Source: Oculina patagonica (taxonomy: Eukaryota). Taken from it: 64,000 nucleotides of DNA. The stretch covers positions 25,916,001-25,980,000 of the forward strand of contig NC_135763.1 of assembly GCF_052425735.1 (NCBI RefSeq), in the 5' to 3' direction. The notes under the pieces are model-generated. The model did no database searches and was not told the origin of the DNA. It saw only the letters and a program-made list of their open reading frames with translations. Of this stretch, positions 1 through 64,000 are shown piece by piece. The translations under genes were made by a program, and so were the position numbers. Within the stretch, counting starts at the first letter, position 1. Each line of letters opens with the position of its first letter.

Positions 1-549
1 AGGAGTTCTAAAGATGTTTTTAAAAACTCGTCAGCAAACATGACGTTATCTGCATGTTCACGATTGTTCTCAGTGAAAGAAACAATCGTAATTAAACAAA
101 GTTTGGTGTTAAAATGTTATTTAGATACTTTTGTTGTATTGGAATTGCGTGAAATGCTCCAAAATCTTACTGTGAGAGGGAAATAAGCATATATTCAGAA
201 AAAAAAATTGATAAAAAGCAGACTTTTGCGTTTTTGCAGCAACATTCGAGCAACTTTTTTTTGGATTTTGGAGCAGTTTCAAACAACTTTTAGGGAAATT
301 ATGAGCAGCTTGGGACAGCCTCTTAGCCACAATATATTGGGCTTCTGAGAAGCGTTCAACTCGGTATTAGAGAACTGTTGGCATCACACCTTACCACGGT
401 ATATGTTCGATTCGGTCCATAAAAAGGTTGTCATCAACAACAACAAATACAACAGCAAAATAACTTGATATTAACCTCCCAGGTGTTTAATTAAACAAAC
501 CGATAGTAAAGGTATTTGGGATGTTTATTTTGTTTGGTTAATTGCTTAC

Positions 550-618
550 TTCTGAATTCTCTTTGGTGTCTTCAACAGAAATCCCAGACCTCTGCAAAGT
601 TTCATAGAAACTGTGTGC
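550..618 (-). CDS. GRL exon 2 (AHSFYETLQRSGISVEDTKENSE)
   Basis: 69-nt phase-0 exon bounded by ...accgacAG and GTAAGC on the minus strand. Resembles exon 2 of the plus-strand GRL (TNSFQKILQTYPVSTADEVK). Later exons presumably lie left of the window. Confidence 0.75.
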
Positions 619-2086
619 CTGTCGGTGACAATTTTGTAAAGTTAGCTGTGATCACTATCATTCGAAGCAGACACCGCGTTTTCTTGTTTTAATATTTTTT
701 TCATAATATTTAATTTTTAATTTATGTTCCTGGTGGACATAAAATGTGCAATTTACAATTACTGTTTGTAATCTTCTTCCCCTCAAACCAAATGTTTTTC
801 TTTTTGCAAACCATGCAAGCTTATTAGCTATATTTAGCATAAACTTAAGTTAATATGTTTTTTAACTTTGCTGGCTTATTATTTTAGGGTAAGCTTTATT
901 TGACGAAATGTTTTTCTTTTTTTTTTTGCCAAAAACAAAATGGACTTATAATCCAAGCCGTTTTAAGTCCATTTTGTTATTCAGTGAAAAAAAAAAGCTG
1001 ATCTCAAAATTATAAAGCAGTAAAGAAAAATTTAAATGTTGATGCGAAATATAGCTGATAAACTTGCATAATTTTCAACAAGTAATGAATTGTTTTGAAG
1101 GAAAAAATACTCAAAACAATCCTTGCAATTACACATTTGGTAGCATTGAAAAGTAATAACACAGCAAGTGGAAAGCATTTTCAACCAATTTTTTAAATTT
1201 GTTTTTCAAAGATGTCGATGCTGCTTCACTTGTAAGTGTTTAGATAAATGGTCTGTTCATTTAGAATCAAGGATAGCTTCGCCATGGACAGTAAACGGTT
1301 GTCATATCAAACTGTACTTGTGCCGGGATAAAAAAAAAAAACAGAACCTCTTATACATCGAAGATTGCTTAGCTGATACTAAGAGATTTTAGCTTAAAAA
1401 AGGGGCAGCACTTTTTTTACCTCATTACTGATTTTTATTTTTGTTTTAAAGTTGTCTGCTCCAACTAGAGAAACTTCATCCTGAAAGTTGCATTTAAAGA
1501 GTGAAGCAGTCTAAGGAATTTCCAAGATAGAAAAGTAGCACACATGATAGTAACAAAATTCCTTTTCACAATTATGCAAAATATACCCGGAATGTAAAGA
1601 AAAAAAATACAATTTACTTTAAAGATGCTTTTGTTTATTAAGATGAAATATTTATATAAGTGCCCCAATTAACTTATTTTTTATTACTTTTTAATCTACT
1701 TAGGGATTCAAACACGACAACAATTAAAAAAACAAAAACAAAAAGTCACCCGTTATGCAAACGAATTAAAAAATTAAACTCAAACTTTATGAAACGTCTA
1801 CTGGTTACCATGGCTTACAGTAAACAACAACAACAACAACAACAATTAACACGTTAAAGTAGAAGCTTAGAGTTTCAGCGAATTGATAAAGAAGATCAGG
1901 CAAAATGACCGAGTCCATATTTTGACCTTTTTTTTTTCATTTATCACACAATTTTTGCTGCATGATTAAAAAGAAACGAGAAAAATGAAATGCTTTTATG
2001 TTAATTATTGATAAGATGCGTATTTCGAGTAGAGATGGGTGGGAATCAACGAGAAAAAAAAAATGCAATATTGTCCAGTGGCTTAC

Positions 2087-3106
2087 CTTTTCCTTAACCC
2101 GATTTCCAAAAATGAAAATAACTATCACCAAAGTAGACATGCAAAAGCACCAGTAGACATAACACAAAACCACGATGGTTTCACTTGGCATCTTCATGAG
2201 CTGATAAAAGTTGACGCATAGCAATGGTATGTCCAACGAAATGATAACAAAGAGGAGAGGCGAAAACACCGCATTAGCCAGCTCCACGATCTCACATAGT
2301 TTGAGGTGTTCCTGCCTCAAGTGGTTCACGGTAAAAGAGTAGATTAAATCCTTGCACATTTTATTTTGCAAGGTCTCGAACATTCTTTCCAGGAGCATGC
2401 AAGTGACGCAGAAGATCAGAGGTGGTAAAGTCCAAGCAAACGAATTGAGAGCCGCAAACACCAGTTCCATCACTCGAACCGTTAAGTGCATGCTTGGATG
2501 TCGATTCCATGGTGGCAACATAAAGAATACGCCGTTGAAACGAACACTGAGAAGGCAGATTACGATAAAATTGATCCCAGCTGCTAAACACGCTACAGCC
2601 AAGCTCTTCGCTGCTTTCCCCTTCATCCCATCAATCTCGGTCGCTGTCGTGTCAAAACTGGAGATAAATTTTGCAAATCTCGATCGTCTTTTGCCCGTTA
2701 ATGGCAAAACGAACAAGCAAACGGTTGTGCTACTTGCACTCTGAATATACCAAGCGGTGGTGAGCAATAAGAAGAAAAAAGAGCTCATTGAGGAAAAACC
2801 AATGTGAAGGAGACTTGTCACACATAATACCACCATTAGCCATTGACCCAGAACGACAATCGCGCTTGAGAGGTGCGAAATGTACAATTTCCTTCGACCA
2901 CTGCTATCAGCCAGTGCGGTCTCGCCGAAATATTGCCCCGCCAATTTCATAGCGGTCAGAATCGGACGGAAAATCTCTGCAAGCTGCCTTTGACGATTCG
3001 ACCCCATTTGGACTCCGCTCTGATTTTCTTCGGCTAGAATGGAGTTATTAGTCACAACCACTTCCCTCTGGCTTATTTCTAGCACATGCACTGTTCGAGG
3101 CAGCAT
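2087..3106 (-). CDS. Gustatory receptor-like (7tm_7/GRL) gene A, large first exon
   Basis: 340 codons with about six hydrophobic segments and the motif LRQEHLKLCEIVELANAVFSPLL. Ends at a phase-0 donor AAG|GTAAGC (2081-2086). The ORF-track tail 1937-2086 is intron read-through. Confidence 0.85.
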
Positions 3107-3169
3107 AATGTATGTTTTTTAGCTAGGTCAAGCCTCCGCGGTCAGTAAACGTCGTAGTCTAGACCGACG

Positions 3170-3245
3170 AGTCTTTTCAGTATTTGTTTGTAACGACAAT
3201 TCAATGCGAGCAGGTGTACTTGCAAACTCTATTAATTAAAAGAAC
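3170..3245 (-). promoter_or_regulatory. Putative proximal promoter block conserved between GRL A and GRL B
   Basis: ttcagtattt...gcaggtgt(t)acttgcaaac.ctatt is shared with ~26187-26252. Contains an E-box (CAGGTG) and an AT-rich TATA-like stretch about 100-130 bp upstream of the ATG. Confidence 0.35.
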
Positions 3246-5446
3246 TAGGGGTTTACAATATTAAATTGTCACACAAAAATACATTATTTTTGTACATAAC
3301 GACCTCGCCAAAATCTTCCATTGTTATTAATGTAGTAAATTGAGTACTATTGGTTTTCGGAATTCTTTTTTCTACCTGGTTTTCAAATTGAAACAGCAAT
3401 GTTTGTAAACAGTAAGTCATCCTGCCTTAAAACTATTAAAACTAGCAGACAAACACCCGTAGCTGTTCTTTGTTCATAAAAATTAAAATTCATGTCAAAC
3501 TGTTAGTCGCTAACCTTAGGCATTATGCTTGTACCGGTTAGTTCTATTGAGAAACTCATAAAAAGGAAAAAAAAAACAAGTCCTTTTAAAATTTCAGGAA
3601 GGACTGGTTAACGATTTAGATTGGCCGTGAACTAATCCTTGTTGTCAACAGCAAGCGCTTATCTTAAGTACTAGTCTAGCGATTCCCAATTTAGTCAGAG
3701 GTTTTTAATGTTTTCAAACCCAATATTCCAATTTGATAAACCATGTGTGCTGTGAGATTTTTTTTACAAATTATGTAGTATTTGTAGCTTCCTTGTATAA
3801 TAATAAAAGCTATCTTTTATAAAAATAATTATTCTGGAAGTGTTAGTTAAAATTTATTTGTTTGAACTGTGTCAACTAGAATCTTCAAGTTCTATTTCGT
3901 ATGTGAGGATTTAATTGCTATCTTTTGTGCCAGGAAAGTTAATTGATATATCACGCTGTTTTCAAATAAATTTCATAGAGTCATTTTTATTGTTTTTACA
4001 AAATTGTTATGAAGTACCAAATATGAGTTTTAAAATAGGTTGTTTTTTATGTCATCTTTCTGCAATACCTAATATCATGATAATATATAATTGTTGCATT
4101 TCAACCATTCAGTTATTATATGGTCTCAAATTTGGTTGTAGCTATTTATTGTTTGGATGCTTCAATGTCACTGCCCGGCCCTCTGATTTGTTTTTGACTG
4201 AATAAGGTTTATTTGGTAAAATTTAATTCACGTCAAGTGAACCATTTCAAGTAGTCACAATGGAAGCTCCAATGCTGAAACTTTAGGATATATAACAACT
4301 GTTATTATATTTTTTTCAGGACCTAGAGTGCCTAGTGGCACATGAAGCAGGAAGCTTCCATGAGGGTTCTCCACTTATTACACGTCAGCAATAATCCACC
4401 AATCAAATGTCTACATTATGGCCACGTGCCGATCCATTATTCCACTATTTTGGACAGCATTCAATTGGACAGAGAAATATTGGTCAGAGATCATGCAGAA
4501 AGTAAACATTAGGGTCTTTGCAGAAAAACAAATTTGTTCATTTGAAAGAGGTCACTTCAATACCTGGATATTCGAAGCATGAGGATTTTTGACAGTTGTC
4601 TACAATGGCTTTTGGACCAAAAAAAAATCCAAGAATGGCGCTCAAGACGATTATAGATCGTAAACTCAGTGCTAACGTGGATCGCGCGGCCATGACAAGC
4701 TGTGACAGATCGACTGAGCAAATATATATTCAGTTCTTTACTCTTTTCAAGACGATAAGCAAAATTGCTCCGAAGTCACCAAAGATTTTAAAAAGGTACA
4801 AGAGAAATACATTTTTTGCAGTATTCGTTTTGCTCCATTTTGAGCCTTTTGGCCTTGTGTGGGATGGATGTGATTTATTTCACTTCAAGTAAATTCAATT
4901 GTTTTCTATTGATAGGTGGTTTATTTCTTTGGTTTAAAAAAAATACTTATAGGGTTCATCGTGCCCCAGAATTAAGTAACGTCTCAAAGTTTTCTACTCC
5001 AAAAAAAAGAATTTTTATCATAGAAATTGGAGTTAAAGAGTATGGAAACATGAGGAGGAATGAATTATATAGCACACTAGACAGTTAAAAGTTTTGCCTT
5101 TCCGGAAAAGGTAAAATACATCAGGAGTATAAATTAAATAAATGCAATTTATAATTAATACAAAGCTGCTTTTGTTTATTAAAATGAAATAGCTATATAA
5201 ATGTACGGAAAATCAATTAATTTTTAATTATTTTTATTCTATTTTAAAAAAACGGATGTTTAAACAAAAAGACAATTAAAAAGAAAAAAAGAAATCCCCT
5301 CAGGCAATAAAATAAAAATAATAAAAAAAATATTAAAATGGTGGGAAAGCCCCACACAAATTAACGGCACCAAATTTGAAATTTAAAAAAAAATAAACTT
5401 CTATTGTTTGCTATGGCTTACAGCAACTTCAACGGCAACAAAACAA

Positions 5447-5700
5447 TCCGGAGTTCCCCGGTTCGAGACCTGCCCCTGTCACTAGCTGGATTTGTTTCTC
5501 GGTTGCCCCGAGTTTAAATCCTTGATCACGCTTTGTACATATCCAACTGGTATGCCTCCTGCCAGTTGGAATTGTTACCCTTTCATTTTAAATATTTTTC
5601 CTCTGTTTCAGTGGCATGCCTGTAAACTAGCTATCTCGAAGAGATATGAAGCTAAGTGCATGACCACTGTAAACAACATTTACATTTACATTTACATTAC
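5447..5700 (+). mobile_element. tRNA-derived SINE (5'-truncated)
   Basis: B-box GGTTCGAGACC, body ctagctggatttgtttctc..., (TTTACA)n tail. Same family as 35922-36165. Confidence 0.75.
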
Positions 5701-6247
5701 AATTAATGTGCCTGGGTTACTTATTTTGTGATTGAACTTTTTAACTATATGTACAACCAAGCCGCCTTCATTTTTTTGTTGTTTCAGTCACCCTAAATTA
5801 CGTACGTAAAAATTATGTGCACTAGTATAAAAAGTGTGAAATAATCGTTTCAGTTTATCTGAAAGAATTAAGAAATTATTTTACAATATCATGCTTAAAA
5901 AACCATTGCAGATATGGGTAAACTGAAAAGCCATCTTCACAAATTGTGCACGGGCACAGGTACCTGGGCACCTGGATAAAAATAGTGCGCTGTTCACACA
6001 TTGGGAACCAAAAGACCCAATAACCCTTTAGTGCCCGAATACAATTCCCACATTGTACTCCGGCATGATCACTGTGCCCGAATCCTGGCCTGGGTAATTA
6101 AGTAAAAATGGTGTTCACATGTGCTCTCAGCGAGAATTGCTTGCACCCTACCCGAGCAAAAAATTGAAAACAGCCTAAAAGGGACGAGGGGCCGGGTGAT
6201 AGAGGCAAAATATTAAAGAATTCTAAAGGCCCTGCTCGCACTGTGCT

Positions 6248-6730
6248 TAACCCTTTAAGTCCTAGCCACGCATATATGCGTGGAAAATACCAGCAGTGAT
6301 TGAAAAAACTCTAGCTTTTACATATCTGGGCACATGATAGTAATGACTGCTTTTTATGGCAAAGTGATAATTTTCATAGCTTTAAAAGCCAACTAACTGA
6401 CTAAAACTCTTGATTTCTGTTGCATATGGTTGTTTGTTCAGCAGCAAATCTGAAAATGCCCGTTTTCTACGTAACAGGACAACAACAAAAAACACACATC
6501 TTTGCCTCCATTTTTTTTAATGAAAAAATAATTCTGACTTCAAAAATATACATTTGCAGCAAACTTCAACCCTATTCCCTTCCGTTCACCAAGGAAATTT
6601 CCCATCAATCATTCAGCAGACTCAGCAATTACTATTCGATTAGAGCTATGCTTGCAAACCTGTAATTTCCTCGTTGCTGACCGAAAGGGATGCTTGGGAA
6701 AAACAGTCATGGCGACGGCATGAAAGGCTT
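6248..6730. mobile_element. Possible piggyBac-like MITE remnant
   Basis: Begins TTAA-CCCTTT. Right end is degenerate (gaaaggctt), with no clean TSD. Confidence 0.3.
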
Positions 6731-6744
6731 CCTACCTTTATTCC

Positions 6745-7328
6745 ATATACTCGAAAGTTCAGTAAAGGAAAACGCCAAAACAGTAAATGAGATGGAGGCT
6801 GGAGTTACTGCTCTAAATGCCGATGTGGAAGAAATCAAAGCAAAAGCCGATAAAACCAGTTACGAGGTAATTACTCTGCGCCAGCAACAGTGGTATTTAG
6901 AAACATACCAAAGAAGGGAGAACCTTCGTTTTCATTGGATTCCTGAACGACTGGATGAGCAGGAAAACACCAGAGAAGTGCTGGTTAACTTTATGATAAA
7001 CGAGCTCAACCTCGAAGACGCGCCACAAATCGAATTTCAACGGGTACATCGAGTAGGCAGGTTTGACGCATCACAGCACAACCCACGCCAGATCATCGCT
7101 CGCTTTCTCCGCTATGGGGACCGGGAGAAAGTTTTTTCTCAGGCAAGACAACTTAAAGGCACAGGTATGGGAATATCTCCCGATCTCCCTAAAGGAGTCG
7201 TGGATATCAGAAAGAAGCAGATCGAAACCTTGAAAAAGGCTAAAAAAGAAGGCAAAAGAGCTTATTTCAGTAGAGCAGAGCCGGACAAACTGTACGTAGA
7301 TGGACATTTAATCCCTGTTTCAGAGTAA
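6745..7328 (+). CDS. L1/Tx1 ORF1 (coiled coil + RRM/CTD), 5'-truncated
   Basis: RRENLRF..IPE, IEFQRVHRVG, PRQIIARFLRYGDRE and DKLYVDG motifs typical of L1 ORF1. Confidence 0.85.
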
Positions 7329-7750
7329 TTCAGTTTTAAGTTATAAAGTTGTAGGCCTTCGGTTGAACTTTGAAAAATTTGAATATTCTGGAGCTACCGT
7401 TATGCAAATTGATAATTAGATTGCAAGATTCGGTTGCTAGCAGCTAATCAACAGCTTTGCTGGTTGCTTATTTTAATTACTGCTGTGAAGTGTTTTTTTC
7501 TTTGTTTTTTTGTGTTGGTTGCGCTTTTGTTTTTTTCTTTACTTATCAATATGGTAGTATTAATTGTCGCATGTAGTGTTCTTTGCATTATCTTATTGTT
7601 TTCAGCTTGGTGTATTTTATCGAGCGTTGTTTTTGTTGTTTTTGTTTTGAGTCTGTGCCTTGCATTCAGTTTATATCATTACCAGTCGCCATATTGCATA
7701 TTTTTAGAAGTCATGATCTTGCTTAAAGCCGTTATTATCTTTTTTATCTG

Positions 7751-8371
7751 ATGGAGGAAAACAATTTCCAATTTAAACTGCTTTCTTTAAATGTAAGAGG
7801 GATCCGTTCTTTCGAAAAAAGAAAATGTATTTTCAACTGGTTGCTTAAGCAAAATGCATATATCTTTTTTCTGCAGGAAACGTACAGTATACAAAAGAGA
7901 TTGAAAATCAGTGGCGGAAACAATGGAGAGGAGAGTTGTTTTTCTCTCACGGTACATCGCGCAGTAAAGGCGTCCTTGTTTTAGTGCGGGAAAATTTGGA
8001 TTTTAATGTTAATTCAACGCATACCGATAATTCGGGAAGATTTGTTATTCTAGATACCTTAATTCAGGACTCGCCGTTTCTTCTAGCAAATATCTATGCC
8101 CCAACAAAAGGCTCTGAACAATGTCAGTTTTTAGACGAAATTGCTAATCACTTCGCAGACAAAGTATGTCAATCTAAACATTATATTATTACTGGAGGTG
8201 ATTTTAATGCTACTTTCGATCCAGATCTTGACTGTTCGGGTGGAAGGCCTTCCATAAAGAATTGCATTAAGAACCTCAATGATATTATGCTACAAAATGA
8301 CCTGGTCGATATATGGAGAGTGCGCAACCCGAACAAAAAGCGCTTCACTTGGAGACAGAAAAATCCATTAA
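7751..8371 (+). pseudogene. Host L1 ORF2 part 1: APE endonuclease (frameshift near 7885)
   Basis: SLNVRG, FLQET, NIYAP, GGDFN and DIWR..NP...FTW motifs. Breaks at KNPL. Confidence 0.9.
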
Positions 8372-10399
8372 AGCAAATTTATATGTAATAAAAATGCCAA
8401 TTTACATGTAATATAAATTAAAGTTAATGTGACAACCATGAAAGGAGTTCAGAGAAGTCATAAGATCACTCTATTCAAATATGCAGATCTGTCACGTAAT
8501 ATGCTACAAGACTATCACTCTTGCGTTACATTCAAAGGTCAAATTCACTTCTAGAGTGTGATGCGCTATTTGGGCTGGCCAATCACATCGCCCCCTTTTC
8601 TATTATGTCAATCAAGGCCATGCGGTTTTATCTAGACTTGAGTAGTATAGTTTTACTTCAAATTCTCTGAGCTCCCTAGAAGAGTTTTCACAATAATTAT
8701 TATTGCTGTGATATCCTTCGATTGTTTTTTTGCTTCAACATCGCTCCATCAGTACTTTATGAGTTATCCTGGTATCTCCCCGCGAACTACGTTCCGGTTT
8801 TACACATTTTATTCTGTCGTTCGAAGATAAATATGCGGACGATCTGTCGAAGGCCTCGCACTACTGAACAAGTATTCGGTCCAGCAACTGAGGAACTTGA
8901 TATGCACACACAGAACGGATTGCCTCTACCGGAATATGGCCACTCTACCGACTCGGCTTCAAGGTCCTGTGGTCTCCAAACCGCGGCTAAAACAGCAAAA
9001 AGCATGAACCTCACAAAAACATTATTTGTATGGTGGAGACAACATGCCTTCGTTTGCCCGAGATTATGTAATGTGAATGAACGACTTATAAAGAACAAGA
9101 CGATTTCTTCAACTAGAAAATACTATTCTCTTGTCAAGCCGGAGAACAGTCAACAAGGGTCATGGCCGTCGTGAATGTCTTTCAAACCTCGTCTAGCGCG
9201 CCTTCTCTCCCGCCGAAAGTGGTCAGTAAAAAAAAAAAAAATTTGACAAGCAATCCGGATTTCCCTGGGGTGCATCTTGGCCAAGTGGAATCCAGGAGCT
9301 TGCTAAAAGCTAAGTATAAATATTTATAAGCTGATTCTATTTTGCGTTATATCATAGTTAGTAGAGTTTTATTCGACCGGCGTTAAATGAGATTTCAATA
9401 TGAAAACAAACGAAACTTAGAGCAATTTGCAGGCTGCCGTTTCCACCAGCCGTCGTAAAGCCTAAAGGGCTGGAAGTTACAAGATATTCGCTATTGTTAT
9501 CTTCTGCAGCGTTCGAAGTCATGTCTTAATACCTGAGTAGACGAGACCCTTTATAATTTGGCTGCTCAAAGTTGAGGAAGAGTGACATAAACTTAGCTTT
9601 GCTGGAGGCTAGTGTGGTGAATTCTCGTCCCTTGTCACTAAAGTCAAAATAGGACAAATAACAACTCAAAGCAACGAAAGTTCTCAGCTTATAGAATACT
9701 TTATGAAGATTCTGAAAATGTAAAGAGTTTTTACATTTAATGCAAGGAATTTGAGGTATTTAAAAGTGCCATTGTGACTGCCATTTTAACAAAAAATAGG
9801 TTATAACTCAAGGGGAAATTGAACAATTGTAGCAAGAATTTGATCCAAACATACAGGGGCGTACCTGCCTTTACTCGTAGCACTATAAATTGCCTAGGAA
9901 CGCCCCTGACATAAAATACAATAACAGGACTTTTTACGGGAGTATGTCACAGGAAATATAAAAGTGATGATCCTAGGATCAAAACATAAAATTTTGCTTT
10001 GCAGTGAATACATTACCTTGTTTATGCAAGAAGCATCAAACAACTCACGACATACTCGAAATTCTAACCATTTCAAGCCTGCCAAATTTAGTGGCACAAG
10101 GATAAATCTAACAGGAGCTACTCTATCTACAATGAATGCATGTCTGTGTCGCAAGTGTCTAAATTGTTCAAATACGCCTTATTTTTCGCACCTTCTTTCC
10201 TAATTGATTCTTGTGCGAGTTCTGCCTTCCTGCCATGTTTCTCAGGTCAGCAATGTATAATTGCAGTGGTGAATAACAAACTTTTGCTCTGTATAAGGTC
10301 TTTCTTTCCGTTTTTCCCAGCACTCATTGAATTCGTGCTGTATCATTCAAAGGGAAACCATGAATTGGCATTTTAGTATTAACAGTCTTGTATTTATAA

Positions 10400-11065
10400 A
10401 TCTATCATCATCATCATTTTATCTGCCACTTCAGAATTACAAATACAAATTAAAATAACTTAAAAGATAGGGCGAGGAGACCTCCAAGAAACCACAAGGC
10501 TTATGGGGGAGGCTACCTCGGGTTAGCAATAAGTTTGTAATTTCGCTGTGAGTGTGCAGCTAGGTCAATTTCAGACTCATTTCCTGGTAGAGAATTCCAA
10601 ATTTTAGGACCCTGGAAAAGTATTGTAAACTGCTTTAGATTTGTACGACAGTGATGTGGTCGATAACACTTGGCTATTCTTGTATCATAACTGTGTATTT
10701 GACTACTAGTAGAAAACAAATTGAGAAACATCGGGGGCAATAATTGGTTAAGATAGTAAAACATAAATTTAGCTATTTGCAATGCATTAACTTGAAGATA
10801 TCTAAGATGCCCAGTTTAGCAAATAAGGGGGCAGAATGTTCTCGATAGTCTGAGTTGGTAATAGCTCGCACAGCACATTTTTGTAAATGAAAAATTCTAT
10901 TTAAATTAGCTACATAATCATGTAGAAGACCAGGCTGAATTACAGTTAGTGATATAAGGATAAATTAAGGTGTAGTACAGAGCAAGCTTAGGATTAGATG
11001 ATAAATAATATCTTGACCTAAATATGACACCAACTGACTTAGAGATTTGTTTACATACTCCTTTA
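10400..11065 (-). mobile_element. CR1/L2-like LINE 3' fragment
   Basis: QIAKFMFYYLNQLLP..HSYDTR..GPKIWNSLP C-terminal motif. Upstream decayed LYYTLIYPYI and HSAPLFAKL-like sequence. Confidence 0.75.
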
Positions 11066-11074
11066 CGTGTATGA

Positions 11075-11216
11075 AATGGCTAGGTCACACCTTACGGATG
11101 CCTTCCTGTACCATCACAAGGCAAGCTTTGTCCTGAAATCCTCAAGGGAGTTAAAAGAGAGGTCGACCATGAACACCTGGAGACGTTCGCTAAAAGCAGA
11201 GATCAAGTCCATGGGC

Positions 11217-11250
<34 letters not shown>

Positions 11251-11876
11251 CTTTATTTAAACTCGAATTTAGAGTAGCTTGACAGCTAATATTTCCGAGA
11301 ACGAAAAATAGAGAACAAAAAAAAAAAAATAAAATAATAATAAAATAAAAACAAAAGTTACTATTTACATATTTAAAATTGACTTATATTAACTAATTAT
11401 AAAATTGTCATTTACATGCTTCATGAATTGGCTTTGCAGATGTACCTTTTAAAGTCAGATAAGTTACATAGCCTTATAAAATTAGGTAGAGAATTCCATT
11501 CTTTTGTTGCCAGATAAGTAAAGGAGTGGAGACCAAAAGTTGTAGTTCTAGGTTTGGGCATTTCCAGTATATAGTTTCCACGCAGGTCGTATGAAGTAGA
11601 ACGGAGCGAGAACATGGATTGTTTCTCATATAGGCGGGATAGTTATTGAAAAATAGACTTTTGTACAAGATGGTAAGGAATTTACAGATGCATTGATCAT
11701 GAAGTTGGGACAGTTTATCATGTCTTGCAGCACATTATAAGGCAATTCAAAATCACTTAAAATGAATCTCAGAGTTGGTACCAGCTAGAGAGGGATGCAC
11801 GGGACAGGATGCTATGACGAGAGACTGTTGATGGTCTATACTCCTAAGAAGGAGTCGAGCGAAGGGCTACTACTAC
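11075..11876 (+). mobile_element. RTE-clade LINE 3' fragment, split by a CR1-like insertion
   Basis: WLGHTLRMP..ITRQAL..NPQG..KRGRP..TWRR (~11077-11215) resumes as WYQLERDARDR..VDGL (~11776-11850), followed by a (CTA)n tail. Confidence 0.65.
11216..11770 (-). mobile_element. CR1/L2-like LINE 3' fragment with (ATT)n tail
   Basis: YDLRG..LEMPKPRTTTFGLHSFTYLATKEWNSLP. AATAAA plus (AAT)n microsatellite at 11216-11258. Confidence 0.75.
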
Positions 11877-12062
11877 TTATTTACATGTTAACTTAAACCT
11901 ATTTTATATTTGTGTGGTGTTCGTCTATGGGGAATACACTTCGTGTATTTGTGGGGATGAAGTGCTCTGTACCATTCGCCCTTTTGCCCCATAGCCTCAC
12001 AGGGTCAGCTTTCCCCTTATAGTGGGGACCCCCCAGTGTTGCTGTTGTTGGTTGTTGTGATT

Positions 12063-12278
12063 GTTCCCAAGGGTCCTAGAGATTAGGACCCCAGGTTCTT
12101 GGGAACCAGGGCATGTGGTTGTGTTTGTTCCCAAGGGTCCTAGAGATTAGGACCCCAGGTTCTTGGGAACGTTCCCAAGGGTCCTAGAGATTAGGACCCC
12201 AGGTTCTTGGGAACCAGGGCATGTGGTTGTGTTTGTTCCCAAGGGTCCTAGAGATTAGGACCCCAGGTTCTTGGGAAC
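12063..12278. repeat. Four identical 44-bp nested-palindrome units
   Basis: GTTCCCAAGGGTCCTAGAGATTAGGACCCCAGGTTCTTGGGAAC at 12063, 12127, 12171 and 12235. An identical 20-bp linker follows units 1 and 3. Confidence 0.95.
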
Positions 12279-12468
12279 TAGGGCTTCCAGTCCTGAAAGG
12301 AAGGAGAGGATTCCAGTCTCTCGTTGCCAACCAACTAACCTGTGATACATGTACCCTGCATGATTCCTATTGATGATTCTGATTGGCAACTCGAGCACTT
12401 CATCCCTTACCCCTTTTCTCCCACTGAACTTGTTGTCTTGTTTTGACTTCATGGGTTGGGAACATTAA

Positions 12469-12773
12469 TTCAAAGACGACTGGACTTTTGGTTAATCAGC
12501 AATTCTTTACAGGACGACATAGAAAATGTAGACATCTTATCTTCCGTCAAAAGTGACCACTCCGCAATTATTTTGAATATTGATAGCGTAAAGAACTTAA
12601 ACCACGGTCCATCTTTTTGGAAATTTAATAATAGTCTTCTCGATGATGAACAATACATTAAATTGATTGAGCAGCTTGTTCCTGATTGGATTGAGGAGAT
12701 TAACTATTCTGATGATGCTAGAGTTCAGTGGGATTGGCTAAAATACAATATCCGTAAGGAGACCATTACTTAT
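12469..12773 (+). pseudogene. Host L1 ORF2 part 2 (end of endonuclease, linker)
   Basis: RRLDFWLIS, SDHSAI, WKFNNSLL, WDWLKYNIR. Confidence 0.9.
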
Positions 12774-12846
12774 TGCGTGATTTCATGCCGCGCGGGGGCC
12801 TGGCACTACCGGATTTTCCCGGACTTTTTTAAAATCCAGTTTCAAG

Positions 12847-15137
12847 ATGGCGGAAAGTGAGGAGAAAAAATTCGAAGCAAAGCATGTCTCTTTCGAAGAA
12901 ATATTTAGCAATATTGACTCGGAGAATCTGCCTAAACTTAGCAAGGAAAAGCTACACTATTTTTGCAATGCCCTGAAACTAAAAGTATCCGGCGAGAAGA
13001 AAGAACTTGTACAAAGATTAGAGCCACTCAGTAAGTGCAAGCAGTTGTTCGATAAAAAAGTCGCTCGAATCCAAGAAGATTATAAGTTCTCTACTGCACT
13101 GGATCCTCTCTCGATTCCATCTCCATCTGCGAAGTGGAGAGTCATTGGCAAGAACACAGATGTAGCCGTACCGATCGTTACCGAAAGTACCATTAAAGAA
13201 TACCAAAAAGCTAAGTATGCAGGGGGAAAAGGCCAATACAGGAAGGCTTACCGTTTGTTTTCTTCGAGGAGAATAATGTCCTTGAGAGCTGCTGAGTGTA
13301 GTGAGCATTCTGGCGCTCTGTATGTAAAAGCTAGTATTCTTAAGTCGTATACAGGGAGTGTCACTAGACCTGCGACCATCCTTTTTACTAACAATATACC
13401 TGTCAAAGCATATTGTGGATGTGCAGTTGGGAAAAGTGGACTGTGATGTCATGTGATAGCCCTCTTGATTGAACTAAATTACTACCATGATAACAAGAAA
13501 CTCTATCTTAACATGTCATGCACTGAGAAACTTCAGAAATGGCATAAGAAGGGAACTTCAGTGACCGAAAGGGCGGCAACACAAATCAAGTTAAAATACT
13601 TGAGAAATCTACGTGGAGCAAGAAGAGATATCAAGAAGGTCAGGGCAAAGAAAAAGGTTCTGAAGCCAACTAATGATACCAGCGACTTCAGTGACTGGTA
13701 TAAGAGAGACGTTTCAGAAATGGAAGAGAAAATAAAGGCCAAACTTGATACAATGAACCCTAGCCAGCCAAGCATTGAAAGTCATTTTTTCTCAGTTTTG
13801 TCACAGCACAAAAAAAAGTCAGGCCTATTCCTACATCTAAGGTACAAGACTGAATTTGAAAACAAACAAAATGGCAAGAAATATGATGAAGACGTATTGA
13901 AACCAAGGTTCGGAGAGAGTACAGAGGCTGTTTGGAGACCAAAACGTGTCCCTCTTCAGAGGTTGATCAAAGTGTAACTAAACAGCAACCTAGCCTCTTG
14001 AAAAGAATTAACTATGTTCCGGTCAATCAGTGTACTAATGACTGGAGGGCTCTAAGAGTTGGAATAATTACTGCCAGCAAAGTTCCTGCATTGCTTGGCT
14101 TCTGTGGGATGAAAGAATTTGACACTGCCTGGTTTTCAATAAGGAATAATATCGATGAAAGTGTATTGAACCCCAAAAGATCTAGATTACCCAACTTTAT
14201 CCGAGGCAAGCAAGAAGAAAGCAATGCTCTTGCCAAGTTTTGTGAAGACTCTGGCTTTAACATCAGTGAGTGTGGATACTTCAAACACCCCAAGGATAAG
14301 AGGTTTGGTGCTAGCCCGGATGGAGTAAGCACTGGAGAAGTGGAATTTCTAGTTGAAATTAAAACTCGATCCCTGCAAATAGAAGTCAGCTAGCAAAGTT
14401 GAAACAAGAAGAGGTTGAAGCAAAACTAAAAGCAGCTCAGACTCCCCTAACACAAGTTAGTAAAGTGAAATTCAATATTTTCCTGCTTTTATTTCTATTA
14501 ACACCCATCTTCATGAAAGTGCCAATCCAAGGTCATAAAATGGAATTTATGTTAGGAAAGTCTTTGATCTAAATCCCACTACTACATCTACTTAAACTCT
14601 GCAGTTTCAGAAAATATCCATACCCACCCCATTAAAGGTCATTGGAATTTCAGAGCTTTAATGAAACTTCTAAAGGGGTGGGGGTTTCAACCCAGAAAAA
14701 CCTTCTTGGAAGGGGATGGATATTTTCTGAAACAACACATTCTGCAATGAAGGTAACATTTTGATTAATATGCTGCCACTTTCCCTTTATTTCAGATTAC
14801 AGGGAGTCATCTTGTCCAGTGCCACTTACAAATGGAGTGCACAGAAACATCATTAGTTTACTTAATGTCCTATGTCCCAGAAAACAAAGCCACAACTTAT
14901 TTTCCTGTTTCAAAAAATCATGTTTTAAGCGAGATCATGCTTGAGTTGTTGGTACACATGTTTGAAAATAAGCCCTTATCAGACCATTGGGCATATTTTG
15001 AGCATCCAAGCCTGGTGCAACTGGGAAAAAAGCTTGAAGGCTCGGTGCCTAGTTTTGAAAATACGCGGCATTTCAGGTCATGGGTTAACTCACAAGCAAA
15101 GCTGATAAGGTCTGTTAGTCTTCCAAAAAATAACTAG
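12847..15137 (+). pseudogene. ISL2EU accessory gene: SAP - SWIM - YqaJ (lambda-exonuclease-like)
   Basis: SAP-like LSKEKLHYFCNALKLKVSGEKKELVQRL. SWIM CGC..GKSGL*CHV. YqaJ Q...W...R...ITAS, GASPDG, VEIK, QCHLQM. In-frame TGA at 13444, frameshifts near 13950 and 14385, probable intron ~14456-14796. Confidence 0.85.
14595..14740. repeat. Short palindromic MITE in the YqaJ-gene intron
   Basis: gtttcagaaaatatccat ... atggatattttctgaaac inverted ends. A related decayed copy lies at ~15300-15440. Confidence 0.6.
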
Positions 15138-15580
15138 TGTGCTTCTACTTTGTTCAGTATGTTGAATGACCACTACCAGACCTTTGCCAGGAAAAGTCTA
15201 AATTTCAGGTCCAAGGTAGACCAGTTCATAGCTGTACACAATTTTTTGTCATATTTGTCATGATAATATCTGTGCACATAACACTAAGAGTTGTAATAAG
15301 TAATTTCAGAAAATATCTGTACCCCCTGCATGGTCATTATTCCAAATTTTAGAGTGTCGGTTTTATCAGATTTAAGGGATTTCCCAAATTTGGGGGAAGT
15401 TAACTTTTTTTCAATTAAGATATTTCCTGGAATAACCCAGTGCAAAAAAAAAAAAAAAAAACTACAAATGTACATTTTGCTCTCCATTGCAAATAATAGA
15501 AACTGGACAGGTTTGTAATTGAAAGGTTATGACCTTATGAAGTAAGTTCACTGACTGTAATGAAAATGTAACTAATGGAC

Positions 15581-17364
15581 TTAAATGAAAAATGCAAGTG
15601 GTGCTGTGTCATCATGAGACAGTTCCCTTGACTTTGATTTAGTTGCCTCCTTTGCACAGATTGGGTCAAACAACATATTTACAATGTTAGCCAACACTTT
15701 GTACACACATCCTAAAATGTCACACCTGTTCTTTGGCCAGCAAGCATTCAAAATTGACCAATCCCGCATACGTCCAATGTAATTTTCATTATATATACGT
15801 AGGGTGGCCACATCAAAGTTCTTTGCTATATCGGTCTCCTCATACTGTGCATCAAACTTCATCGGAGGGCGATTGTGGGACAAGCCTTTGACGTGACATA
15901 AGTCTTCGATACCCAACCCTTTATCTGTAAGCACTGTAGCACCTTTGTCTTGTATCATATCCAGCACCCCACAGTCTGCAGTTAACTCATTATCAGTGGT
16001 TGCCCCTGGATATGTGTCAGTGCACATCACAAGACTGCCAAAAGGTGTAATCCAAATTCCTGTTTTCCCAGTGTCGTGGTTTTTATATGTACTGAATGTT
16101 GCACTGCTGATGTCAAAGTTTTCTGGTGAAGCAATCTAATTCTCTGTGCAGTCTCCCAGCAACACTGTGTCCTGGAAACCCGATGCATAAAATTCCAGAG
16201 GTAAAAGAGAAAGAACCTCACCAGGGCAGGGACTCAGGTCTAATTGATCAAACAGAGTTGATAAAAAAAACAGCCCATGCTGTAAAGATTCTGGATTGAG
16301 TTGAAATACTGGTGCCTGTCATGTATCCAATAATACCAAGGTGAAGTGTATGCCGACATATTGTCATAAAGCACATCAATTCAGTTCTTTTTGTCAACTT
16401 TCTTTGATGGTGAGTTTTACAATCAGGGTAAATTATGGCAGGTATGTAGGGCTCCACACAAGCAAATAGGCAATCAAAGTCTTTAACAGAAAGTCCAGTC
16501 ATGTAGAAAAACTGCTCAGGATTCTTTTTCAAGCATTTGTATGAAAAAGTCGTTTTTTCAGCCCTGTGAGCAAATTGTTTCAACTGAGACTGATATGTCT
16601 CATTTTGAATTTCCAAGTTTTTGACCTGATCACTTAATTGGTTTACTTCGGTTGTCTTTGTTCTCAGCTTTTCTTTAAGATCATCTATTTCCTTTTGCAA
16701 AATTTCAATGTTCTGAGAAGGCTCATTACAGCTGGAGTAGGAGAGAACCCTTCTTTTCTTTTTCTTGCTGCCCTCTGACTGTTGTAGACTCTATTTTCTT
16801 GAGTGGGGTTGTTTTTTTAGTTACGTTTTTCTCAGCAAATTTAGGCTCGCAGGGCAAATCTGGGAGATGATTAATGTTCTCCCTCTCCCCTTTACTCCAG
16901 TGAGCTGAGCAAATAAAGTCCCGAGTAAAGTCAACTCCCTTGTTTTTTAAAATATTATTGTACTCACGTCGTTTCTCGGGGCAGCTTGCGATTTCCTTCA
17001 GTCTGTAATATTTTAATGATTTGTTTTTAGTGCGCCAAGAATTCGTGCAAAGCGTAGCAGCACAGTACCAGTGTTCTCTCTTTACTTTTGGCGACTTTAG
17101 GTTCCCTGCCTCGGTAAACTTGATGTTTGGCAGGTCATCTAAATCAAGCCTTTCTCCTGACGACCAATGCTTCGAGCAGATGACCTGCTTCTTGAAATTC
17201 ACTTCGTTTTTCCGCTTTCCGAGCACATCCAAATAAGCATCCTGAATCTTTTTTGAGGCGGAAGCCACTTTAGTTAAAGTGTAATAATGTACCTTTGCGC
17301 TTTTCCAAGAATTTTTACAGTAGTTACTAGCACAAGACCAGTGCCAGCCGTCGCTCGCCGCCAT
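15581..17364 (-). pseudogene. ISL2EU transposase: 2x THAP - coiled coil - HTH - DDE
   Basis: Two C..C...C..HW THAP-like modules, YMTGL/HTH region, and LLGDCTE, FSTYKNHDTGK, TDKG and LRIYNEN catalytic motifs. TAG at 16136-16138, frameshifts near 16750 and 16265. Confidence 0.88.
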
Positions 17365-17441
17365 CTTTACATTACAGTTTGTAAATAAGTCCGCAAAAAT
17401 CCGGTAGTACAAGGCCCCCGCGCGGCATGAAATCACGCAAT

Positions 17442-18985
17442 AGCAAAGCGAAAGCAAAAGAACGGAGAGAAAAAATAAAGCGCATTGAACATAAACTGAA
17501 AATTGCTGAGGAAAAATTAGCTGACTCTCCAAATGATGATACACAAAATGAAATTGACACTTTAAAGCGCATACGAAAAAGAATACGAGTACATTACGAA
17601 AGGAGCAATAATACGATCACGTGCAACTTGGTACGAAAAAGGTGAGAAAAATAATAAGTATTTCCTTAATCTACAAAACAATAAGAAGACAAAAAGTACT
17701 ATAAGAAAACTTGAACGCAAGAATGGTAATATTACTGTTGACCCGAACTGCATAATGGACGAATTACACTCATTTTACTCAGATCTCTATAAAGAAAAGA
17801 ACTCCGAAGAGCTAATTTCTGAAAATTGTCCTTTCTTAAATTCTGGGAATATACCTAAGCTTTCACCAGCAATGCGAGAGTTATGCGAAGGAGAGCTAAC
17901 CCTTTCAGAGTGTTTTAATACTCTATCGAGTTTTCAAAGCAACAAGACACCAGGGAACGACGGACTAACTGTAGAATTCTATAAATGTTTCTGGAAGCTC
18001 TTGGGTAGCCTGCTAGTTAATAGTCTAAACTACGCGTACAAACACGGCGAATTATCTTCCTCCCAAAAGCAAGCGCTTATCGTCTTAATTGAGAAGAAAG
18101 ATAAAGATAGACGACAGGTAAAGAACTGGAGACCAATCTCTTTTCTCTTTAATCAATGTCGACGTAAAGATTGGCACGAAAGCTATAGCTAAAAGATTAG
18201 AAAAGGTTCTGCCGGAAATCGTACATCATAATCAAAACGCATATGTTGAAGGAAGAACTATTTTCGACGCTGTCCGATCCATCGACGATATTATCAAGCT
18301 AACATCATCAAATAATATGAGCTCATTACTGGTAGCAATTGACTTCGAAAAAGCCTTTGATTCAGTGAACTGGAATTTTCTTAGACACGCCTTAAGGAAG
18401 TTCAATTTCGGCCCATCTTTTATTAATTGGATTACAGCTTTTTACTCAAATATTTCCAGCTGTGTGATGAATAATGGATTTATTACACAATCTTTTAAAC
18501 TTTCACGCGGCGTGCGTCAGGGTGATCCTCTCTCGCCCTATCTGTTCATTCTAGTCCTAGAAACACTCGCGATTCATATTAGAAATGACGAATGCATTAG
18601 GGGAATGAACGTTGATGGCCACGAAATTAAACTTATCATCTTCGCTGATGATCTCACGGTCTTTCTGAAGGATAGCGCATCTTTTCACTGCCTGTTGGCC
18701 AAGCTAGAGTTGTTTGGTCAATACTCCGGTCTGAACGTTAATTGAGAAAAAACTGAGGTTATGAAGCTTGGAATCTCTGATATCTCTGCAGAAGAACTGA
18801 AAATAGATGAAATTTAAAAAGTAGTCAAAATTCTAGGGATACATTTCACTTATGATCAAACGCTTTCAGATAAGTTAAATTTTCATACCATTATTGAATC
18901 AATTAGAAAGACACTTAACAGCTGGAACTGGAGAGGCCTCACTTTGCTAGGGAAAATACAAATAATCAAGTCGTTCGCCATTCCT
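17442..18985 (+). pseudogene. Host L1 ORF2 part 3: reverse transcriptase
   Basis: KTPGNDG, NWRPIS, DFEKAFDSV, GVRQGDPLSPYLF, FADD. Several frameshifts and stops. Confidence 0.92.
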
Positions 18986-21358
18986 TTTTTTTTTATTTAT
19001 TTATTTTTTTTTATTGCTTTACTGATTCATGCACACTACATTACAATACAATTACTGACAATTACTTACAAAGACGATTCTAACATTGCATACACTACAA
19101 ACACGAAAAAAAAACAATACTATTGTCGCTAACGTAAAGCGCTACTCCTATTTAACAAAAGTTTTGATTGATTGCTAAGCTACTTCTATTTGACACTAAT
19201 TATGCCCTATTTACAACAATGAAGATTAAGTAAAAGGACTTATTTAAAGATACAATAATTTCTCAAGAAAACTTAAGTATTTCCCATTTCTGTAGGTGAA
19301 ATTTAAGCCTGTCCCTTTTCTTAGCGATACAATATTCAATGTGTTCAATATATTTAAGTTTAGCTATTAACTGAGGTAGGAGTGGTTTTGTTTTCCTGAG
19401 CCGATTAGCGTGGACTACTTGCTTACCAGCAATGAGAATATGATTGAGAAGAGTCCAATGAGGACTTTCTTTTGTAATACCTAGCAGAATTTCGCTGTCA
19501 TTTAGCCTAGAAATGGTAATATTTAATTTATTTAACCAGTTAGTAGTATGCGTCCAGAAATCTATGGTAAATTTGCAGTGTAAAAACAAATGCTCGAGAG
19601 ATTCTTCGTACTCTCCACAAAACGTACATAACGAGGTATCTATTAGCCTCATTTTATTCAACAATTTGTTAGTATATATTATACGATTAAGAATTTTAAA
19701 TTGAAACATTCTTGTTTTAATGTCTAAAGTCACTTTTTGTGGCGTTAAATAAATTTGATTCCAGTCAAGATTTTGATCATCAAATAAAGAGTTGTATTTT
19801 AATCTTGCAGTAGGATGGACGTGTATGTTCCCTATCAGAATCCAGTACAGTCTTTTGCTCGTGAGTTCACTGAGCTTAATTTCTTCATTATTACAATTGA
19901 GCACAAACTGAGTTAAATCCAAAATTGTGGTGGTGCTCTGCTCTTGCGCATCAGGGGGTTGTGGATTTTTCGAGTTTATCAAGACTCTCCGTCTATTACG
20001 GCATTTTTTAATTCGAACTGTAGCTGTTCGTTAATGAGGACGAGCACTCCACTGCTATGATTCGAACCGTGACTATAGATCATTTCTCCACGCCATTGGA
20101 ATTTCCAATTACTAAGGATTTCTGGTGTACTATAGGTTTCTTGAAGAAACGTTATGTCACTTTTCTGTTTTTCTATCCACGTAAAAATTGATTTGCGTTT
20201 CTGGAGGTCTCGAATCCCTCGAGCATTGAGTGACATTATCTTAAAATTAACTTCTCCTATTGTGCGACTATGGTTTTGTCCTGAATAGGCTTAGCGAATG
20301 ATTATTTAATAGCGTAGCAAAACAAATGAAACTGAGAATTAAGCTGAGAATGTAGCAACATGCATAATTACAACACAAACACACAAAGAAGACTGAATTT
20401 ATCCTACTTACCGACTGCCCCAAAGCGAATTGTATGGGCGTTCCTACACCTACTGTGAATAACATTCCTGATGTTGTGTTGTGCTCCTTCTTTGTGATGT
20501 TAACTACGTATTAATTAAGTTTTTGTGATATAGAAAAATTTATGCGTTTAAAAGCGGGAAAAGGTGATTAGCATATAGTGTGCCAAGTTGTACAATAAAG
20601 AGCCGAAAACAGAAAGAAAAGCAAATAAATTATTACAATGGTGCATTACTCGGAATAAACTTTCCATTTACATAGAGTTTATCAGGGAATCTCTTGCTGA
20701 AATATACACTGCATCCTCTAGCCTTAGCATCCTTAAATTTCTTATTTTGGGATTTTCTTAGTTCGTACAATTCTTTTGGAATGTCCTCAAATACGTTGAA
20801 ATCTTTATCCTTTAATGTTTTTCTGGCTTGGCGGAGGACTAATTCGCGGTCAGAATAGCGCAAAAATCTTGCGATTACTGGACGAGGACCGTCGTCTTTA
20901 GGTTTTCCAACTCGATGAATTCTTTGAAATTCAATCTTGTCGCGTGGGTTGCTGATCTGAAGCTCGTCTTCCATGAACTTGTAAATAATCTCCTTTGTAT
21001 TCTCCACCTCGTGACGAGTGCCTTGTTCGTCTTGTTCCGTAGTATTATGTTCTTCGATTCCAATAAACATTAGGTTTTCTCTTCTACTGTAGTGTTCTTG
21101 GTAAAGAAGTTCTTTGCCTAAATCGTCCGCTTTCTTCTGCGCCGCTTTAACATCGCGTTTCAAATTGGCAATTTCTTCATCGTTAAAGTCAACACTTTCC
21201 TCAAGCTCCTTCACTGTCTTGTTGGTGTTTTTCATCTTCTCCTTCAGGTTATGAACCTCCTTGTCAAGATTGGCAACGGCATCCTCTATCTTAAATACAG
21301 CCTTGAACAGGTTATCGAGTCTGCTTTCAATATTATCTAGCTTTTGAAGCTTTGAAAG
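18986..21358 (-). mobile_element. Second L1/Tx1 element in antisense, 5'-truncated and internally deleted
   Basis: 9-bp TSD GCCATTCCT (18977-85, 21359-67) and a poly(T) at the left end. ORF1 at 20633-21358. The endonuclease start (19979-20236) is joined directly to the C-terminal zinc-knuckle region (19263-19982). Confidence 0.9.
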
Positions 21359-21367
21359 GCCATTCCT

Positions 21368-22654
21368 AAAATTCTTTATCGCCTCTCTCTTGTCTCAACA
21401 AATAAAACTTTTGTTAAAGAGGTCAATCAGGTGCTGTATAATTTTGTGTGGAAAGGCAAGGATAAAGTTAAACGGCTCGCTCTCATAAACAGTGTCGAGA
21501 ATGGTGGGTTAAATATGCCGCACATTGAGTCTCTCATTAACACGCAAAGGATAGTATGTATCAAAAAGTATTTGGGTGATTCACCCTGTTCCTGGAAAAT
21601 TATTCTCGACCACTATCTTCACAAAGTCGGGGGCAGTTTGCTTTTCCACTGCAACTTCGAGTACACTAAGCTCCCTTTGGACCTCCCTGATTACTGCAGA
21701 GAATGTCTTGCAACTTGGACAAAATTTACTGCCTCACCTGTCTCTTCAATGGATGAGATCGTTAACCAGATCTTATGGAACAACAAATTCATTTGTATCG
21801 GACAGAAATCAGTTTTTAACCGCAAACTCTTCTCCTTGGGGCTACATAAAGTTGGAGACCTTTTTAATGAGATAAACATTAAGCCACACACCACCTTGCA
21901 AAATCTAAATGCCCTGGATCTCTTATTTTTGAACGGTCTTTATGATTGCCTTCCACCTGAATGGAAGAAAGTGATGACCAACGACCCTCCATCGGTGCTC
22001 ATTAAAACTAACCATAAATGGGACGATGTGTTTTTGTACTCGGGCAATGATGCCCTTTTATTAAGTGAATTGTCCTCTAAAAAAATCTACAATATTTTGG
22101 TGTCAAAGATTTCGATTAGGCCGTCGGCAAAAAATAAATTCGATGTTTCATATGCTTCTGCAGAGCACGCCCTTGACTGGAAGAGAATCTACAGCAATGC
22201 TTTTAGATCCGCAATAGATACCGAAACGCGTGAATTTCAGTACAAGATACTTAATAGAATACTTCCTTTAAATGATTTCCTCTTCAAAATTGGCAAGTCT
22301 AACTCTCCTCTCTGCTCTTTCTGCCAATCCTCAGAGGAAAACATGTCCGACTTCTTTTTCCATTGTCCGTTGGTAGCAAACTTTTGGCAATCAATTAAGC
22401 ATCTATTGGGGGGTCATGAGCTAATTAAAAGAGAAGTGATCCTAGGGATCACCGACGCAGTTGAAAATGCATTTCTAAAGAATCATCTAATTCTATTAGG
22501 AAAACAACATATTTTCAGATGTAAACATAACAACTCTCTTCCTAGCGTAATCAGTTTCACAAAAACTTTGAAAGCAGTCTTTGATTCTGAACGTTTAATT
22601 GCTAAAGAAAATAACAAGATCAACTTTCATTATGACAAATGGAAGGATCTGTTA
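21368..22654 (+). pseudogene. Host L1 ORF2 part 4 (C-terminal region)
   Basis: AIP|KILYRL..FVWKGK..GGLN, FQYKILNRIL, CSFC..EENMSDFFFHC, KWK. Confidence 0.9.
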
Positions 22655-23988
22655 GGCTACCTCCTCTCATTGAGTCTAATGCTTGCGTGCGCTTTGCGCA
22701 TGCGCATTAGACTCTTTGTTATATGAAAAAAGCTGTTAGCAATCCCAAGGGAATGGTTCGGGATCGATAATCGTTCGCTGTAATGTAGAAAACAATGATC
22801 AGCTGCAAGAACGGACTCCGTACGGACACGCACGATTAGTTTCAATTAAAAACAGCCAATCAGCGACACGTGTTCCCACGCATAATTAAAAGTTCTTTCT
22901 CAAGTCACGATTATTCAACACTTGAACAGGACGAAATAATTTTCCAGTTAAGACATTTGTAAGCTTTTTGTGAAAATAAATCTTCGTTTTCAGTTCAGTT
23001 AAGCACTTGTGTTTCCGTCTTGCTTAAAAAGCAAGACGTCTTTGAGAAAAAATATTTCGACGGCGACTCGCGTTTATTTACACAATGCGACCAAATATTT
23101 ATTTTGTTTTAAAAAATAGAAAACTTTACCTCGGTTTTTGTATTTAAGTCATTCGAATTTTGACCAATTTTTTCTTTACAGTGCAAACAAAAACCTTCAA
23201 AAATAAAAGATGTACATGGATAAATGTAAATCAAGTTACGCGACTAAATCAAAATGCGTTTCAGTTTGGCCGCTTTGCAGTATTACACTGTCCCGGCCTT
23301 TGCCATACACTGAAGTCGAATTTCATGCTTTTACGACTCTCAGAGATCTTAAGTTCTTCTTACAGCTAGAAAAATCATAAAATGGTTACATTGATATGGA
23401 AGTGATGATTCGCGAAATTTGTACATCATGATAAACAGTCTTCGCTCCTGTGTATGGTAGCTCGATAATAATTGCCTAGTTTCCAGCGTTCAAAAGGTCA
23501 TCATTATATTGACGTGAGCATTTACACCCGTTTTTAGGAAAATCTGTCACTAAGTGCTTACAGTACAATGGAGTAACAGTCACTATTTCAAGTGCTTTTA
23601 TTGCAAAATCTGTTTCAAGAGTCATCATCAAAATGGTGAAAAATCTGAACGAAAACGATGTGAAGTTCTTCAACCTTTGTTGTAATGAACATGCTTTTTG
23701 TAAATCGTCACGCAATCTTGTCCAAATGTTTAATCGTTTCTGCTTTTACGGACAATACGGAAGAAGTAACATCAACTCCTGTTCATACTTTAAATTTTGT
23801 GAAGCATATAACATTTATGACTGTTTCGTTTTCATCCATAATCATCCACGATGCCCCTAGCTTGCTATAAGCATTTTAAATTAAACTCCCGAACACAAAC
23901 CTCTAACCAATTTTAACCGGCTTACGAAAACCGCGCAATCTGTATCACTATGCCATACGGCATTAGACTCATGTCACCCTTGGTGACC
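22655..23988. mobile_element. Non-autonomous DNA element with imperfect TIRs and TA TSD
   Basis: Ends GG..tgagtctaatgc and gcattagactca..CC. Removal with one TA restores the L1 end KWKDLLFF-stop. Confidence 0.6.
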
Positions 23989-24547
23989 TATTTTTTTAAA
24001 ATAGCTGGCAAGCTCGTGGCACTTCTTGTCTCGAAACAGCTATATCTAATCAATTAAAGGCAACTTACTGAACTGTATGTCGTTATACATATATATTGTC
24101 TGTAGGCATGGCACTGTCTTTGTGTTTTATGATTTTTTTTAAGAAAAATGTAAATTTATTAGTGTAATGTAAGAAGTTAATTGTAAGTTATGTACTGTAG
24201 GTTATTCTAAGCTATATACTGCAAGTAGTGTATTGTAAATAAGTCACAGAGTTAAGTTATAAGTATAAGTAATGTATAATGTAATGTAACGTGAAATGTA
24301 AGTAAGTTATTGTGTGTATTGTAACCTGCTTGTTGAAAAAAAATAAACAAATTACAAAAAAAAAAAAAAAACTACAGTACATTTTAAGTGTATTTGGCTA
24401 TTCAGCATTGACCTTTATTAAGGCGACTGACTGAAACCTGTGTTTGTGCAAACCAACTCGTGCGACTGTAATCGGTTTGATTTTACTGAATATTCCTATT
24501 ATTTACGAAAATCTGGAAGTTCCGCGGATAACCCTATTGATATAAGG

Positions 24548-24745
24548 CTGCCTCGTACCCAGGCGCTACGCTTTATACGGAATTATATGGAATCGCAAGG
24601 GATCATGGGAAGGGCGAAAGAAGCGAAGCGGCGCTCCCCGCTTTCGATCACGCCTTCCCTTGACCCTTTGCGTGCTTTTTCACGCCTTCCCTTGACCGTT
24701 TGCGTTCTTCGCCAAAAGCTCTCGCGGCGCCTGGGTACGAGGCAG
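24548..24745. mobile_element. MITE with 19-bp TIR and 9-bp TSD
   Basis: CTGCCTCGTACCCAGGCGC / GCGCCTGGGTACGAGGCAG. TSD GATATAAGG at 24539-47 and 24746-54. Confidence 0.9.
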
Positions 24746-25088
24746 GATATAAGGTACATACGTCAAAGCATATTGTTTGCCATGGCTTACAAAAACTTCA
24801 AAAAAATAAAAAAAAAACACACAACAACGGCAACAGCAACAACAAAACAATGATCACTAGATAGTACGATCTTTTTTATATATGGTGAGCAAAGTAAATT
24901 GTTAAAGAAAGTCAAATAAAGTGTCAGGCAAAAAGAGACCATATTTTACCCTTGTTATTTTATTTAATCACAACTTCTGCTTTAAGACAAAAACGTAAGA
25001 GCAAAAATGAAATGCATATTAAGTACTGCTTAGATACGCATTACTAGCAGAGTTCTTTTCAAGAAATAGCACACGTATAGAGACTTAC

Positions 25089-26114
25089 CTTATTGTTGAC
25101 CCGATTTCCAAAAATGAAAATAACAACCAACAAAGTAGATATACAAAAGCTCCAGTAGACATAACACAAAACCACGATGGTGTCTGCTTCATTTGACCTC
25201 TTGATGAGCTGATAAAAGTTGACGCACATTAGTGGTATGTCCAACGAAATAATCACAAATAGGAGAAGCGAAAATACAGCATTGGCCAGCTCTACAATCT
25301 CGCATAGCTTCAGGTGTTCCTGCCGCAAGTAGGCGATGGTAAAAGGGTAGATTGATTCATTGGATATTTTATTTTGCAGAGTGGCAAACATCTTTTCCAG
25401 GAGCATGCAAGTGACGCAGAAGATCAGAGGTGGTAAAGTCCAAGCAAAGGAATCGAGGACTCCAAACGCTATTTCAGTCACTCGAACCGTTACGTACATG
25501 CCTTGGGTTTGATTCCATGGTGGAAAAATAGAGATAACGCCGTTGAAACGAACACTAAGAAGGATGATAACGATGGAATTGATCACTGCTGCTAAGCAAG
25601 CTACAGCCAAACCTTTCACTGCTTTCTTCCTCATCCCGTCAAGCTCGGGTGCTTTCGTTGCAAAGCTGGAAAGAAATTGGGCAAATCTCGATCGCCTTTC
25701 GTTCATGAGTGGCAAAACAAACAAGCAAACGGTTGTGCTACTTGCATTCTGAACATACCAAGCGGTGTTAACCAATAAGAAAGAAAAAGAACTCATGGAC
25801 GAGAAACCTATGTAAAGGTGACTTGTGACACCTATTACCACCATTAGCCATTGGCCCACAACGACAAGCGCGCTGAAGAAGCGCGAAACGTACATTGTCC
25901 TCCGACCACTGCAATCACCCAGTGCGGTTTCGCCGAAATATTGCCCCGTCAACTTCATAGCGAACAAAATCGGACGGAAGATCTCTGCAAGCTGCCTTAG
26001 ACGCTTTGATCTCATTTCCACTTCTCTCGTATATTCTTCGTTGTGAGCAGTATTTTCAGTCTCATTTGCATCTCTTTTTCTCATTTCCAGCACATGTATC
26101 GTTCGAGGAATCAT
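25089..26114 (-). CDS. Gustatory receptor-like gene B, large first exon
   Basis: 342 codons, clear paralogue of 2087-3106. Phase-0 donor AAG|GTAAGT at 25083-88. Confidence 0.85.
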
Positions 26115-27690
26115 CGTGGTTTCATTTTTATTTTAGGTAGGCCAAACTTTTATTCGTAAACACCGTCCGCTTGATCGGCGGGTCTCTTCAGTATTTGGTT
26201 TTAACGAGGGTTCAATGTAGGCAGGTGTTACTTGCAAACGCTATTTAAAATTAACAGAGGAGTGAAGTTTATAACATAAACTTGATTACATTATTTGTAC
26301 AGCAAAGACTTCGTTGACATTTCCTGTTGTTATTGATGTGGCAGCTAGAGAACTGTTGGTTTGCGGAACTCTTTTGTTTACCTGGGTCGCACACGTTTGT
26401 AAAAAGTTATCCTTTCTTATAACCATTACAACAAGTCGACATTAGGCACGGCGATTGTACCGGTTTGTTTTATTGAGAGACTCATAAAAATGAAAAAAAA
26501 AAAGTTATTTTTAATTGACAAGAACGACTGGTTGACGATTTGGATTGGCCGTTCACTTAGTGAAGTCTCCATCCAAATTGACGCAAGAACTGCTGATATT
26601 AATTTTAGCGATTGCCAATTTGGTTGGGGGTTATTGTTTTCAGTCATATCATATTCCGTTCATACCTCCCTCTGCTTATTTTTTTGGTAATGAATTTTTT
26701 CTTTATTTTTACAATAATCTAGTGTTTGAACCTTTCTTATGTAAATACAAAAGCTAAAATTTAAACAGTATTCTAAAAATCTTATTAACATTTATTTGTT
26801 TAACTTTTGTCAACTAGAATGAACAAGTTTTATTTCATACATTGCAATTTAAATTGCTTTCTTTTGTACAGGGAAGATTAACTGATGCATCACACTGTTT
26901 TTATTTTTTTTATTTTCACTTCACATTGCTATTTTTATACTTTCTCCCCGATCTTTGTTATATTGTTTTTTACAAAATTAAATTGATGAATAATAATATA
27001 CAAGTACAAAATATGAGTTTAAAACTTTAGCCATTAGCTTTAGCCATTAAACATACATGTAGACTATATTTCTTCAGTACTTGTCAGCACTGTTATGATA
27101 GTCACATTTCAAGCACAATTTATAATAGAATTTATAATAACAAAACGGCAATATAATTGTAGCTTTAACGCGTTTACTCTGATATGTGTTTTAATTCGAG
27201 CTTTTGCAAGTTTGAAAGGATTTGGCAGAAAGCAAACCTTTATTTGTCTTCACTTAGTTCCAAATTTAGTTGCAGTAATTGTATTGTTTCGATTCTCCAA
27301 CGTCTCTGGCCTGTTACAAAAAGATCGGAAACCTCTTATCTGTTCTTGATTCCTATAAGTTTGTTTAGAAAATTTTAATTTATTTCAAGTGGGCCTTTTC
27401 AAAAAGTTACAATGTAATCTACAGTTCCAAAACACAGTTCATAAGACATACAGCAGTTAATGTACGACTGCTTTAATAACTTCATCAAGCGTTACTGCAA
27501 ACGATTCATTTTCATGGCCGGGGGAGTTCCTTTCCAAAATTTGACAAGCGCTGTTCCACCGAATCGCAGTTGGGTTACAAGGATGCACGAGGTACCTCGC
27601 TGGCTGGTCTTTGGGCAAATCGTGCTAACAATTAATTTAATAGGCAGCTTACTCGTAAAAAAACCACCGTTTTAATGATTGGTTTTATAG

Positions 27691-28734
27691 TCAGGTGGAC
27701 GTATCGGCTTTTTTGTGTTTGATGTTTTGTCCTTGCTCCTGTTGAACGTCCCAAGCGTTCACTGAGGAACAGCTACAACAAGGCCACATCCTGTAATATT
27801 CCAACCTGAATGTCCTGTTGAGCACTCCGTATATGACTGGGTTGATTGCAGAACTGATTGACACCAAGAAGACATTAAGAAGATACACTCTTCTGGGTAA
27901 AGAGTAGTTTCCTGTGGCGGCGTCTGTGAACTCGATGACAAACACAGGGACCCAGCAAAGCGTAAAACCCAACACCATGGCGAATAGAGTCTTGGTGATG
28001 TTTACTTCTTCAACACTCAACCTTGAACTATGAGCACTTATCGAGTCGATTGATGAAAACCGTTGTCGATGCTTCTTCACTTTCAGAAACACTTTCGTGT
28101 AGCAAAATGTTATGACAGCAAATGGAATTACGACTATTACCAACCCCAACAGGCCAGTGTATACCTTGTCGGTGGTCTGATGATGGAATTCTAGGACGCA
28201 CGTGATCTTCCCAGGATGGAACTGGAAATAAGCCCAACCTGTCACCAGTGGTAAGCCGAGGAAGAAGGCAGCGGAGAAAACAACAGCCAACAGCGAGAAC
28301 ACGACGAACTTCCTTGTGAAGATTTTGCGGAATAGCCAAGGTTTAACCACGCGGCAATATCGGTTGAAAGCCAGTAAAGCGATCGTTTGCAAAGAAACAA
28401 AGGCCAAAAAGAGAACTGCAAAGCCATGAACTCCACACACTCTCTCTGAATATCTCCATTGGCCCACGAGCAGTACGCCCCAAACCAGCGGCATGCAAAA
28501 TGTTGCCATAGCGACGTCAGAAATGGCCAGTGCAAGAATGTATTGAAAGGTGACGCCTTGAAAACGTGGATTCTTGTAAAAAATCAAGCAGACAAGGATA
28601 TTACCAAGCAGGGCCATTAAATTGATTAAAATGAAGAGCGTCGTCTCTATAATGTAGTCAGCGGTACTCCTGGAAGACATTATCGCTACTAGATGATCAT
28701 AGGGACTTTCTTCAAAGGTGCTATTTGACGCCAT
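27691..28734 (-). CDS. Class A GPCR, melatonin-receptor-like cnidarian type
   Basis: 347 aa with seven TMs. GN, LAISD, NRY (in place of DRY), CWVP and NPVIY motifs. Intronless CDS. Confidence 0.92.
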   Translation of the reverse strand: MASNSTFEESPYDHLVAIMSSRSTADYIIETTLFILINLMALLGNILVCLIFYKNPRFQGVTFQYILALAISDVAMATFCMPLVWGVLLVGQWRYSERVCGVHGFAVLFLAFVSLQTIALLAFNRYCRVVKPWLFRKIFTRKFVVFSLLAVVFSAAFFLGLPLVTGWAYFQFHPGKITCVLEFHHQTTDKVYTGLLGLVIVVIPFAVITFCYTKVFLKVKKHRQRFSSIDSISAHSSRLSVEEVNITKTLFAMVLGFTLCWVPVFVIEFTDAATGNYSLPRRVYLLNVFLVSISSAINPVIYGVLNRTFRLEYYRMWPCCSCSSVNAWDVQQEQGQNIKHKKADTST

Positions 28735-30934
28735 TGTTTGCTCCTTTCTGATTTGGCAGTTCTGTTGAGAACAGACATAAATTCCATGTTATTGCTATAA
28801 TTTCCGGAAGAGAATAAATGAATTGGACATTCTTATTGATCGAAAAGCTCGGCTTATGCTGCGATTTCGTCACGTGATGCAACCGACACTAGCCTGAACG
28901 AGTTTGAACTGAGGAAGATCAGATCTCCCCTATGTGATTTTCCTCAGTATGTGATCTTTGCGATTAAAGTTTGCAAGTTAAGCTTTCATATCGAATCTTG
29001 AGCCTCGTAACGCAATTCTCCATCCTCGAAAATATCGAGGATCGAGTTTTGAGTCCAGACTGTCAACTTACTTTTGATCGGCACTGTAACTGCAGAGGGG
29101 ACCGACAAATTTCAGATGTCCAAAAGAAAAGGTGCACGATATAAATATAAGGTCCTTTGCAGGCAATCGTCATGCAAGTGCGATTTAAAACAACACACGT
29201 GTACGTATACTATTTATCTCTGTAAAAAGTTGTTTCGTAATCTGTTATTTTATACATAATTCATCAGATACGTTTCAAATTAAAAAAAAAAAAACGAATA
29301 AAAAATGAGTGGTTGAAAAAGATATTCAGAATTTTCTCTCTTAGGCTTATGTTCTTAAGACTAAGATCTCGATTCATCCCCTGTTAAGAACGGGATGCTG
29401 CATTTTAATGACCCGTCGTTAATTTATTTTTTCTAATAATATGGAAATAAAAAAGCATTATGTTGTAGTACTTCCTCAAAAGTTTTATTTATATAAGAAG
29501 CATCGCCTTATGTACATCCTAGTAAATTTCGTGAAGTTAAAAGCTAAAATGCTTTGAGGTTTGCGCTTTATATATAGCAAAATAAATAAAAGGTTTGTTC
29601 AAACTTCCATTTACATCAAACTGACAGCCCGCGTTCAAACATCTTTTATCCGCCTAGTACAAACCTTTTTATGAAGTTTGCAATGACCATTATTCTGTCT
29701 ATAAATAAATAAATTCTACGTAAAATAATCCAGCTACTTTTCGTGAAACAAGATGCAAAGATGTGTACCAGTACTAAATAGGATTTTATATTTATGTTTT
29801 GAATAAACTTTCTGTTTGCTGTTTGCATCGGGTCGCCACATGTAAGTCTGACATTACGAAATCTAAGCAGCGCGTGGGGCGTTATTAAATCGATCTAGAA
29901 GATACGGTGAAAAAGGTTAAACAAGAAAAAAAGGAACATCATGGCCCCATGCACGATTAAAGGAAGTCTCCCACGTTAACGGTAGTCTCTGTATTTTACA
30001 GTGGTATGAAATCGTTGTATAATTGATCCTGTGGTCCAGTAGTTTCTAAAGATCGAGATGATCACATCAACTTTAAATGTAGCTTTTCAGATTTTATAAT
30101 TTGTAGCAGATCTGTAACAATTTTTTTGATAAATTAATAGATATGTAAAATATATATTGAAATTGAATTTGGAAATTAATTTTTAAAAAAATCTGAAATT
30201 TTAACGAGAAATACGGGCCATAAATATTTCCCCCAAAAATAACCGGGACATGGTTGTCAAAGTCTTTAAATATTCATAAAATTTTGGTTTTAGACGGTAG
30301 GCTTTTAAATATATCTTGTGATCAACAAACATAACTTTTGGTCTTTTGATTTTCCACCAAAATCTACATGTACTGTCTGTATGGACGAAACTAAACGAAT
30401 CTAAAAACACAATCAATGATTATTTTCTAAAGCTCCCTCTAATTTCACTGCCATGCCGGCTTTGCTTTTACATATACGTGAAAATTTTGGTTCGGTGCAA
30501 ACCATACTTCAGCCATTATTAAACGTACCTCAATCAAGCAACTTGCTATATCCTCGGACGATTTCTTCAGGCCGCGAACTGTGAAATACGCGCAGACCGA
30601 ACAATGGGAAGATATATGCTATATTTCTAGCCACACTGTCAGGCTGCAAATTATTTTGATTCAATCTTCGTTATTGGAGGAAGCAAACACAAAATGAAAT
30701 CGTTTAATTACTTTTTGCCTCATTTGCATTCAAACAACTTCTGCTAAAAGACAGCTGTCCCGCAGCCAAAGCGATCTTTGACAATAGAAAGCAGTCTCGA
30801 TTGGGTTAAACACTACGTCAAATGTTCTATTTTTATTCACTTATTTTTTATTTCTTCGCGTTTTTTTTTTTTTCTTCAAGCAAAAATCGAGGACACTTAT
30901 TACCAACTGTACAAGTATCATGCAGCGTCAAGCT

Positions 30935-31335
30935 ATAAGGGGTCGTTTTTTAACTGTCAAAGGATGCATAATTTCCGGACACAATTAAACAACAGAAATT
31001 TATCATTCAACGCACGAGTTCCATCTCCACCCACTCCCATTAACTTCCTCACAGAAAAGTAATATTGAAATGGAAGAGCGTCAGGTGATTATTTTCTTCC
31101 TTGCTCGCGAAACATTTGAAAAGTAAAAGAATGAAAAAGGTTCCAAACAAAAACTTTTCAAAATTAAGATTGAATTGATTTTTTAGTGACAAAATCCTAA
31201 AGACGTCAAGTCAAGAAAAAGGAATTTATTTTACCTGACGCAATATTGAAAGTGACTAATCCCTGTAATAGTTTGCCACTTATCATCTTCATTAGATGAA
31301 AGACAGTGACTTGTCTATTATTAGTCCTTGATGGT
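30935..31335 (+). repeat. Interspersed repeat, inverted copy at ~63585-64000
   Basis: taaggggtcgttttttaac.gtcaaaggatgcat... is collinear over ~400 bp with the reverse complement of the window end. Confidence 0.8.
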
Positions 31336-32194
31336 TCTCTAGATGAAAAACGCACTTTTATATATTTTAGAAATACTTGATGTCATAAGTTTTCATTAGC
31401 TCTGTGACGCTCTTAGAAAGGCCGAGCCAGCTGCTAGAGATGTTTAGACAAAAGGAATACCACTTTTGCTACTGACACTTCTTAATATGTATTATATTAA
31501 AGTTCAGAAAAAATTGGAACTTGGTTTACCTTCAAACTAAACTATAAACAGTTAAGATTACTTAATAATTGGGACCTCTCTCAGTGATGTTTTAGGTAGC
31601 AAATGATCGATGATTTTTTGGTCTGCCGATGATTATCATCAGCTTAACGACACACATAAAAAAGAGATCTGAAACGGCTGATCACGGTGAAAAGAGATTT
31701 TACAAAATTTTACTACGTTTATTTCTAGCACGTTTTGGTGTTACAAAACTTAAACACTGTAATATTTATGCTTAACCAAGCTTTTCTTGTCAGATGGAAA
31801 ACAAAACGACTTGGTGAATAATTATACTTCATGGCACCTTCACGTTCTAAATACAGTCTTAATCACCTGCCTTTATACTGCAGCTCCAAATGATTCTCAA
31901 AATAAAAGGAGTACCACAAATTATCAGACACTACTATTCATACTATTCAATTCATTTTACGTTTAAGGTAAGCGTTGCATTAGTATGAAACAACTGATTA
32001 GATGATTGCAAAGTTTGTAAAGGATTTCTCTGGTTAATAAGAAATGTATATTCGTTTTTTCCTTGGCTGGCAATTACCATAACCATTATGATGTTGACAG
32101 AAAGGCCGGAACAGCTTTACGTGATGGGTTAATTAATAAACATCAGTTCTTTGTCTCCCTTTGAAGAATAGGTCCAGAAATTGTACTCAACCAA

Positions 32195-32510
32195 GGATTT
32201 CTACTCTTGGGTAGGGGCAGGATTGGCGGCAACAGATCAGAGAGAATATCATATATGCTCTCTCAGCTGCCGCAAATCCTGCTCCTACCCAACAGTAAAA
32301 ATCCATCGCCTTTCGGTCGTACTCCACTGTCCTGCTTCATATTTTCTCCAGGTCTTCCTCTCTTACGTTTCCGTCTGGTGCCCAGGCCAGGGCAACTCGA
32401 TCGTGGGAGGCAGTTATAGTCGATGCGCAGAACGTCCGCTAGATATGTTCAGCTCCCGTCCGCAGATAGTCTCGGTGTTGGCTCTGCTACGCACTTCTTT
32501 ATCTAAGCAT
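32195..32510 (-). mobile_element. Decayed RTE-like LINE 3' fragment with fold-back duplication
   Basis: Minus strand reads KEVRSRAN..RKRKRGRP..RTVE. Segment 32195-32243 is an inverted copy of 32258-32305. Confidence 0.55.
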
Positions 32511-32570
32511 TAGCCAGCAAAATTTTATTACCATTTTCGAGCAACCGTGAAAAAGCCGGTGTTTTTCCGT

Positions 32571-32571
<1 letters not shown>

Positions 32572-32605
<34 letters not shown>
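32572..32605. repeat. (GT)n microsatellite
   Basis: About 17 GT units. Confidence 0.95.
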
Positions 32606-32608
<3 letters not shown>

Positions 32609-34210
32609 TTTCACGAGTAAATCTTTCAACTTGTCTAGACAAACCGTCGCGTCTACAACGGAGGCAATACATTTGAGGCGTGAACATGTCATGTTTTACA
32701 GCTCCGCCTGTGTGTTTCTGAACATGAAACGAGGGTTTTGAAAAGTTTCAAGTCGACTTTTTATAATTCTTCGATGAATGTCGGCACAAAGAGCGACTAT
32801 ACATTTCTGGTGAATGCTGGGATAGCGATCGTCAATGTCTTATTTTTAGTTATTAATTATTTTTTGAGGAGAGAGAAGGGTTGAGTTTACTTGTAAAATG
32901 CGACAGTTTGCCTAGAGAAACTTAAATGTTTTACACGTGAGAAAACGGGAAAAAAGTTAGCTGTTCACGGTAGATCGAAGATAGCAGCTGAATGGCATCT
33001 AGTTTGGCCTTATTACTCTTTGTTATCCTCCATGATTAAAATCCATGAAACAGCACAGCTAAAATAAACATTCACTTCAAGATTATTTCCTCAGCAGATC
33101 AAAATATATCATTGTTTATTGGCGTTTAAATAAAGAGGTTGTGATGTGTTCATGAATGGTCATTTTTTGCTTCTTTCAAATAAGAAGATGCCATATGACG
33201 CGTTTGGTCGATGTCTAGTGTGATTTATTAGTAAGCTTTAAAACTTCTAGTCTTATATAAGTACACGGATGTTGTTGCCAACCCTGTTAAGTTCAGGTGT
33301 CTGACGTTTTGCATTCAGAATCGGTTATCAAGGCTTATTGTCAGGTTCCTATTATTGACACGATCAAACAAAAGCGACGTTGGATATTAAAAATATTTGA
33401 ATGTTAATCCACGGCTGTAAGTATACACTTTCTTGCTGTATCCCGGGACAAGATAAGGAACTAACAATATCGAATTCATTTTAAATTTTTTGCCGTATTT
33501 TTACTTCCTCGCTGACTGCTGAATCAAACTACGAACGTGTTAAACAGCACACCATGGTCGATTCAAAGTGCAAGGTTTTCTAAACACAATCCTTTGATGC
33601 CTTGTTTGACACGATGGAATGGCTCCCAAGAGCCTTAAGGCATAGGAATTTTAAGTGAAGGGCCGACTAAAATCGCTTATGATCAGCTTTGAAAGGGGTG
33701 GAGCTTCCAACACAAAAGGCTCTGCAAACAAAAAAATCTATAATATTGAGATCGGGATCGCGATTCACCGATAAATCTCAAGAAGGCAGGGTTTGCTGCT
33801 GATAACATTTTTGTATGCTCTGTTCTAAAAACCCGTAGAAACAGTGCTGATCCGAAAACAAACGAAATAAAACGACTTTACATTTCAAAAGCAAACTTTT
33901 ATGTTACCGCTTTACATTGAGCTTTCTAATCAAACTGAATGTCTTCCAGGAATAAGTCCTAATTTTAGTTTGGACGCTTCTTAGAGGAATAAAAATGGTG
34001 CATCAATAGTATTGCTTAAGTAATAGACTAATGAATCCTCCTCTCTTAGGTCTATTTGTACCTCAGTGAATTATATAAATCTTGAAATAACCCTTATTTT
34101 GATGAGCCCTTTGAATTCCTCGTTATTGTTTTTTTTTTTTTTTCATTACCCTGACAAATACACTATATATTCATTATAGTTTCTTATGATAGATTCTATC
34201 GTTAAACGAT

Positions 34211-35259
34211 CTACATTTCGTCTTGAATGTTTTCCAACACCCTCGACATGTTGAGCAGTGTTCCTTTTATGTCTTGCATACCGGTCAACAACTCACTTTT
34301 CTCGGTGTCGTAGTATCGGTCAAGGACATTCAAAGACCAAGGAATATTTTCCTTTCGCAACTCACTTGCAAAAAACCGAGCGAAGTTGATCACCTCCGTT
34401 TCGTTCAGTCCACCGTTCTTGTTGTCTGTCGGCTCCATGCTCCAAGGTAAGTCAGGATATTGCTGCTCTTGGTAAAGTCGGTTGCGTGTTTGATCGCTTC
34501 CCTGACATTGCTCCGACCGTTTTCGTGATCAGAAGTACCGTCTCCGCTCCAGTACTTCTGTCCTCCAATCTTCTTGTTTGGTCCTGAGGCATAAATGTGC
34601 CACTCAGCCATCATAAATGAATCGTTTCGATAGATGTCTTGATCGATTTCGTCGAGATCATTTGCTGTTTTTCCCGGTGATCCAAGAATGAGGATGCGAT
34701 TTGCGTTTTTCCCACCCGTAGCGCAAATCGCGGCAACCACCTCGGATGTCCAAAGATTGTATTTATCTGGCCTCATACGAAGACTTTCTCCTCCGCACTC
34801 ATCTAGCGCAAGCTCAGTAAACAGGTTGAAGCTCAGTCTGTAGTCTTTGTCCTTCAGTTGCGTTGCCACGGCTTTCCACCAATATATGTAATTTCGTCGG
34901 TCTTCATCAGTCGCGTATGCTTCAGCGTGATGGTGGATCCAAGAAATTATCGGCGTGACTCCAACTTCAAGACATTTATCGACTACGGTCGTCAAACTGG
35001 TGAGAAACTGGTGAATTGAGAGTTGTTGTATGGGGCCGAATACAGATCTGCCCTCGACCGGAGCCTCACGTTTCGAAAGCTGTTGGAGAAGATGTCTATG
35101 TTCTTGCCATTGTATTTTGACATACAACGGGTCCGCTGTCTTGAACCAGTTTGTTGAAAAACCATGTACGATCACCTCTCGATAATCTGCTGGGCTTATT
35201 GGCAGGGATGCATTTATGGCAGAAATAAAGCTAAAGACTGCAAGGAATGGGAGAATCAT
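34211..35259 (-). pseudogene. GH5-fold glycoside hydrolase-like gene, copy 1 (diverged, frameshifted)
   Basis: Paralogue of copies 2-4. Compensating frameshifts at ~35000-35120 and a frameshift near 34435. Confidence 0.85.
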
Positions 35260-35832
35260 TTTCCGAGATTAAAGAGGGTCTTTGGTGCAGTTTCTTATAA
35301 GGCGTTGTAAAAGGAGAGAGATATTTGATTGGATGGAAGAAGAGTGCTATTATCATAATATAATAACAATCTTTTGAACTCAATCCTTGGAATTTTCCAT
35401 TTTGATGGCGGGTGGTCTGTACTGCAATACAACACAAGCATTAAAGTAAACGAGCTTTGACACGTTTTGAGTCTGATTCTTGAGTCCTTTGATGATAAGA
35501 ATTTCAAAAAGTAAAAAGCCAAGATTAATTTTACTTTCAAGCTGTGATGCAGATGTTGACAATTATAGCAAGATAATCAGTATCACACGTGAATTTGACA
35601 TGCTGCATATGGCCTTGCGACTTGTACGGACTGGATGGAAATCAATTGACTTCGCGATATACTAGCAAGATTTTTCGTTACAACACCTCAAACACTGCAA
35701 TATTTCTGTCGTTTGTGATTGAAAGTTATTTTAAAATATATGCTTAGACCGAGATGCTCTCATAAGTTGGAAAACAAAACGGCTCGGCAATAACAAATAC
35801 TTGATGGCTCTTTTAGGTTCTAAATAAAGTCT

Positions 35833-35836
<4 letters not shown>

Positions 35837-35866
<30 letters not shown>
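35837..35866. repeat. (TA)n microsatellite
   Basis: About 15 TA units. Confidence 0.95.
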
Positions 35867-35869
<3 letters not shown>

Positions 35870-35921
35870 GCCCAATCAGCTTCCAAGAGCTGCGAGCGAT
35901 TTTCAAAATAAAATATGTGAC

Positions 35922-36165
35922 GAGGAGTGTGGCCGAGTGGTTTAGGGCGCTGGTGTTGTAATCCGGTGGTCCCCGGTTCAAGACTAGCTGGATTTGTTTC
36001 TCAGTTGTCCCGAGTTGAAATCCTCGGACACGCTTTGGTAGTTGGGATTTTTAACCATGTTATGTTCATTTAAAATATTCGTTTCCTCTGTTTCAGTGGC
36101 ATGCCTGCAAACTAGCTATCTCGAAGCTAAGTACATAGCACTATAAACAAGATTTACATTTTTTT
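35922..36165 (+). mobile_element. tRNA-derived SINE
   Basis: A-box TGGCCGAGTGG and B-box GGTTCAAGACT. Body shared with 5447-5700; tttaca-T tail. Confidence 0.8.
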
Positions 36166-38963
36166 ACGAAGTTTCTTATATCAAACGCTACTACTCGTGC
36201 GAAGTCAATTTATTTGAAGTTTAACCTAAGCCTTGTAGCATTTAGAAAAAAAAATGATCGGGTGACTGTAGCAACCTGATTTTTATTTGAGATAAGATGT
36301 GTTGCTTTTGTCTTGTAACGATTATTTTTGGGCAAAAAAGGAATATGTCACCGAGCATATGTCCCCGATGTCACAACCCGAGATGGTTAAAAATAACCGG
36401 TTTATTTTTTACTCCGGCGAGGTATTATTTAAGGCGTAAGACAATGCTTTTCTTCGTTGTTTTGATGTAGGAACGCTGAAGAAAAAGGATTACTAAACAA
36501 TAGGAAAAAGAGATTCCGAAAAAACACATCGGGGCTTAAACTGGTTATTCCTTTCGTTTTTGGTACTCCGAATAAAACAATCAATATGGGGGCAAAGCAA
36601 GCTTTACAATAGATTAAAGATTCCGAAAGTATGCATTGGGATTTTGTAATATTGTTTTATGGTACCGACAACTTTGCAACAACCCTTTTTACAACTTTAC
36701 TGCAAAGTTGGCTGAAATAAGTGAAGCCGAGGAAGAACATTTAAATAATTCGATAAATCCAGGCAACGCAATGACTTAAATAAATTGCTTTCCTCTATGA
36801 ATCTGAAACAAGATTGCGTAAACGCTCAGTCTAGCATTGGAGAAGTCTCAATCGGCAGCGTTGAAAAAGGGACTGAAACAAATGAAAAAAAGAAATAGTC
36901 CAAAAGCGATATCATCGTCGCAGATGGCTTATATCTGTCACATGTTGTTTTTTCTTCGATTTAATTGGCTGAGACAAAACTGTCCAATTTTTCTTAAATT
37001 GGACAGTATGTGCATTTTACCTGAAAGTCCTAATTGAAACTATCCAAATTTAATCCCAAATTGGACAGTCCTCAGAAATTAAGGAAAAATTGCTGCGCTG
37101 ACAATATAGGATTTACTGACAGCTATATAATTAAAGTTCTAATTTCGCGGTCCGCATGGAGTTGTTGCCGTAAACTCGTAGTTTCATCGCTGAGTCTTTT
37201 CTTTCTTTTTTTTTGTTACAATCAAAAGATAATAATAAACGAGATCGAAAATTGTTTACATCTATTACTCGTTAGAGTAACTACCAGTTTTTGCAGTTTT
37301 TCCGTTAATCGTGAGACAATTTTGTAGTAACAGCTAAAACCAGGACGTGCAACGGCTAAACGACGTGCAATGGCCTTCCTTGATATCATTTGTTAGTCGA
37401 GATAAATACAAAACTTGGAAAATAGCACTCATATAAGTACTATAAATTTCTAAAAAAAAAATGTGAAAGAACTGAGGTGCCAATGATAAGTGGCAGCTCC
37501 CCACTATCCAAACGAAGATGGGTGAGGTACAACTCGACTAAACAAATAATTCTGGCACGATCTATTCGGATTCTTGAAGGTATCAAGTTTGGCCTTATTA
37601 CTCTTTGTTATCCTCCATGATAAAAAAAAAAACATACAACAACACAGCTAAAATAAACATTCATTTTAAGTTTATTGCCTCGGCAGATCGAAAGATATAA
37701 ACTGTTTATTGGCGTTTAGATAAAGAGACACTGAAGTTTTCATAAATGGTGACTTTTTTTCTTTCAAATAGGAAGATAACAAATGACGAGTTTGTCGATG
37801 TCTAGTGTAATTTAATTGTTAGTTAGCTTTTAAAATTTTAGTCTTATACAAGTACACTGATGTTGTTGTTCAGGTGTCTGACGTTTTACATTCAGAATTG
37901 GTTATCAAGGCTCATTGTCAAGTTCCTATCGTTGGTACGTCATTATTGGACACGTTCAAACAAAAGCGGCGTTGGATATTAAAAAAATATTGGAATGCTT
38001 ATCCACTGTTGTCAGTAAAGCCTCGCTTGTTGTATTCCGGAACAAGATAATTAACTAACAATATCGAATTAATTTAAAAATTCTTGCCATATTTTTACTT
38101 CCTCGGTGACTGCTGAACTACGTACGTGTAAAGCAGTACACAATATGATTGATTCAACGTGTAAGGTTGTTTAAACACAAGCCATTGATGTCTTACATGA
38201 CACGATTGTTTTATTCCAGTAATGGGTATTGCTAAGCAAAAAAAGGCACAATTATATTAAACAGGTTGAAAAGAATTGTATTGGCTGGAATAATTTATTG
38301 CAATTTTGAATTTGCGTCGCGAATATTATATTTAAATAATCACGTTTATCCTATGCAGTACAGATGGAATTGCTCCCAAAAGCCTTGAGGCATAGAATAT
38401 TCAATTGAAGGGCTGATTGAAATCGCTCATGATCAGCTTTGAAAGGGGTCGAGCTTCCAACCCAAAATGCTCTTCGAACAGAAATCTATAATATTGAGAT
38501 CGGGATCGCGGTTCATCGATAAATCTCAAGAAGGCGGGGTTTGCTGCTGATAACATTTTTGTATGCTCTGTTCTGACAGCTGTGGTATGGCGGTTGCTTT
38601 TATAAAATCCGTAGAAACAGTGCTGATCCGAAAACAAACGAAGTAAAACATTTCAAAAGCAAACTTTAATGTTACCGCTTTACATTGAACTTTCTAATCA
38701 AACTGAATGTCTTCCAGGAATAAGTCCTTATTGTAGTCAGGACGCTTCTTAGAGAAATAAAAAGCGTACATCAATGGTATTGCTTCAGTGATAGACTAAT
38801 TTATACTCCCCTTTTAAGTCTAGTAGTACCTCTGTGAATCACATAAATCTTGAAATAACCCTGATTTTGATTAGCCTTCTGAATTCCTCTTTTTATCATT
38901 ACCCTGACGAATACACGATATGTTCATTATAGTTCCTTATGCTACATTCTATCGTTACATGAT

Positions 38964-40033
38964 CTACATTGTGTCTTGAATGTTCTCCAACACCCTCGAC
39001 ATGTTGAGCAATGTTCCTTTAATGTCTTGCATAACGGTCAACCACTCGCTATTCCCGGTGTCGTAGTATCGGTCAAGGACATTCAGAGACCAAGGAATAT
39101 TTTTCTTTCGCAACTGACTTGCAAAAAATCGAGCGAAGTTGATCACCTCTCTTTCTTCCAGTGCACCACACGGTCGTTGTCTGCCGGCATCCATGCTCCT
39201 TGATAGGTGAGGAAATTTCTCTTTTTGGTAAAATCAGTTGCCTGTTTGATCGCTTTCCTGACATTATCACGACCATTCTTGTCATCGGGAGTACCGTCCC
39301 CCTTCCAGTACTTCTGTCCTCCTTTGTCCTTGTTTGGTCCCGATGCGTAAAGATGCCACTCAGCCATCAAGTACGGATCATTCTGATAGATCTTCTGGTC
39401 AATCTTGTCGAGGTCCTCTGCCGTTTTTCCTGGTGAACCTAAAATGAGAATACGTTTTGCATTGTTCCCGCCCGTTGCACGGATTGCTGCAACCACATCA
39501 GATGTCCAACGATTGTATTTGTCTGGCCTCATACGAAGACTTTCTTCACAAATTGTCTTCTGCCCTCCGCACCCGTATTTCCCTAGCTCAGTAAACAGAT
39601 TAAAGCTAAGTCTGAAGTCCCTGTTCTTCAGTTGCTTTGCCACGGTTGTCCACCAAGTGACGTAATTTTGTCGGTCTTCTTCAGTTGAGTATGCCTCAGC
39701 TTGGTGGTGGATCCAAGAAATTATTGGCGTTACGCCAACTTCGAGACATTTGTCGACTACCTTCGTCAAACTGGCGAGAAACTCGGTGAAGCCAGTGGTG
39801 TTGTATGGAGCTGAAAACAGATCCGCCCTGCACCGGAGCCTCACGTTTCGAAAGTTCTTCGAGAAGATGTCTTCGATATTCTTGTCATTGTATTTTGCCA
39901 ACGGGTCCGCTGTCTTGAACCAGTTTGTTGAAAAACCCTGACCGATCACGTCTTGGTAATCTGCTGGACTTATTGGCACGGATGCACTTGCCGCTGTAAT
40001 AGCGACGAGGACTGCAAAATATAAGACGATCAT
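38964..40033 (-). pseudogene. GH5-like gene copy 2 (single +2 frameshift near 39170)
   Basis: gcaccacacggtcg versus gcaccaccgtcg in copies 3 and 4; otherwise near-identical. Could be a sequencing error. Confidence 0.8.
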
Positions 40034-40875
40034 TTTTGCAAAGTGTAAGAGAAAGGATTGCAGGGGCAGTATTTAACATAGCGCTGCGAACGAAAGGTCA
40101 ACTTTGATTGGCTGGAAGAAGAATATACTTCAACAATCTAATTTCATGATCTTTCGGCTCATATCATCATCTTAAAAACCCGGTGCTATGACAATAATAG
40201 TGATAGCATACAAACTGGGGCAAATATTTGTACCTAAACTATCATGCGGTCGTCTAGTTGTCTTTGCACTGAGGGCAGATTTTTAATGTAATTTTCAAAA
40301 AACGGAAAGTTTAAATGAACTACGTTAAATCTCTTTGCAAAAATTTCAAAATAAATCACATAAGTTAGCATATAATGTGAAATTGTAAGTTGACGAGAAT
40401 GCTTTTGGCTCATATAAACGGGGCGAATATCTGTATCTACAATATCTTGCGGCTGATACCGCCAAGATGTCTTGGCATTGAGTGCCAAGCATTTTTCAAA
40501 TGATCTACATCAACGGACTAAGCTAAAGCCCATGGTCAACAAAACAATCACTCCGGATCCGAGCTTAGTTATTAGTTTAGCCCGATTTTTATTTGCATGT
40601 CTTTGTTTGAATAGCTAGATTTATCACTGCTCAGTTACACCTTTTCCACTTTTTATCGTTTTAAAGCAAGCCATTCCCGTCATCTTAAAGCTGTATCCAA
40701 TATAAATGCTGATTATATTTCGCGATCCGGAGAGATCAAAGCAGGGTCGTTGACGTGAATTCGTATTAATTGTTTATCGCTGATAATGTAACGACGACGA
40801 AAACGAAATCGAAAACGAGATCGAAAATAGTTTGTAGCTTATACCCGATAAAAAATAACTACCGAAAAACTTTAA

Positions 40876-41465
40876 CCCTATTCAGACCGGGCTTTTTTTG
40901 GTCTTTTTTGACCGGGGGGGGGCGGATTCCGCCCCCCCCCCTCCGTAACTTCCAGAATATTTAAGCAATCACAATGAAACTTACAGGATATATAGTATGT
41001 CCCAAAATCTATCTTTTGGTATATGTCACGTGGGATGATGACGTCACATCACGTGACAATTACATCATAATGTCAAAACAGCCGCCATCTTGGATCCGCC
41101 ATCTTGGATTTCGAATTTTTTTCAAAACGTCAGAAAACCGCCCAAAATTTACTGGAAAATACTCAAAACCAATAAAAATGTGCTTAAAACCCGTAAAAAG
41201 GTAAAAATAATTGCTTTAAAGTTATTTTTCATAAATAGAAACACCAAAATTACAAATTTGGGAAAACATGCCTGTCAAAATGCCGTTGCCATGGTGACGT
41301 CTAGTTTCTGACACAACAACCTACCCTACCAAATTATTCCCAGATAAATTTTAGATAAAGTCGCAAAGTTTGGCAGCGTTTGGTTGAATATTAAAAAAGT
41401 TATAAGCGTTCAAAGTCGGCGCGGGTACTTTCCGCCCACCCCCCCCCCCCCCGGTCTGGATAGGG
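40876..41465. mobile_element. piggyBac-type MITE
   Basis: TTAA TSDs and CCCTAT.CAGACCGGG TIRs. The empty TTAA site is present in the other units (~46519, ~51572). Confidence 0.92.
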
Positions 41466-44400
41466 TTAATGACCATGAAAAAAATACTTATAGTGCGTTA
41501 AAGGATCGGGCTTATTTTTGGATTTTAATTTGCATGCATTATAAAAATGTTTGGTTTATATAAGAGGGATACCTCGTCTGCAATTTCTCATGTGTATACA
41601 AGACTATCAAATGGTATAACTCTCTGAACACAACGATATAACGCCCTACAGCTAGTCATTAAATGAACTTTACATGTCTCTGAGCAAATTCCGATATGTT
41701 TAAATGCAAAGCAAGCACTTCAATAGGAGGCTTATATTCGAAGAAGTTATATTTTTCTTTAAAAGGTATTAGGTAAAAAACTCCTGCACGTGGATGGTGT
41801 ATATATAATAAGCTCGAGAGTTGAAAGCGCCTATTTAAGCACACATTCATGCACTTGTTGTGCTAGCACGCTTACCGAATTAAACTTACCCTGACCCGGA
41901 CCGCATGGATGTAACAAGAGGCAAAAATAACAGCATAGTTGAAAGGAAGAGAACACCAAACAAGTCAAAGTTAGAGACAAGCTGTACAGCTGAATTTAAA
42001 GTTATTTTTTTCTTTGGCAGCTGTCGACATAACATGGGTACATTAAGGTATGATAGCAAAAAGGCAGAAGGATTGGTATATGTTCTAGAACGTTCTGGGA
42101 AAATAATTTGAAACTTGAGATAAGCAAATACAGCTTTGCAACGTTCTTTGACAGGGAATGTTGTCCTTAAATTTCATTTACCAGCCTCTTCATGTAGAGA
42201 TTATATTTCGCACATCAAAGTAGTGATAGAAAAATGAAATAACAAAATCCAATGGTCAAGAAAAATATTGAAGTAAATACTTGGGTCTCCACAGTATGCC
42301 TCGATATATATATATATATATTTTTTCAATTTATCAAAATAAGCCAATATACCGACTGAATAAGCAATCTAGACGCATACTGTTTAAACAGGACACGGAA
42401 TATTTGTTTCGGCGACCGGCAAGTGTCTACATAATAACGACATCAACCAAAAATTCGTTATTCATATCAATAAAAATTTACTCAATTTCGTAAATTCTGT
42501 TAGAAGTAATAAAAAATATATGGCAGCTTTATCCGAGCTTTAATCTACTTGGCATGCACACTGTGAAGATACTTTTCCACGAGCGATCGCATTTCTATAT
42601 TTCATTCCCCCGATCCAAATTGTAACAAAAAGTCTGCGTCCACATTATGTTAGCTGAACTGAAAAAAGACATTGGGTGGTGAGATGGTGGTCCATTTTAA
42701 GTCCTGAATTTTCAATGCTGGTTGCCACTTGGTGATGTAAACTCAGCCTGCGCTTACTTCTTATTTCTTTCAGCCCGTCGATAAAAAAGTCAACCACATC
42801 ATCGACCTGCTGTTGCAATTTCACTGACCGATAAAATACAGAAAAAAAAAGTAAACGTTGTATAGAAAATAATTGCAACATTTGATGTCGGCAAAACAGA
42901 TCGTTATTTTAGCACTAGACATTATTTTGCATCCATGATACGTGGCTACGCTATAAGGCCTTACTACTCAATGTATCAATTTGTAGACAATTTCGACTTA
43001 TGATAAAGAGTCAAGAGGGTCCTGAAGGGGTAAAATGGGTCCGCATGGAGTTGTTGCCGTCAACTCGTGGTCTCATCGCTGATTCTTTTCTTTCTTTTTT
43101 TGATATCATTTGCAAGTCGAGATAAATACAAAATCTTGGAAAATAGCACTCATATAAGTACTATAAATTTCTAAAAAAAAAAACGGTGAAAGAGCTGAGG
43201 CGTCCATGATAAGTGACAGCTCCCCACTATCCAAACGAAGATGGGCGAGGTACAACTCGACTAAACAAATAACTCTGGCACGATCTATTCGGATTCTTGA
43301 GGGTATCAAGTTTGGCCTTATTACTCTTTGTTATCCTCCATGATAAAAATTCATAAAACAACACAGGTAAAATAAACATTCATTTTAAGTCTATTGCCTC
43401 AGCAGATCGAAAAATATAAATTGTTTATTGCGTTTAGATAAAGAGATTGTGAAGTTTTCATAAATGGTGACTTTTTCTTTCAAATAGGAAGATAAAAAAT
43501 GACGAGTTTGGTCGATGTCTAGTGTAATGTGTTAGGTAGCTTTTAAAATTCTAGTCTTATATAAGTACACTGATGTTGTTGTTCAAGTGTCTGACATTTT
43601 ACATTCAGAATTGGTAAAACAAAAGCGGCGTTGGATATTAAAAAAAATATATTTGAATGCTAATCCACTGTTGTCAGTAATGCCTCGCTTGTTGTATTTC
43701 GGAACAAGATAATTAACTAACAATATCGAATTCATTCAAATATTCTTGCCATACTTTTGCTTCCTCGCTGACTGCTGAACTACGTACGTATAAAGTAGCA
43801 CACAATGGTTGATTCAAGGTGTAAGGTTGTCTAAACACAAGCCATTGATGTCTTGTATGACACGATTGTTTCATTCCAGTAATGGGTATTGGTAAGCAAA
43901 AAAGCCACATTCATATTACACAGTGTGAAGAGAGTTGTATTGGCTGGAATAATTTGGTGTTGCGTCGCAAATTATATTTAAATAATCACGTTTATCCTAT
44001 GCAGTACAGATGGAATAGCTCCCAAAAGCCTTGAGGCATAGAAGATTCAATTAAAGGGCCGACTGAAATCGCTCATGATCAGCTTTGAAAGAGGTGGAGC
44101 TTCCAACCCAAAAGGCTCTTCGAACAGAAATCTATAATATTGAGATCGGGATCGCGGTTCATCGATAAATCTCAAGAAGGCGGGGTTTGCTGCTGATAAC
44201 ATTTTTGTATGCTCTGTTCTGACAGCTGTGGTATGGCGGTTGCTTTTATAAAATCCGTAGAAACAGTGCAGATCCGAAAACAAACGAAGTAAAACATTTC
44301 AAAAGCAAACTTTAATGTTACCGCTTTACATTGAACTTTCTAATCAAACTGAATGTCTTCCAGGAATAAGTCCTTATTTTAGTCAGGACGCTTCTTAGAG

Positions 44401-44609
44401 AAATAAAAAGCGTACATCAATGGTATTGCTTCAGTGATAGACTAATTAATACTCCCCTTTTAAGTCTAGTTGTACCTCTGTGAATCACATAAATCTTGAA
44501 ATAACCCTGATTTTGATTAGCCTTCTGAATTCCTCTTTTTATCATTACTCTGACGAATACACTATATGTTCATTATAGTTCCTTATGCTACATTCTATCG
44601 TTACATGAT

Positions 44610-45677
44610 CTACATTGTGTCTTGAATGTTCTCCAACACCCTCGACATGTTGAGCAATGTTCCTTTAATGTCTTGCATAACGGTCAACCACTCGCTATTC
44701 CCGGTGTCGTAGTATCGGTCAAGGACATTCAGAGACCAAGGAATATTTTTCTTTCGCAACTGACTTGCAAAAAATCGAGCGAAGTTGATCACCTCTCTTT
44801 CTTCCAGTGCACCACCGTCGTTGTCTGCCGGCATCCATGCTCCTTGATAGGTGAGGAGATTTCTCTTTTTGGTAAAATCAGTTGCCTGTTTGATCGCTTT
44901 CCTGACATTATCACGACCATTCTTGTCATCGGGAGTACCGTCCCCCTTCCAGTACTTCTGTCCTCCTTTGTCCTTGTTTGGTCCCGACGCGTAAAGATGC
45001 CACTCAGCCATCAAGAACGGATCATTCTGATAGATCTTCTGGTCAATCTTGTCGAGGTCCTCTGCCGTTTTTCCTGGTGAACCTAAAATGAGAATACGTT
45101 TTGCATTGTTCCCGCCCGTTGCACGGATTGCTGCAACCACATCAGATGTCCAACGATTGTATTTGTCTGGCCTCATACGAAGACTTCCTTCACAAATTGT
45201 CTTCTGCCCTCCGCACCCGTATTTCCCTAGCTCAGTAAACAGATTAAAGCTAAGTCTGTAGTCCCTGTTCTTCAGTTGCTTTGCCACGGTTGTCCACCAA
45301 GTGACGTAATTTTTTCGGTCTTCTTCAGTTGAGTATGCCTCAGCTTGGTGGTGGATCCAAGAAATTATTGGCGTTACGCCAACTTCGAGACATTTGTCGA
45401 CTACCTTCGACAAACTGGCGAGAAACTCGGTGAAGCCAGTGGTGTTGTATGGAGCTGAAAACAGATCCGCCCTGCACCGGAGCCTCACGTTTCGAAAGTT
45501 CTTCGAGAAGATGTCTTCGATATTCTTGTCATTGTATTTTGCCAACGGGTACGCTGTCTTGAACCAGTTTGTTGAAAAACCCTGACCGATCACGTCTTGG
45601 TAATCTGCTGGACTTATTGGCAAGGATGCACTTGCTGCTGTAATAACGACGAGGACTGCAAAATATAAGACGATCAT
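44610..45677 (-). CDS. Secreted GH5-fold (cellulase-family) protein, copy 3, intact, 355 aa
   Basis: Signal peptide, then NVRL, IISWIHH, FNLFTE, AIRATGGNN..RIL, WHLY and GAWMP. Intronless. Confidence 0.9.
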   Translation of the reverse strand: MIVLYFAVLVVITAASASLPISPADYQDVIGQGFSTNWFKTAYPLAKYNDKNIEDIFSKNFRNVRLRCRADLFSAPYNTTGFTEFLASLSKVVDKCLEVGVTPIISWIHHQAEAYSTEEDRKNYVTWWTTVAKQLKNRDYRLSFNLFTELGKYGCGGQKTICEGSLRMRPDKYNRWTSDVVAAIRATGGNNAKRILILGSPGKTAEDLDKIDQKIYQNDPFLMAEWHLYASGPNKDKGGQKYWKGDGTPDDKNGRDNVRKAIKQATDFTKKRNLLTYQGAWMPADNDGGALEEREVINFARFFASQLRKKNIPWSLNVLDRYYDTGNSEWLTVMQDIKGTLLNMSRVLENIQDTM

Positions 45678-48600
45678 TTTGCAAAGTGTAAGAGAAAGGA
45701 TTGCAGGGGCAGTATTTAACATAGCGCTGCGAACGAAAGGTCAACTTTGATTGGCTGGAAGAAGAATATACTTCAACAATCTAATTTCATGATCTTTCGG
45801 CTCATATCATCATCTTAAAAACCCGGTGCTATGACAATAATAGTGATAGCATACAAACTGGGGCAAATATTTGTACCTAAACTATCATGCGGTCGTCTAG
45901 TTGTCTTTGCAATGAGGGCAGATTTTTAATGTACTTTTCAAAAAACGGAAAGTTTAAATGAACTACGTTAAATCTCTTTGCAAACATTTCAAAATAAATC
46001 ACATAAGTTAGCATATAATGTGAAATTGTAAGTTGACGAGAATGCTTTTGGCTCATATAAACGGGGCGAATATCTGTATCTACAATATCTTGCGGCTGAT
46101 ACCGCCAAGATGTCTTGGCATTGAGTGCCAAGCATTTTTCAAATGGTCTACATCAACGGACTAAGCTAAAGCCCATGGTCAACAAAACAATCACTCCGGA
46201 TCCGAGCTTAGTTAATAGTTTAGCCCGATTTTTATTTGCATGTCTTTGTTTGAATAGCTAGATTTATCACTGTTCAGTTACACCTTTTCCACTTTTTATC
46301 GTTTTAAAGCAAGCCATTCTCGTCATCTTAAAGCTGCATGTATCCAATATAAATGCTGATTATATTTCGCGATCCGGAGAGATCAAAGCAGGGTCGTTGA
46401 CGTGAATTCGTATTAATTATTTATCGCTGATAATGTAACGACGACGAAAACGAAATCGAAAACGAGATCGAAAAGAGTTTGTAGCTTATACCCGATAAAA
46501 AATAACTACCGAAAAAATTTAATGACCTTGAAAGAAATACTTATAGTGCGTTAAAGGATCGGGCTTATTTTTGGATTTTAATTTGCATGCATTATAAAAA
46601 TGTTTGGTTTATATAAGAGGGATACCTCGTCTGCAATTTCTCATGTGTATACAAGACTATCAAATGGTATAACTCTCTGAACACAACGATATAACGCCCT
46701 ACAGCTAGTCATTAAATGAACTTTACATGTCTCTGAGCAAATTCCGATATGTTTAAATGCAAAGCAAGCACGTCAATAGGAGGCTTATATTCGAAGAAGT
46801 TATATTTTTCTTTAAGAGGTATTAGGTAACAAAGTCCTGCACGTGGCTGGTGTTTATATAATAAGCTCGAGAGTTGAAAGCGCCTATTAAAGCACACATT
46901 CATGCACTTGTTGTGCTAGCACGCTTGCCTAATTAAACTTACCCTGACCCGGACCGCATGGATGTAACAAGAGGCAAAAATAACAGCATAGTTGAAAGGA
47001 AGAAAACACCAAACAAGTCAAAGTTAGAGACAAGCTGTACAGCTGAATATAAAGTTATTTTTTTTTCTTTGACAGCAGTCGACATAGCGTGGGTACATTA
47101 AGGTATGGTAGCAAAAAGACAGAAGGATTGGTATATGTTCTAGAACGTTCTGGGAAAATAATTTTAAAACTTGAGATAAGCAAATACAGCTTTGCAACGT
47201 TCTTTGACAGGGAATGTTGTCCTTAAATTTTTATTTACCAGCCTCTTCATGTAGAGATCATATTTCGCACATCAAAGTAGTGATAGAAAATTGAAATAAC
47301 AAAATCCAATGGTCAAGAAAAATATTGAAGTAAATACTTGGGTCTCCACAGTATGCCTCGATATATATATATATATATTTTTTCAATTTATCAAAATAAG
47401 CCAATATACCGACTGAATAAGCAATCTAGACGCATACTGTTTAAACAGGACACGGAATATTTGTTTCGGCGACCGGCAAGTGTCTACATAATAACGTCAT
47501 CAACCAAAAATTCGTTATTCATATCAATAAAAATTTACTCAATTTCGTAAATTCTGTTAGAACTAATAAAAAAATATATGGCAGCTTTATCCGAGCTTTA
47601 ATCTACTTGGCAAGCACACTGTGAAGATACTTTTCCACGAGCAATCGCATTTCTATATTTTATTCCCCCGATCCAAATTGTAACAAAAAGTCTGCGTCCA
47701 CATTATGTTAGCTGAACTGAAAAAAGACATTGCGTGGCGAGATGTTGGTCCATTTTAAGTCCTGAATTTTCAATGCTGGTTGCCACTTGGTGATGTAAAC
47801 TCAGCCTGCGCTTACTTCTTATTTCTTTCAGCCCGTCGATAAAAAAGTCAACTACATCATCGACCTGCTGTTGCAATTTCACTGACCGATAAAATACAGA
47901 AAAAAAAGTAAACGTTGTATAGAAAATAATTGCAACATTTGATGTCGGCAAAACAGATCGTTGTTTTAGCACTAGACATTATTTTGCATCCATGATACGT
48001 GGCTACGCTATAAGGCCTTCTACTCAATGTATCAATTTGTAGACAATTTTGACTTATGATAAAGAGTCAAGAGGGTCCTGAAGGGGTAAAATGGGTCCGC
48101 ATGGAGTTGTTGCCGTCAACTCGTGGTCTCATCGCTGATTCTTTTCTTTCTTTTTTTGATATCATTTGCAAGTCGAGATAAATACAAAATCTTGGAAAAT
48201 AGCACTCATATAAGTACTATAAATTTCTAAAAAAAAAAAACGGTGAAAGAGCTGAGGCGTCCATGATAAGTGACAGCTCCCCACTATCCAAACGAAGATG
48301 GGCGAGGTACAACTCGACTAAACAAATAACTCTGGCACGATCTATTCGGATTCTTGAGGGTATCAAGTTTGGCCTTATTACTCTTTGTTATCCTCCATGA
48401 TAAAAATTCATAAAACAACACAGGTAAAATAAACATTCATTTTAAGTCTATTGCCTCAGCAGATCGAAAAATATAAATTGTTTATTGCGTTTAGATAAAG
48501 AGATTGTGAAGTTTTCATAAATGGTGACTTTTTCTTTCAAATAGGAAGATAAAAAATGACGAGTTTGGTCGATGTCTAGTGTAATGTGTTAGGTAGCTTT

Positions 48601-49666
48601 TAAAATTCTAGTCTTATATAAGTACACTGATGTTGTTGTTCAAGTGTCTGACATTTTACATTCAGAATTGGTAAAACAAAAGCGGCGTTGGATATTAAAA
48701 AAAATATATTTGAATGCTAATCCACTGTTGTCAGTAATGCCTCGCTTGTTGTATTTCGGAACAAGATAATTAACTAACAATATCGAATTCATTCAAATAT
48801 TCTTGCCATACTTTTGCTTCCTCGCTGACTGCTGAACTACGTACGTATAAAGTAGCACACAATGGTTGATTCAAGGTGTAAGGTTGTCTAAACACAAGCC
48901 ATTGATGTCTTGTATGACACGATTGTTTCATTCCAGTAATGGGTATTGGTAAGCAAAAAAGACACATTCATATTACACAGTGTGAAGAGAGTTGTATTGG
49001 CTGGAATAATTTGGTGTTGCGTCGCAAATTATATTTAAATAATCACGTTTATCCTATGCAGTACAGATGGAATAGCTCCCAAAAGCCTTGAGGCATAGAA
49101 GATTCAATTAAAGGGCCGACTGAAATCGCTCATGATCAGCTTTGAAAGAGGTGGAGCTTCCAACCCAAAAGGCTCTTCGAACAGAAATCTATAATATTGA
49201 GATCGGGATCGCGGTTCATCGATAAATCTCAAGAAGGCGGGGTTTGCTGCTGATAACATTTTTGTATGCTCTGTTCTGACAGCTGTGGTATGGCGGTTGC
49301 TTTTATAAAATCCGTAGAAACAGTGCAGATCCGAAAACAAACGAAGTAAAACATTTCAAAAGCAAACTTTAATGTTACCGCTTTACATTGAACTTTCTAA
49401 TCAAACTGAATGTCTTCCAGGAATAAGTCCTTATTTTAGTCAGGACGCTTCTTAGAGAAATAAAAAGCGTACATCAATGGTATTGCTTCAGTGATAGACT
49501 AATTAATACTCCCCTTTTAAGTCTAGTTGTACCTCTGTGAATCACATAAATCTTGAAATAACCCTGATTTTGATTAGCCTTCTGAATTCCTCTTTTTATC
49601 ATTACCCTGACGAATACACTATATGTTCATTATAGTTCCTTATGCTACATTCTATCGTTACATGAT

Positions 49667-50734
49667 CTACATTGTGTCTTGAATGTTCTCCAACACCCTC
49701 GACATGTTGAGCAATGTTCCTTTAATGTCTTGCATAACGGTCAACCACTCGCTATTCCCGGTGTCGTAGTATCGGTCAAGGACATTCAGAGACCAAGGAA
49801 TATTTTTCTTTCGCAACTGACTTGCAAAAAATCGAGCGAAGTTGATCACCTCTCTTTCTTCCAGTGCACCACCGTCGTTGTCTGCCGGCATCCATGCTCC
49901 TTGATAGGTGAGGAGATTTCTCTTTTTGGTAAAATCAGTTGCCTGTTTGATCGCTTTCCTGACATTATCACGACCATTCTTGTCATCGGGAGTACCGTCC
50001 CCCTTCCAGTACTTCTGTCCTCCTTTGTCCTTGTTTGGTCCCGACGCGTAAAGATGCCACTCAGCCATCAAGAACGGATCATTCTGATAGATCTTCTGGT
50101 CAATCTTGTCGAGGTCCTCTGCCGTTTTTCCTGGTGAACCTAAAATGAGAATACGTTTTGCATTGTTCCCGCCCGTTGCACGGATTGCTGCAACCACATC
50201 AGATGTCCAACGATTGTATTTGTCTGGCCTCATACGAAGACTTCCTTCACAAATTGTCTTCTGCCCTCCGCACCCGTATTTCCCTAGCTCAGTAAACAGA
50301 TTAAAGCTAAGTCTGTAGTCCCTGTTCTTCAGTTGCTTTGCCACGGTTGTCCACCAAGTGACGTAATTTTTTCGGTCTTCTTCAGTTGAGTATGCCTCAG
50401 CTTGGTGGTGGATCCAAGAAATTATTGGCGTTACGCCAACTTCGAGACATTTGTCGACTACCTTCGTCAAACTGGCGAGAAACTCGGTGAAGCCAGTGGT
50501 GTTGTATGGAGCTGAAAACAGATCCGCCCTGCACCGGAGCCTCACGTTTCGAAAGTTCTTCGAGAAGATGTCTTCGATATTCTTGTCATTGTATTTTGCC
50601 AACGGGTCCGCTGTCTTGAACCAGTTTGTTGAAAAACCCTGACCGATCACGTCTTGGTAATCTGCTGGACTTATTGGCACGGATGCACTTGCTGCTGTAA
50701 TAGCGACGAGGACTGCAAAATATAAGACGATCAT
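49667..50734 (-). CDS. Secreted GH5-fold (cellulase-family) protein, copy 4, intact, 355 aa
   Basis: Same motifs as copy 3; 4 aa differences. Confidence 0.9.
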   Translation of the reverse strand: MIVLYFAVLVAITAASASVPISPADYQDVIGQGFSTNWFKTADPLAKYNDKNIEDIFSKNFRNVRLRCRADLFSAPYNTTGFTEFLASLTKVVDKCLEVGVTPIISWIHHQAEAYSTEEDRKNYVTWWTTVAKQLKNRDYRLSFNLFTELGKYGCGGQKTICEGSLRMRPDKYNRWTSDVVAAIRATGGNNAKRILILGSPGKTAEDLDKIDQKIYQNDPFLMAEWHLYASGPNKDKGGQKYWKGDGTPDDKNGRDNVRKAIKQATDFTKKRNLLTYQGAWMPADNDGGALEEREVINFARFFASQLRKKNIPWSLNVLDRYYDTGNSEWLTVMQDIKGTLLNMSRVLENIQDTM

Positions 50735-52445
50735 TTTTGCAAAGTGTAAGAGAAAGGATTGCAGGGGCAGTATTTAACATAGCGCTGCGAACGAAAGGTC
50801 AACTTTGATTGGCTGGAAGAAGAATATACTTCAACAATCTAATTTCATGATCTTTCGGCTCATATCATCATCTTAAAAACCCGGTGCTATGACAATGATA
50901 GTGATAGCATACAAACTGGGGCAAATATTTGTACCTAAACTATCATGCGGTCGTCTAGTTGTCTTTGCACTGAGGGCAGATTTTTAATGTACTTTTCAAA
51001 AAACGGAAAGTTTAAATGAACTACGTTAAATCTCTTTGCAAAAATTTCAAAATAAATCACATAAGTTAGCATATAATGTGAAATTGTAAGTTGACGAGAA
51101 TGCTTTTGGCTCATATAAACGGGGCGAATATCTGTATCTACAATATCTTGCGGCTGATACCGCCAAGATGTCTTGGCATTGAGTGCCAAGCATTTTTCAA
51201 ATGATCTACATCAACGGACTAAGCTAAAGCCCATGGTCAACAAAACAATCACTCCGGATCCGAGCTTAGTTATTAGTTTAGCCCGATTTTTATTTGCATG
51301 TCTTTGTTTGAATAGCTAGATTTATCACTGCTCAGTTACACCTTTTCCACTTTTTATCGTTTTAAAGCAAGCCATTCTCGTCATCTTAAAGCTGTATCCA
51401 ATATAAATGCTGATTATATTTCGCGATCCGGAGAGATCAAAGCAGGGTCGTTGACGTGAATTCGTATTAATTGTTTATCGCTGATAATGTAACGACGACG
51501 AAAACGAAATCGAAAACGAGATCGAAAAGAGTTTGTAGCTTATACCCGATAAAAAATAACTACCGAAAAACTTTAATGACCATGAAAAAAATACTTATAG
51601 TGCGTTAAAGGATCGGGCTTATTTTTGGATTTTAATTTGCATGCATTATAAAAATGTTTGGTTTATATAAGAGGGATACCTCCTCTGCAATTTCTCATGT
51701 GTATACAAGACTATCAAATGGTATAACTCTCTGAACACAACGATATAACGCCCTACAGCTAGTCATTAAATGAACTTTACATGTCTCTGAGCAAATTCCG
51801 ATACGTTTAAATGCAAAGCAAGCACTTCAATAGGAGGCTTATATTCAAGAAGTTATATTTTTCTTTAAAAGGTATTAGGTAAAAAACTCCTGCACGTGGA
51901 TGGTGTATATATAATAAGCTCGAGAGTTGAAAGCGCCTATTTAAGCACACATTCATGCACTTGTTGTGCTAGCACGCTTACCGAATTAAACTTACCCTGA
52001 CCCGGACCGCATGGATGTAACAAGAGGCAAAAATAACAGCATAGTTGAAAGGAAGAGAACACCAAACAAGTCAAAGTTAGAGACAAGCTGTACAGCTGAA
52101 TTTAAAGTTATTTTTTCTTTGGCAGCTGTCGACATAACATGGGTACATTAAGGTATGATAGCAAAAAGGCAGAAGGATTGGTATATGTTCTAGAACGTTC
52201 TGGGAAAATAATTTGAAACTTGAGATAAGCAAATACAGCTTTGCAACGTTCTTTGACAGGGAATGTTGTCCTTAAATTTCATTTACCAGCCTCTTCATGT
52301 AGAGATTATATTTCGCACATCAAAGTAGTGATAGAAAAATGAAATAACAAAATCCAGTGGTCAAGAAAAATATTGAAGTAAATACTTGGGTCCCCACAGT
52401 ATGCCTCGATATATATATATATATATTTTTTTTTCAATTTATCAA

Positions 52446-53849
52446 TGACAATGATAAATAATGACAGCGTACAGGAAAAAACACAGCTGCGAAACAACAC
52501 TGCTTGCGCTGATAGAAGATTGGAAATTGGCCGCTGATACAAAGCAACTTGTTTATATTCTATTTACAGATATGAGCAAGGCCTTTGACAGCTTGAGCCA
52601 TTCCTTGACGATAAAGAAGCTGGAGGCTTACGGCTTTGGAAGACGTTCTCTTGAACTAATGCGATCATTTTTTGAGAACAGACATAACAGAGTAAAATTG
52701 GGCGAAATCACGAGTGACTGGATAAAGATGAAACGTGGATGCCCTCAAGGATCATCCTTCGGACCCCTACTTTGGAACATGTTTCAAAGTGATCTGTCAT
52801 CACATGTAAAGGACGCAAACTTAACTATGTACGCTGACGACCACCAAATGTACGTTAAGGGAACGGACCACGAAACAGTTGGACGCAGTTTGAAAATTCA
52901 TGGTAGCCAAGCCCTGGCTTGGTACTCAAAGAACTATTTAAAAGCAAATCCAGACAAGTTCCAGTCGCTAATTATCAATCCAAGAAAACTCGATAAGGAC
53001 AAGAGCGACACAGCCCTCAGCATCGATGACATAGACATTACAAAAACAGAACAAATCAAGCTACTGGGAGTTCACATCGACGATAATCTTGAGTTCACCG
53101 AGCATATCCGTGTGCTATGCATTAAGGCCAGCCAGAAAGTCGGAGTACTTTCTCGTCTTCGCAATTTAATACCTTGCAAGGCTAAGCTATTACTGTATAA
53201 GACGTTCATTTTACCTCACCTAACATACTGCCATCTAACATGGCAGTTTTGTAAGTCATCGGACAAAAGGAAACTTGAGAGAATTCAGGAACGCGCATTA
53301 AGAGTTATATTCAGATCCCACGCCGAAACCTATAACGAACTCTTGGGACGGGCAGATTTGCCCACACTATATAATAGGCGTTTACAAGATACAGCAACGC
53401 TTATGTATAAGGTCAAGAACGGGCTTGCGCCAGACAACGTCTCTGCCCTTTTTGTCCGCAAAGACACTACACACTCGCTTAGAAACAGTGATTTTGTCTT
53501 ACCGCGTTTTGATACTAAACGCTACGGGAAACATTGTATCAGATATCTTGGACCACTTCTATGGTCAAAATTAAGCAAAGAACTGAAAAACTCGCCGACT
53601 GTGGCTGCATTCAAAACTAAAATTAGAAAACTCAATCTATCGGACTACGTGGACAACAATAGTAACTGTTGCAAACTCTGTTGCGCTTAAGACATTGTAA
53701 ATATTAGTTTTTAGTTTTTAGTTAAGTGTTTTAAATATTTTTAGCTTAGCATTATTAATAGTATTTTGGGTATTTTAATTGTGTCCCCAATTAGTCCATA
53801 AGGGCTAAACACACAGACACGGTAATAAAGTTTTTATTATTATTATTAT
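52446..53849 (+). mobile_element. CR1/L2-group LINE, 5'-truncated, uninterrupted RT frame 52461-53690
   Basis: DMSKAFD, GCPQGS..GPLL, YADD, then AATAAA + (TTA)n tail. The empty site tttatcaa|aataagcc occurs in the other units. Confidence 0.92.
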
Positions 53850-54559
53850 AATAAGCCAATATACCGACTGAATAAGCAATCTAGACGCAGACTGTTTAAA
53901 CAGGACACGGAATATTTGTTTCGTGCGACCGACACTGAGTGTCTACATAATAACGACATCAACCAAAAATTCGTTATTTATATAAATAAAAATTTACTTA
54001 ATTTCGTAAATTCTGTTAGAAAAAAACTATGACAGCTTTATCCGAGCTTTAATCTACTTGGCATGCACACTGTGAATATAATTTTCCACGAGCGATCGCA
54101 TTTCTATATTTTATTCCCCCGATCCAAATTGTAACAAAAAGTCTGCGTCCACATTATGTTAGCTGAACTGAAAAAAGACATTGGGTGGTGAGATGTTGGT
54201 CCGTTTTAAGTCCTGAATTTTCAATGCTGGTTGCCACTTGGCGATGTAAACTCAGCCTGCGCCTACTTCTTATTTCTTGCAGCCGGTCGATAAAAAAGTC
54301 AACCACATCATCGACCTGTTGTTGCAATTTCATGTTCACATGTCTAATAAAACAGCAGGTTACATGTTTATTGTTTATTTTCGGATTAAATAAAAAAAAA
54401 ATGAAAATACAATTGCGTGTCCTTGGATAGCGTTTATAAAGTTTTGATAATGTGCGGTAGAATTTCACAGTAAAAATCGTCTCTGCACTCGCAGAGCCTT
54501 CTTCCTCTGCAAGATTGGTAACGGTATGCAGAAGTTCGCGTTACATCCCAGCTAAAGAG

Positions 54560-54830
54560 ACCCGCTTCACATTTTTTTAATCTGCTTTTCGTAGCATGTG
54601 TTTGGACTATTTCTATTCCCACATGATGGGTGACTAAGTCCATCGCCGTGTGTGGTTACCCTCTTAAGCATCTCATTTGCTGGTACATATTTATACACCT
54701 TGCCTGGGTAGATAAAGACATTCATAAAGAGTAACGTACCATGCTCAAGAACACAACACAATGACCCACCACGATTCGAATTGGGACTGCTCGATCCAGC
54801 GCCATGGCCAGCTCTCTGTTGCTACGCCTC
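54560..54830 (-). mobile_element. Decayed tRNA-derived SINE
   Basis: atttatacacct..gggtaga..caagaacacaacacaatg..ttcgaa..ctcgatcc resembles the reverse complement of a common cnidarian SINE. Recognised by eye. Confidence 0.5.
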
Positions 54831-54892
54831 TTAGATTTGTCAGCCTTAGCTATGCTTAAATTGATTCGTTATCTTTTTTCTTTATTGCATTA

Positions 54893-55802
54893 GGTTACAA
54901 GGATGTGGCTTTAAGTGATGGTCAGTCATGAAAATGCTACAAACGTGTCCTCGTCTCTGCTTTAAGACAACATCTTTCCAACACAGCTTTAATCGAGGAA
55001 CGCGTAGCTGAGGCAGCTGGAAAGCTTTTGCGAATGTTCGAAGAACTAAAGGGGAAATATGTCGACCCGGCTAAGCTTTTGAATGAGAGCATCGTGGAAG
55101 TATTGGGAAGAATGATATTTGGAAGTGACTGAGATATTTCGGATCCTAATATTGACAAATTAATCTACTTGAATGACCTTGGACTAAAATCTTACAAAGA
55201 CTTTCAAATCGTCATGCTTCTCGATTTCTTTCCCTTTAATTTGCCAGATATCTCCCTGTCAAATCACATAAGAAAATATTTGGCATAGTTGAAAGAAAGA
55301 AAACTCACGTTCGATCCACAGAAACCTGGCGGTAATTTAATGGAGGCCTTACCGCATGCACAAAGAGAAGCCATCGAGGAAAACAAGCATGGAGACGATC
55401 TTGTAGCTACAATACAGGACATGTTCAAAGCAGGTTATGAAACAACAGCACATGCGCTAACATTTATATTTGGTCTAGTACCCTAAATATCAACTGGACA
55501 ATCAAAAGCAGCTGGATAACGTCGTTGGACGACATGGTATGCCTCGCTTAGAAGACCGTCCCAGAATACCACTGATCTATGCAACCATAATGGAAATCTT
55601 GAGGCTTGGAAACGTGGTACCACAGGCTTTGCCTCACCGAGCCGATCAAGACACCTCACTGTGTGGTTACCGTGTTCCTAAGGACACTATCGTGTATCCG
55701 GATACCGAAGCTGTGCATCTTGACCCAGGGTGCTGGGAGAACCCGAAACTTTTCAACCCTTATCGTCACATCGACAAAGAGGGTAACTTGATCACCAATC
55801 AG
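54893..55802 (+). pseudogene. Cytochrome P450 (clan 2-like) pseudogene fragment
   Basis: I-helix DMFKAGYETT, K-helix EILR, and PERF-like FNPYRH. AG/GT exon bounds, multiple stops and frameshifts. No FxxGxRxC exon found. Confidence 0.85.
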
Positions 55803-58157
55803 GTACCTTTTCACCTTATTGGCCAAGCGTTTACTTGAAGACAATATATTTGATTTTCATTTATAAAGATTATAATAGAAAGGGCCAAATACGACTTTGA
55901 AAAGGTCGATTGAGTGAGCAGGTGGTGAAGAGGCAAAGATGGAAATTAGGACAAGTGAAGAAATTGGTGAAAGGCAAGGAACACTGGCTTTCCCATGCAA
56001 AGGACTTGCGTGCAGACACGCAGAGCGAGAGTTAAGTAAGTATGGAAAAAATTGCCTATTCGAAAACAATTTTTTAAAGGAATACTCAGCAAAGGTTGAC
56101 ATGGAATGATATTTATGTTTGTTGAAGTTTAGTCCTTTCGGGACTTTATTTAGAAGGCACTGTTACAGAAATAAAAAGTATGTTATATTTTGTTATTTTT
56201 CTTGTGTTTGACCCTAAGTTTTTGCCGAACATTTGCTCTTATTTATAGGGTATGGAGTGGGTTACTATTATAGCTCAGCGAAAAAAAAATCAGAAACAAA
56301 TTTACAGAATAAAAGTTTTGCGACAAAAATAATTTGCAGCTAAGCTGAATGATTTCTTTTGATCATACGTTTACTCTGTTTTTTGGATTTTATTACCTGA
56401 ATTTCTCCCACGAGTAATAAACAAAATAAAAATAATAAAGGTAATAAAAAATATATAAAAGAGGCTTGTGTGTACCCTTCAGGTGCGAATGTCACACGAT
56501 TTATTAGATTGCACAGCTGTTGGTAAGTAATCAATATGGATTATTTATTAATGATACGCTTCCAGCAGAGTCTATTTTATGTAATTTCATATTTTTTGGA
56601 AATATTCAGAGAAAAATTTTAAATGTGTTCCCAAAATAAATAATAACACTCTAATTTCATGATTCAAATTAAACGCAAGAAGATATCGATTGGGAGATTT
56701 CGTTAATAGTCTTCGCATTATTTACCTTTTGACTAAAGTAATTTACTTTGCATTATAATTTTTTTTAATGTTTCAATCGAAATTAAAACGTATGTGGCCT
56801 CTTATTAATCCTTGACATAACATCATTTCCATGAAATCAATTATAATTTACAATTTAAGAAGATATCGACAGAAAAAAGTCATCAACACCCTTCAGCCTC
56901 AACAAATGATTGAAAATTGCATTGCATTGAGCTATTTTGCAATGTACTTCGTGACTAGTTTATTACTAAGGCCCAACTTCCTCCTCTCAGTGCTTGCAGT
57001 GAACCTGACAGAGGGCCAAATCCCTTTTTTTCATCCACTGTGTACGTTTACTTGGGCTGAAGGTTTTGTGTTCTTGACACTGCAGGGCTTCATGGGGTTA
57101 AATAATGACTAAGCACTTTGTCACCCATTTCCCGATTTTCAGCTTCACAAAGTTGTTGCTGACCTTATTTTAAGAACATCATAAAGGGAAAGTTGATTAA
57201 TAACGTGACTTAGCCCCATCGAATTACACACACAAAAGCTGTTAAAAACTACAGGAAGTATTTCCAATCAATTTCCATGCAGTCACTGGTATTTTCCCGA
57301 GTACTTTCGTAAAAACGAATTTCAGATTTTAAGAATAAACGTTTAGTGCTGATGATCGTGGTTTATTTTACTCACCTCGTGAACGTTCGGGTTTTATTTT
57401 ATCACTTGAAATTTCCACACGCATTGGAAACAAAAAATAGCTTGTTCGTGTCTTTCACTAACAACTGTTAGTTTAGATTAATTTGATTTTACATCGCAGC
57501 TGTTGGTCACTAATCAGTACGGATTATTAACTTTTAATATGCGTCAAGCCAAGTCTGTTTTTTTTTTATTCAAATATTCGGCAAATATTTCGATGAGTCT
57601 GATTTCATTTGTGTTCTTAATATCAAAGAAGTACAAGAAGTGCAATAACACACCTATAGACAAATTGCATCAACAATCTTCACATAATTTACAATTGCGC
57701 GGAAATTTAACAAAAGTAATACATATTGCCTGATGAAGTTTATTAATTTTTTTAATAGAAAATAAGACGTACGTGGTCCCTAATTAATTCCACAAAAAAG
57801 TAATTTCATAAAGTAACACAAAACGCAAAAGTCATCAGCAATCTTCAAACAAATGATTTAAATTTGCATTACATTGATCGGTGATAATTTTTTTCTATTC
57901 CACTTTATTTATAATTAATTCGAAAAAAATAAATATATATTACTTGTTTCAAAATTAAATCTACCACGCGTCGTAATCTTCTTCTCCATAAAACAACTAA
58001 CATAAAAACAGGAGAGAGAAAAAGGTCGACGGCTTGCGTTTTGTAGCAAAAGCACGCTTGGTTCTTTGAACCAATACTTAAGCCAAGAAAAGAAATAGAT
58101 TACTCAAATAGTCAAACCCGCTCACGTTTTCTACCCTATTCTTGGGATAAGATAATA

Positions 58158-61100
58158 ATGCCTTCTCGAGTTACACCTAACGGTGCCCCGGTACAAGGGG
58201 ACCAAGAGATATCAATCGCAGCACAACCTACGACGATCAATGTCTCGTTCGTTGTTAATATTCAAGAGAACGAAGATGTCAACGAACAGGGGCTTAAAGA
58301 AATTGATGAAGTATACAGTCCGGTGCTAAAGCTGATGAAGTTGTTCGGAATATATTATGGAGATACATCCTTAAGGCGACGTTTGACGTATACCACAGGC
58401 CGTTGCAAAAAACTGAGCGTTCTTCCTCGCATTTATTGCGGAGTGGTATTTTCTGGTTTCTGGCTAAACGTTATTATGTCTTCTTCCGGTATTTTCTTTG
58501 GAAATGATATCTATCTCTTTTTGATGTTCAGTTTCTATAATTTGTTTATTGCACTTAACGCAACGATGAGCTTGATTTTGTTGCAATTAAATGGTACGAA
58601 GAAATCCCGATTCGAAAAGTTCCTTGCTGGCGTATCGTCCGTCATTAAAAGCCAAAATTTAGAAAAGGTTAAAGCGAAGTCCAATAAAGGTTTAATCATG
58701 TTCTGTATATCCTTTTTATCCTTCGTAGCAGTCATCGTGGCCTCCGCAACACTGCTACACATAAACCTTGCAAACTTGAAACCTTGGAATCGGTGGTATG
58801 GGCTTAGAATAATTCCATGATCTTCAGTTTAATTGGAGTTGGTGTGTGGCTGCTGCCAATTTTATTTTTGTGCATTACATGCTCAATATTGGGAGAATTT
58901 TTTGAAGATTTACATAAAAGAATGTCACAATTTCATTCGAACCCAGTAGAGCTAGCGGCATTGAAACTGGAGTATCACCAACTGTGTGATGTAGTCGAGC
59001 TTGCTGACAAGATGCTTTGTCCTCTTCTTTTTGAAATGGTCTCGTTGTACATTCCACTTCTCTGCTTTAATCTTTACAATGTTGTGAACTTACCCGATGA
59101 AAACTCACTGTTGTTCTTACTGGGGAATCTAATCTGGCTTCTGATTGCAGCTAGTATCTTAGCAGTCATCTTGTCGTTTGGATCCAAAGTCAGCGAAAAG
59201 GTATGAAATGAATTTCTTTTTCTTCTTGTTTTTCTTGAACTCGTTTGGTGATATGCCAAAAAAATCCGTGTAGAATAATACAATTTAGGCTTTGTCAAAT
59301 ATGTTTGATGATGTTGTTGTTGCTGTGGTCTTGGTCATTTTTAACTCGGAAAAGAGTTGTAGTGGGCGAAGTGAATTCACTCCTTCACTCCTTCACTCCA
59401 TCACTCCTTCACTCGTTTCCTGTTAGACATATGCACGCAATGCGTGCAAGTGTTTTAAGGCCTCTAGAGAATGAGACCTTTTCTCTGATACCTACATTTC
59501 TTGTTAAATTACATAAAATTGACATGCCTAGTCACCAACCGAAATATTGTATTAATGTCAGTTTTCTTGAAATAATATTATGATATTTATTCAGCTATAA
59601 GCCGAGACCGTAAACCTTTGGTTTTTTAGAACCAGTTAGAAAAAAACTAACCCAAAACACTCAGGTAAAGATGAATTTATTTCAGTACGATTTGATGAAA
59701 AAAAATCGCTCGACTTATAGCCAATGATATTATTATTATTATTATTTTTCGTTACCTTCAAATAACAAAAAGGAAAAATAAAAAGAAAGAAATCAATTTG
59801 CAACAGATGGGAACTCTATCTCTTGGCCTTTCGGTCTGCTCTCGATCAGTATTTGATGACAATCAAAGTGAAGTAAACAGAAGTTTGGAAAGTATAACAT
59901 CATTTGTATTAGCAAACCTTTATTTGTTAGTTTGTTGTTTTCGATTCTTGTTTCATAATAACTTTTCCGAGTTTAGTGGCTTATAGCCACTTTTAGTTAT
60001 TTTTATAGGTGATACAAATGCTAATTTCCTAATTTGTTAAAACCACATGTTCTGATCAAGTATTTATCTCGAATCTTTAACTTCTATTTCAGACTAACAG
60101 CTTTCAAAAGATTTTGCAAACATATCCTGTTTCGACAGCGGACGAAGTGAAGGTAACTTTTATAAGCATAGCAACGACTTTCCCAACCAAATCCCAACAA
60201 GTAAAAAAAGAAAGGCCGCCCACTCTGTCTTTATTTTTTCCCAAAACGTGGTCGAAATTGGTAACTCATCATAAGATTACCAGGATTACAATTTTTTTTT
60301 GGACAGAAAGCATGGAACTGCATTTTTATTGCCTTCATCAAAGAAGAAAATTACTGTAAATTCCATGTAGCGAGAAAGCTGCTAATGTTTTATTTTAATT
60401 TTCTTTCAGTTAGTGATGTTTCTGCTGGATCTTCAAGGTAACCCAAAGGGTCTTTCTATTGGAGGTCTGGTCGTCATTACTAAATCCTTGTCTCTAACGG
60501 TAATGCCCTTGATTTTTTTTTACTCATATATGAAATGTCAGTAAATATTTATTATGGTGATTGCCACCCTCTTATTTGTTTCTTTTAAACTACTTTATCA
60601 CCTTCACAGCATGTACAACATAAGGCTCCTTACATTATGTAAGCAAATCCTGTCTCTTGTATTTTATCCCAGCTACTACAGTAACGTTTACGAATACCTT
60701 TAGTATAAATTCCTACAAAAAATGTATATTTTCGGACATACTACATATCCTTCAGGTTTCATTGTGGTTGCTTAAATATTCTGGAAGTTACCGGGGGGGG
60801 GGGGGATTACTCCCCGCTGGTCTGAAAAGATCCAAAATAAGCCCGGTCTGAATAAGGTTAATTTCAAAGGCAACACTGTGAGAGGTTAAATGTACCCTAG
60901 TTTTGGCCTCGTAAGGTAAATAACTTTAGAATATAACTATGTCTTACAGTACCATAATTACTGCATGAGCATCAAAATATACGACAAACTGTCATCATCA
61001 TCTTTGTGTTCGATATTTCAACTTCACCTGGAATTGTAAAGTAAATCCATTAGAAAAACGAAAGTACGTTTACAATTCATGCAGAGCTTCTTCCCTCCAT

Positions 61101-61410
61101 GATAACGCTAAAAACGGGATTTATTTTTTTCCATTAGTCCTTATTTTGTTACAAAAAACAACATACTAATGCTTTATCCTTCTTATTGCTTTTGTTATCT
61201 GAAATTATATTAAACCATTTTGTCCCGTACATTTTAGCGTCACTTGAATATAATAGTTCAAAATATTTATCCTTGTTATTATCTTATATTGTTTGTTTAT
61301 ATTGCTATCCCATTAAATAATTATCATAACAGTGCTGCATTTTACCTTTTTTTCAGATTGTGGGAGTGATTATTTCGTACTTTGCTGTTATGTTGTCTCT
61401 GCCTAAGTAA
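58158..61410 (+). CDS. Gustatory receptor-like gene C; exons 58158-59200, 60093-60152, 60410-60499, 61357-61410; one frameshift near 58815
   Basis: Three phase-0 GT-AG introns. C-terminus GLSIGGLVVITKSLSLT-IVGVIISYFAVMLSLPK matches the GR TM7 pattern. The frameshift may be real or an error. Confidence 0.85.
60690..60861 (-). mobile_element. Partial copy of the piggyBac-type MITE in GRL C intron 3
   Basis: Reverse complement of 40876-41000, ending cccggtctgaataagg-TTAA. Confidence 0.75.
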
Positions 61411-61829
61411 AAGACCATCTCCCTTACTAATAAAATGTTGTGTACATGATTGTGTTTTAGCTATGACGCATCTGTTTGATCTAATAATTCCATAAGTTTT
61501 AATCAAACGTTGTTTTTGTCTTATATTGGATGCCTTCGCGTAAAAAATGCGAATAATATCTATATAAAAGTGACTTTGTTAATACTTGCAGGGACCACGG
61601 AGCATTTTTCCATTTGGGGGGTGGGGGGGGGGGGGGTTGGGATTTGACTAGTGACCTAAAGTAAAGGGCTTTAGAGACTTTCTTCTCTTAGTAAGTCTTT
61701 ATTTTTTTGGAAATATTGACGTGGGCTAAGCTCCCCCTCCCCTGACTCTGCGGTACTTGCTTACTATGTTGTTTTGAATTCTAAGCTATAAATTACCGTC
61801 TCAAACTTAAGAAAATGAAGTAAGGCTTA

Positions 61830-62365
61830 TTGTAGTTATTATTAAATTGTTATTTAAAAGTTGGAGAGAGTTGAGAGAAAGGCAGAGAGAAAGGCAGCGC
61901 GATTCTGCGCGGGCAACTACAATTCCTATGCAAGCGTGACAAATATGTATACTTCAGGAAGTTAACTGGGAAACCCTAGCCACTAGAAGGAAAACCGCCA
62001 TATTATCCCTCATGTTTAAACTCTACCCCAATCTGAAGGAGTTTTCAGTAGCAGCTTATCTGATACCAAATAATGAAAGGAGAACCCATGCATGCGAGCC
62101 ATGCTCTCAAGTTTTAGGCTCTTTAAAGGGCAAATCAATATTTTTTTTCAATTTTTTGTTGTTGTTGTTTTGCTTTCTTCCCACGAACAGTTAATGAATT
62201 GAACGCCCCTTCTTATGATCCTGTCAATACAACGACGTCCGTAGATAGTTTTAAATCTCGGTTATTTAATATTTTTTTATTGTACAAGTGTTATTTAGAT
62301 TTTTACAGTTGGTATAATATCTGGCAATTTTTACCGACTAAATAAGGTGTAAATGTAGATGTAGA
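61830..62365 (+). mobile_element. Decayed LINE 3' fragment
   Basis: LERVERKAARFC..Y..SVT.M...LNWETLATRR followed by a (TGTARA)n-like tail. Confidence 0.65.
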
Positions 62366-63584
62366 AATCAAGTGGCTTTAAATAAAAAAGAGTCTTTGCG
62401 TTAAAAAAAGGATATCAAGAAGACAGTATAAACACTTTCACCCACTGCGCATTTTCAGAAAGGTTCAAGCTGCCCGCTCAGACGATTCCGTTGTAAAAAC
62501 CCGTAAACTTCGCTGGTGATCAAAATACCTTCATTTATACTGCTTTTGTATATTGCTCAAATATAAGTTACATATATTCAAGAAATTAGGTAGTCGTTTT
62601 AAGTAGAAATAATTGTTAATGTTCCAAAATGACGCTAAATGGCGGTATAAAACTGCTCCGACGTTTCGGCAATACTGCCTTCTTCATGGTGGCACGAAGA
62701 AATAACGTTTTAAGTAGCCGACTGGTTGGTATCAACAGAGGCCCTTCATAAAAATCATGACAACATAATGAGAAAAAGCAATATGTTTATGGACTAAAAA
62801 CGGATAAAAAGAGCGATTAAAAATGCAAATGAATTAAAAAAAACTTGTGTTATGTAACTTGAAGAGATGGATTACAGTGCCCTAATTGTATCCTTTTTAA
62901 TAGTACAGTAGCTTTTTTTTTCTTCCATATCTTACTTTTATTGTAAATTTCTAATGCGCTCTTACTTATTACTACTTATGTCCAGGATTTAACAAAGGAA
63001 CTGCATTATTCAATAAAGACCTTCGTGTATGACTTGGTTATTGTGGATTTCGATATGTTACTCAAATTTATCTTGACAGAGTTATCTGTGTCTTGGTGAA
63101 CTTTTGTCAGTGTGGACACGTTGTGATGTCCAACATAAAGAAAGCATGTCACAGTAGCGTTTAATCCTGGACATATCTGAACACTCGAAATCCATTTCGT
63201 TATTTTTGCTGCTGTAGTCTTACAAAAACGGCTTCTACTACGGTTTTGTTGTCGTTACAGTTACTGTTTCTGGCCTACCAAAAACTCATCGATCATTTGT
63301 TACCTATAATAAAAAACACCGAGAGAAGTTCCAATTATAAAGTAATTTTTGTTTATAGTACACGTTGAAGGTAAACCAAATTCCCCATTCTAAAGTTCTG
63401 CATTTTTTCTGAGCTTCAGTATAATAAATTCTTTGTAAAGTTTCAGTACCAAAAATGCATCCAAACATCCCTAGCAGCTGGCTTCGTCTTTCTGTGAGCG
63501 TCATAGAGCTAATGAAATTTTACGAGATTCAAGTATTTCAAAAGAAAAGATGAGAGTTCATTTATAATCTAAAAACCATCAAGC

Positions 63585-64000
63585 ACTAATAATAGACAAG
63601 TCACTGTCTTTCATCTAATGAAGATGACGTAAATGACAAACTAGCAAAGAGTTTAGTCAATTTCAATATTGCGTCAGGTAGAATAAATACTTTTTCTTGT
63701 CTTTACGTCTTTAGGATTATGTAACAAAAAAATCCCTCTTAATTTTGAAAATTATTTGTTTGGAACCTTTTCTTATTCTTTTACTTTTCAAATGTTTCGC
63801 GAACAAGTAAAAATAATCACCTGACGCGCTTCCATTTCAATATTACTTTTCGATGGATAATTTAAATCGACGAGGAAGTTAATCGGAGTGGGTGGAGATG
63901 GAAGTCGTAAAATATAATTTCGTGCGTTGAATGTTAAATTTATGTTGTTTATTGTGTCCGGTAACCATGCATCCTTTGACGGTTAAAAAACGACCCCTTA
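63585..64000 (-). repeat. Inverted copy of the repeat at 30935-31335
   Basis: Direct visual alignment. Confidence 0.8.

Follow-up and report, generated by a model that had tools for sequence, protein, structure and literature searches.

The GRL locus in the window, a 64,000-nt stretch of contig NC_135763.1 of the coral Oculina patagonica, is probably built like the Drosophila Gr28b and Gr39a loci: two first exons, A and B, appear to be alternatively spliced to a single shared set of 3' exons. Both first exons are large, intact and in the same orientation (Table 1), and their donors fall, in phase 0, at a homologous lysine codon. According to blastn, the paralogy of A and B extends beyond the exons. 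Positions 1896-3379 (A) and 24924-26385 (B) are 76.7% identical, an alignment in which 26115-26385 pairs with 3107-3379; upstream of both exons, 3513-3962 and 26439-26901 are 67% identical. The initial annotation had described A and B as co-oriented and intact, with paralogous flanks and a phase-0 GTAAG donor at the same codon, and all of these features were found where it had placed them. Each flank presumably supplies the 5' UTR and promoter of its isoform, A or B, and each first exon is likely to have a separate promoter.

Table 1. Features of the GRL locus in the window and of related loci in other corals. Positions are those of the window unless they carry a prefix.
Feature	Position	Strand	Description
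A-type proximal first exon	2087..3106	-	340 codons, stop-free; ends ..GNRVKEK, AAG/GTAAGC, phase 0; in RefSeq XP_078374705.1
A upstream flank	3107..3962	-	Paralogous to the B flank; inside the predicted B-isoform intron
B-type distal alternative first exon	25089..26114	-	342 codons, ATG to ..GNRVNNK, stop-free
B splice donor	25083..25088	-	AAG/GTAAGT, phase 0
B upstream flank	26115..26901	-	Paralogous to the A flank; conservation extends to copies 1 and 3
Shared exon 2	550..618	-	23 codons, phase 0 at both ends, AG acceptor, GTAAGC donor; profile HMM E = 4e-18; tblastn
Exon 3	G000:C6:25915358-25915447	-	Left of the window, 553 bases beyond its edge
Exon 4	G000:C6:25914599-25914652	-	Left of the window
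Transposable-element nest	6250..24370	.	~18 kb; in the B-to-A spacer, window copy only
Transposon ORF	20633..21388	-	Fused to B exon 1 in RefSeq XP_078374423.1 and in GenBank; model tail matches exactly
L013			GPCR, then two intact first exons and a single exon 2-4 set
L014			Same arrangement as L013
L012			Three first exons with a single exon 2-4 set
L023			Tandem pair of intact first exons

The predicted products of the locus were compared with Pfam profiles. The A protein of the window, P0061, scored 47.9 bits against 7tm_7 (cut-off 26.6) and 35.2 bits against Trehalose_recp (cut-off 21). The B-type isoform, P0065, scored 52.7 and 46.8 bits, respectively, and exon 1 of B by itself scored 23.6 bits against Trehalose_recp. 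By these profile cut-offs, the products are predicted members of the GRL/insect chemoreceptor superfamily of 7TM ion channels, with the B first exon coding for roughly TM1-6 of the GRL.

The A isoform is represented in RefSeq by XP_078374705.1, which corresponds, residue for residue, to exon 1 of A, exon 2 and two exons to the left of the window. The sequence of exon 2 begins GCACACAG.. and conceptual joining of B to exons 2-4 yielded an open frame of 412 codons. An exon 3 candidate at window positions 79..1 was rejected: positions 23-311 are a dispersed repeat, and the true exon 3 lies beyond the left edge of the window. Using tblastn with A-type and GRL C exons, we found no exon 2-4 set in 3107-25088. 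Over the same interval, profile HMMs of exons 2, 3 and 4 gave a best match of only E = 0.1, versus 1e-12 to 1e-24 for the true exons. Both methods agree with the initial annotation, which had located exon 2 only at 550-618, had seen no exon 2-4 set from 3107 to 25082 and had proposed the tblastn search with GRL C exons that has now come back without a match. In the B-to-A spacers of all three copies of the unit described below, including the compact spacers of 2.6 and 4.1 kb, the profile scan likewise revealed no additional exons 2-4. As a positive control, the same profiles recovered, genome-wide, exons 3 and 4 of GRL genes that are only 36-41% identical, and it is this recovery that makes the result between B and A meaningful. 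These data bear on the possibility that A and B are ordinary tandem genes, B having its own exons 2-4 that escaped detection through divergence or small size. Exons 2-4 comprise 17-30 codons each, and exons this short can be missed. However, the profiles were blank in every spacer and sensitive enough to find exons of distant GRLs, and we consider private exons extremely improbable.

The same chromosome carries three copies of the order GPCR, B-type exon, A-type exon, exons 2-4, and each of the three units has a single set of exons 2, 3 and 4. Each unit, like GRL C, has three introns within the last 70 codons, all in phase 0. In RefSeq, the gene of copy 3, LOC144656577, has two isoforms that differ in the first exon only: X1 comprises the B-type exon and exons 2-4, and X2 comprises the A-type exon and the same exons (exact matches). 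These RefSeq isoforms are automatic predictions. In copy 3, the B-type donor, the A-type exon and exon 2 all fall within G000:C6:25986600-25992200 (under 6 kb), and the predicted joints of the two isoforms would be 25986829-to-25992050 and 25990446-to-25992050. The A flank of the window is 96-99% identical to that of copy 1 and ~87% identical to that of copy 3, and the B flanks are 98-99% identical to those of copy 1. Exon 2 of the window has an arginine codon (AGG) where copies 1 and 3 have lysine.

According to substitution rates, the B-type exons are under purifying selection. Window B and copy-3 B differ in 111 of 342 codons, both frames being open, and their dN/dS is 0.31 (bootstrap interval, 0.21-0.44), a value that speaks for purifying selection and not for the neutral evolution that the initial annotation had named as contrary to its reading. 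Among the three A copies, dN/dS is 0.18-0.31; between upstream and downstream first exons, the values are 0.42 (L013) and 0.38 (L014). The bootstrap intervals are all below 1 for B against copy-3 B, for the A-type pairs and for the L013 and L014 pairs. The lineage of window B alone offers only 10 codons that differ from copy-1 B and no power (dN/dS of 0.78, interval 0.28-2.56, not different from 1).

The initial annotation had also considered that B might be an orphan partial duplicate. In its general form, this alternative holds that the B-type exons of every copy stay open only by chance or through gene conversion, without ever being spliced to exons 2-4. In its favour, the B-type exons lack 3' exons that belong to them alone, the reads over 20300-26200 contained no 25089-to-618 junction, and the species-wise clustering of first exons described below shows sequence exchange or repeated duplication. 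By contrast, the open frames and low dN/dS of window B and copy-3 B, at the divergence given above, argue against this alternative. Moreover, 37 fixed differences separate A-type from B-type exons, so the A-type exons are not overwriting the B-type exons. The upstream exon is intact, and its phase-0 donor conserved, in 5 of 5 cases (the three Oculina units, L013 and L014); RefSeq contains isoform X1; and a sequence contig breaks at the B donor. Overall, orphan duplication is very improbable, and the variable-first-exon reading of the initial annotation is supported by the three units, the copy-3 isoforms, the other corals, purifying selection and the contig break at the B donor.

The distance of 24.5 kb between B and exon 2 in the window copy is recent and specific to that copy. 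Copy 1 carries 440 bp in place of window positions 6250-24370, and the A-to-B spacer of the other two copies is 2.6-4.1 kb; in the window copy, the inserted nest has lengthened an ancestral spacer of this size. The ORFs of the nest match Pfam RVT_1, zf-RVT, DDE_Tnp_4, THAP and YqaJ, and read depth is high over its repeats. The RefSeq and GenBank models that fuse B to the transposon ORF are probably wrong, and the present finding corrects them. Because the 18-kb nest makes the 24.5-kb distance recent, the B exon of the window copy may have become non-functional not long ago, and because it is nearly identical to that of copy 1 in both exon and flanks, its intact frame is no proof of function after the insertion. 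It is conceivable that the architecture of the family is real but that window B was recently cut off: its transcripts would use the donor and join cryptic acceptors, transposon-derived or other, or end early, yielding no working receptor, while copies 1 and 3 would hold working B isoforms. The presence of the nest in the window copy alone, the fusion in both database models and a poly(A)-type loose end at 23580, inside the nest, are consistent with such a loss, as is the comparison with copy-1 B, which gives no sign of lineage-specific constraint. However, a 24-kb intron is by itself no barrier to splicing.

Sequencing reads provide further information on the fate of the B donor. The reads were placed on positions 20300-26200, and runs X1-X3 were taken to be RNA by guess. 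Short contigs from these three probable RNA runs fall within exon 1 of B, and depth is 0 in all runs over the intron 24831-25087. Record 14 of run X2 aligns over 25088-25273 and then continues for 44 unaligned letters past the B donor. The B donor is used in this contig of a probable RNA run. The 44-letter tail did not fit anywhere in 20300-25088, and the single additional aligned base agrees with the G that opens exon 2, not with the A that opens the annotated transposon exon. The contig carries the window-B allele at four of the five positions that distinguish B from copy-1 B; window B is marked by A at 25092, by G at 25179 and 25180, and by T at 25260. In none of the three runs was there a joint from the B donor into 20300-25088, nor specifically from 25089 to 21388, a position that contigs cross unspliced. 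The missing joints, the mismatch to the transposon exon and the alleles of the junction-bearing contig argue against a cut-off B, which we consider unlikely. A protein search of the run assemblies with the final 61 residues encoded by B exon 1 yielded no junction-spanning candidate, a blank that carries no weight. Under the shared-exon reading, the B donor would join exon 2 at position 618.

The layout recurs in other corals. Three further coral assemblies each show a single exon 2-4 set preceded by two or three first exons; the ENA coral assemblies were ERZ25067872, ERZ26858540 and ERZ25067556. All intact first exons in other corals end in ..RVxxK/GT, phase 0. For a related coral, alignment of an mRNA contig (L022) with a genomic contig (L021) confirmed the boundaries of exons 1 to 4. 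This mRNA, P0015, maps to a proximal first exon of L021 and supports the gene structure, not skipping of the proximal exon. Among JGI metagenome contigs, a degenerate pattern of the exon 1/exon 2 junction matched solely this known mRNA contig (L022 = L027). More distant GRL genes of the Oculina genome and of other corals have one first exon each and, in Oculina, each has its own 3' exons. These single first exons indicate that the layout arose inside corals and is convergent with that of insects, and the earlier proposal of a convergent cnidarian architecture is borne out to this extent. In a tree, the first exons group by species, which leaves the age of the arrangement uncertain. Gene conversion between adjacent exons or repeated duplication could explain this grouping.

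In Drosophila Gr28b, Gr39a and Gr23a, and in many arthropod Gr loci, alternative long 5' exons are spliced onto shared C-terminal exons. The coral locus resembles these loci in several respects. Its products are predicted to belong to the superfamily of the arthropod receptors; every variable exon supplies a start codon along with the bulk of the transmembrane body; the shared exons code for the C-terminal end and its last helix; and the variable exons stem from tandem duplication upstream of a conserved intron. It differs from the arthropod loci in its cnidarian host and in having two variable exons per unit, with up to three in another coral. In addition, only one coral GRL subfamily has the layout, the other GRLs of the same genome being ordinary, and the layout therefore arose independently of arthropod Gr genes. 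Unlike the fly Gr isoforms, of which those of GR28b are mentioned in PMC7746228, the isoform pair of the window copy is a prediction.

In the mechanism we propose, B (distal) and A (proximal) would each supply a start codon, an upstream region and most of a receptor (~TM1-6). Either first exon would then be spliced from the same phase-0 donor to three small shared exons, which code for the C-terminal portion and with it the last transmembrane helix. By analogy with insect OR and GR structures, these shared exons would contain the pore helix. The outcome would be two receptors with distinct ligand-facing bodies and a common C-terminal module.

Variable first exons with their own promoters and shared constant 3' exons are also a feature of the vertebrate clustered protocadherin and UGT1A loci. 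As in the coral locus, the variable first exons of these loci are in tandem, with paralogous upstream regions and common 3' exons, and adjacent variable exons evolve in concert. By contrast with the coral locus, they encode unrelated proteins, have dozens of variable exons and have been studied experimentally with respect to promoter choice. We tentatively suggest, as a speculative extension, that the stony-coral GRL subfamily has evolved, independently of arthropods, a multi-promoter locus with two to three or more interchangeable bodies and one C-terminal pore module. Such a locus would have been kept beside a rhodopsin-type GPCR across coral genera, its variable exons evolving in concert by gene conversion, and promoter choice may equip different sensory cells with different receptors, as in Gr28b or the protocadherins. 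Alternative first exons are a hallmark route to more receptor types in insect gustatory receptor genes. If a cnidarian branch of the superfamily has reached this solution too, and has conserved it in several corals, the ancestral gene structure would be shown to favour its repeated evolution; that structure comprises a single long 5' exon with small phase-0 3' exons after it. Counts of coral GRL receptors that are based on genes and ignore isoforms will be too low.

The literature searched, whose reach did not extend to Saina 2015 and Robertson 2015 themselves, describes no alternative first exons for cnidarian GRLs. The GRL family of animals, including NvecGrl1 of Nematostella vectensis, is the subject of those two studies (Saina 2015; Robertson 2015; as cited in PMC7746228). 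A phmmer search of PDB sequences with the coral protein gave no match. An AlphaFold2 model of P0065, based on a 16-row alignment, was all-helical with a mean pLDDT of 46 and was too uncertain for a fold search. The coral GRL and the animal GRLs are alike in their 7tm_7 and Trehalose_recp matches and, in part, in a tyrosine-containing motif of the last helix. In the coral protein, this motif is encoded by exon 4 and reads ..A-S-Y-F-V-V-L-L-T-L-P-T, the segment S-Y-F-V-V-L-L-T-L standing against the full T-Y-h-h-h-h-h-Q-F of the animal family. It retains the tyrosine and the hydrophobic run, with S in place of T and T-L in place of Q-F.

Exons A and B, the proximal and distal first exons on the minus strand of this window from the 529-Mb genome of the stony coral Oculina patagonica, encode sequences that are 71% identical. 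The complete proteins exceeded the curated cut-offs for Pfam 7tm_7 and Trehalose_recp, which places them in the gustatory-receptor-like (GRL) branch of the insect chemoreceptor superfamily. Both exons end in a homologous lysine codon followed by a phase-0 GTAAG donor, and their paralogy reaches ~190 bases beyond the donor and ~800 bases 5' of the start codons. All of the features claimed in the initial annotation (co-oriented, intact exons with paralogous upstream regions and identical donors at the same codon) are present, and exon 2 of A lies where it had been placed. RefSeq XP_078374705.1 corresponds exactly to A joined to exons 2, 3 and 4. All three introns of gene A are in phase 0, and the same four-exon structure was seen in a related coral, in which mRNA contig L022 was aligned to genomic contig L021. 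Within the intron that separates exons 2 and 3 lies a dispersed repeat (23-311) with dozens of genomic copies at 73-79% identity, part of which resembles an in-frame exon.

The proposal that B splices across ~24.5 kb to exon 2 presupposed that B has no 3' exons of its own, and the searches bore this out. Using exons 2-4 of the A type and of GRL C, a distant GRL gene, as queries, tblastn yielded no match between B and A. Profile HMMs, built from seven copies of exon 2, six of exon 3 and five of exon 4, gave no match better than E = 0.1 over 3107-25088, and detected one exon 2-4 set per unit at E values of 1e-12 to 1e-24. As a positive control, these profiles recovered exons 3 and 4 of GRL genes elsewhere in the genome that are 36-41% identical to B, each of which has its own 3' exons.

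The sequence was extended 50 kb leftward and 30 kb rightward of the window. The order rhodopsin-type GPCR gene, B-type exon, A-type exon and exons 2, 3 and 4 was found at three places, the window holding copy 2. Each of the six first exons retains an open frame, and every splice site is canonical. Between the B-type donor and the start codon of the A-type exon lie 4.1 kb in copy 1 and 2.6 kb in copy 3. Copy 3 is annotated as LOC144656577, for which RefSeq holds two automatic isoform models: X1 (XP_078372922.1) matches exactly the B-type exon plus exons 2-4, and X2 (XP_078372923.1) is likewise an exact match to the A-type exon joined to those three exons. The GPCR gene lies immediately 5' of the B-type exon in all three Oculina copies, as it does in two assemblies of other corals, indicating that the neighbourhood is conserved.

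Positions of the GRL exons and neighbouring genes (plain numbers, window; C6, chromosome NC_135763.1; L012-L014, contigs of other corals)
Feature	Position	Strand	Remark
First exon A	3106..2087	-	long open frame
First exon B	26114..25089	-	long open frame
Exon 2	618..550	-	in XP_078374705.1
Exon 3	C6:25915358-25915447	-	left of window, near edge
Exon 4	C6:25914599-25914652	-	left of window, near edge
GPCR gene	27691-28734	-	single exon, rhodopsin family; Pfam 7tm_1, E = 3e-43
Copy 1 B-type exon	C6:25885607-25886632	-	left of window
Copy 1 A-type exon	C6:25880456-25881475	-	left of window
Copy 3 B-type exon	C6:25985801-25986829	+	right of window
Copy 3 A-type exon	C6:25989427-25990446	+	right of window
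GPCR gene, other corals	L013:4378-5421; L014:7562-8605
Frame-shifted first exons	L012:5921-6935; L012:16469-17495
GRL C	58158-61410	+	third, distant GRL gene; ~35% identical
GRL C exons 2-4	60093-60152, 60410-60499, 61357-61410	+

Comparison of window 2009-31000 with C6:25875000-25891500 showed that copies 1 and 2 are collinear except that 440 bp in copy 1 are replaced by 6250-24370 in the window. Open reading frames for reverse transcriptase, zf-RVT, DDE_Tnp_4, THAP and YqaJ identify this block as a transposon nest, which accounts for the 24.5-kb length of the window copy. Identity between the two copies is 97-100% across the GPCR gene, B, the spacer and the 5' third of A, and 76-93% over the remainder of A and exons 2-4. 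This mosaic indicates that the nest inserted recently and that sequence was lately exchanged between the copies; it suggests gene conversion or unequal crossing-over in the recent past. With events so recent, the open frame of B says little about whether the window's own exon still functions.

The alternative raised initially, that B is an orphan partial duplicate, was weighed using substitution rates. B and the copy-3 B-type exon differ at 111 of 342 codons, with a dN/dS of 0.31 (bootstrap interval 0.21-0.44). The ratio was 0.18-0.31 among the three A-type exons and 0.41 for A versus B, the comparison originally called for. B and the copy-1 B-type exon differ at 10 codons (dN/dS 0.78, bootstrap interval 0.28-2.56). 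Together with 37 positions of fixed difference between the two types, these data indicate that B-type exons are maintained as a distinct, constrained sequence, which argues against their being orphan duplicates.

Among the listed records that contain exon B, none is registered as RNA. Three O. patagonica sequencing runs (X1-X3), classed as RNA by guess, were mapped to window 20300-26200. In the unique DNA of this interval they yielded three short contigs, all within B; none lay in the intron at 24831-25087 or 5' of the B start codon. One 230-letter contig, X2 record 14, aligns to 25088-25273, and its further 44 letters depart from the intron sequence. No joint is listed to 21388 or elsewhere in 20300-25088, although the listing includes joints whose sides are as short as 22 letters. 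At four of the five sites separating B from copy-1 B, the contig has the window-B allele. Its alignment runs one base beyond the exon end, and this base fits the G of exon 2 (GCACAC..) and not the A of the transposon exon (AGAGAG..). On these grounds, we take the contig to indicate transcription of B and splicing, from the predicted donor, to a candidate partner beyond the nearest 4.8 kb. RefSeq XP_078374423.1 (LOC144657965) and GenBank KAL9970421.1 fuse B to an ORF at 21388..20633 (minus strand) within transposon DNA; since no contig supports that junction, this model is probably wrong. Within the mapped interval, contigs covered the repeat at 22664-24042 to very great depth (200-330). X1, X2 and X3 all skip 1324 bases there (22669 to 23994), and in the PolyA-tag run a loose end of poly(A) type lies at 23580. 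The repeat probably represents a transposon family that is expressed and has a nested insertion.

Genomic contigs of other corals were found through ORF-type protein matches and scanned for GRL exons. L013 and L014 each carry the GPCR gene, a pair of intact first exons and a single exon 2-4 set, after which L013 has an ordinary single gene; dN/dS within the paired first exons is 0.42 and 0.38, respectively. In L012, a single exon 2-4 set accompanies three first exons. In two of the three the frame is shifted by one base, which could reflect either decay of variable exons or homopolymer errors in long reads. L023/L026, from the same assembly as L012, has a pair of intact first exons, and the 10 kb that follow contain no 3' exons. 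The more distant L024 and L025 (50% identity) are ordinary genes. In a tree, first exons cluster by species. Because the neighbourhood is conserved, we read this topology as probable concerted evolution of neighbouring exons; repeated duplication may also have produced it.

Insect Gr28b, Gr39a and Gr23a are Gr loci with alternative first exons. The coral locus matches these in layout, and the protocadherin and UGT1A clusters in logic. Known features of animal GRL genes include 3' introns that are conserved and a last-helix motif (PMC7746228); the coral locus has 3' introns and keeps the motif in part. The other GRL subfamilies of the Oculina genome, like the more distant relatives in corals, consist of ordinary genes, indicating that the arrangement arose within corals, convergently with arthropods. 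No description of such a coral arrangement was found in the papers available to the search. Overall, the variable-first-exon reading is well supported and very probably correct for this coral GRL subfamily. For the window's own B exon it is the favoured reading with moderate, somewhat lower confidence, owing to the recent transposon nest and the lack of a junction read.

Elsewhere in the window, the first exon of GRL C is frame-shifted near 58817; this could mark the gene as a pseudogene or stem from faulty assembly. The minus strand at 34405-50734 carries four GH5 genes (Pfam Cellulase) in tandem, which lack introns and some of which are truncated.

Follow-up and report, generated by a model that had tools for sequence, protein, structure and literature searches.

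The window analysed here (a 64,000-nucleotide stretch of the genome of the coral Oculina patagonica, contig NC_135763.1, positions 25,916,001 to 25,980,000) carries a young tandem triplication of GH5-fold genes, and we are moderately confident in reading it as a late duplication within a family that was anciently acquired from bacteria and whose products would be secreted glycanases of a non-canonical kind. All coordinates below are those of the window.

A profile search finds matches to PF00150 (GH5) in four open reading frames of the minus strand, with E values from 1e-10 to 3e-17, and all four lack introns. The four intronless reading frames described in the earlier note are thus real, but its figure of four amplified copies is too high, and only two of them, copies A and B, are intact. 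Copy A (49667..50734, minus strand) is an intronless ORF of 355 aa that encodes a putatively secreted GH5-fold protein (PF00150 2.6e-17), with a hydrophobic, signal-peptide-like N-terminus, MIVLYFAVLVAITAASA. Copy B (44610..45677, minus strand) is 99.6% identical to it and differs by four substitutions, all of them non-synonymous; an upstream ATG, which is in frame in copy B, extends its ORF to 45722 and gives a product of 370 aa. Copy C (38967..40033, minus strand) is 99.2% identical to A and has a 2-bp insertion near 39171-39172, after nucleotide 861 of the coding sequence, with which the frame is lost past residue 287 and a stop is reached at 39143, leaving 296 aa (PF00150 ORF 39143-40033); the insertion is absent from the RNA contigs, and copy C represents either a recently formed pseudogene, or else a polymorphism or an error of the assembly. 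Copy D (34214..35259, minus strand; PF00150 ORF 34405-35259) is 17% divergent from A and carries five indels (+4, -3, -1, -18, -1), several of which break the frame, while it shares 91.6% nucleotide identity with the paralogue L004, situated 56 kb away. On account of these indels and this greater identity, copy D is an older multi-frameshift pseudogene of the L004/P0002 paralogue lineage, and stands outside the recent amplification.

The recent event, as delimited by self-BLAST, is the triplication of a unit of 5.05-5.7 kb: two full units of 5,053 bp (41466-46518 and 46519-51572) and a partial third of 872 bp make up the tandem block at 41466..52445, and a more diverged unit, at 37380..40875, carries copy C. 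The array is bordered by a LINE reverse transcriptase ORF (52461..53690, plus strand), and every tandem unit contains a copy of its 3' flank (53843-54332), which makes up a LINE-related stretch of some 490 bp. The animal chromosomal context reported previously is borne out by a 7tm_1 GPCR (27691-28734), which is a host gene, by Trehalose_recp-like (gustatory-receptor-like) ORFs at 1937-3106 and 25059-26114, and by zf-RVT and THAP ORFs, all within a contig of 38.5 Mb. The neighbouring GPCR and receptor-like genes are likewise single-exon, and therefore the absence of introns from the GH5 copies is neither unusual at this locus nor diagnostic of their origin.

The GH5 mRNA is abundant, unspliced and polyadenylated. 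In contigs assembled from three runs, which carry the label 'RNA?' and which we treated as cDNA because of a poly(T) overhang, a SMART-oligo remnant and a coverage confined to the gene, only 49350-50737 is covered (depth 138-2444), with flanks at about zero. The contigs are colinear with the genome, end at 50721-50737 and show a loose T20 before 49350 together with the SMART-oligo remnant. This defines a transcribed unit at 49350..50745 (minus strand), belonging to copy A or to its near-identical sisters, with a 5' end near 50737-50745, a 3'UTR of about 317 nt and a poly(A) site near 49350, which lies 18 nt downstream of an ATTAAA signal (49368..49373, minus strand). A putative core promoter at 50771..50812 (minus strand), predicted from sequence alone, would comprise a CCAAT box (50812-50808) and a TATA-like TTAAATA element (50777-50771).

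Intronless ORFs with bacterial-type homologues could also be explained by bacterial contamination of the assembly, or by a very recent transfer specific to Oculina; however, the surroundings of the genes, with host genes and LINEs on a 38.5-Mb chromosome, the presence of paralogues on three chromosomes, the host-like GC3 (0.522 in the GH5 gene, 0.526 in the neighbouring GPCR), the polyadenylated, colinear mRNA with its ATTAAA signal and the orthologues found across Anthozoa effectively refute both possibilities, to which we assign a negligible probability. In this respect the earlier note, which had thought contamination unlikely and had proposed a search for poly(A) expression and for homologues across Anthozoa, was right.

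The intact copies score 63.7 bits against PF00150 and copy D 41.5 bits, all of them over the gathering cut-off of 23.5, and the AlphaFold2 (AF2) model of copy A (pLDDT 95.4) shows the eight beta/alpha units of the GH5 fold. The top structural matches in Foldseek/VIA all belong to GH5_4/GH5_25 (Z 30-34, rmsd 2.2-3.0 A), the subfamilies of bacterial multifunctional endo-beta-glycanases such as C. thermocellum CelE, CtCel5E, T. maritima Cel5A and F. nodosum Cel5A, and these are the nearest relatives both by profile and by structure, at an identity of only 14-19%. With them the coral family shares the (beta/alpha)8 fold, the beta2 Arg, the acid/base Glu of beta4, the His-x-Tyr of beta6, the beta8 Trp and the IRxxGGxNxxR stretch; indeed, the bacterial-type motif pointed out before, IRATGGNNxKR in the window, aligns with IRASGGNNDKR of bacterial CelE. 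The structures of GH5_2 (1tvn, 1g0c) and GH5_8 (2whl), in contrast, give Z values of only 22-23, by which membership of the subfamilies of the cellulases transferred to nematodes and beetles is ruled out, and the parallel that had been drawn with those enzymes does not hold at the level of lineage. No NCBIfam model matched any member of the family.

Where the family departs from GH5_4/GH5_25 is the catalytic centre. In copy A the key residues are Thr-Glu on beta4, Glu-x-His-x-Tyr on beta6 and Gly-Ala-Trp on beta7, and in the profile alignment this G-A-W falls on the G-E-F of FnCel5A and CtCel5E and on the E314A mutant 4u5i; in other words, Ala283 stands in the place of the nucleophile Glu. Over 223 full-length members, bacterial and animal, this position is Ala in 215, Glu in seven and Ser in one, the window genes having Ala; P0047 and P0114 are examples of natural homologues with Glu. 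The Asn of the 'NE' motif on beta4 is likewise replaced, by Thr in animals and by Ile, Thr or Val in bacteria (Thr/Ile/Val/Leu in 221/223). Meanwhile the rest of the pocket is retained: the acid/base Glu152 (beta4) in 222/223, Arg68 (the beta2 Arg) in 222/223, His230 in all 223, Tyr232 in 211/223 and Trp317 (the beta8 Trp) in 179/223, to which are added three near-invariant residues specific to the family, Glu228 on beta6 (218/223), Arg70 (221/223) and Asn289 (215/223), whose placement relative to the -1 subsite is deduced from strand register only. A Cys-Cys loop after beta4 occurs in the animal clade and is absent from the bacterial protein P0121 and from other bacteria. At the nucleophile position Ala has returned to Glu in four or more separate lineages, each time independently and with the remainder of the site intact; this Glu does not covary with loss of Glu228, which six of the seven revertants keep. 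The best explanation is that both replacements, of the nucleophile Glu by Ala and of the NE Asn by Thr, Ile or Val, were already present in the bacterial ancestors.

The absence of the catalytic nucleophile makes the 'endoglucanase' of the earlier note doubtful, and the 'cellulase' label with it. An ordinary retaining endo-beta-1,4-glucanase that digests cellulose, as the NCBI label 'cellulase/esterase CelE-like' implies, would agree with the Pfam Cellulase match and with CelE of C. thermocellum being the best PDB sequence match, and coral tissue extracts do show cellulase activity (PMC5710165); nevertheless, the cellulase-like coral genes described in that work are GH9, the identity to any characterised GH5 is as low as given above, and with the nucleophile gone and the NE motif altered we regard this function as very improbable.

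From the residue pattern we infer instead a non-canonical secreted glycanase whose catalytic centre has been rearranged, and catalytic competence seems to us moderately probable. Glu228 on beta6 could have taken over the role of nucleophile or base, or alternatively the 2-acetamido group of the substrate could replace the nucleophile, as in substrate-assisted catalysis. TIM barrels that work without an enzyme nucleophile are familiar from GH18, GH20, GH84 and GH85, and these resemble the coral family in having the acid on beta4, a Tyr, and a second carboxylate or amide that positions the acetamido group; however, they belong to families or clans other than GH5, and for the coral family the mechanism is a hypothesis drawn from the residue pattern. 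We know of no GH5 member that uses it. The target would be a microbial, algal or mucus glycan, attacked in feeding or in surface defence.

The same loss of the nucleophile, together with that of the Asn that binds the substrate 2-OH, would also be expected of non-catalytic, carbohydrate-binding pseudoenzymes, analogous to the GH18 chitinase-like lectins, with a role in secreted pattern recognition or in the organisation of mucus. Recognition proteins typically form expanded secreted families that duplicate fast, and the wholly non-synonymous differences between copies A and B fit such a role. Nevertheless, Glu152, Glu228, His230 and the Arg68/Arg70 pair have been conserved at an overall identity of 26-30% across bacteria and animals, the reversions from Ala to Glu have occurred in otherwise intact sites, and it is the acid/base residue, here retained, that known GH pseudoenzymes usually lose. 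In addition, glycan turnover is suggested by the genes next to some bacterial members, which encode a sulfatase or a PgaC-like synthase. We therefore hold the pseudoenzyme to be possible rather than probable, and keep to a glycanase with a rearranged centre as the working interpretation.

The bacterial gene neighbourhoods give no consistent clue to the substrate. In Kistimonas and a relative, the order is glmS-glmU / TrmB, the family gene and META/DUF4377; in a MAG of Opitutales, a sulfatase/3-keto-disaccharide-hydrolase fusion lies beside the gene; in Bacterium 3DAC, GGDEF proteins and a PgaC/IcaA-like GT2, with a score far below the equivalog cut-off, are found nearby; and other bacterial members sit among housekeeping genes. 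The two hints that relate to GlcNAc are only leads.

Animal holders of the family have been named in Oculina, Pocillopora, Actinia, Actinostola, Nematostella, Dendronephthya, Mytilus spp. and Mercenaria, that is, in Anthozoa (both Hexacorallia and Octocorallia) and Bivalvia only, and further protein searches added Mercenaria alone; the Nematostella orthologues are LOC5504203 and a protein of the A7S series. Homologues at 50-79% identity in Actiniaria, other Scleractinia, an octocoral and bivalves form one clade, and the acquisition is neither recent nor coral-specific; the broad eukaryotic clade that had been named as the finding opposed to a transfer is thus encountered in part, in the form of these anthozoan and bivalve homologues. 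The bacterial members named belong to Pseudomonadota, Verrucomicrobiota, Bacteroidota and Campylobacterota, at no fewer than nine loci in a pattern-limited search started from a seven-sequence alignment, and among Endozoicomonadaceae the gene is present in 3 of 63 genomes. The animal clade (support 93/78 to 97/90*) has as its sister the protein P0121, encoded on a bacterial contig (97/88* to 100/99* for the two together), and animals and P0121 nest within bacterial clade II under both outgroup and midpoint rooting. With canonical GH5 sequences as outgroup, whose branches are very long, the root separates bacterial clades I and II (98/96*), and the midpoint root likewise falls between two bacterial clades.

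As to direction, these trees favour a bacterial origin, as the earlier note had supposed, but their root lacks firm statistical backing: a tree with all bacteria on one side, and hence with its root placed along the animal stem, survives the AU test (delta lnL 5.9, p=0.35), and therefore we do not claim the direction of transfer as demonstrated. Such a root would allow the family to have originated in eukaryotes or animals, with vertical descent and numerous losses, and to have been taken from animal hosts by bacteria, or at least by P0121 and Kistimonas. The animals do form a single clade, the coral protein is nearer to P0121 (59%) than to the Mytilus proteins (52%), Kistimonas are symbionts of invertebrates, and the gene is rare among Endozoicomonadaceae. 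Against this, the bacterial members are spread over at least four phyla and diverge (26-45% identity) much more deeply than the animal clade, both roots lie between bacterial clades, the named animal holders are confined to two groups, the nearest structural relatives are bacterial, and the Cys-Cys loop of the animals is lacking in P0121 and the other bacteria. All this renders an animal ancestry unlikely, and an ancient bacterial origin of the animal family probable.

If a bacterial origin is accepted, the family would have entered an early lineage of marine animals from bacteria before the split of Hexacorallia and Octocorallia, and the transfer may even predate the divergence of cnidarians and bivalves. 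A long domestication in anthozoans would have followed, with duplication and loss of copies under purifying selection, and the locus in the window is a young tandem triplication, next to one older pseudogene, within that family. The Oculina genome has some seven intact paralogues, spread over three chromosomes, with dN/dS of 0.20-0.28 among the coral paralogues, which indicates purifying selection, and several pseudogenes lie within the GH5 cluster. The 'ongoing dosage amplification' suggested previously gives way to birth-and-death duplication under purifying selection as the best explanation of the family's animal history, since, of the three young copies, one has already acquired a frameshift, and those pseudogenes are present in the cluster.

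The fixation of bacterial glycosidase genes in invertebrate genomes is a known theme. The animal GH5 genes of this kind (GH5_2 in beetles and plant-parasitic nematodes, GH5_8 in the coffee berry borer and the GH5_10 mannanases of molluscs and arthropods; PMC3526467) likewise have the GH5 fold, are secreted, are of probable bacterial origin and have been fixed and duplicated in their hosts; in the coral family, by contrast, the putative transfer is much older and common to Anthozoa and bivalves, and the nucleophile is absent. Cnidaria were not among the GH5-bearing metazoans of the 2012 subfamily survey (Aspeborg et al., 2012, PMC3526467), and the family is missing from the 41 candidates for HGT in corals given in PMC4878875. 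A literature search for nucleophile-less GH5, GH5 pseudoenzymes or cnidarian GH5 returned nothing specific and no paper on this family.

In a wider and more speculative proposal, to which we lend only tentative credence, the family would constitute a distinct GH5 lineage with a rebuilt GH-A machinery, in which Glu228 or the N-acetyl of the substrate serves as nucleophile; early marine animals would have obtained it from bacteria in a single event, and anthozoans and bivalves would have retained it for more than 500 million years as an abundantly expressed enzyme, secreted to act on a glycan of microbial or algal origin (e.g., poly-GlcNAc, peptidoglycan or chitin), while the Ala-to-Glu reversions would restore a classical hydrolase. 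Given its age and its host range, with bacterial symbionts of invertebrates counted in, the family is well suited to studying the recruitment of microbial enzymes by early animals, and the consistent loss of the nucleophile within a strictly conserved pocket predicts either a new catalytic solution in GH-A or a conserved non-enzymatic role. At a practical level, the automated 'CelE-like' annotation is probably misleading for studies of carbohydrate digestion in corals. As a separate observation, a third eukaryote-like clade (L022) has a tandem array of its own.

The most interesting aspect of the GH5-like family to which copies A-D belong is a conserved active site without its nucleophile, common to bacteria, anthozoans and bivalves. 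The four reading frames lie on the minus strand between 34.2 and 50.7 kb and match PF00150 (Cellulase/GH5) in Pfam with E 1e-10 to 3e-17. The AF2 model is a (beta/alpha)8 barrel (pLDDT 95.4, pTM 0.93) whose top structural neighbours are all GH5, with subfamilies GH5_4 and GH5_25 first (VIA Z 30-34, rmsd 2.2-3.0 A, 14-19% identity), structural relatives from which the family is nonetheless divergent, and with GH5_2 and GH5_8 scoring about 22-23. In the family profile, G-A-W-M-P falls on the G-E-F nucleophile motif of FnCel5A and CtCel5E, and on the E314A mutant of CtCel5E; a canonical GH5 hydrolase is defined by a nucleophile that this family lacks, so that the reading as a plain cellulase is not borne out.

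Among 223 full-length members (about 118 of the animal clade and 105 of bacterial type), the nucleophile position on beta7 is Ala in 215, Glu in 7 and Ser in 1, and the Asn position of the beta4 'NE' motif is Thr in 148, Ile in 57, Val in 12 and Leu in 4. Elsewhere conservation is nearly complete: His230 is found in all 223, the acid/base Glu152 and Arg68 in 222 each, Arg70 in 221, Trp284 in 220, Glu228 in 218, Asn289 in 215 and Tyr232 in 211. Of the eight canonical GH5 residues in the pocket, six are retained; the nucleophile and the Asn that binds the 2-OH are gone, and three invariant, family-specific polar residues are added. The seven members with Glu at the nucleophile position are spread over at least four or five lineages, and six of the seven belong to the animal clade; Thr151 and Glu152 are present in every one, and Glu228 in six. 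A hydrophobic stretch typical of signal sequences forms the N-terminus and closes with A-S-A. After beta4, the animal proteins carry a Cys-x6-8-Cys loop not seen in the bacteria; in P0121, the bacterial sister of the animal clade, a loop is present at this point and the cysteines are absent. No NCBIfam model matches any family member, and a literature search found no description of this GH5-like family.

The residue pattern would suit a catalyst more than a protein that only binds. As a rule, pseudo-glycosidases are without the acid/base residue, whereas Glu152 is kept here, and for this reason catalysis is preferred to a serious rival, a lectin-like pseudoenzyme, which we regard as possible but less likely. 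Catalysis could proceed through a relocated carboxylate, in which Glu228 would serve either as nucleophile or as the general base that activates a water molecule where Ala283 leaves room; Glu228 stands two residues before the beta6 His, which would place it on the same strand face, next to beta7. Alternatively, catalysis could be substrate-assisted, on a 2-acetamido sugar, a mechanism likened to that of GH18, GH20, GH84 and GH85: the N-acetyl group would fit into space provided by Ala283 and Thr151, and would be oriented by Glu228 or Asn289 with Tyr232. Weak hints of GlcNAc chemistry come from two bacterial neighbourhoods: in Kistimonas and a relative, the gene lies beside glmS-glmU and a TrmB sugar regulator, and in bacterium 3DAC (L021:2127-7064) the order GGDEF cyclase, GH5-like gene, degenerate GGDEF protein and PgaC/IcaA-like GT2 looks like an exopolysaccharide synthase operon, an arrangement not repeated in the relatives checked. 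The other bacterial gene neighbourhoods were uninformative on substrate. In suspension-feeding hosts, plausible roles for the protein would be feeding on microbial or algal glycans, or the control of surface microbes.

In protein searches the named animal holders are only anthozoans or bivalves: Scleractinia (Oculina, Pocillopora), Actiniaria (Actinia, Actinostola and Nematostella, the last with two genes), Octocorallia (Dendronephthya) and Bivalvia (three Mytilus species, Mercenaria). Many more members, of 45-75% identity, lie on contigs of transcript length or of Mb scale. One of these, from a different sample, is eukaryote-like and 483 kb long; it carries a tandem array of three to four intronless members (L022:1369-7074), 65-66% identical to each other, among sparse, eukaryote-like ORFs, so tandem expansion recurs in other hosts. 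A GTDB scan named the bacterial members: three Kistimonas species (41-43% identity; among 63 Endozoicomonadaceae species genomes the gene is confined to 3, all Kistimonas), an Opitutales MAG (45%) and, more distant (26-29%), Leeuwenhoekiella, Flavobacterium, an epsilonproteobacterium and bacterium 3DAC. The closest non-animal homologue is P0121 (L023:7039-9960), with 59% identity over the domain, a 973-aa protein joining the GH5-like domain to cadherin-like/Big_9/DUF4114 domains; its contig also encodes PatA_N, DUF4058, Peptidase_S13 and an adjoining GT2, which makes P0121 bacterial and cyanobacterial-looking.

A single animal/eukaryote clade (SH-aLRT 99; UFboot/aLRT 93/78) emerges both from a fast ML tree (145 representatives) and from a more careful LG+C20 tree (95 representatives). 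P0121 is its sister (97/88), and the two sit in a larger set together with the groups of Kistimonas and Opitutales; the members from Bacteroidota and Campylobacterota fall in a second bacterial clade, set apart by a deep split. With five canonical GH5 as outgroup (three from bacterial genomes and two endoglycoceramidase-like ones from this coral), whose branches are very long, the root falls between the two bacterial clades (98/96), the animals are supported at 97/90 and P0121 plus animals at 100/99. A tree with all bacteria on one side, whose root is then the animal stem, was not rejected by the AU test (delta lnL 5.9, p=0.35). The octocoral sequence and one Nematostella paralogue are sisters (100/98), and Oculina has two old paralogue groups within the animal clade, from which it follows that the family was already present, and probably duplicated, in the anthozoan ancestor, the Hexacorallia/Octocorallia divergence being placed roughly 600 Myr ago (PMC7853314). 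The position of the bivalves relative to the cnidarians is fixed neither by the LG+C20 nor by the outgroup-rooted tree. The much deeper bacterial diversity, the agreement of midpoint and outgroup roots, the patchy distribution among named animals and the bacterial nature of the nearest characterised relatives together make a bacterial origin of the family quite likely. The horizontal transfer proposed in the earlier note is supported in part: its source would probably be bacterial, with an insecure root; the event itself would be ancient and not coral-specific, with holders across Anthozoa and bivalves. HGT-derived GH5 genes known in nematodes, beetles and molluscs (PMC3526467) are likewise secreted bacterial-type genes fixed in invertebrates; they differ in lineage and age from the present family, whose activity is putative. 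According to general surveys (PMC6011409), the GH5 genes of animals do not form one clade and probably came from bacteria or fungi; the clade described here does not appear in them.

The four amplified copies described in that note are unequal, so that the observation is confirmed in part. Copies A (49667-50734, 355 aa) and B (44610-45677, four substitutions from A) are intact; copy C (38967-40033), 99.2% identical to A, has a 2-bp insertion after CDS nt 861 that shifts the frame past residue 287. Copy D (34214-35259) differs from A by 17%, bears indels of +4, -3, -1, -18 and -1, and shares 91.6% identity with another paralogue, 56 kb off (L004; product P0002, labelled 'cellulase/esterase CelE-like' by NCBI), which together identify it as an older pseudogene of another paralogue lineage. 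Compared with itself, the window contains two full tandem units of 5,053 bp (41466-46518 and 46519-51572), a partial one of 872 bp and a further, more diverged one that bears copy C; about 490 bp per unit are related to the flank of the LINE adjoining the array, whose RT ORF (52461-53690) borders it. The amplification is real, but young and with decay already under way. Within copies A and B lies an antisense plus-strand ORF of 152 aa (49679-50137, 44622-45080), most likely a mechanical consequence of the coding sequence on the other strand.

The transcript contigs of three public runs align colinearly to the genome and are confined to 49350-50737 (depth 138-2444), the flanks being near zero. 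One has 20 loose T's before 49350, a minus-strand poly(A) tail, with ATTAAA at 49373-49368 (minus strand), 18 nt upstream of the poly(A) end; another keeps a SMART template-switch remnant. The mRNA of the copy A region is therefore unspliced and polyadenylated. A CCAAT box at 75 nt and TTAAATA at 40 nt upstream of the ATG form a putative promoter. An A-run directly 5' of the start codon (50734-50780, 45677-45722) varies by one base, and its shorter form, in copy B and one RNA-type contig (X1, 'left out 1' at 50734), puts an upstream ATG in frame to give a 370-aa ORF; this ATG overlaps the TATA-like TTAAATA and so is probably 5' of the transcription start. Consensus contigs carry three copy-C-type SNPs (50073, 50244 and 50371, within 49873-50371) without the 2-bp insertion, which suggests shared polymorphism, gene conversion between units or a frameshift private to the assembled individual; the frameshift in copy C could be limited to one individual, not expressed, or due to faulty assembly.

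The GH5-like genes are resident in the host genome and expressed; they are abundantly transcribed and constrained, and their product is a predicted secreted protein. The window occupies 25.92-25.98 Mb of a 38.5-Mb contig in a 529-Mb genome, in animal surroundings of RT, zf-RVT and THAP ORFs, a rhodopsin-family GPCR (27691-28734) and two Trehalose_recp-like, gustatory-receptor-like ORFs (1937-3106, 25059-26114), these three receptors on the minus strand. As the receptors are also single-exon ORFs, absent introns are not in themselves unusual here. A THAP-domain ORF lies at 16726-17544, with further ORFs close by (12774-17439). Copy A matches the neighbouring GPCR in composition (GC 0.466 vs 0.452, GC3 0.522 vs 0.526). 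The coral has about seven intact intronless paralogues, with pairwise dN/dS of 0.20-0.28, at sites in a 175-kb cluster on this chromosome (five), on contig C5 (one) and on contig C2 (two); the cluster also contains four pseudogenes or fragments, and decayed copies with in-frame stops (L010-L012; C6:25836727-25837790, 26010984-26011397) mark both its ends. Other intronless GH5 genes stand head-to-head at C4:14936338-14939855 (L042 and L043; 494 and 507 aa, with a Glyco_hydro_5_C domain); they look like endoglycoceramidase-type (GH5_27-like) genes, unrelated to the nucleophile-less family.

Follow-up and report, generated by a model that had tools for sequence, protein, structure and literature searches.

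To our knowledge, the two-glutamate rule is assumed to apply to every member of clan GH-A, which is the largest of the glycosidase clans, and annotation and CAZyme censuses name proteins of the kind described here cellulases accordingly. A group of genes in the coral Oculina patagonica raises the question of what a GH5-like protein does when alanine stands at the nucleophile position.

The window, that is the whole 64-kb stretch of DNA analysed, carries on its minus strand two intact genes without introns, at 49667-50734 and 44610-45677, each encoding a 355-aa protein of predicted GH5 fold. The gene copies and the end features of copy 4 were as follows.

49667..50734, minus strand: copy 4, an intact single-exon GH5-like CDS of 355 aa (ORF, PF00150 match of 63.7 bits, AlphaFold2 model and transcript contigs)
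44610..45677, minus strand: copy 3, an intact CDS with 99% identity to copy 4 (ORF list)
38967..40033, minus strand: copy 2, 98-100% identical, with a 2-bp insertion right behind PADND that shifts the frame (tblastn frames and DNA alignment)
34214..35259, minus strand: copy 1, diverged (64-82% identical) and broken (tblastn frames and DNA alignment)
50681..50734, minus strand: putative signal peptide of copy 4, MIVLYFAVLVAITAASAS (read off the sequence by eye)
49350..49666, minus strand: 3' UTR of copy 4, which runs to a poly(A) site close to 49350 (transcript contig ends)

The ORF of copy 3 spans 44610-45722 (370 aa) when read from an in-frame upstream ATG at 45722, the second ATG at 45677 giving the 355-aa product (15 aa fewer). 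Copy 2 has likely either become a pseudogene recently or been misassembled, and in copy 1 the frame changes several times, once through a 1-bp deletion directly after GAW. At the N-terminus of copy 4 a hydrophobic core is followed by a small-residue A-S-A-S motif, and residues 1-15 have a pLDDT below 50 in the AlphaFold2 model; from this signal-peptide-like N-terminus the intact coral copies are putatively secreted. The O. patagonica genome contained 16 matches to the copy protein, and the motifs were kept in all seven intact coral paralogues. The dN/dS among the paralogues was 0.2-0.3; they are under purifying selection.

Copy 4 was covered by transcript contigs, and a polyadenylated transcript was present in runs from four studies. 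The contig ends of four runs fell at 49350-49458, a non-templated 20-nt T run abutted 49350 at a place where the genome is without a T run, and an ATTAAA signal was located at 49368-49373 (TTTAAT on the plus strand). The GH5-like gene of the coral is transcribed and polyadenylated. A pseudogene or bacterial contamination was ruled out by the intact ORFs, the dN/dS below 0.3, the poly(A) tail with its ATTAAA signal, the chromosome-scale contig (38.5 Mb), the animal genes and retroelements around the locus and the number of matches in the genome.

Both intact proteins matched Pfam PF00150 (62.7 and 63.7 bits, compared with a curated cut-off of 23.5), the AlphaFold2 model of copy 4 (mean pLDDT 88.4) had an eight-strand α/β pattern, and GH5 accounted for all of the 50 matches listed by Foldseek against the PDB. 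The motif order of GH5 claimed in the original prediction was recovered, with NVRLR, ISWIHH, AIRATGGNN and WHLY all present, and profile and model together predict a GH5 (β/α)8 fold for the coral proteins. Closest by profile and fold were endoglucanases, mannanases and xyloglucanases of GH5 subfamilies 25 and 4 (TmCel5A 3amc, CtCel5E 4u3a, FnCel5A 3nco and CelE 4im4), with a best profile E of 3e-37, a Foldseek E of ~1e-15 and a TM of ~0.7, although identity was just 15-20%. The NCBI annotation name is 'cellulase/esterase CelE-like'. NCBIfam gave no match for the coral protein or for five bacterial members of the family, and ESM Atlas gave generic 'cellulase' clusters only. A link to endolysins was considered, but is unsupported, as no member was found in the phage families of PHROGs and the only match was to an FN3-type tail.

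Five sites of copy 4 were central to the comparison with canonical GH5 enzymes.

49895..49897, minus strand: Ala280 codon (GCA), aligned to the GH5 nucleophile position; equivalent in copy 3 at 44838-44840 (direct translation and mutant-pair alignments)
50288..50293, minus strand: Thr148-Glu149, the acid/base Glu being kept and Thr standing ahead of it where GH5 has Asn (translation, conservation)
50060..50062, minus strand: Glu225 codon (AEWH), a buried, family-specific β6 carboxylate two residues ahead of His227 (conservation)
50534..50542, minus strand: Arg65-Leu-Arg67 on β2, Arg65 being the canonical GH5 Arg and Arg67 a second, family-specific one (conservation; R-I-P in outgroups)
49784..49786, minus strand: Asn317 codon, profile-aligned to the β8 Trp286 of TmCel5A (99% conserved)

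Direct translation read YQGAWMP at 49886-49906 (copy 4) and 44829-44849 (copy 3), which places the two alanine codons exactly where the original prediction had them (49895-97 and 44838-40), and FNLFTEL at 50285-50305, where FNLFTE aligned with the (M/L)NE acid/base motif of GH5 and carries TE, not NE, as had been claimed. Copy 1 (34214-35259), though frameshifted, also reads LGAW. The nucleophile column was set by alignment to solved GH5 enzymes, including crystal-entry pairs in which an engineered Glu-to-Ala exchange is the sole difference, structural comparison being made at the level of sequence-to-structure alignment. The query GAW aligned to GEW/GAW of 9bjx/9bmk in a single-sequence alignment, whilst the family profile aligned to GEF/GAF of CtCel5E 4u3a/4u5i (Glu314) and to Glu253 of TmCel5A 3amc. 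By these alignments Ala280 occupies the β7 nucleophile column of GH5. With the PF00150 match and the signal-peptide-like N-terminus, this agrees with the proposal of a secreted GH5-fold protein without its nucleophile. Engineered nucleophile mutants of the glycosynthase type (4u5i E314A, 9bmk and 5d9m E280A) have Glu-to-Ala at the same position and were the top database matches because they carry Ala; those, however, are laboratory-made (crystallography, synthesis with activated donors), whereas the Ala of the GAW-type family is natural, ancient and under selection, and is accompanied by other fixed changes.

Conservation was assessed in ~200 full-length homologues from bacteria and marine invertebrates, with identity down to 28%. 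The nucleophile Glu at the end of β7, a GH5 membership feature, was absent, Ala280 being present in 96% (191/~200), flanked by Trp281 (99%) and Met282 (97%); GAW is no private lesion of the coral copies, in line with the earlier claim. In the same set Glu149 was conserved in 99% (198/200), His227 in 100% (200/200), Tyr229 in 94%, Arg65 in 99%, Arg67 in 98% and Asn317 in 99%. When canonical GH5 enzymes were used to root the tree, Ala was basal throughout, Glu had come back about six times, at tips, and the animal clade was found inside the bacterial proteins. Because of this nesting, the GAW trait is bacterial and ancient rather than a coral invention, and the original attribution to a coral enzyme was not upheld: Ala, the loss of Asn and Arg67/Glu225/Asn317 are common to hundreds of bacterial proteins. 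The conservation pattern argues that Ala280 is a fixed trait of a GH5 branch, neither a chance occurrence nor a broken gene. Members of the family occur in bacterial lineages numbering in the hundreds and in animals of at least two phyla. In a full-text literature search no description was found of GH5 proteins that, as a group, naturally have Ala in place of the nucleophile, nor any characterization of the cnidarian and mussel genes of the family, and the 2012 GH5 classification does not cover it (PMC3526467).

Compared with GH5_25 and GH5_4 enzymes, the GAW-type family shares the (β/α)8 strand order, the β2 Arg, the β4 acid/base Glu and the β6 His and Tyr, with the β3 His pair common to the animal branch only. 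Arg65, His227 and Tyr229 of the GH5 set are kept; the His110 pair survives in animal members but is missing from those of the Clostridia branch, which read YQAD. The GH5_25/GH5_4 enzymes and the GAW-type family differ in N-E versus T/I-E, G-E-F/W versus G-A-W-M, R-I-P versus R-x-R, Ser/Thr versus Glu225 and Trp286 versus Asn317. Three canonical residues are exchanged: the Asn before the acid/base in the N-E-P motif at the end of β4, replaced by Thr in animals and Bacteroidota-type members or by Ile/Val/Leu in Clostridia-type members with the sole exception of P0159; the β7 Glu, replaced by Ala after Gly; and probably the β8 Trp, replaced by Asn. The last assignment is less certain, as two profile alignments agreed whilst a single-sequence alignment to 9bmk was off by two residues. 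Arg67, Glu225 and Met282 are new invariant residues of the family, and no canonical catalytic position other than that of Glu149 has a carboxylate.

As GH5 canonically has eight active-site residues and the family lacks two or three of them, it could consist of dead enzymes that bind glycans, serving as lectins or adhesin tips in bacteria and as secreted recognition proteins in corals and mussels. Many bacterial members have adhesin-like parts (Big_9, cadherin-like, FG-GAP, TSP3, InlB B-repeat and a T9SS tail), and non-catalytic GH5 modules have a precedent in GH5_30 and the Rsi24C-GH5 cellulose sensor, which likewise have the GH5 fold but not the full catalytic pair (PMC3526467). However, Rsi24C lacks the acid/base and GH5_30 the whole machinery (PMC3526467), whereas in the GAW-type family the acid/base is retained in 99% and the conservation is that of an enzyme. 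Non-catalytic GH5 modules are marked by weaker constraint on whatever catalytic residues are left, and no such relaxation was observed (Glu149 99%, His227 100%, Arg65 99%, dN/dS 0.2-0.3); in a binder Gln or Asp should be tolerated at the acid/base position, yet Glu149 and His227 persist in bacteria and animals at 25-30% identity. Moreover, the changes form a fixed, concerted set and not scattered decay, and Glu280 was regained at least six times with hardly any other residue tolerated at 280. Bacterial members are also fused to CBM96, CBM4_9, FN3, Ig-like/cadherin-like repeats and T9SS modules; CBMs and secretion tags are usually the company of catalytic domains, and further CBMs would normally be superfluous for a binding domain. 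We consider a purely binding family unlikely. Because the acid/base and the other active-site residues are almost wholly retained, these proteins are most likely active carbohydrate enzymes with non-canonical chemistry rather than decayed ones, a catalytic competence that we infer from conservation. Ala kept under selection, together with fixed compensating changes, points to an unrecognised activity.

If an enzyme, the family may have replaced its nucleophile. Of the two other carboxylates named in the original prediction, Asp285 of PADND was rejected for want of conservation (most bacteria have Asn there, Mytilus has Ala), whilst Glu225 of AEWH stays a candidate. Tyr229 is unlikely in this role, being Phe or Trp in ~5% of members. 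Glu225 is 97% conserved, with Gln in four members, and canonical GH5 outgroups have Ser/Thr at this position. Its strand adjoins that of Ala280 and, judged from the strand assignment, its side chain, one barrel layer below, could reach the cavity, where it might act as general base on a cavity water (changing a retaining into an inverting enzyme) or as a displaced nucleophile, with no N-acetyl group required. In canonical GH5 the Arg of β2 pairs with the nucleophile, and the retained Arg65 would be partnerless without a relocated carboxylate. In the one bacterial lineage with Glu225 changed to Gln, one of the two sisters (P0220) regained Glu280. A mechanism switch inside one GH family is described for GH97 (PMC2670981). 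On the other hand, P0165 and P0261 combine Gln225 with Ala280 and have the other motifs intact (in a third, P0265, Trp281 and Asn317 are changed too), and six animal-type Glu280 variants keep Glu225, so that compensation is not consistent. A relocated Glu225 also leaves unexplained why the NE motif lost its Asn across the family and why the β8 Trp became Asn, and we regard this route as rather unlikely. Because Gln is the sole recurrent substitute and the other motifs are mostly intact in such members, a polarising or hydrogen-bonding role would fit Glu225 better than that of an essential nucleophile.

Such a role would be compatible with substrate-assisted catalysis on a 2-acetamido sugar, the mechanism that we favour, though tentatively and at less than an even chance. 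In clan GH-A enzymes the Asn of the NE motif binds the 2-OH, and in GH5 the Asn, the β7 Glu and the β8 Trp make contacts to the C2 side of the -1 sugar; because the Asn is lost in all members but one, a different C2 substituent on the substrate is suggested. The family would then be an old, mostly bacterial GH5 offshoot with a rebuilt -1 sugar subsite, in which Glu149 would act as general acid/base and the nucleophile would be supplied by the substrate, through its 2-acetamido group (neighbouring-group participation, as in GH18/20/84/85). Room for the N-acetyl group could come from the cavity at Gly279-Ala280 and from Thr or Ile at position 148, Tyr229 could form a hydrogen bond to the acetamido carbonyl and, from barrel-layer geometry, Glu225 could polarise the acetamido NH; the residue equivalent to the polarising one is Asn in GH85. 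The coral proteins may target chitin, peptidoglycan or other HexNAc-containing glycans, in digestion or antimicrobial defence.

The GH18, GH20, GH84 and GH85 enzymes resemble the GAW-type family in having a TIM barrel, no enzyme nucleophile, a lone acid/base carboxylate and a Tyr positioned to bond an acetamido oxygen, but belong to another clan with an undetectable sequence relationship. Their polariser, Asp or Asn, directly precedes the acid/base or stands two positions ahead of it. In the GAW-type family these positions are Thr/Ile (-1) and Phe/Leu (-2), with no D-E, D-x-E or N-x-E, Glu225 on β6 being no more than a candidate stand-in; this absence of an Asp/Asn polariser beside the acid/base, unlike GH20 or GH18, speaks against substrate assistance. 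Arg65 and the new Arg67 would also place positive charge beside the positively charged oxazolinium intermediate.

This may be the first clan GH-A lineage to have swapped its β7 Glu nucleophile for another mechanism (substrate-assisted, or inverting via Glu225), of bacterial origin, acquired through gene transfer by anthozoans and mussels, in which it would have grown into multi-gene families of secreted, expressed proteins that serve digestion or antimicrobial defence, a scenario that we put somewhat short of an even chance. If catalytic, the family would be a natural case of a retaining scaffold changing its mechanism, and marine glycans would gain a new class of enzymes acting on them; if non-catalytic, it would be a large conserved family of glycan receptors. 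In either case the genes of coral, sea anemone and mussel are probably mislabelled as 'cellulase'; in the available text of an animal survey, GH5 genes are taken as cellulases and the catalytic residues are undiscussed (PMC6011409). The coral copies, which are putatively secreted, tandem and transcribed, are candidates for host-microbe or feeding roles.

The bacterial members were also examined for indications of the substrate. A scan of 30 multidomain members revealed none with a module for binding chitin or peptidoglycan (LysM, SH3, CBM5/12), and the inspected non-Clostridia loci and T9SS members contained no polysaccharide-utilisation cluster. In one gut Clostridia species the gene adjoins a GH25 muramidase-FN3 gene, which counts for the substrate-assisted reading but is a neighbourhood limited to one species group. 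The absence of such modules, the restricted GH25 neighbourhood and the lack of phage-family members count against substrate assistance. An anionic polysaccharide, for instance a uronic-acid polymer such as alginate or a glycosaminoglycan, would be another conceivable substrate, its carboxylate bound by Arg65/Arg67 and its cleavage proceeding by elimination or another nucleophile-free route: compared with canonical GH5, the site has one carboxylate fewer and one Arg more (R-x-R versus R-I-P). We consider this very unlikely; a Glu at the acid/base position is untypical of lyases, the polysaccharide lyases known to us include none built on a GH5 fold or other TIM barrel, and no alginate or uronate utilisation genes were present in the bacterial loci inspected. 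CBM96 recurs in the Bacteroidota architecture and its founding member binds alginate specifically (PMC9971899), but the Pfam CBM96 model may include modules of other specificity. In the loci inspected, genomic context gave no indication of the substrate. Clustering of neighbours in ~80 loci gave a two-component system and ABC transporters as the only recurrent partners; in ~20 of 80 Clostridia loci it was an OmpR-type two-component system, and not a sugar-utilisation cluster, that adjoined the gene.

An intronless gene was found in four tandem copies, spaced 4.8–5.6 kb apart, on the minus strand of the window:

Copy 4, 49667–50734, minus strand, intact, 355 aa
Copy 3, 44610–45677, minus strand, intact, 355 aa, possibly extended upstream by 15 aa to 45722
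Copy 2, 38967–40033, minus strand, 98–100 % identical, with a 2-bp insertion directly after PADND
Copy 1, 34214–35259, minus strand, diverged and broken at several points

Between copies 3 and 4 (44613–45677 vs 49670–50734) there were four amino-acid replacements and no synonymous difference (dN 0.005, dS 0; small numbers), a pattern that gene conversion or a duplication of very recent date could explain. The whole genome contained 16 matches to the coral protein, seven of them full length without stops and each in a single piece. Pairwise dN/dS between intact paralogues was 0.09–0.30, and every motif was kept in all seven. Read by eye, the N-terminus MIVLYFAVLVAITAASAS resembles a signal peptide (putative), and the protein has four cysteines and no further hydrophobic segment.

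Other ORFs were also present in the window. Three (1937–3106, minus; 25059–26114, minus; 58158–58820, plus) have related protein products, each with several hydrophobic stretches and with the segment LAEIFRPIL..MKL.GQYFGETAL in common, forming an unannotated paralogous family that flanks the array, and a further ORF with several hydrophobic stretches (27691–28734, minus) looked G-protein-coupled-receptor-like by eye. Interspersed with the array were ORFs judged by eye to be retrotransposon-like, both reverse-transcriptase-like and ORF1-like (52461–53690, 21431–22726 and 6690–7328, plus; 20633–21235, minus); elements of this kind are in keeping with an animal chromosome and may have contributed to amplification of the array.

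Both intact proteins matched Pfam PF00150 well over the cut-off. An AlphaFold2 model made from 26 homologues (mean pLDDT 88.4) had the strand–helix alternation of a (β/α)8 barrel, and the 50 PDB matches listed by Foldseek were without exception GH5 enzymes, from subfamilies 4 and 25; GH5_25 and GH5_4 enzymes were also the nearest known proteins, at 15–20 % identity. The original prediction had described secreted GH5-fold proteins without the catalytic nucleophile, and direct translation of the codons that it named gave the residues claimed. Ala280 (copy 4 numbering throughout) lies in the nucleophile column, with GAW aligning on the GEW/GAW and GEF/GAF of solved GH5 pairs. This assignment is unusually secure because the best PDB matches were pairs differing only by an engineered Glu-to-Ala mutation of the nucleophile (9bjx/9bmk, 4u3a/4u5i and 3amc/3azr). 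Counted along TmCel5A, Ala280 corresponds to Glu253 and Asn317 to Trp286, whilst FNLFTE aligns with the (M/L)NE acid/base motif. As the proteins have the fold and match the sequence model that define GH5 but lack its defining nucleophile, ‘GH5-derived’ is a more accurate description than ‘GH5 cellulase’. No description of the family or of its missing nucleophile was found in open-access papers and preprints.

A word-indexed search recovered 184 relatives, the named ones being from stony corals, sea anemones, one octocoral and three Mytilus species. Exhaustive phmmer comparison with 1.84 billion cluster representatives gave only 360 matches, which separates the family from the numerous GH5 sequences of canonical type. 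Conservation was counted on an alignment to the family HMM of about 200 members of full length, with identities as low as 28 %.

Conservation of motif residues in the family
Arg65, 99 %, canonical β-2 Arg
Arg67, 98 %, family-specific
Glu149, 99 %, acid/base
Glu225, 97 %, Gln in four members
His227, 100 %
Tyr229, 94 %
Gly279, 93 %
Ala280, 96 %, Glu in seven members and Ser in one
Trp281, 99 %
Met282, 97 %
Asn317, 99 %

The missing nucleophile, first taken for a coral trait, thus belongs to a large family. Two clades of the family differed at the position preceding the acid/base, one having Thr and the other Ile/Val/Leu there; a single member had the canonical Asn. At the matching columns, four canonical GH5 enzymes of Lachnoclostridium phytofermentans, used as the outgroup, had R-I-P, N-E, Ser/Thr-x-H and G-E, which makes R-x-R, T/I-E, E-W-H, G-A-W-M and Asn317 shared derived characters of the family.

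Remodelling of the −1 subsite is concerted and fixed and the remaining residues are conserved as in enzymes, and for these reasons the family is probably one of active enzymes. Substrate-assisted catalysis on a 2-acetamido sugar is our tentative choice of mechanism. In canonical enzymes the Asn before the acid/base binds the 2-OH; its family-wide replacement by a small or hydrophobic residue would support such a mechanism, and Gly-Ala would free space where the acetamido carbonyl might sit. Glu225 would then act as the polariser, a role that suits it better than that of nucleophile because Gln is tolerated there in three members, two of which (P0165 and P0261) keep all other motifs. The resemblance to known substrate-assisted families is in logic only. 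The main rival, which we consider rather doubtful, makes Glu225 a second catalytic carboxylate, serving in an inverting mechanism as base for a cavity water, or alternatively as nucleophile from a displaced position; barrel-layer reasoning on the predicted strands would put this carboxylate on the neighbouring strand, one layer under Ala280, where such a role is geometrically possible.

A FastTree phylogeny of 165 rows was rooted on the four outgroup enzymes; in this quick tree the deep branch order needs caution. The family was monophyletic (support 97) with two clades. Clade I, which accounted for at least 166 matches in genomes, comprised mainly Clostridia alongside some Bacteroidota, Anaerolineae and Brevibacillus, whilst multidomain Bacteroidota proteins with T9SS tails lay at the base of clade II. 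All basal branches had Ala at 280, and with Glu in the outgroup parsimony required seven changes, one loss at the family root and six regains at tips; at least four regains had an Ala-bearing sister sequence (support ≥96). The seven Glu280 homologues (P0047, P0077, P0114, P0115, P0123, P0125 and P0220; AEW or GEW) were scattered over the tree, two having Gln for Met282 and four having Ala for Gly279. P0077 represents 279 sequences; a single contig was read for it, a Tara metagenome scaffold (L101:2276–3256). These natural revertants would be useful controls for canonical retaining activity.

The animal sequences were nested in clade II (79 rows, support 97; 80 rows and support 100 with their sister P0121). 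This 973-aa protein (L100:7039–9960) combines the GH5-like domain, 59 % identical to the coral protein, with Big_9, cadherin-like and DUF4114 domains. Its gene-dense 13-kb metagenome contig looks bacterial, with neighbours carrying bacterial-type Pfam domains (PatA_N, DUF4058, Peptidase_S13 and GT2), and from PatA_N and DUF4058 we presume that it is possibly cyanobacterial. The P0121 lineage is a candidate donor of the transfer into animals.

Among 30 multidomain members scanned, a recurrent Bacteroidota architecture comprised GH5-like, FN3, InlB B-repeat, CBM96 and a T9SS tail; others had FN3 alone, CBM4_9 with FG-GAP repeats, or Big_9/cadherin-like/He_PIG repeats, and none of the 30 had a chitin-, peptidoglycan- or cellulose-binding module. 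Such adhesin-like architectures would fit a non-catalytic binder, which we regard as unlikely, the 99–100 % retention of Glu149 and His227 fitting it poorly. The founding CBM96 binds alginate (PMC9971899). CBM96 and the extra Arg point towards action on anionic polymers, a reading that we hold to be very improbable and for which we know of no precedent in this fold. Gene neighbourhoods did not reveal the substrate. An OmpR-type two-component system adjoined about 20 of 80 clostridial loci, and in the other phyla neighbours were unrelated, with no utilization cluster at the loci inspected. The only neighbourhood hint of cell-wall substrates came from one species group of gut Clostridia, in which a GH5-like/FN3 homologue lies directly before the gene for an FN3-containing GH25 muramidase (L001:11447–13285).

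Four studies each supplied one small run; the transcript contigs, whose depth figures are unfit for ranking expression, extended from 49350/49422 to 50718/50737, covering the ORF and about 300 nt downstream. In one contig 20 non-templated T residues abutted 49350, where the genome has no T run, and another contig contained SMART template-switch oligo sequence. On the minus strand an ATTAAA lies 18 nt before the poly(A) site in the genome. The mRNA is therefore unspliced and polyadenylated. The transcripts and the dN/dS values between paralogues show that the coral genes are alive. Intergenic DNA had no contig cover with one exception, a low-depth contig from run X4 (50602–51749) that runs past the start codon by over 1 kb on the upstream side and is one base short at 50734; its source may be an extended 5′ leader, read-through out of the adjacent copy, or library DNA.
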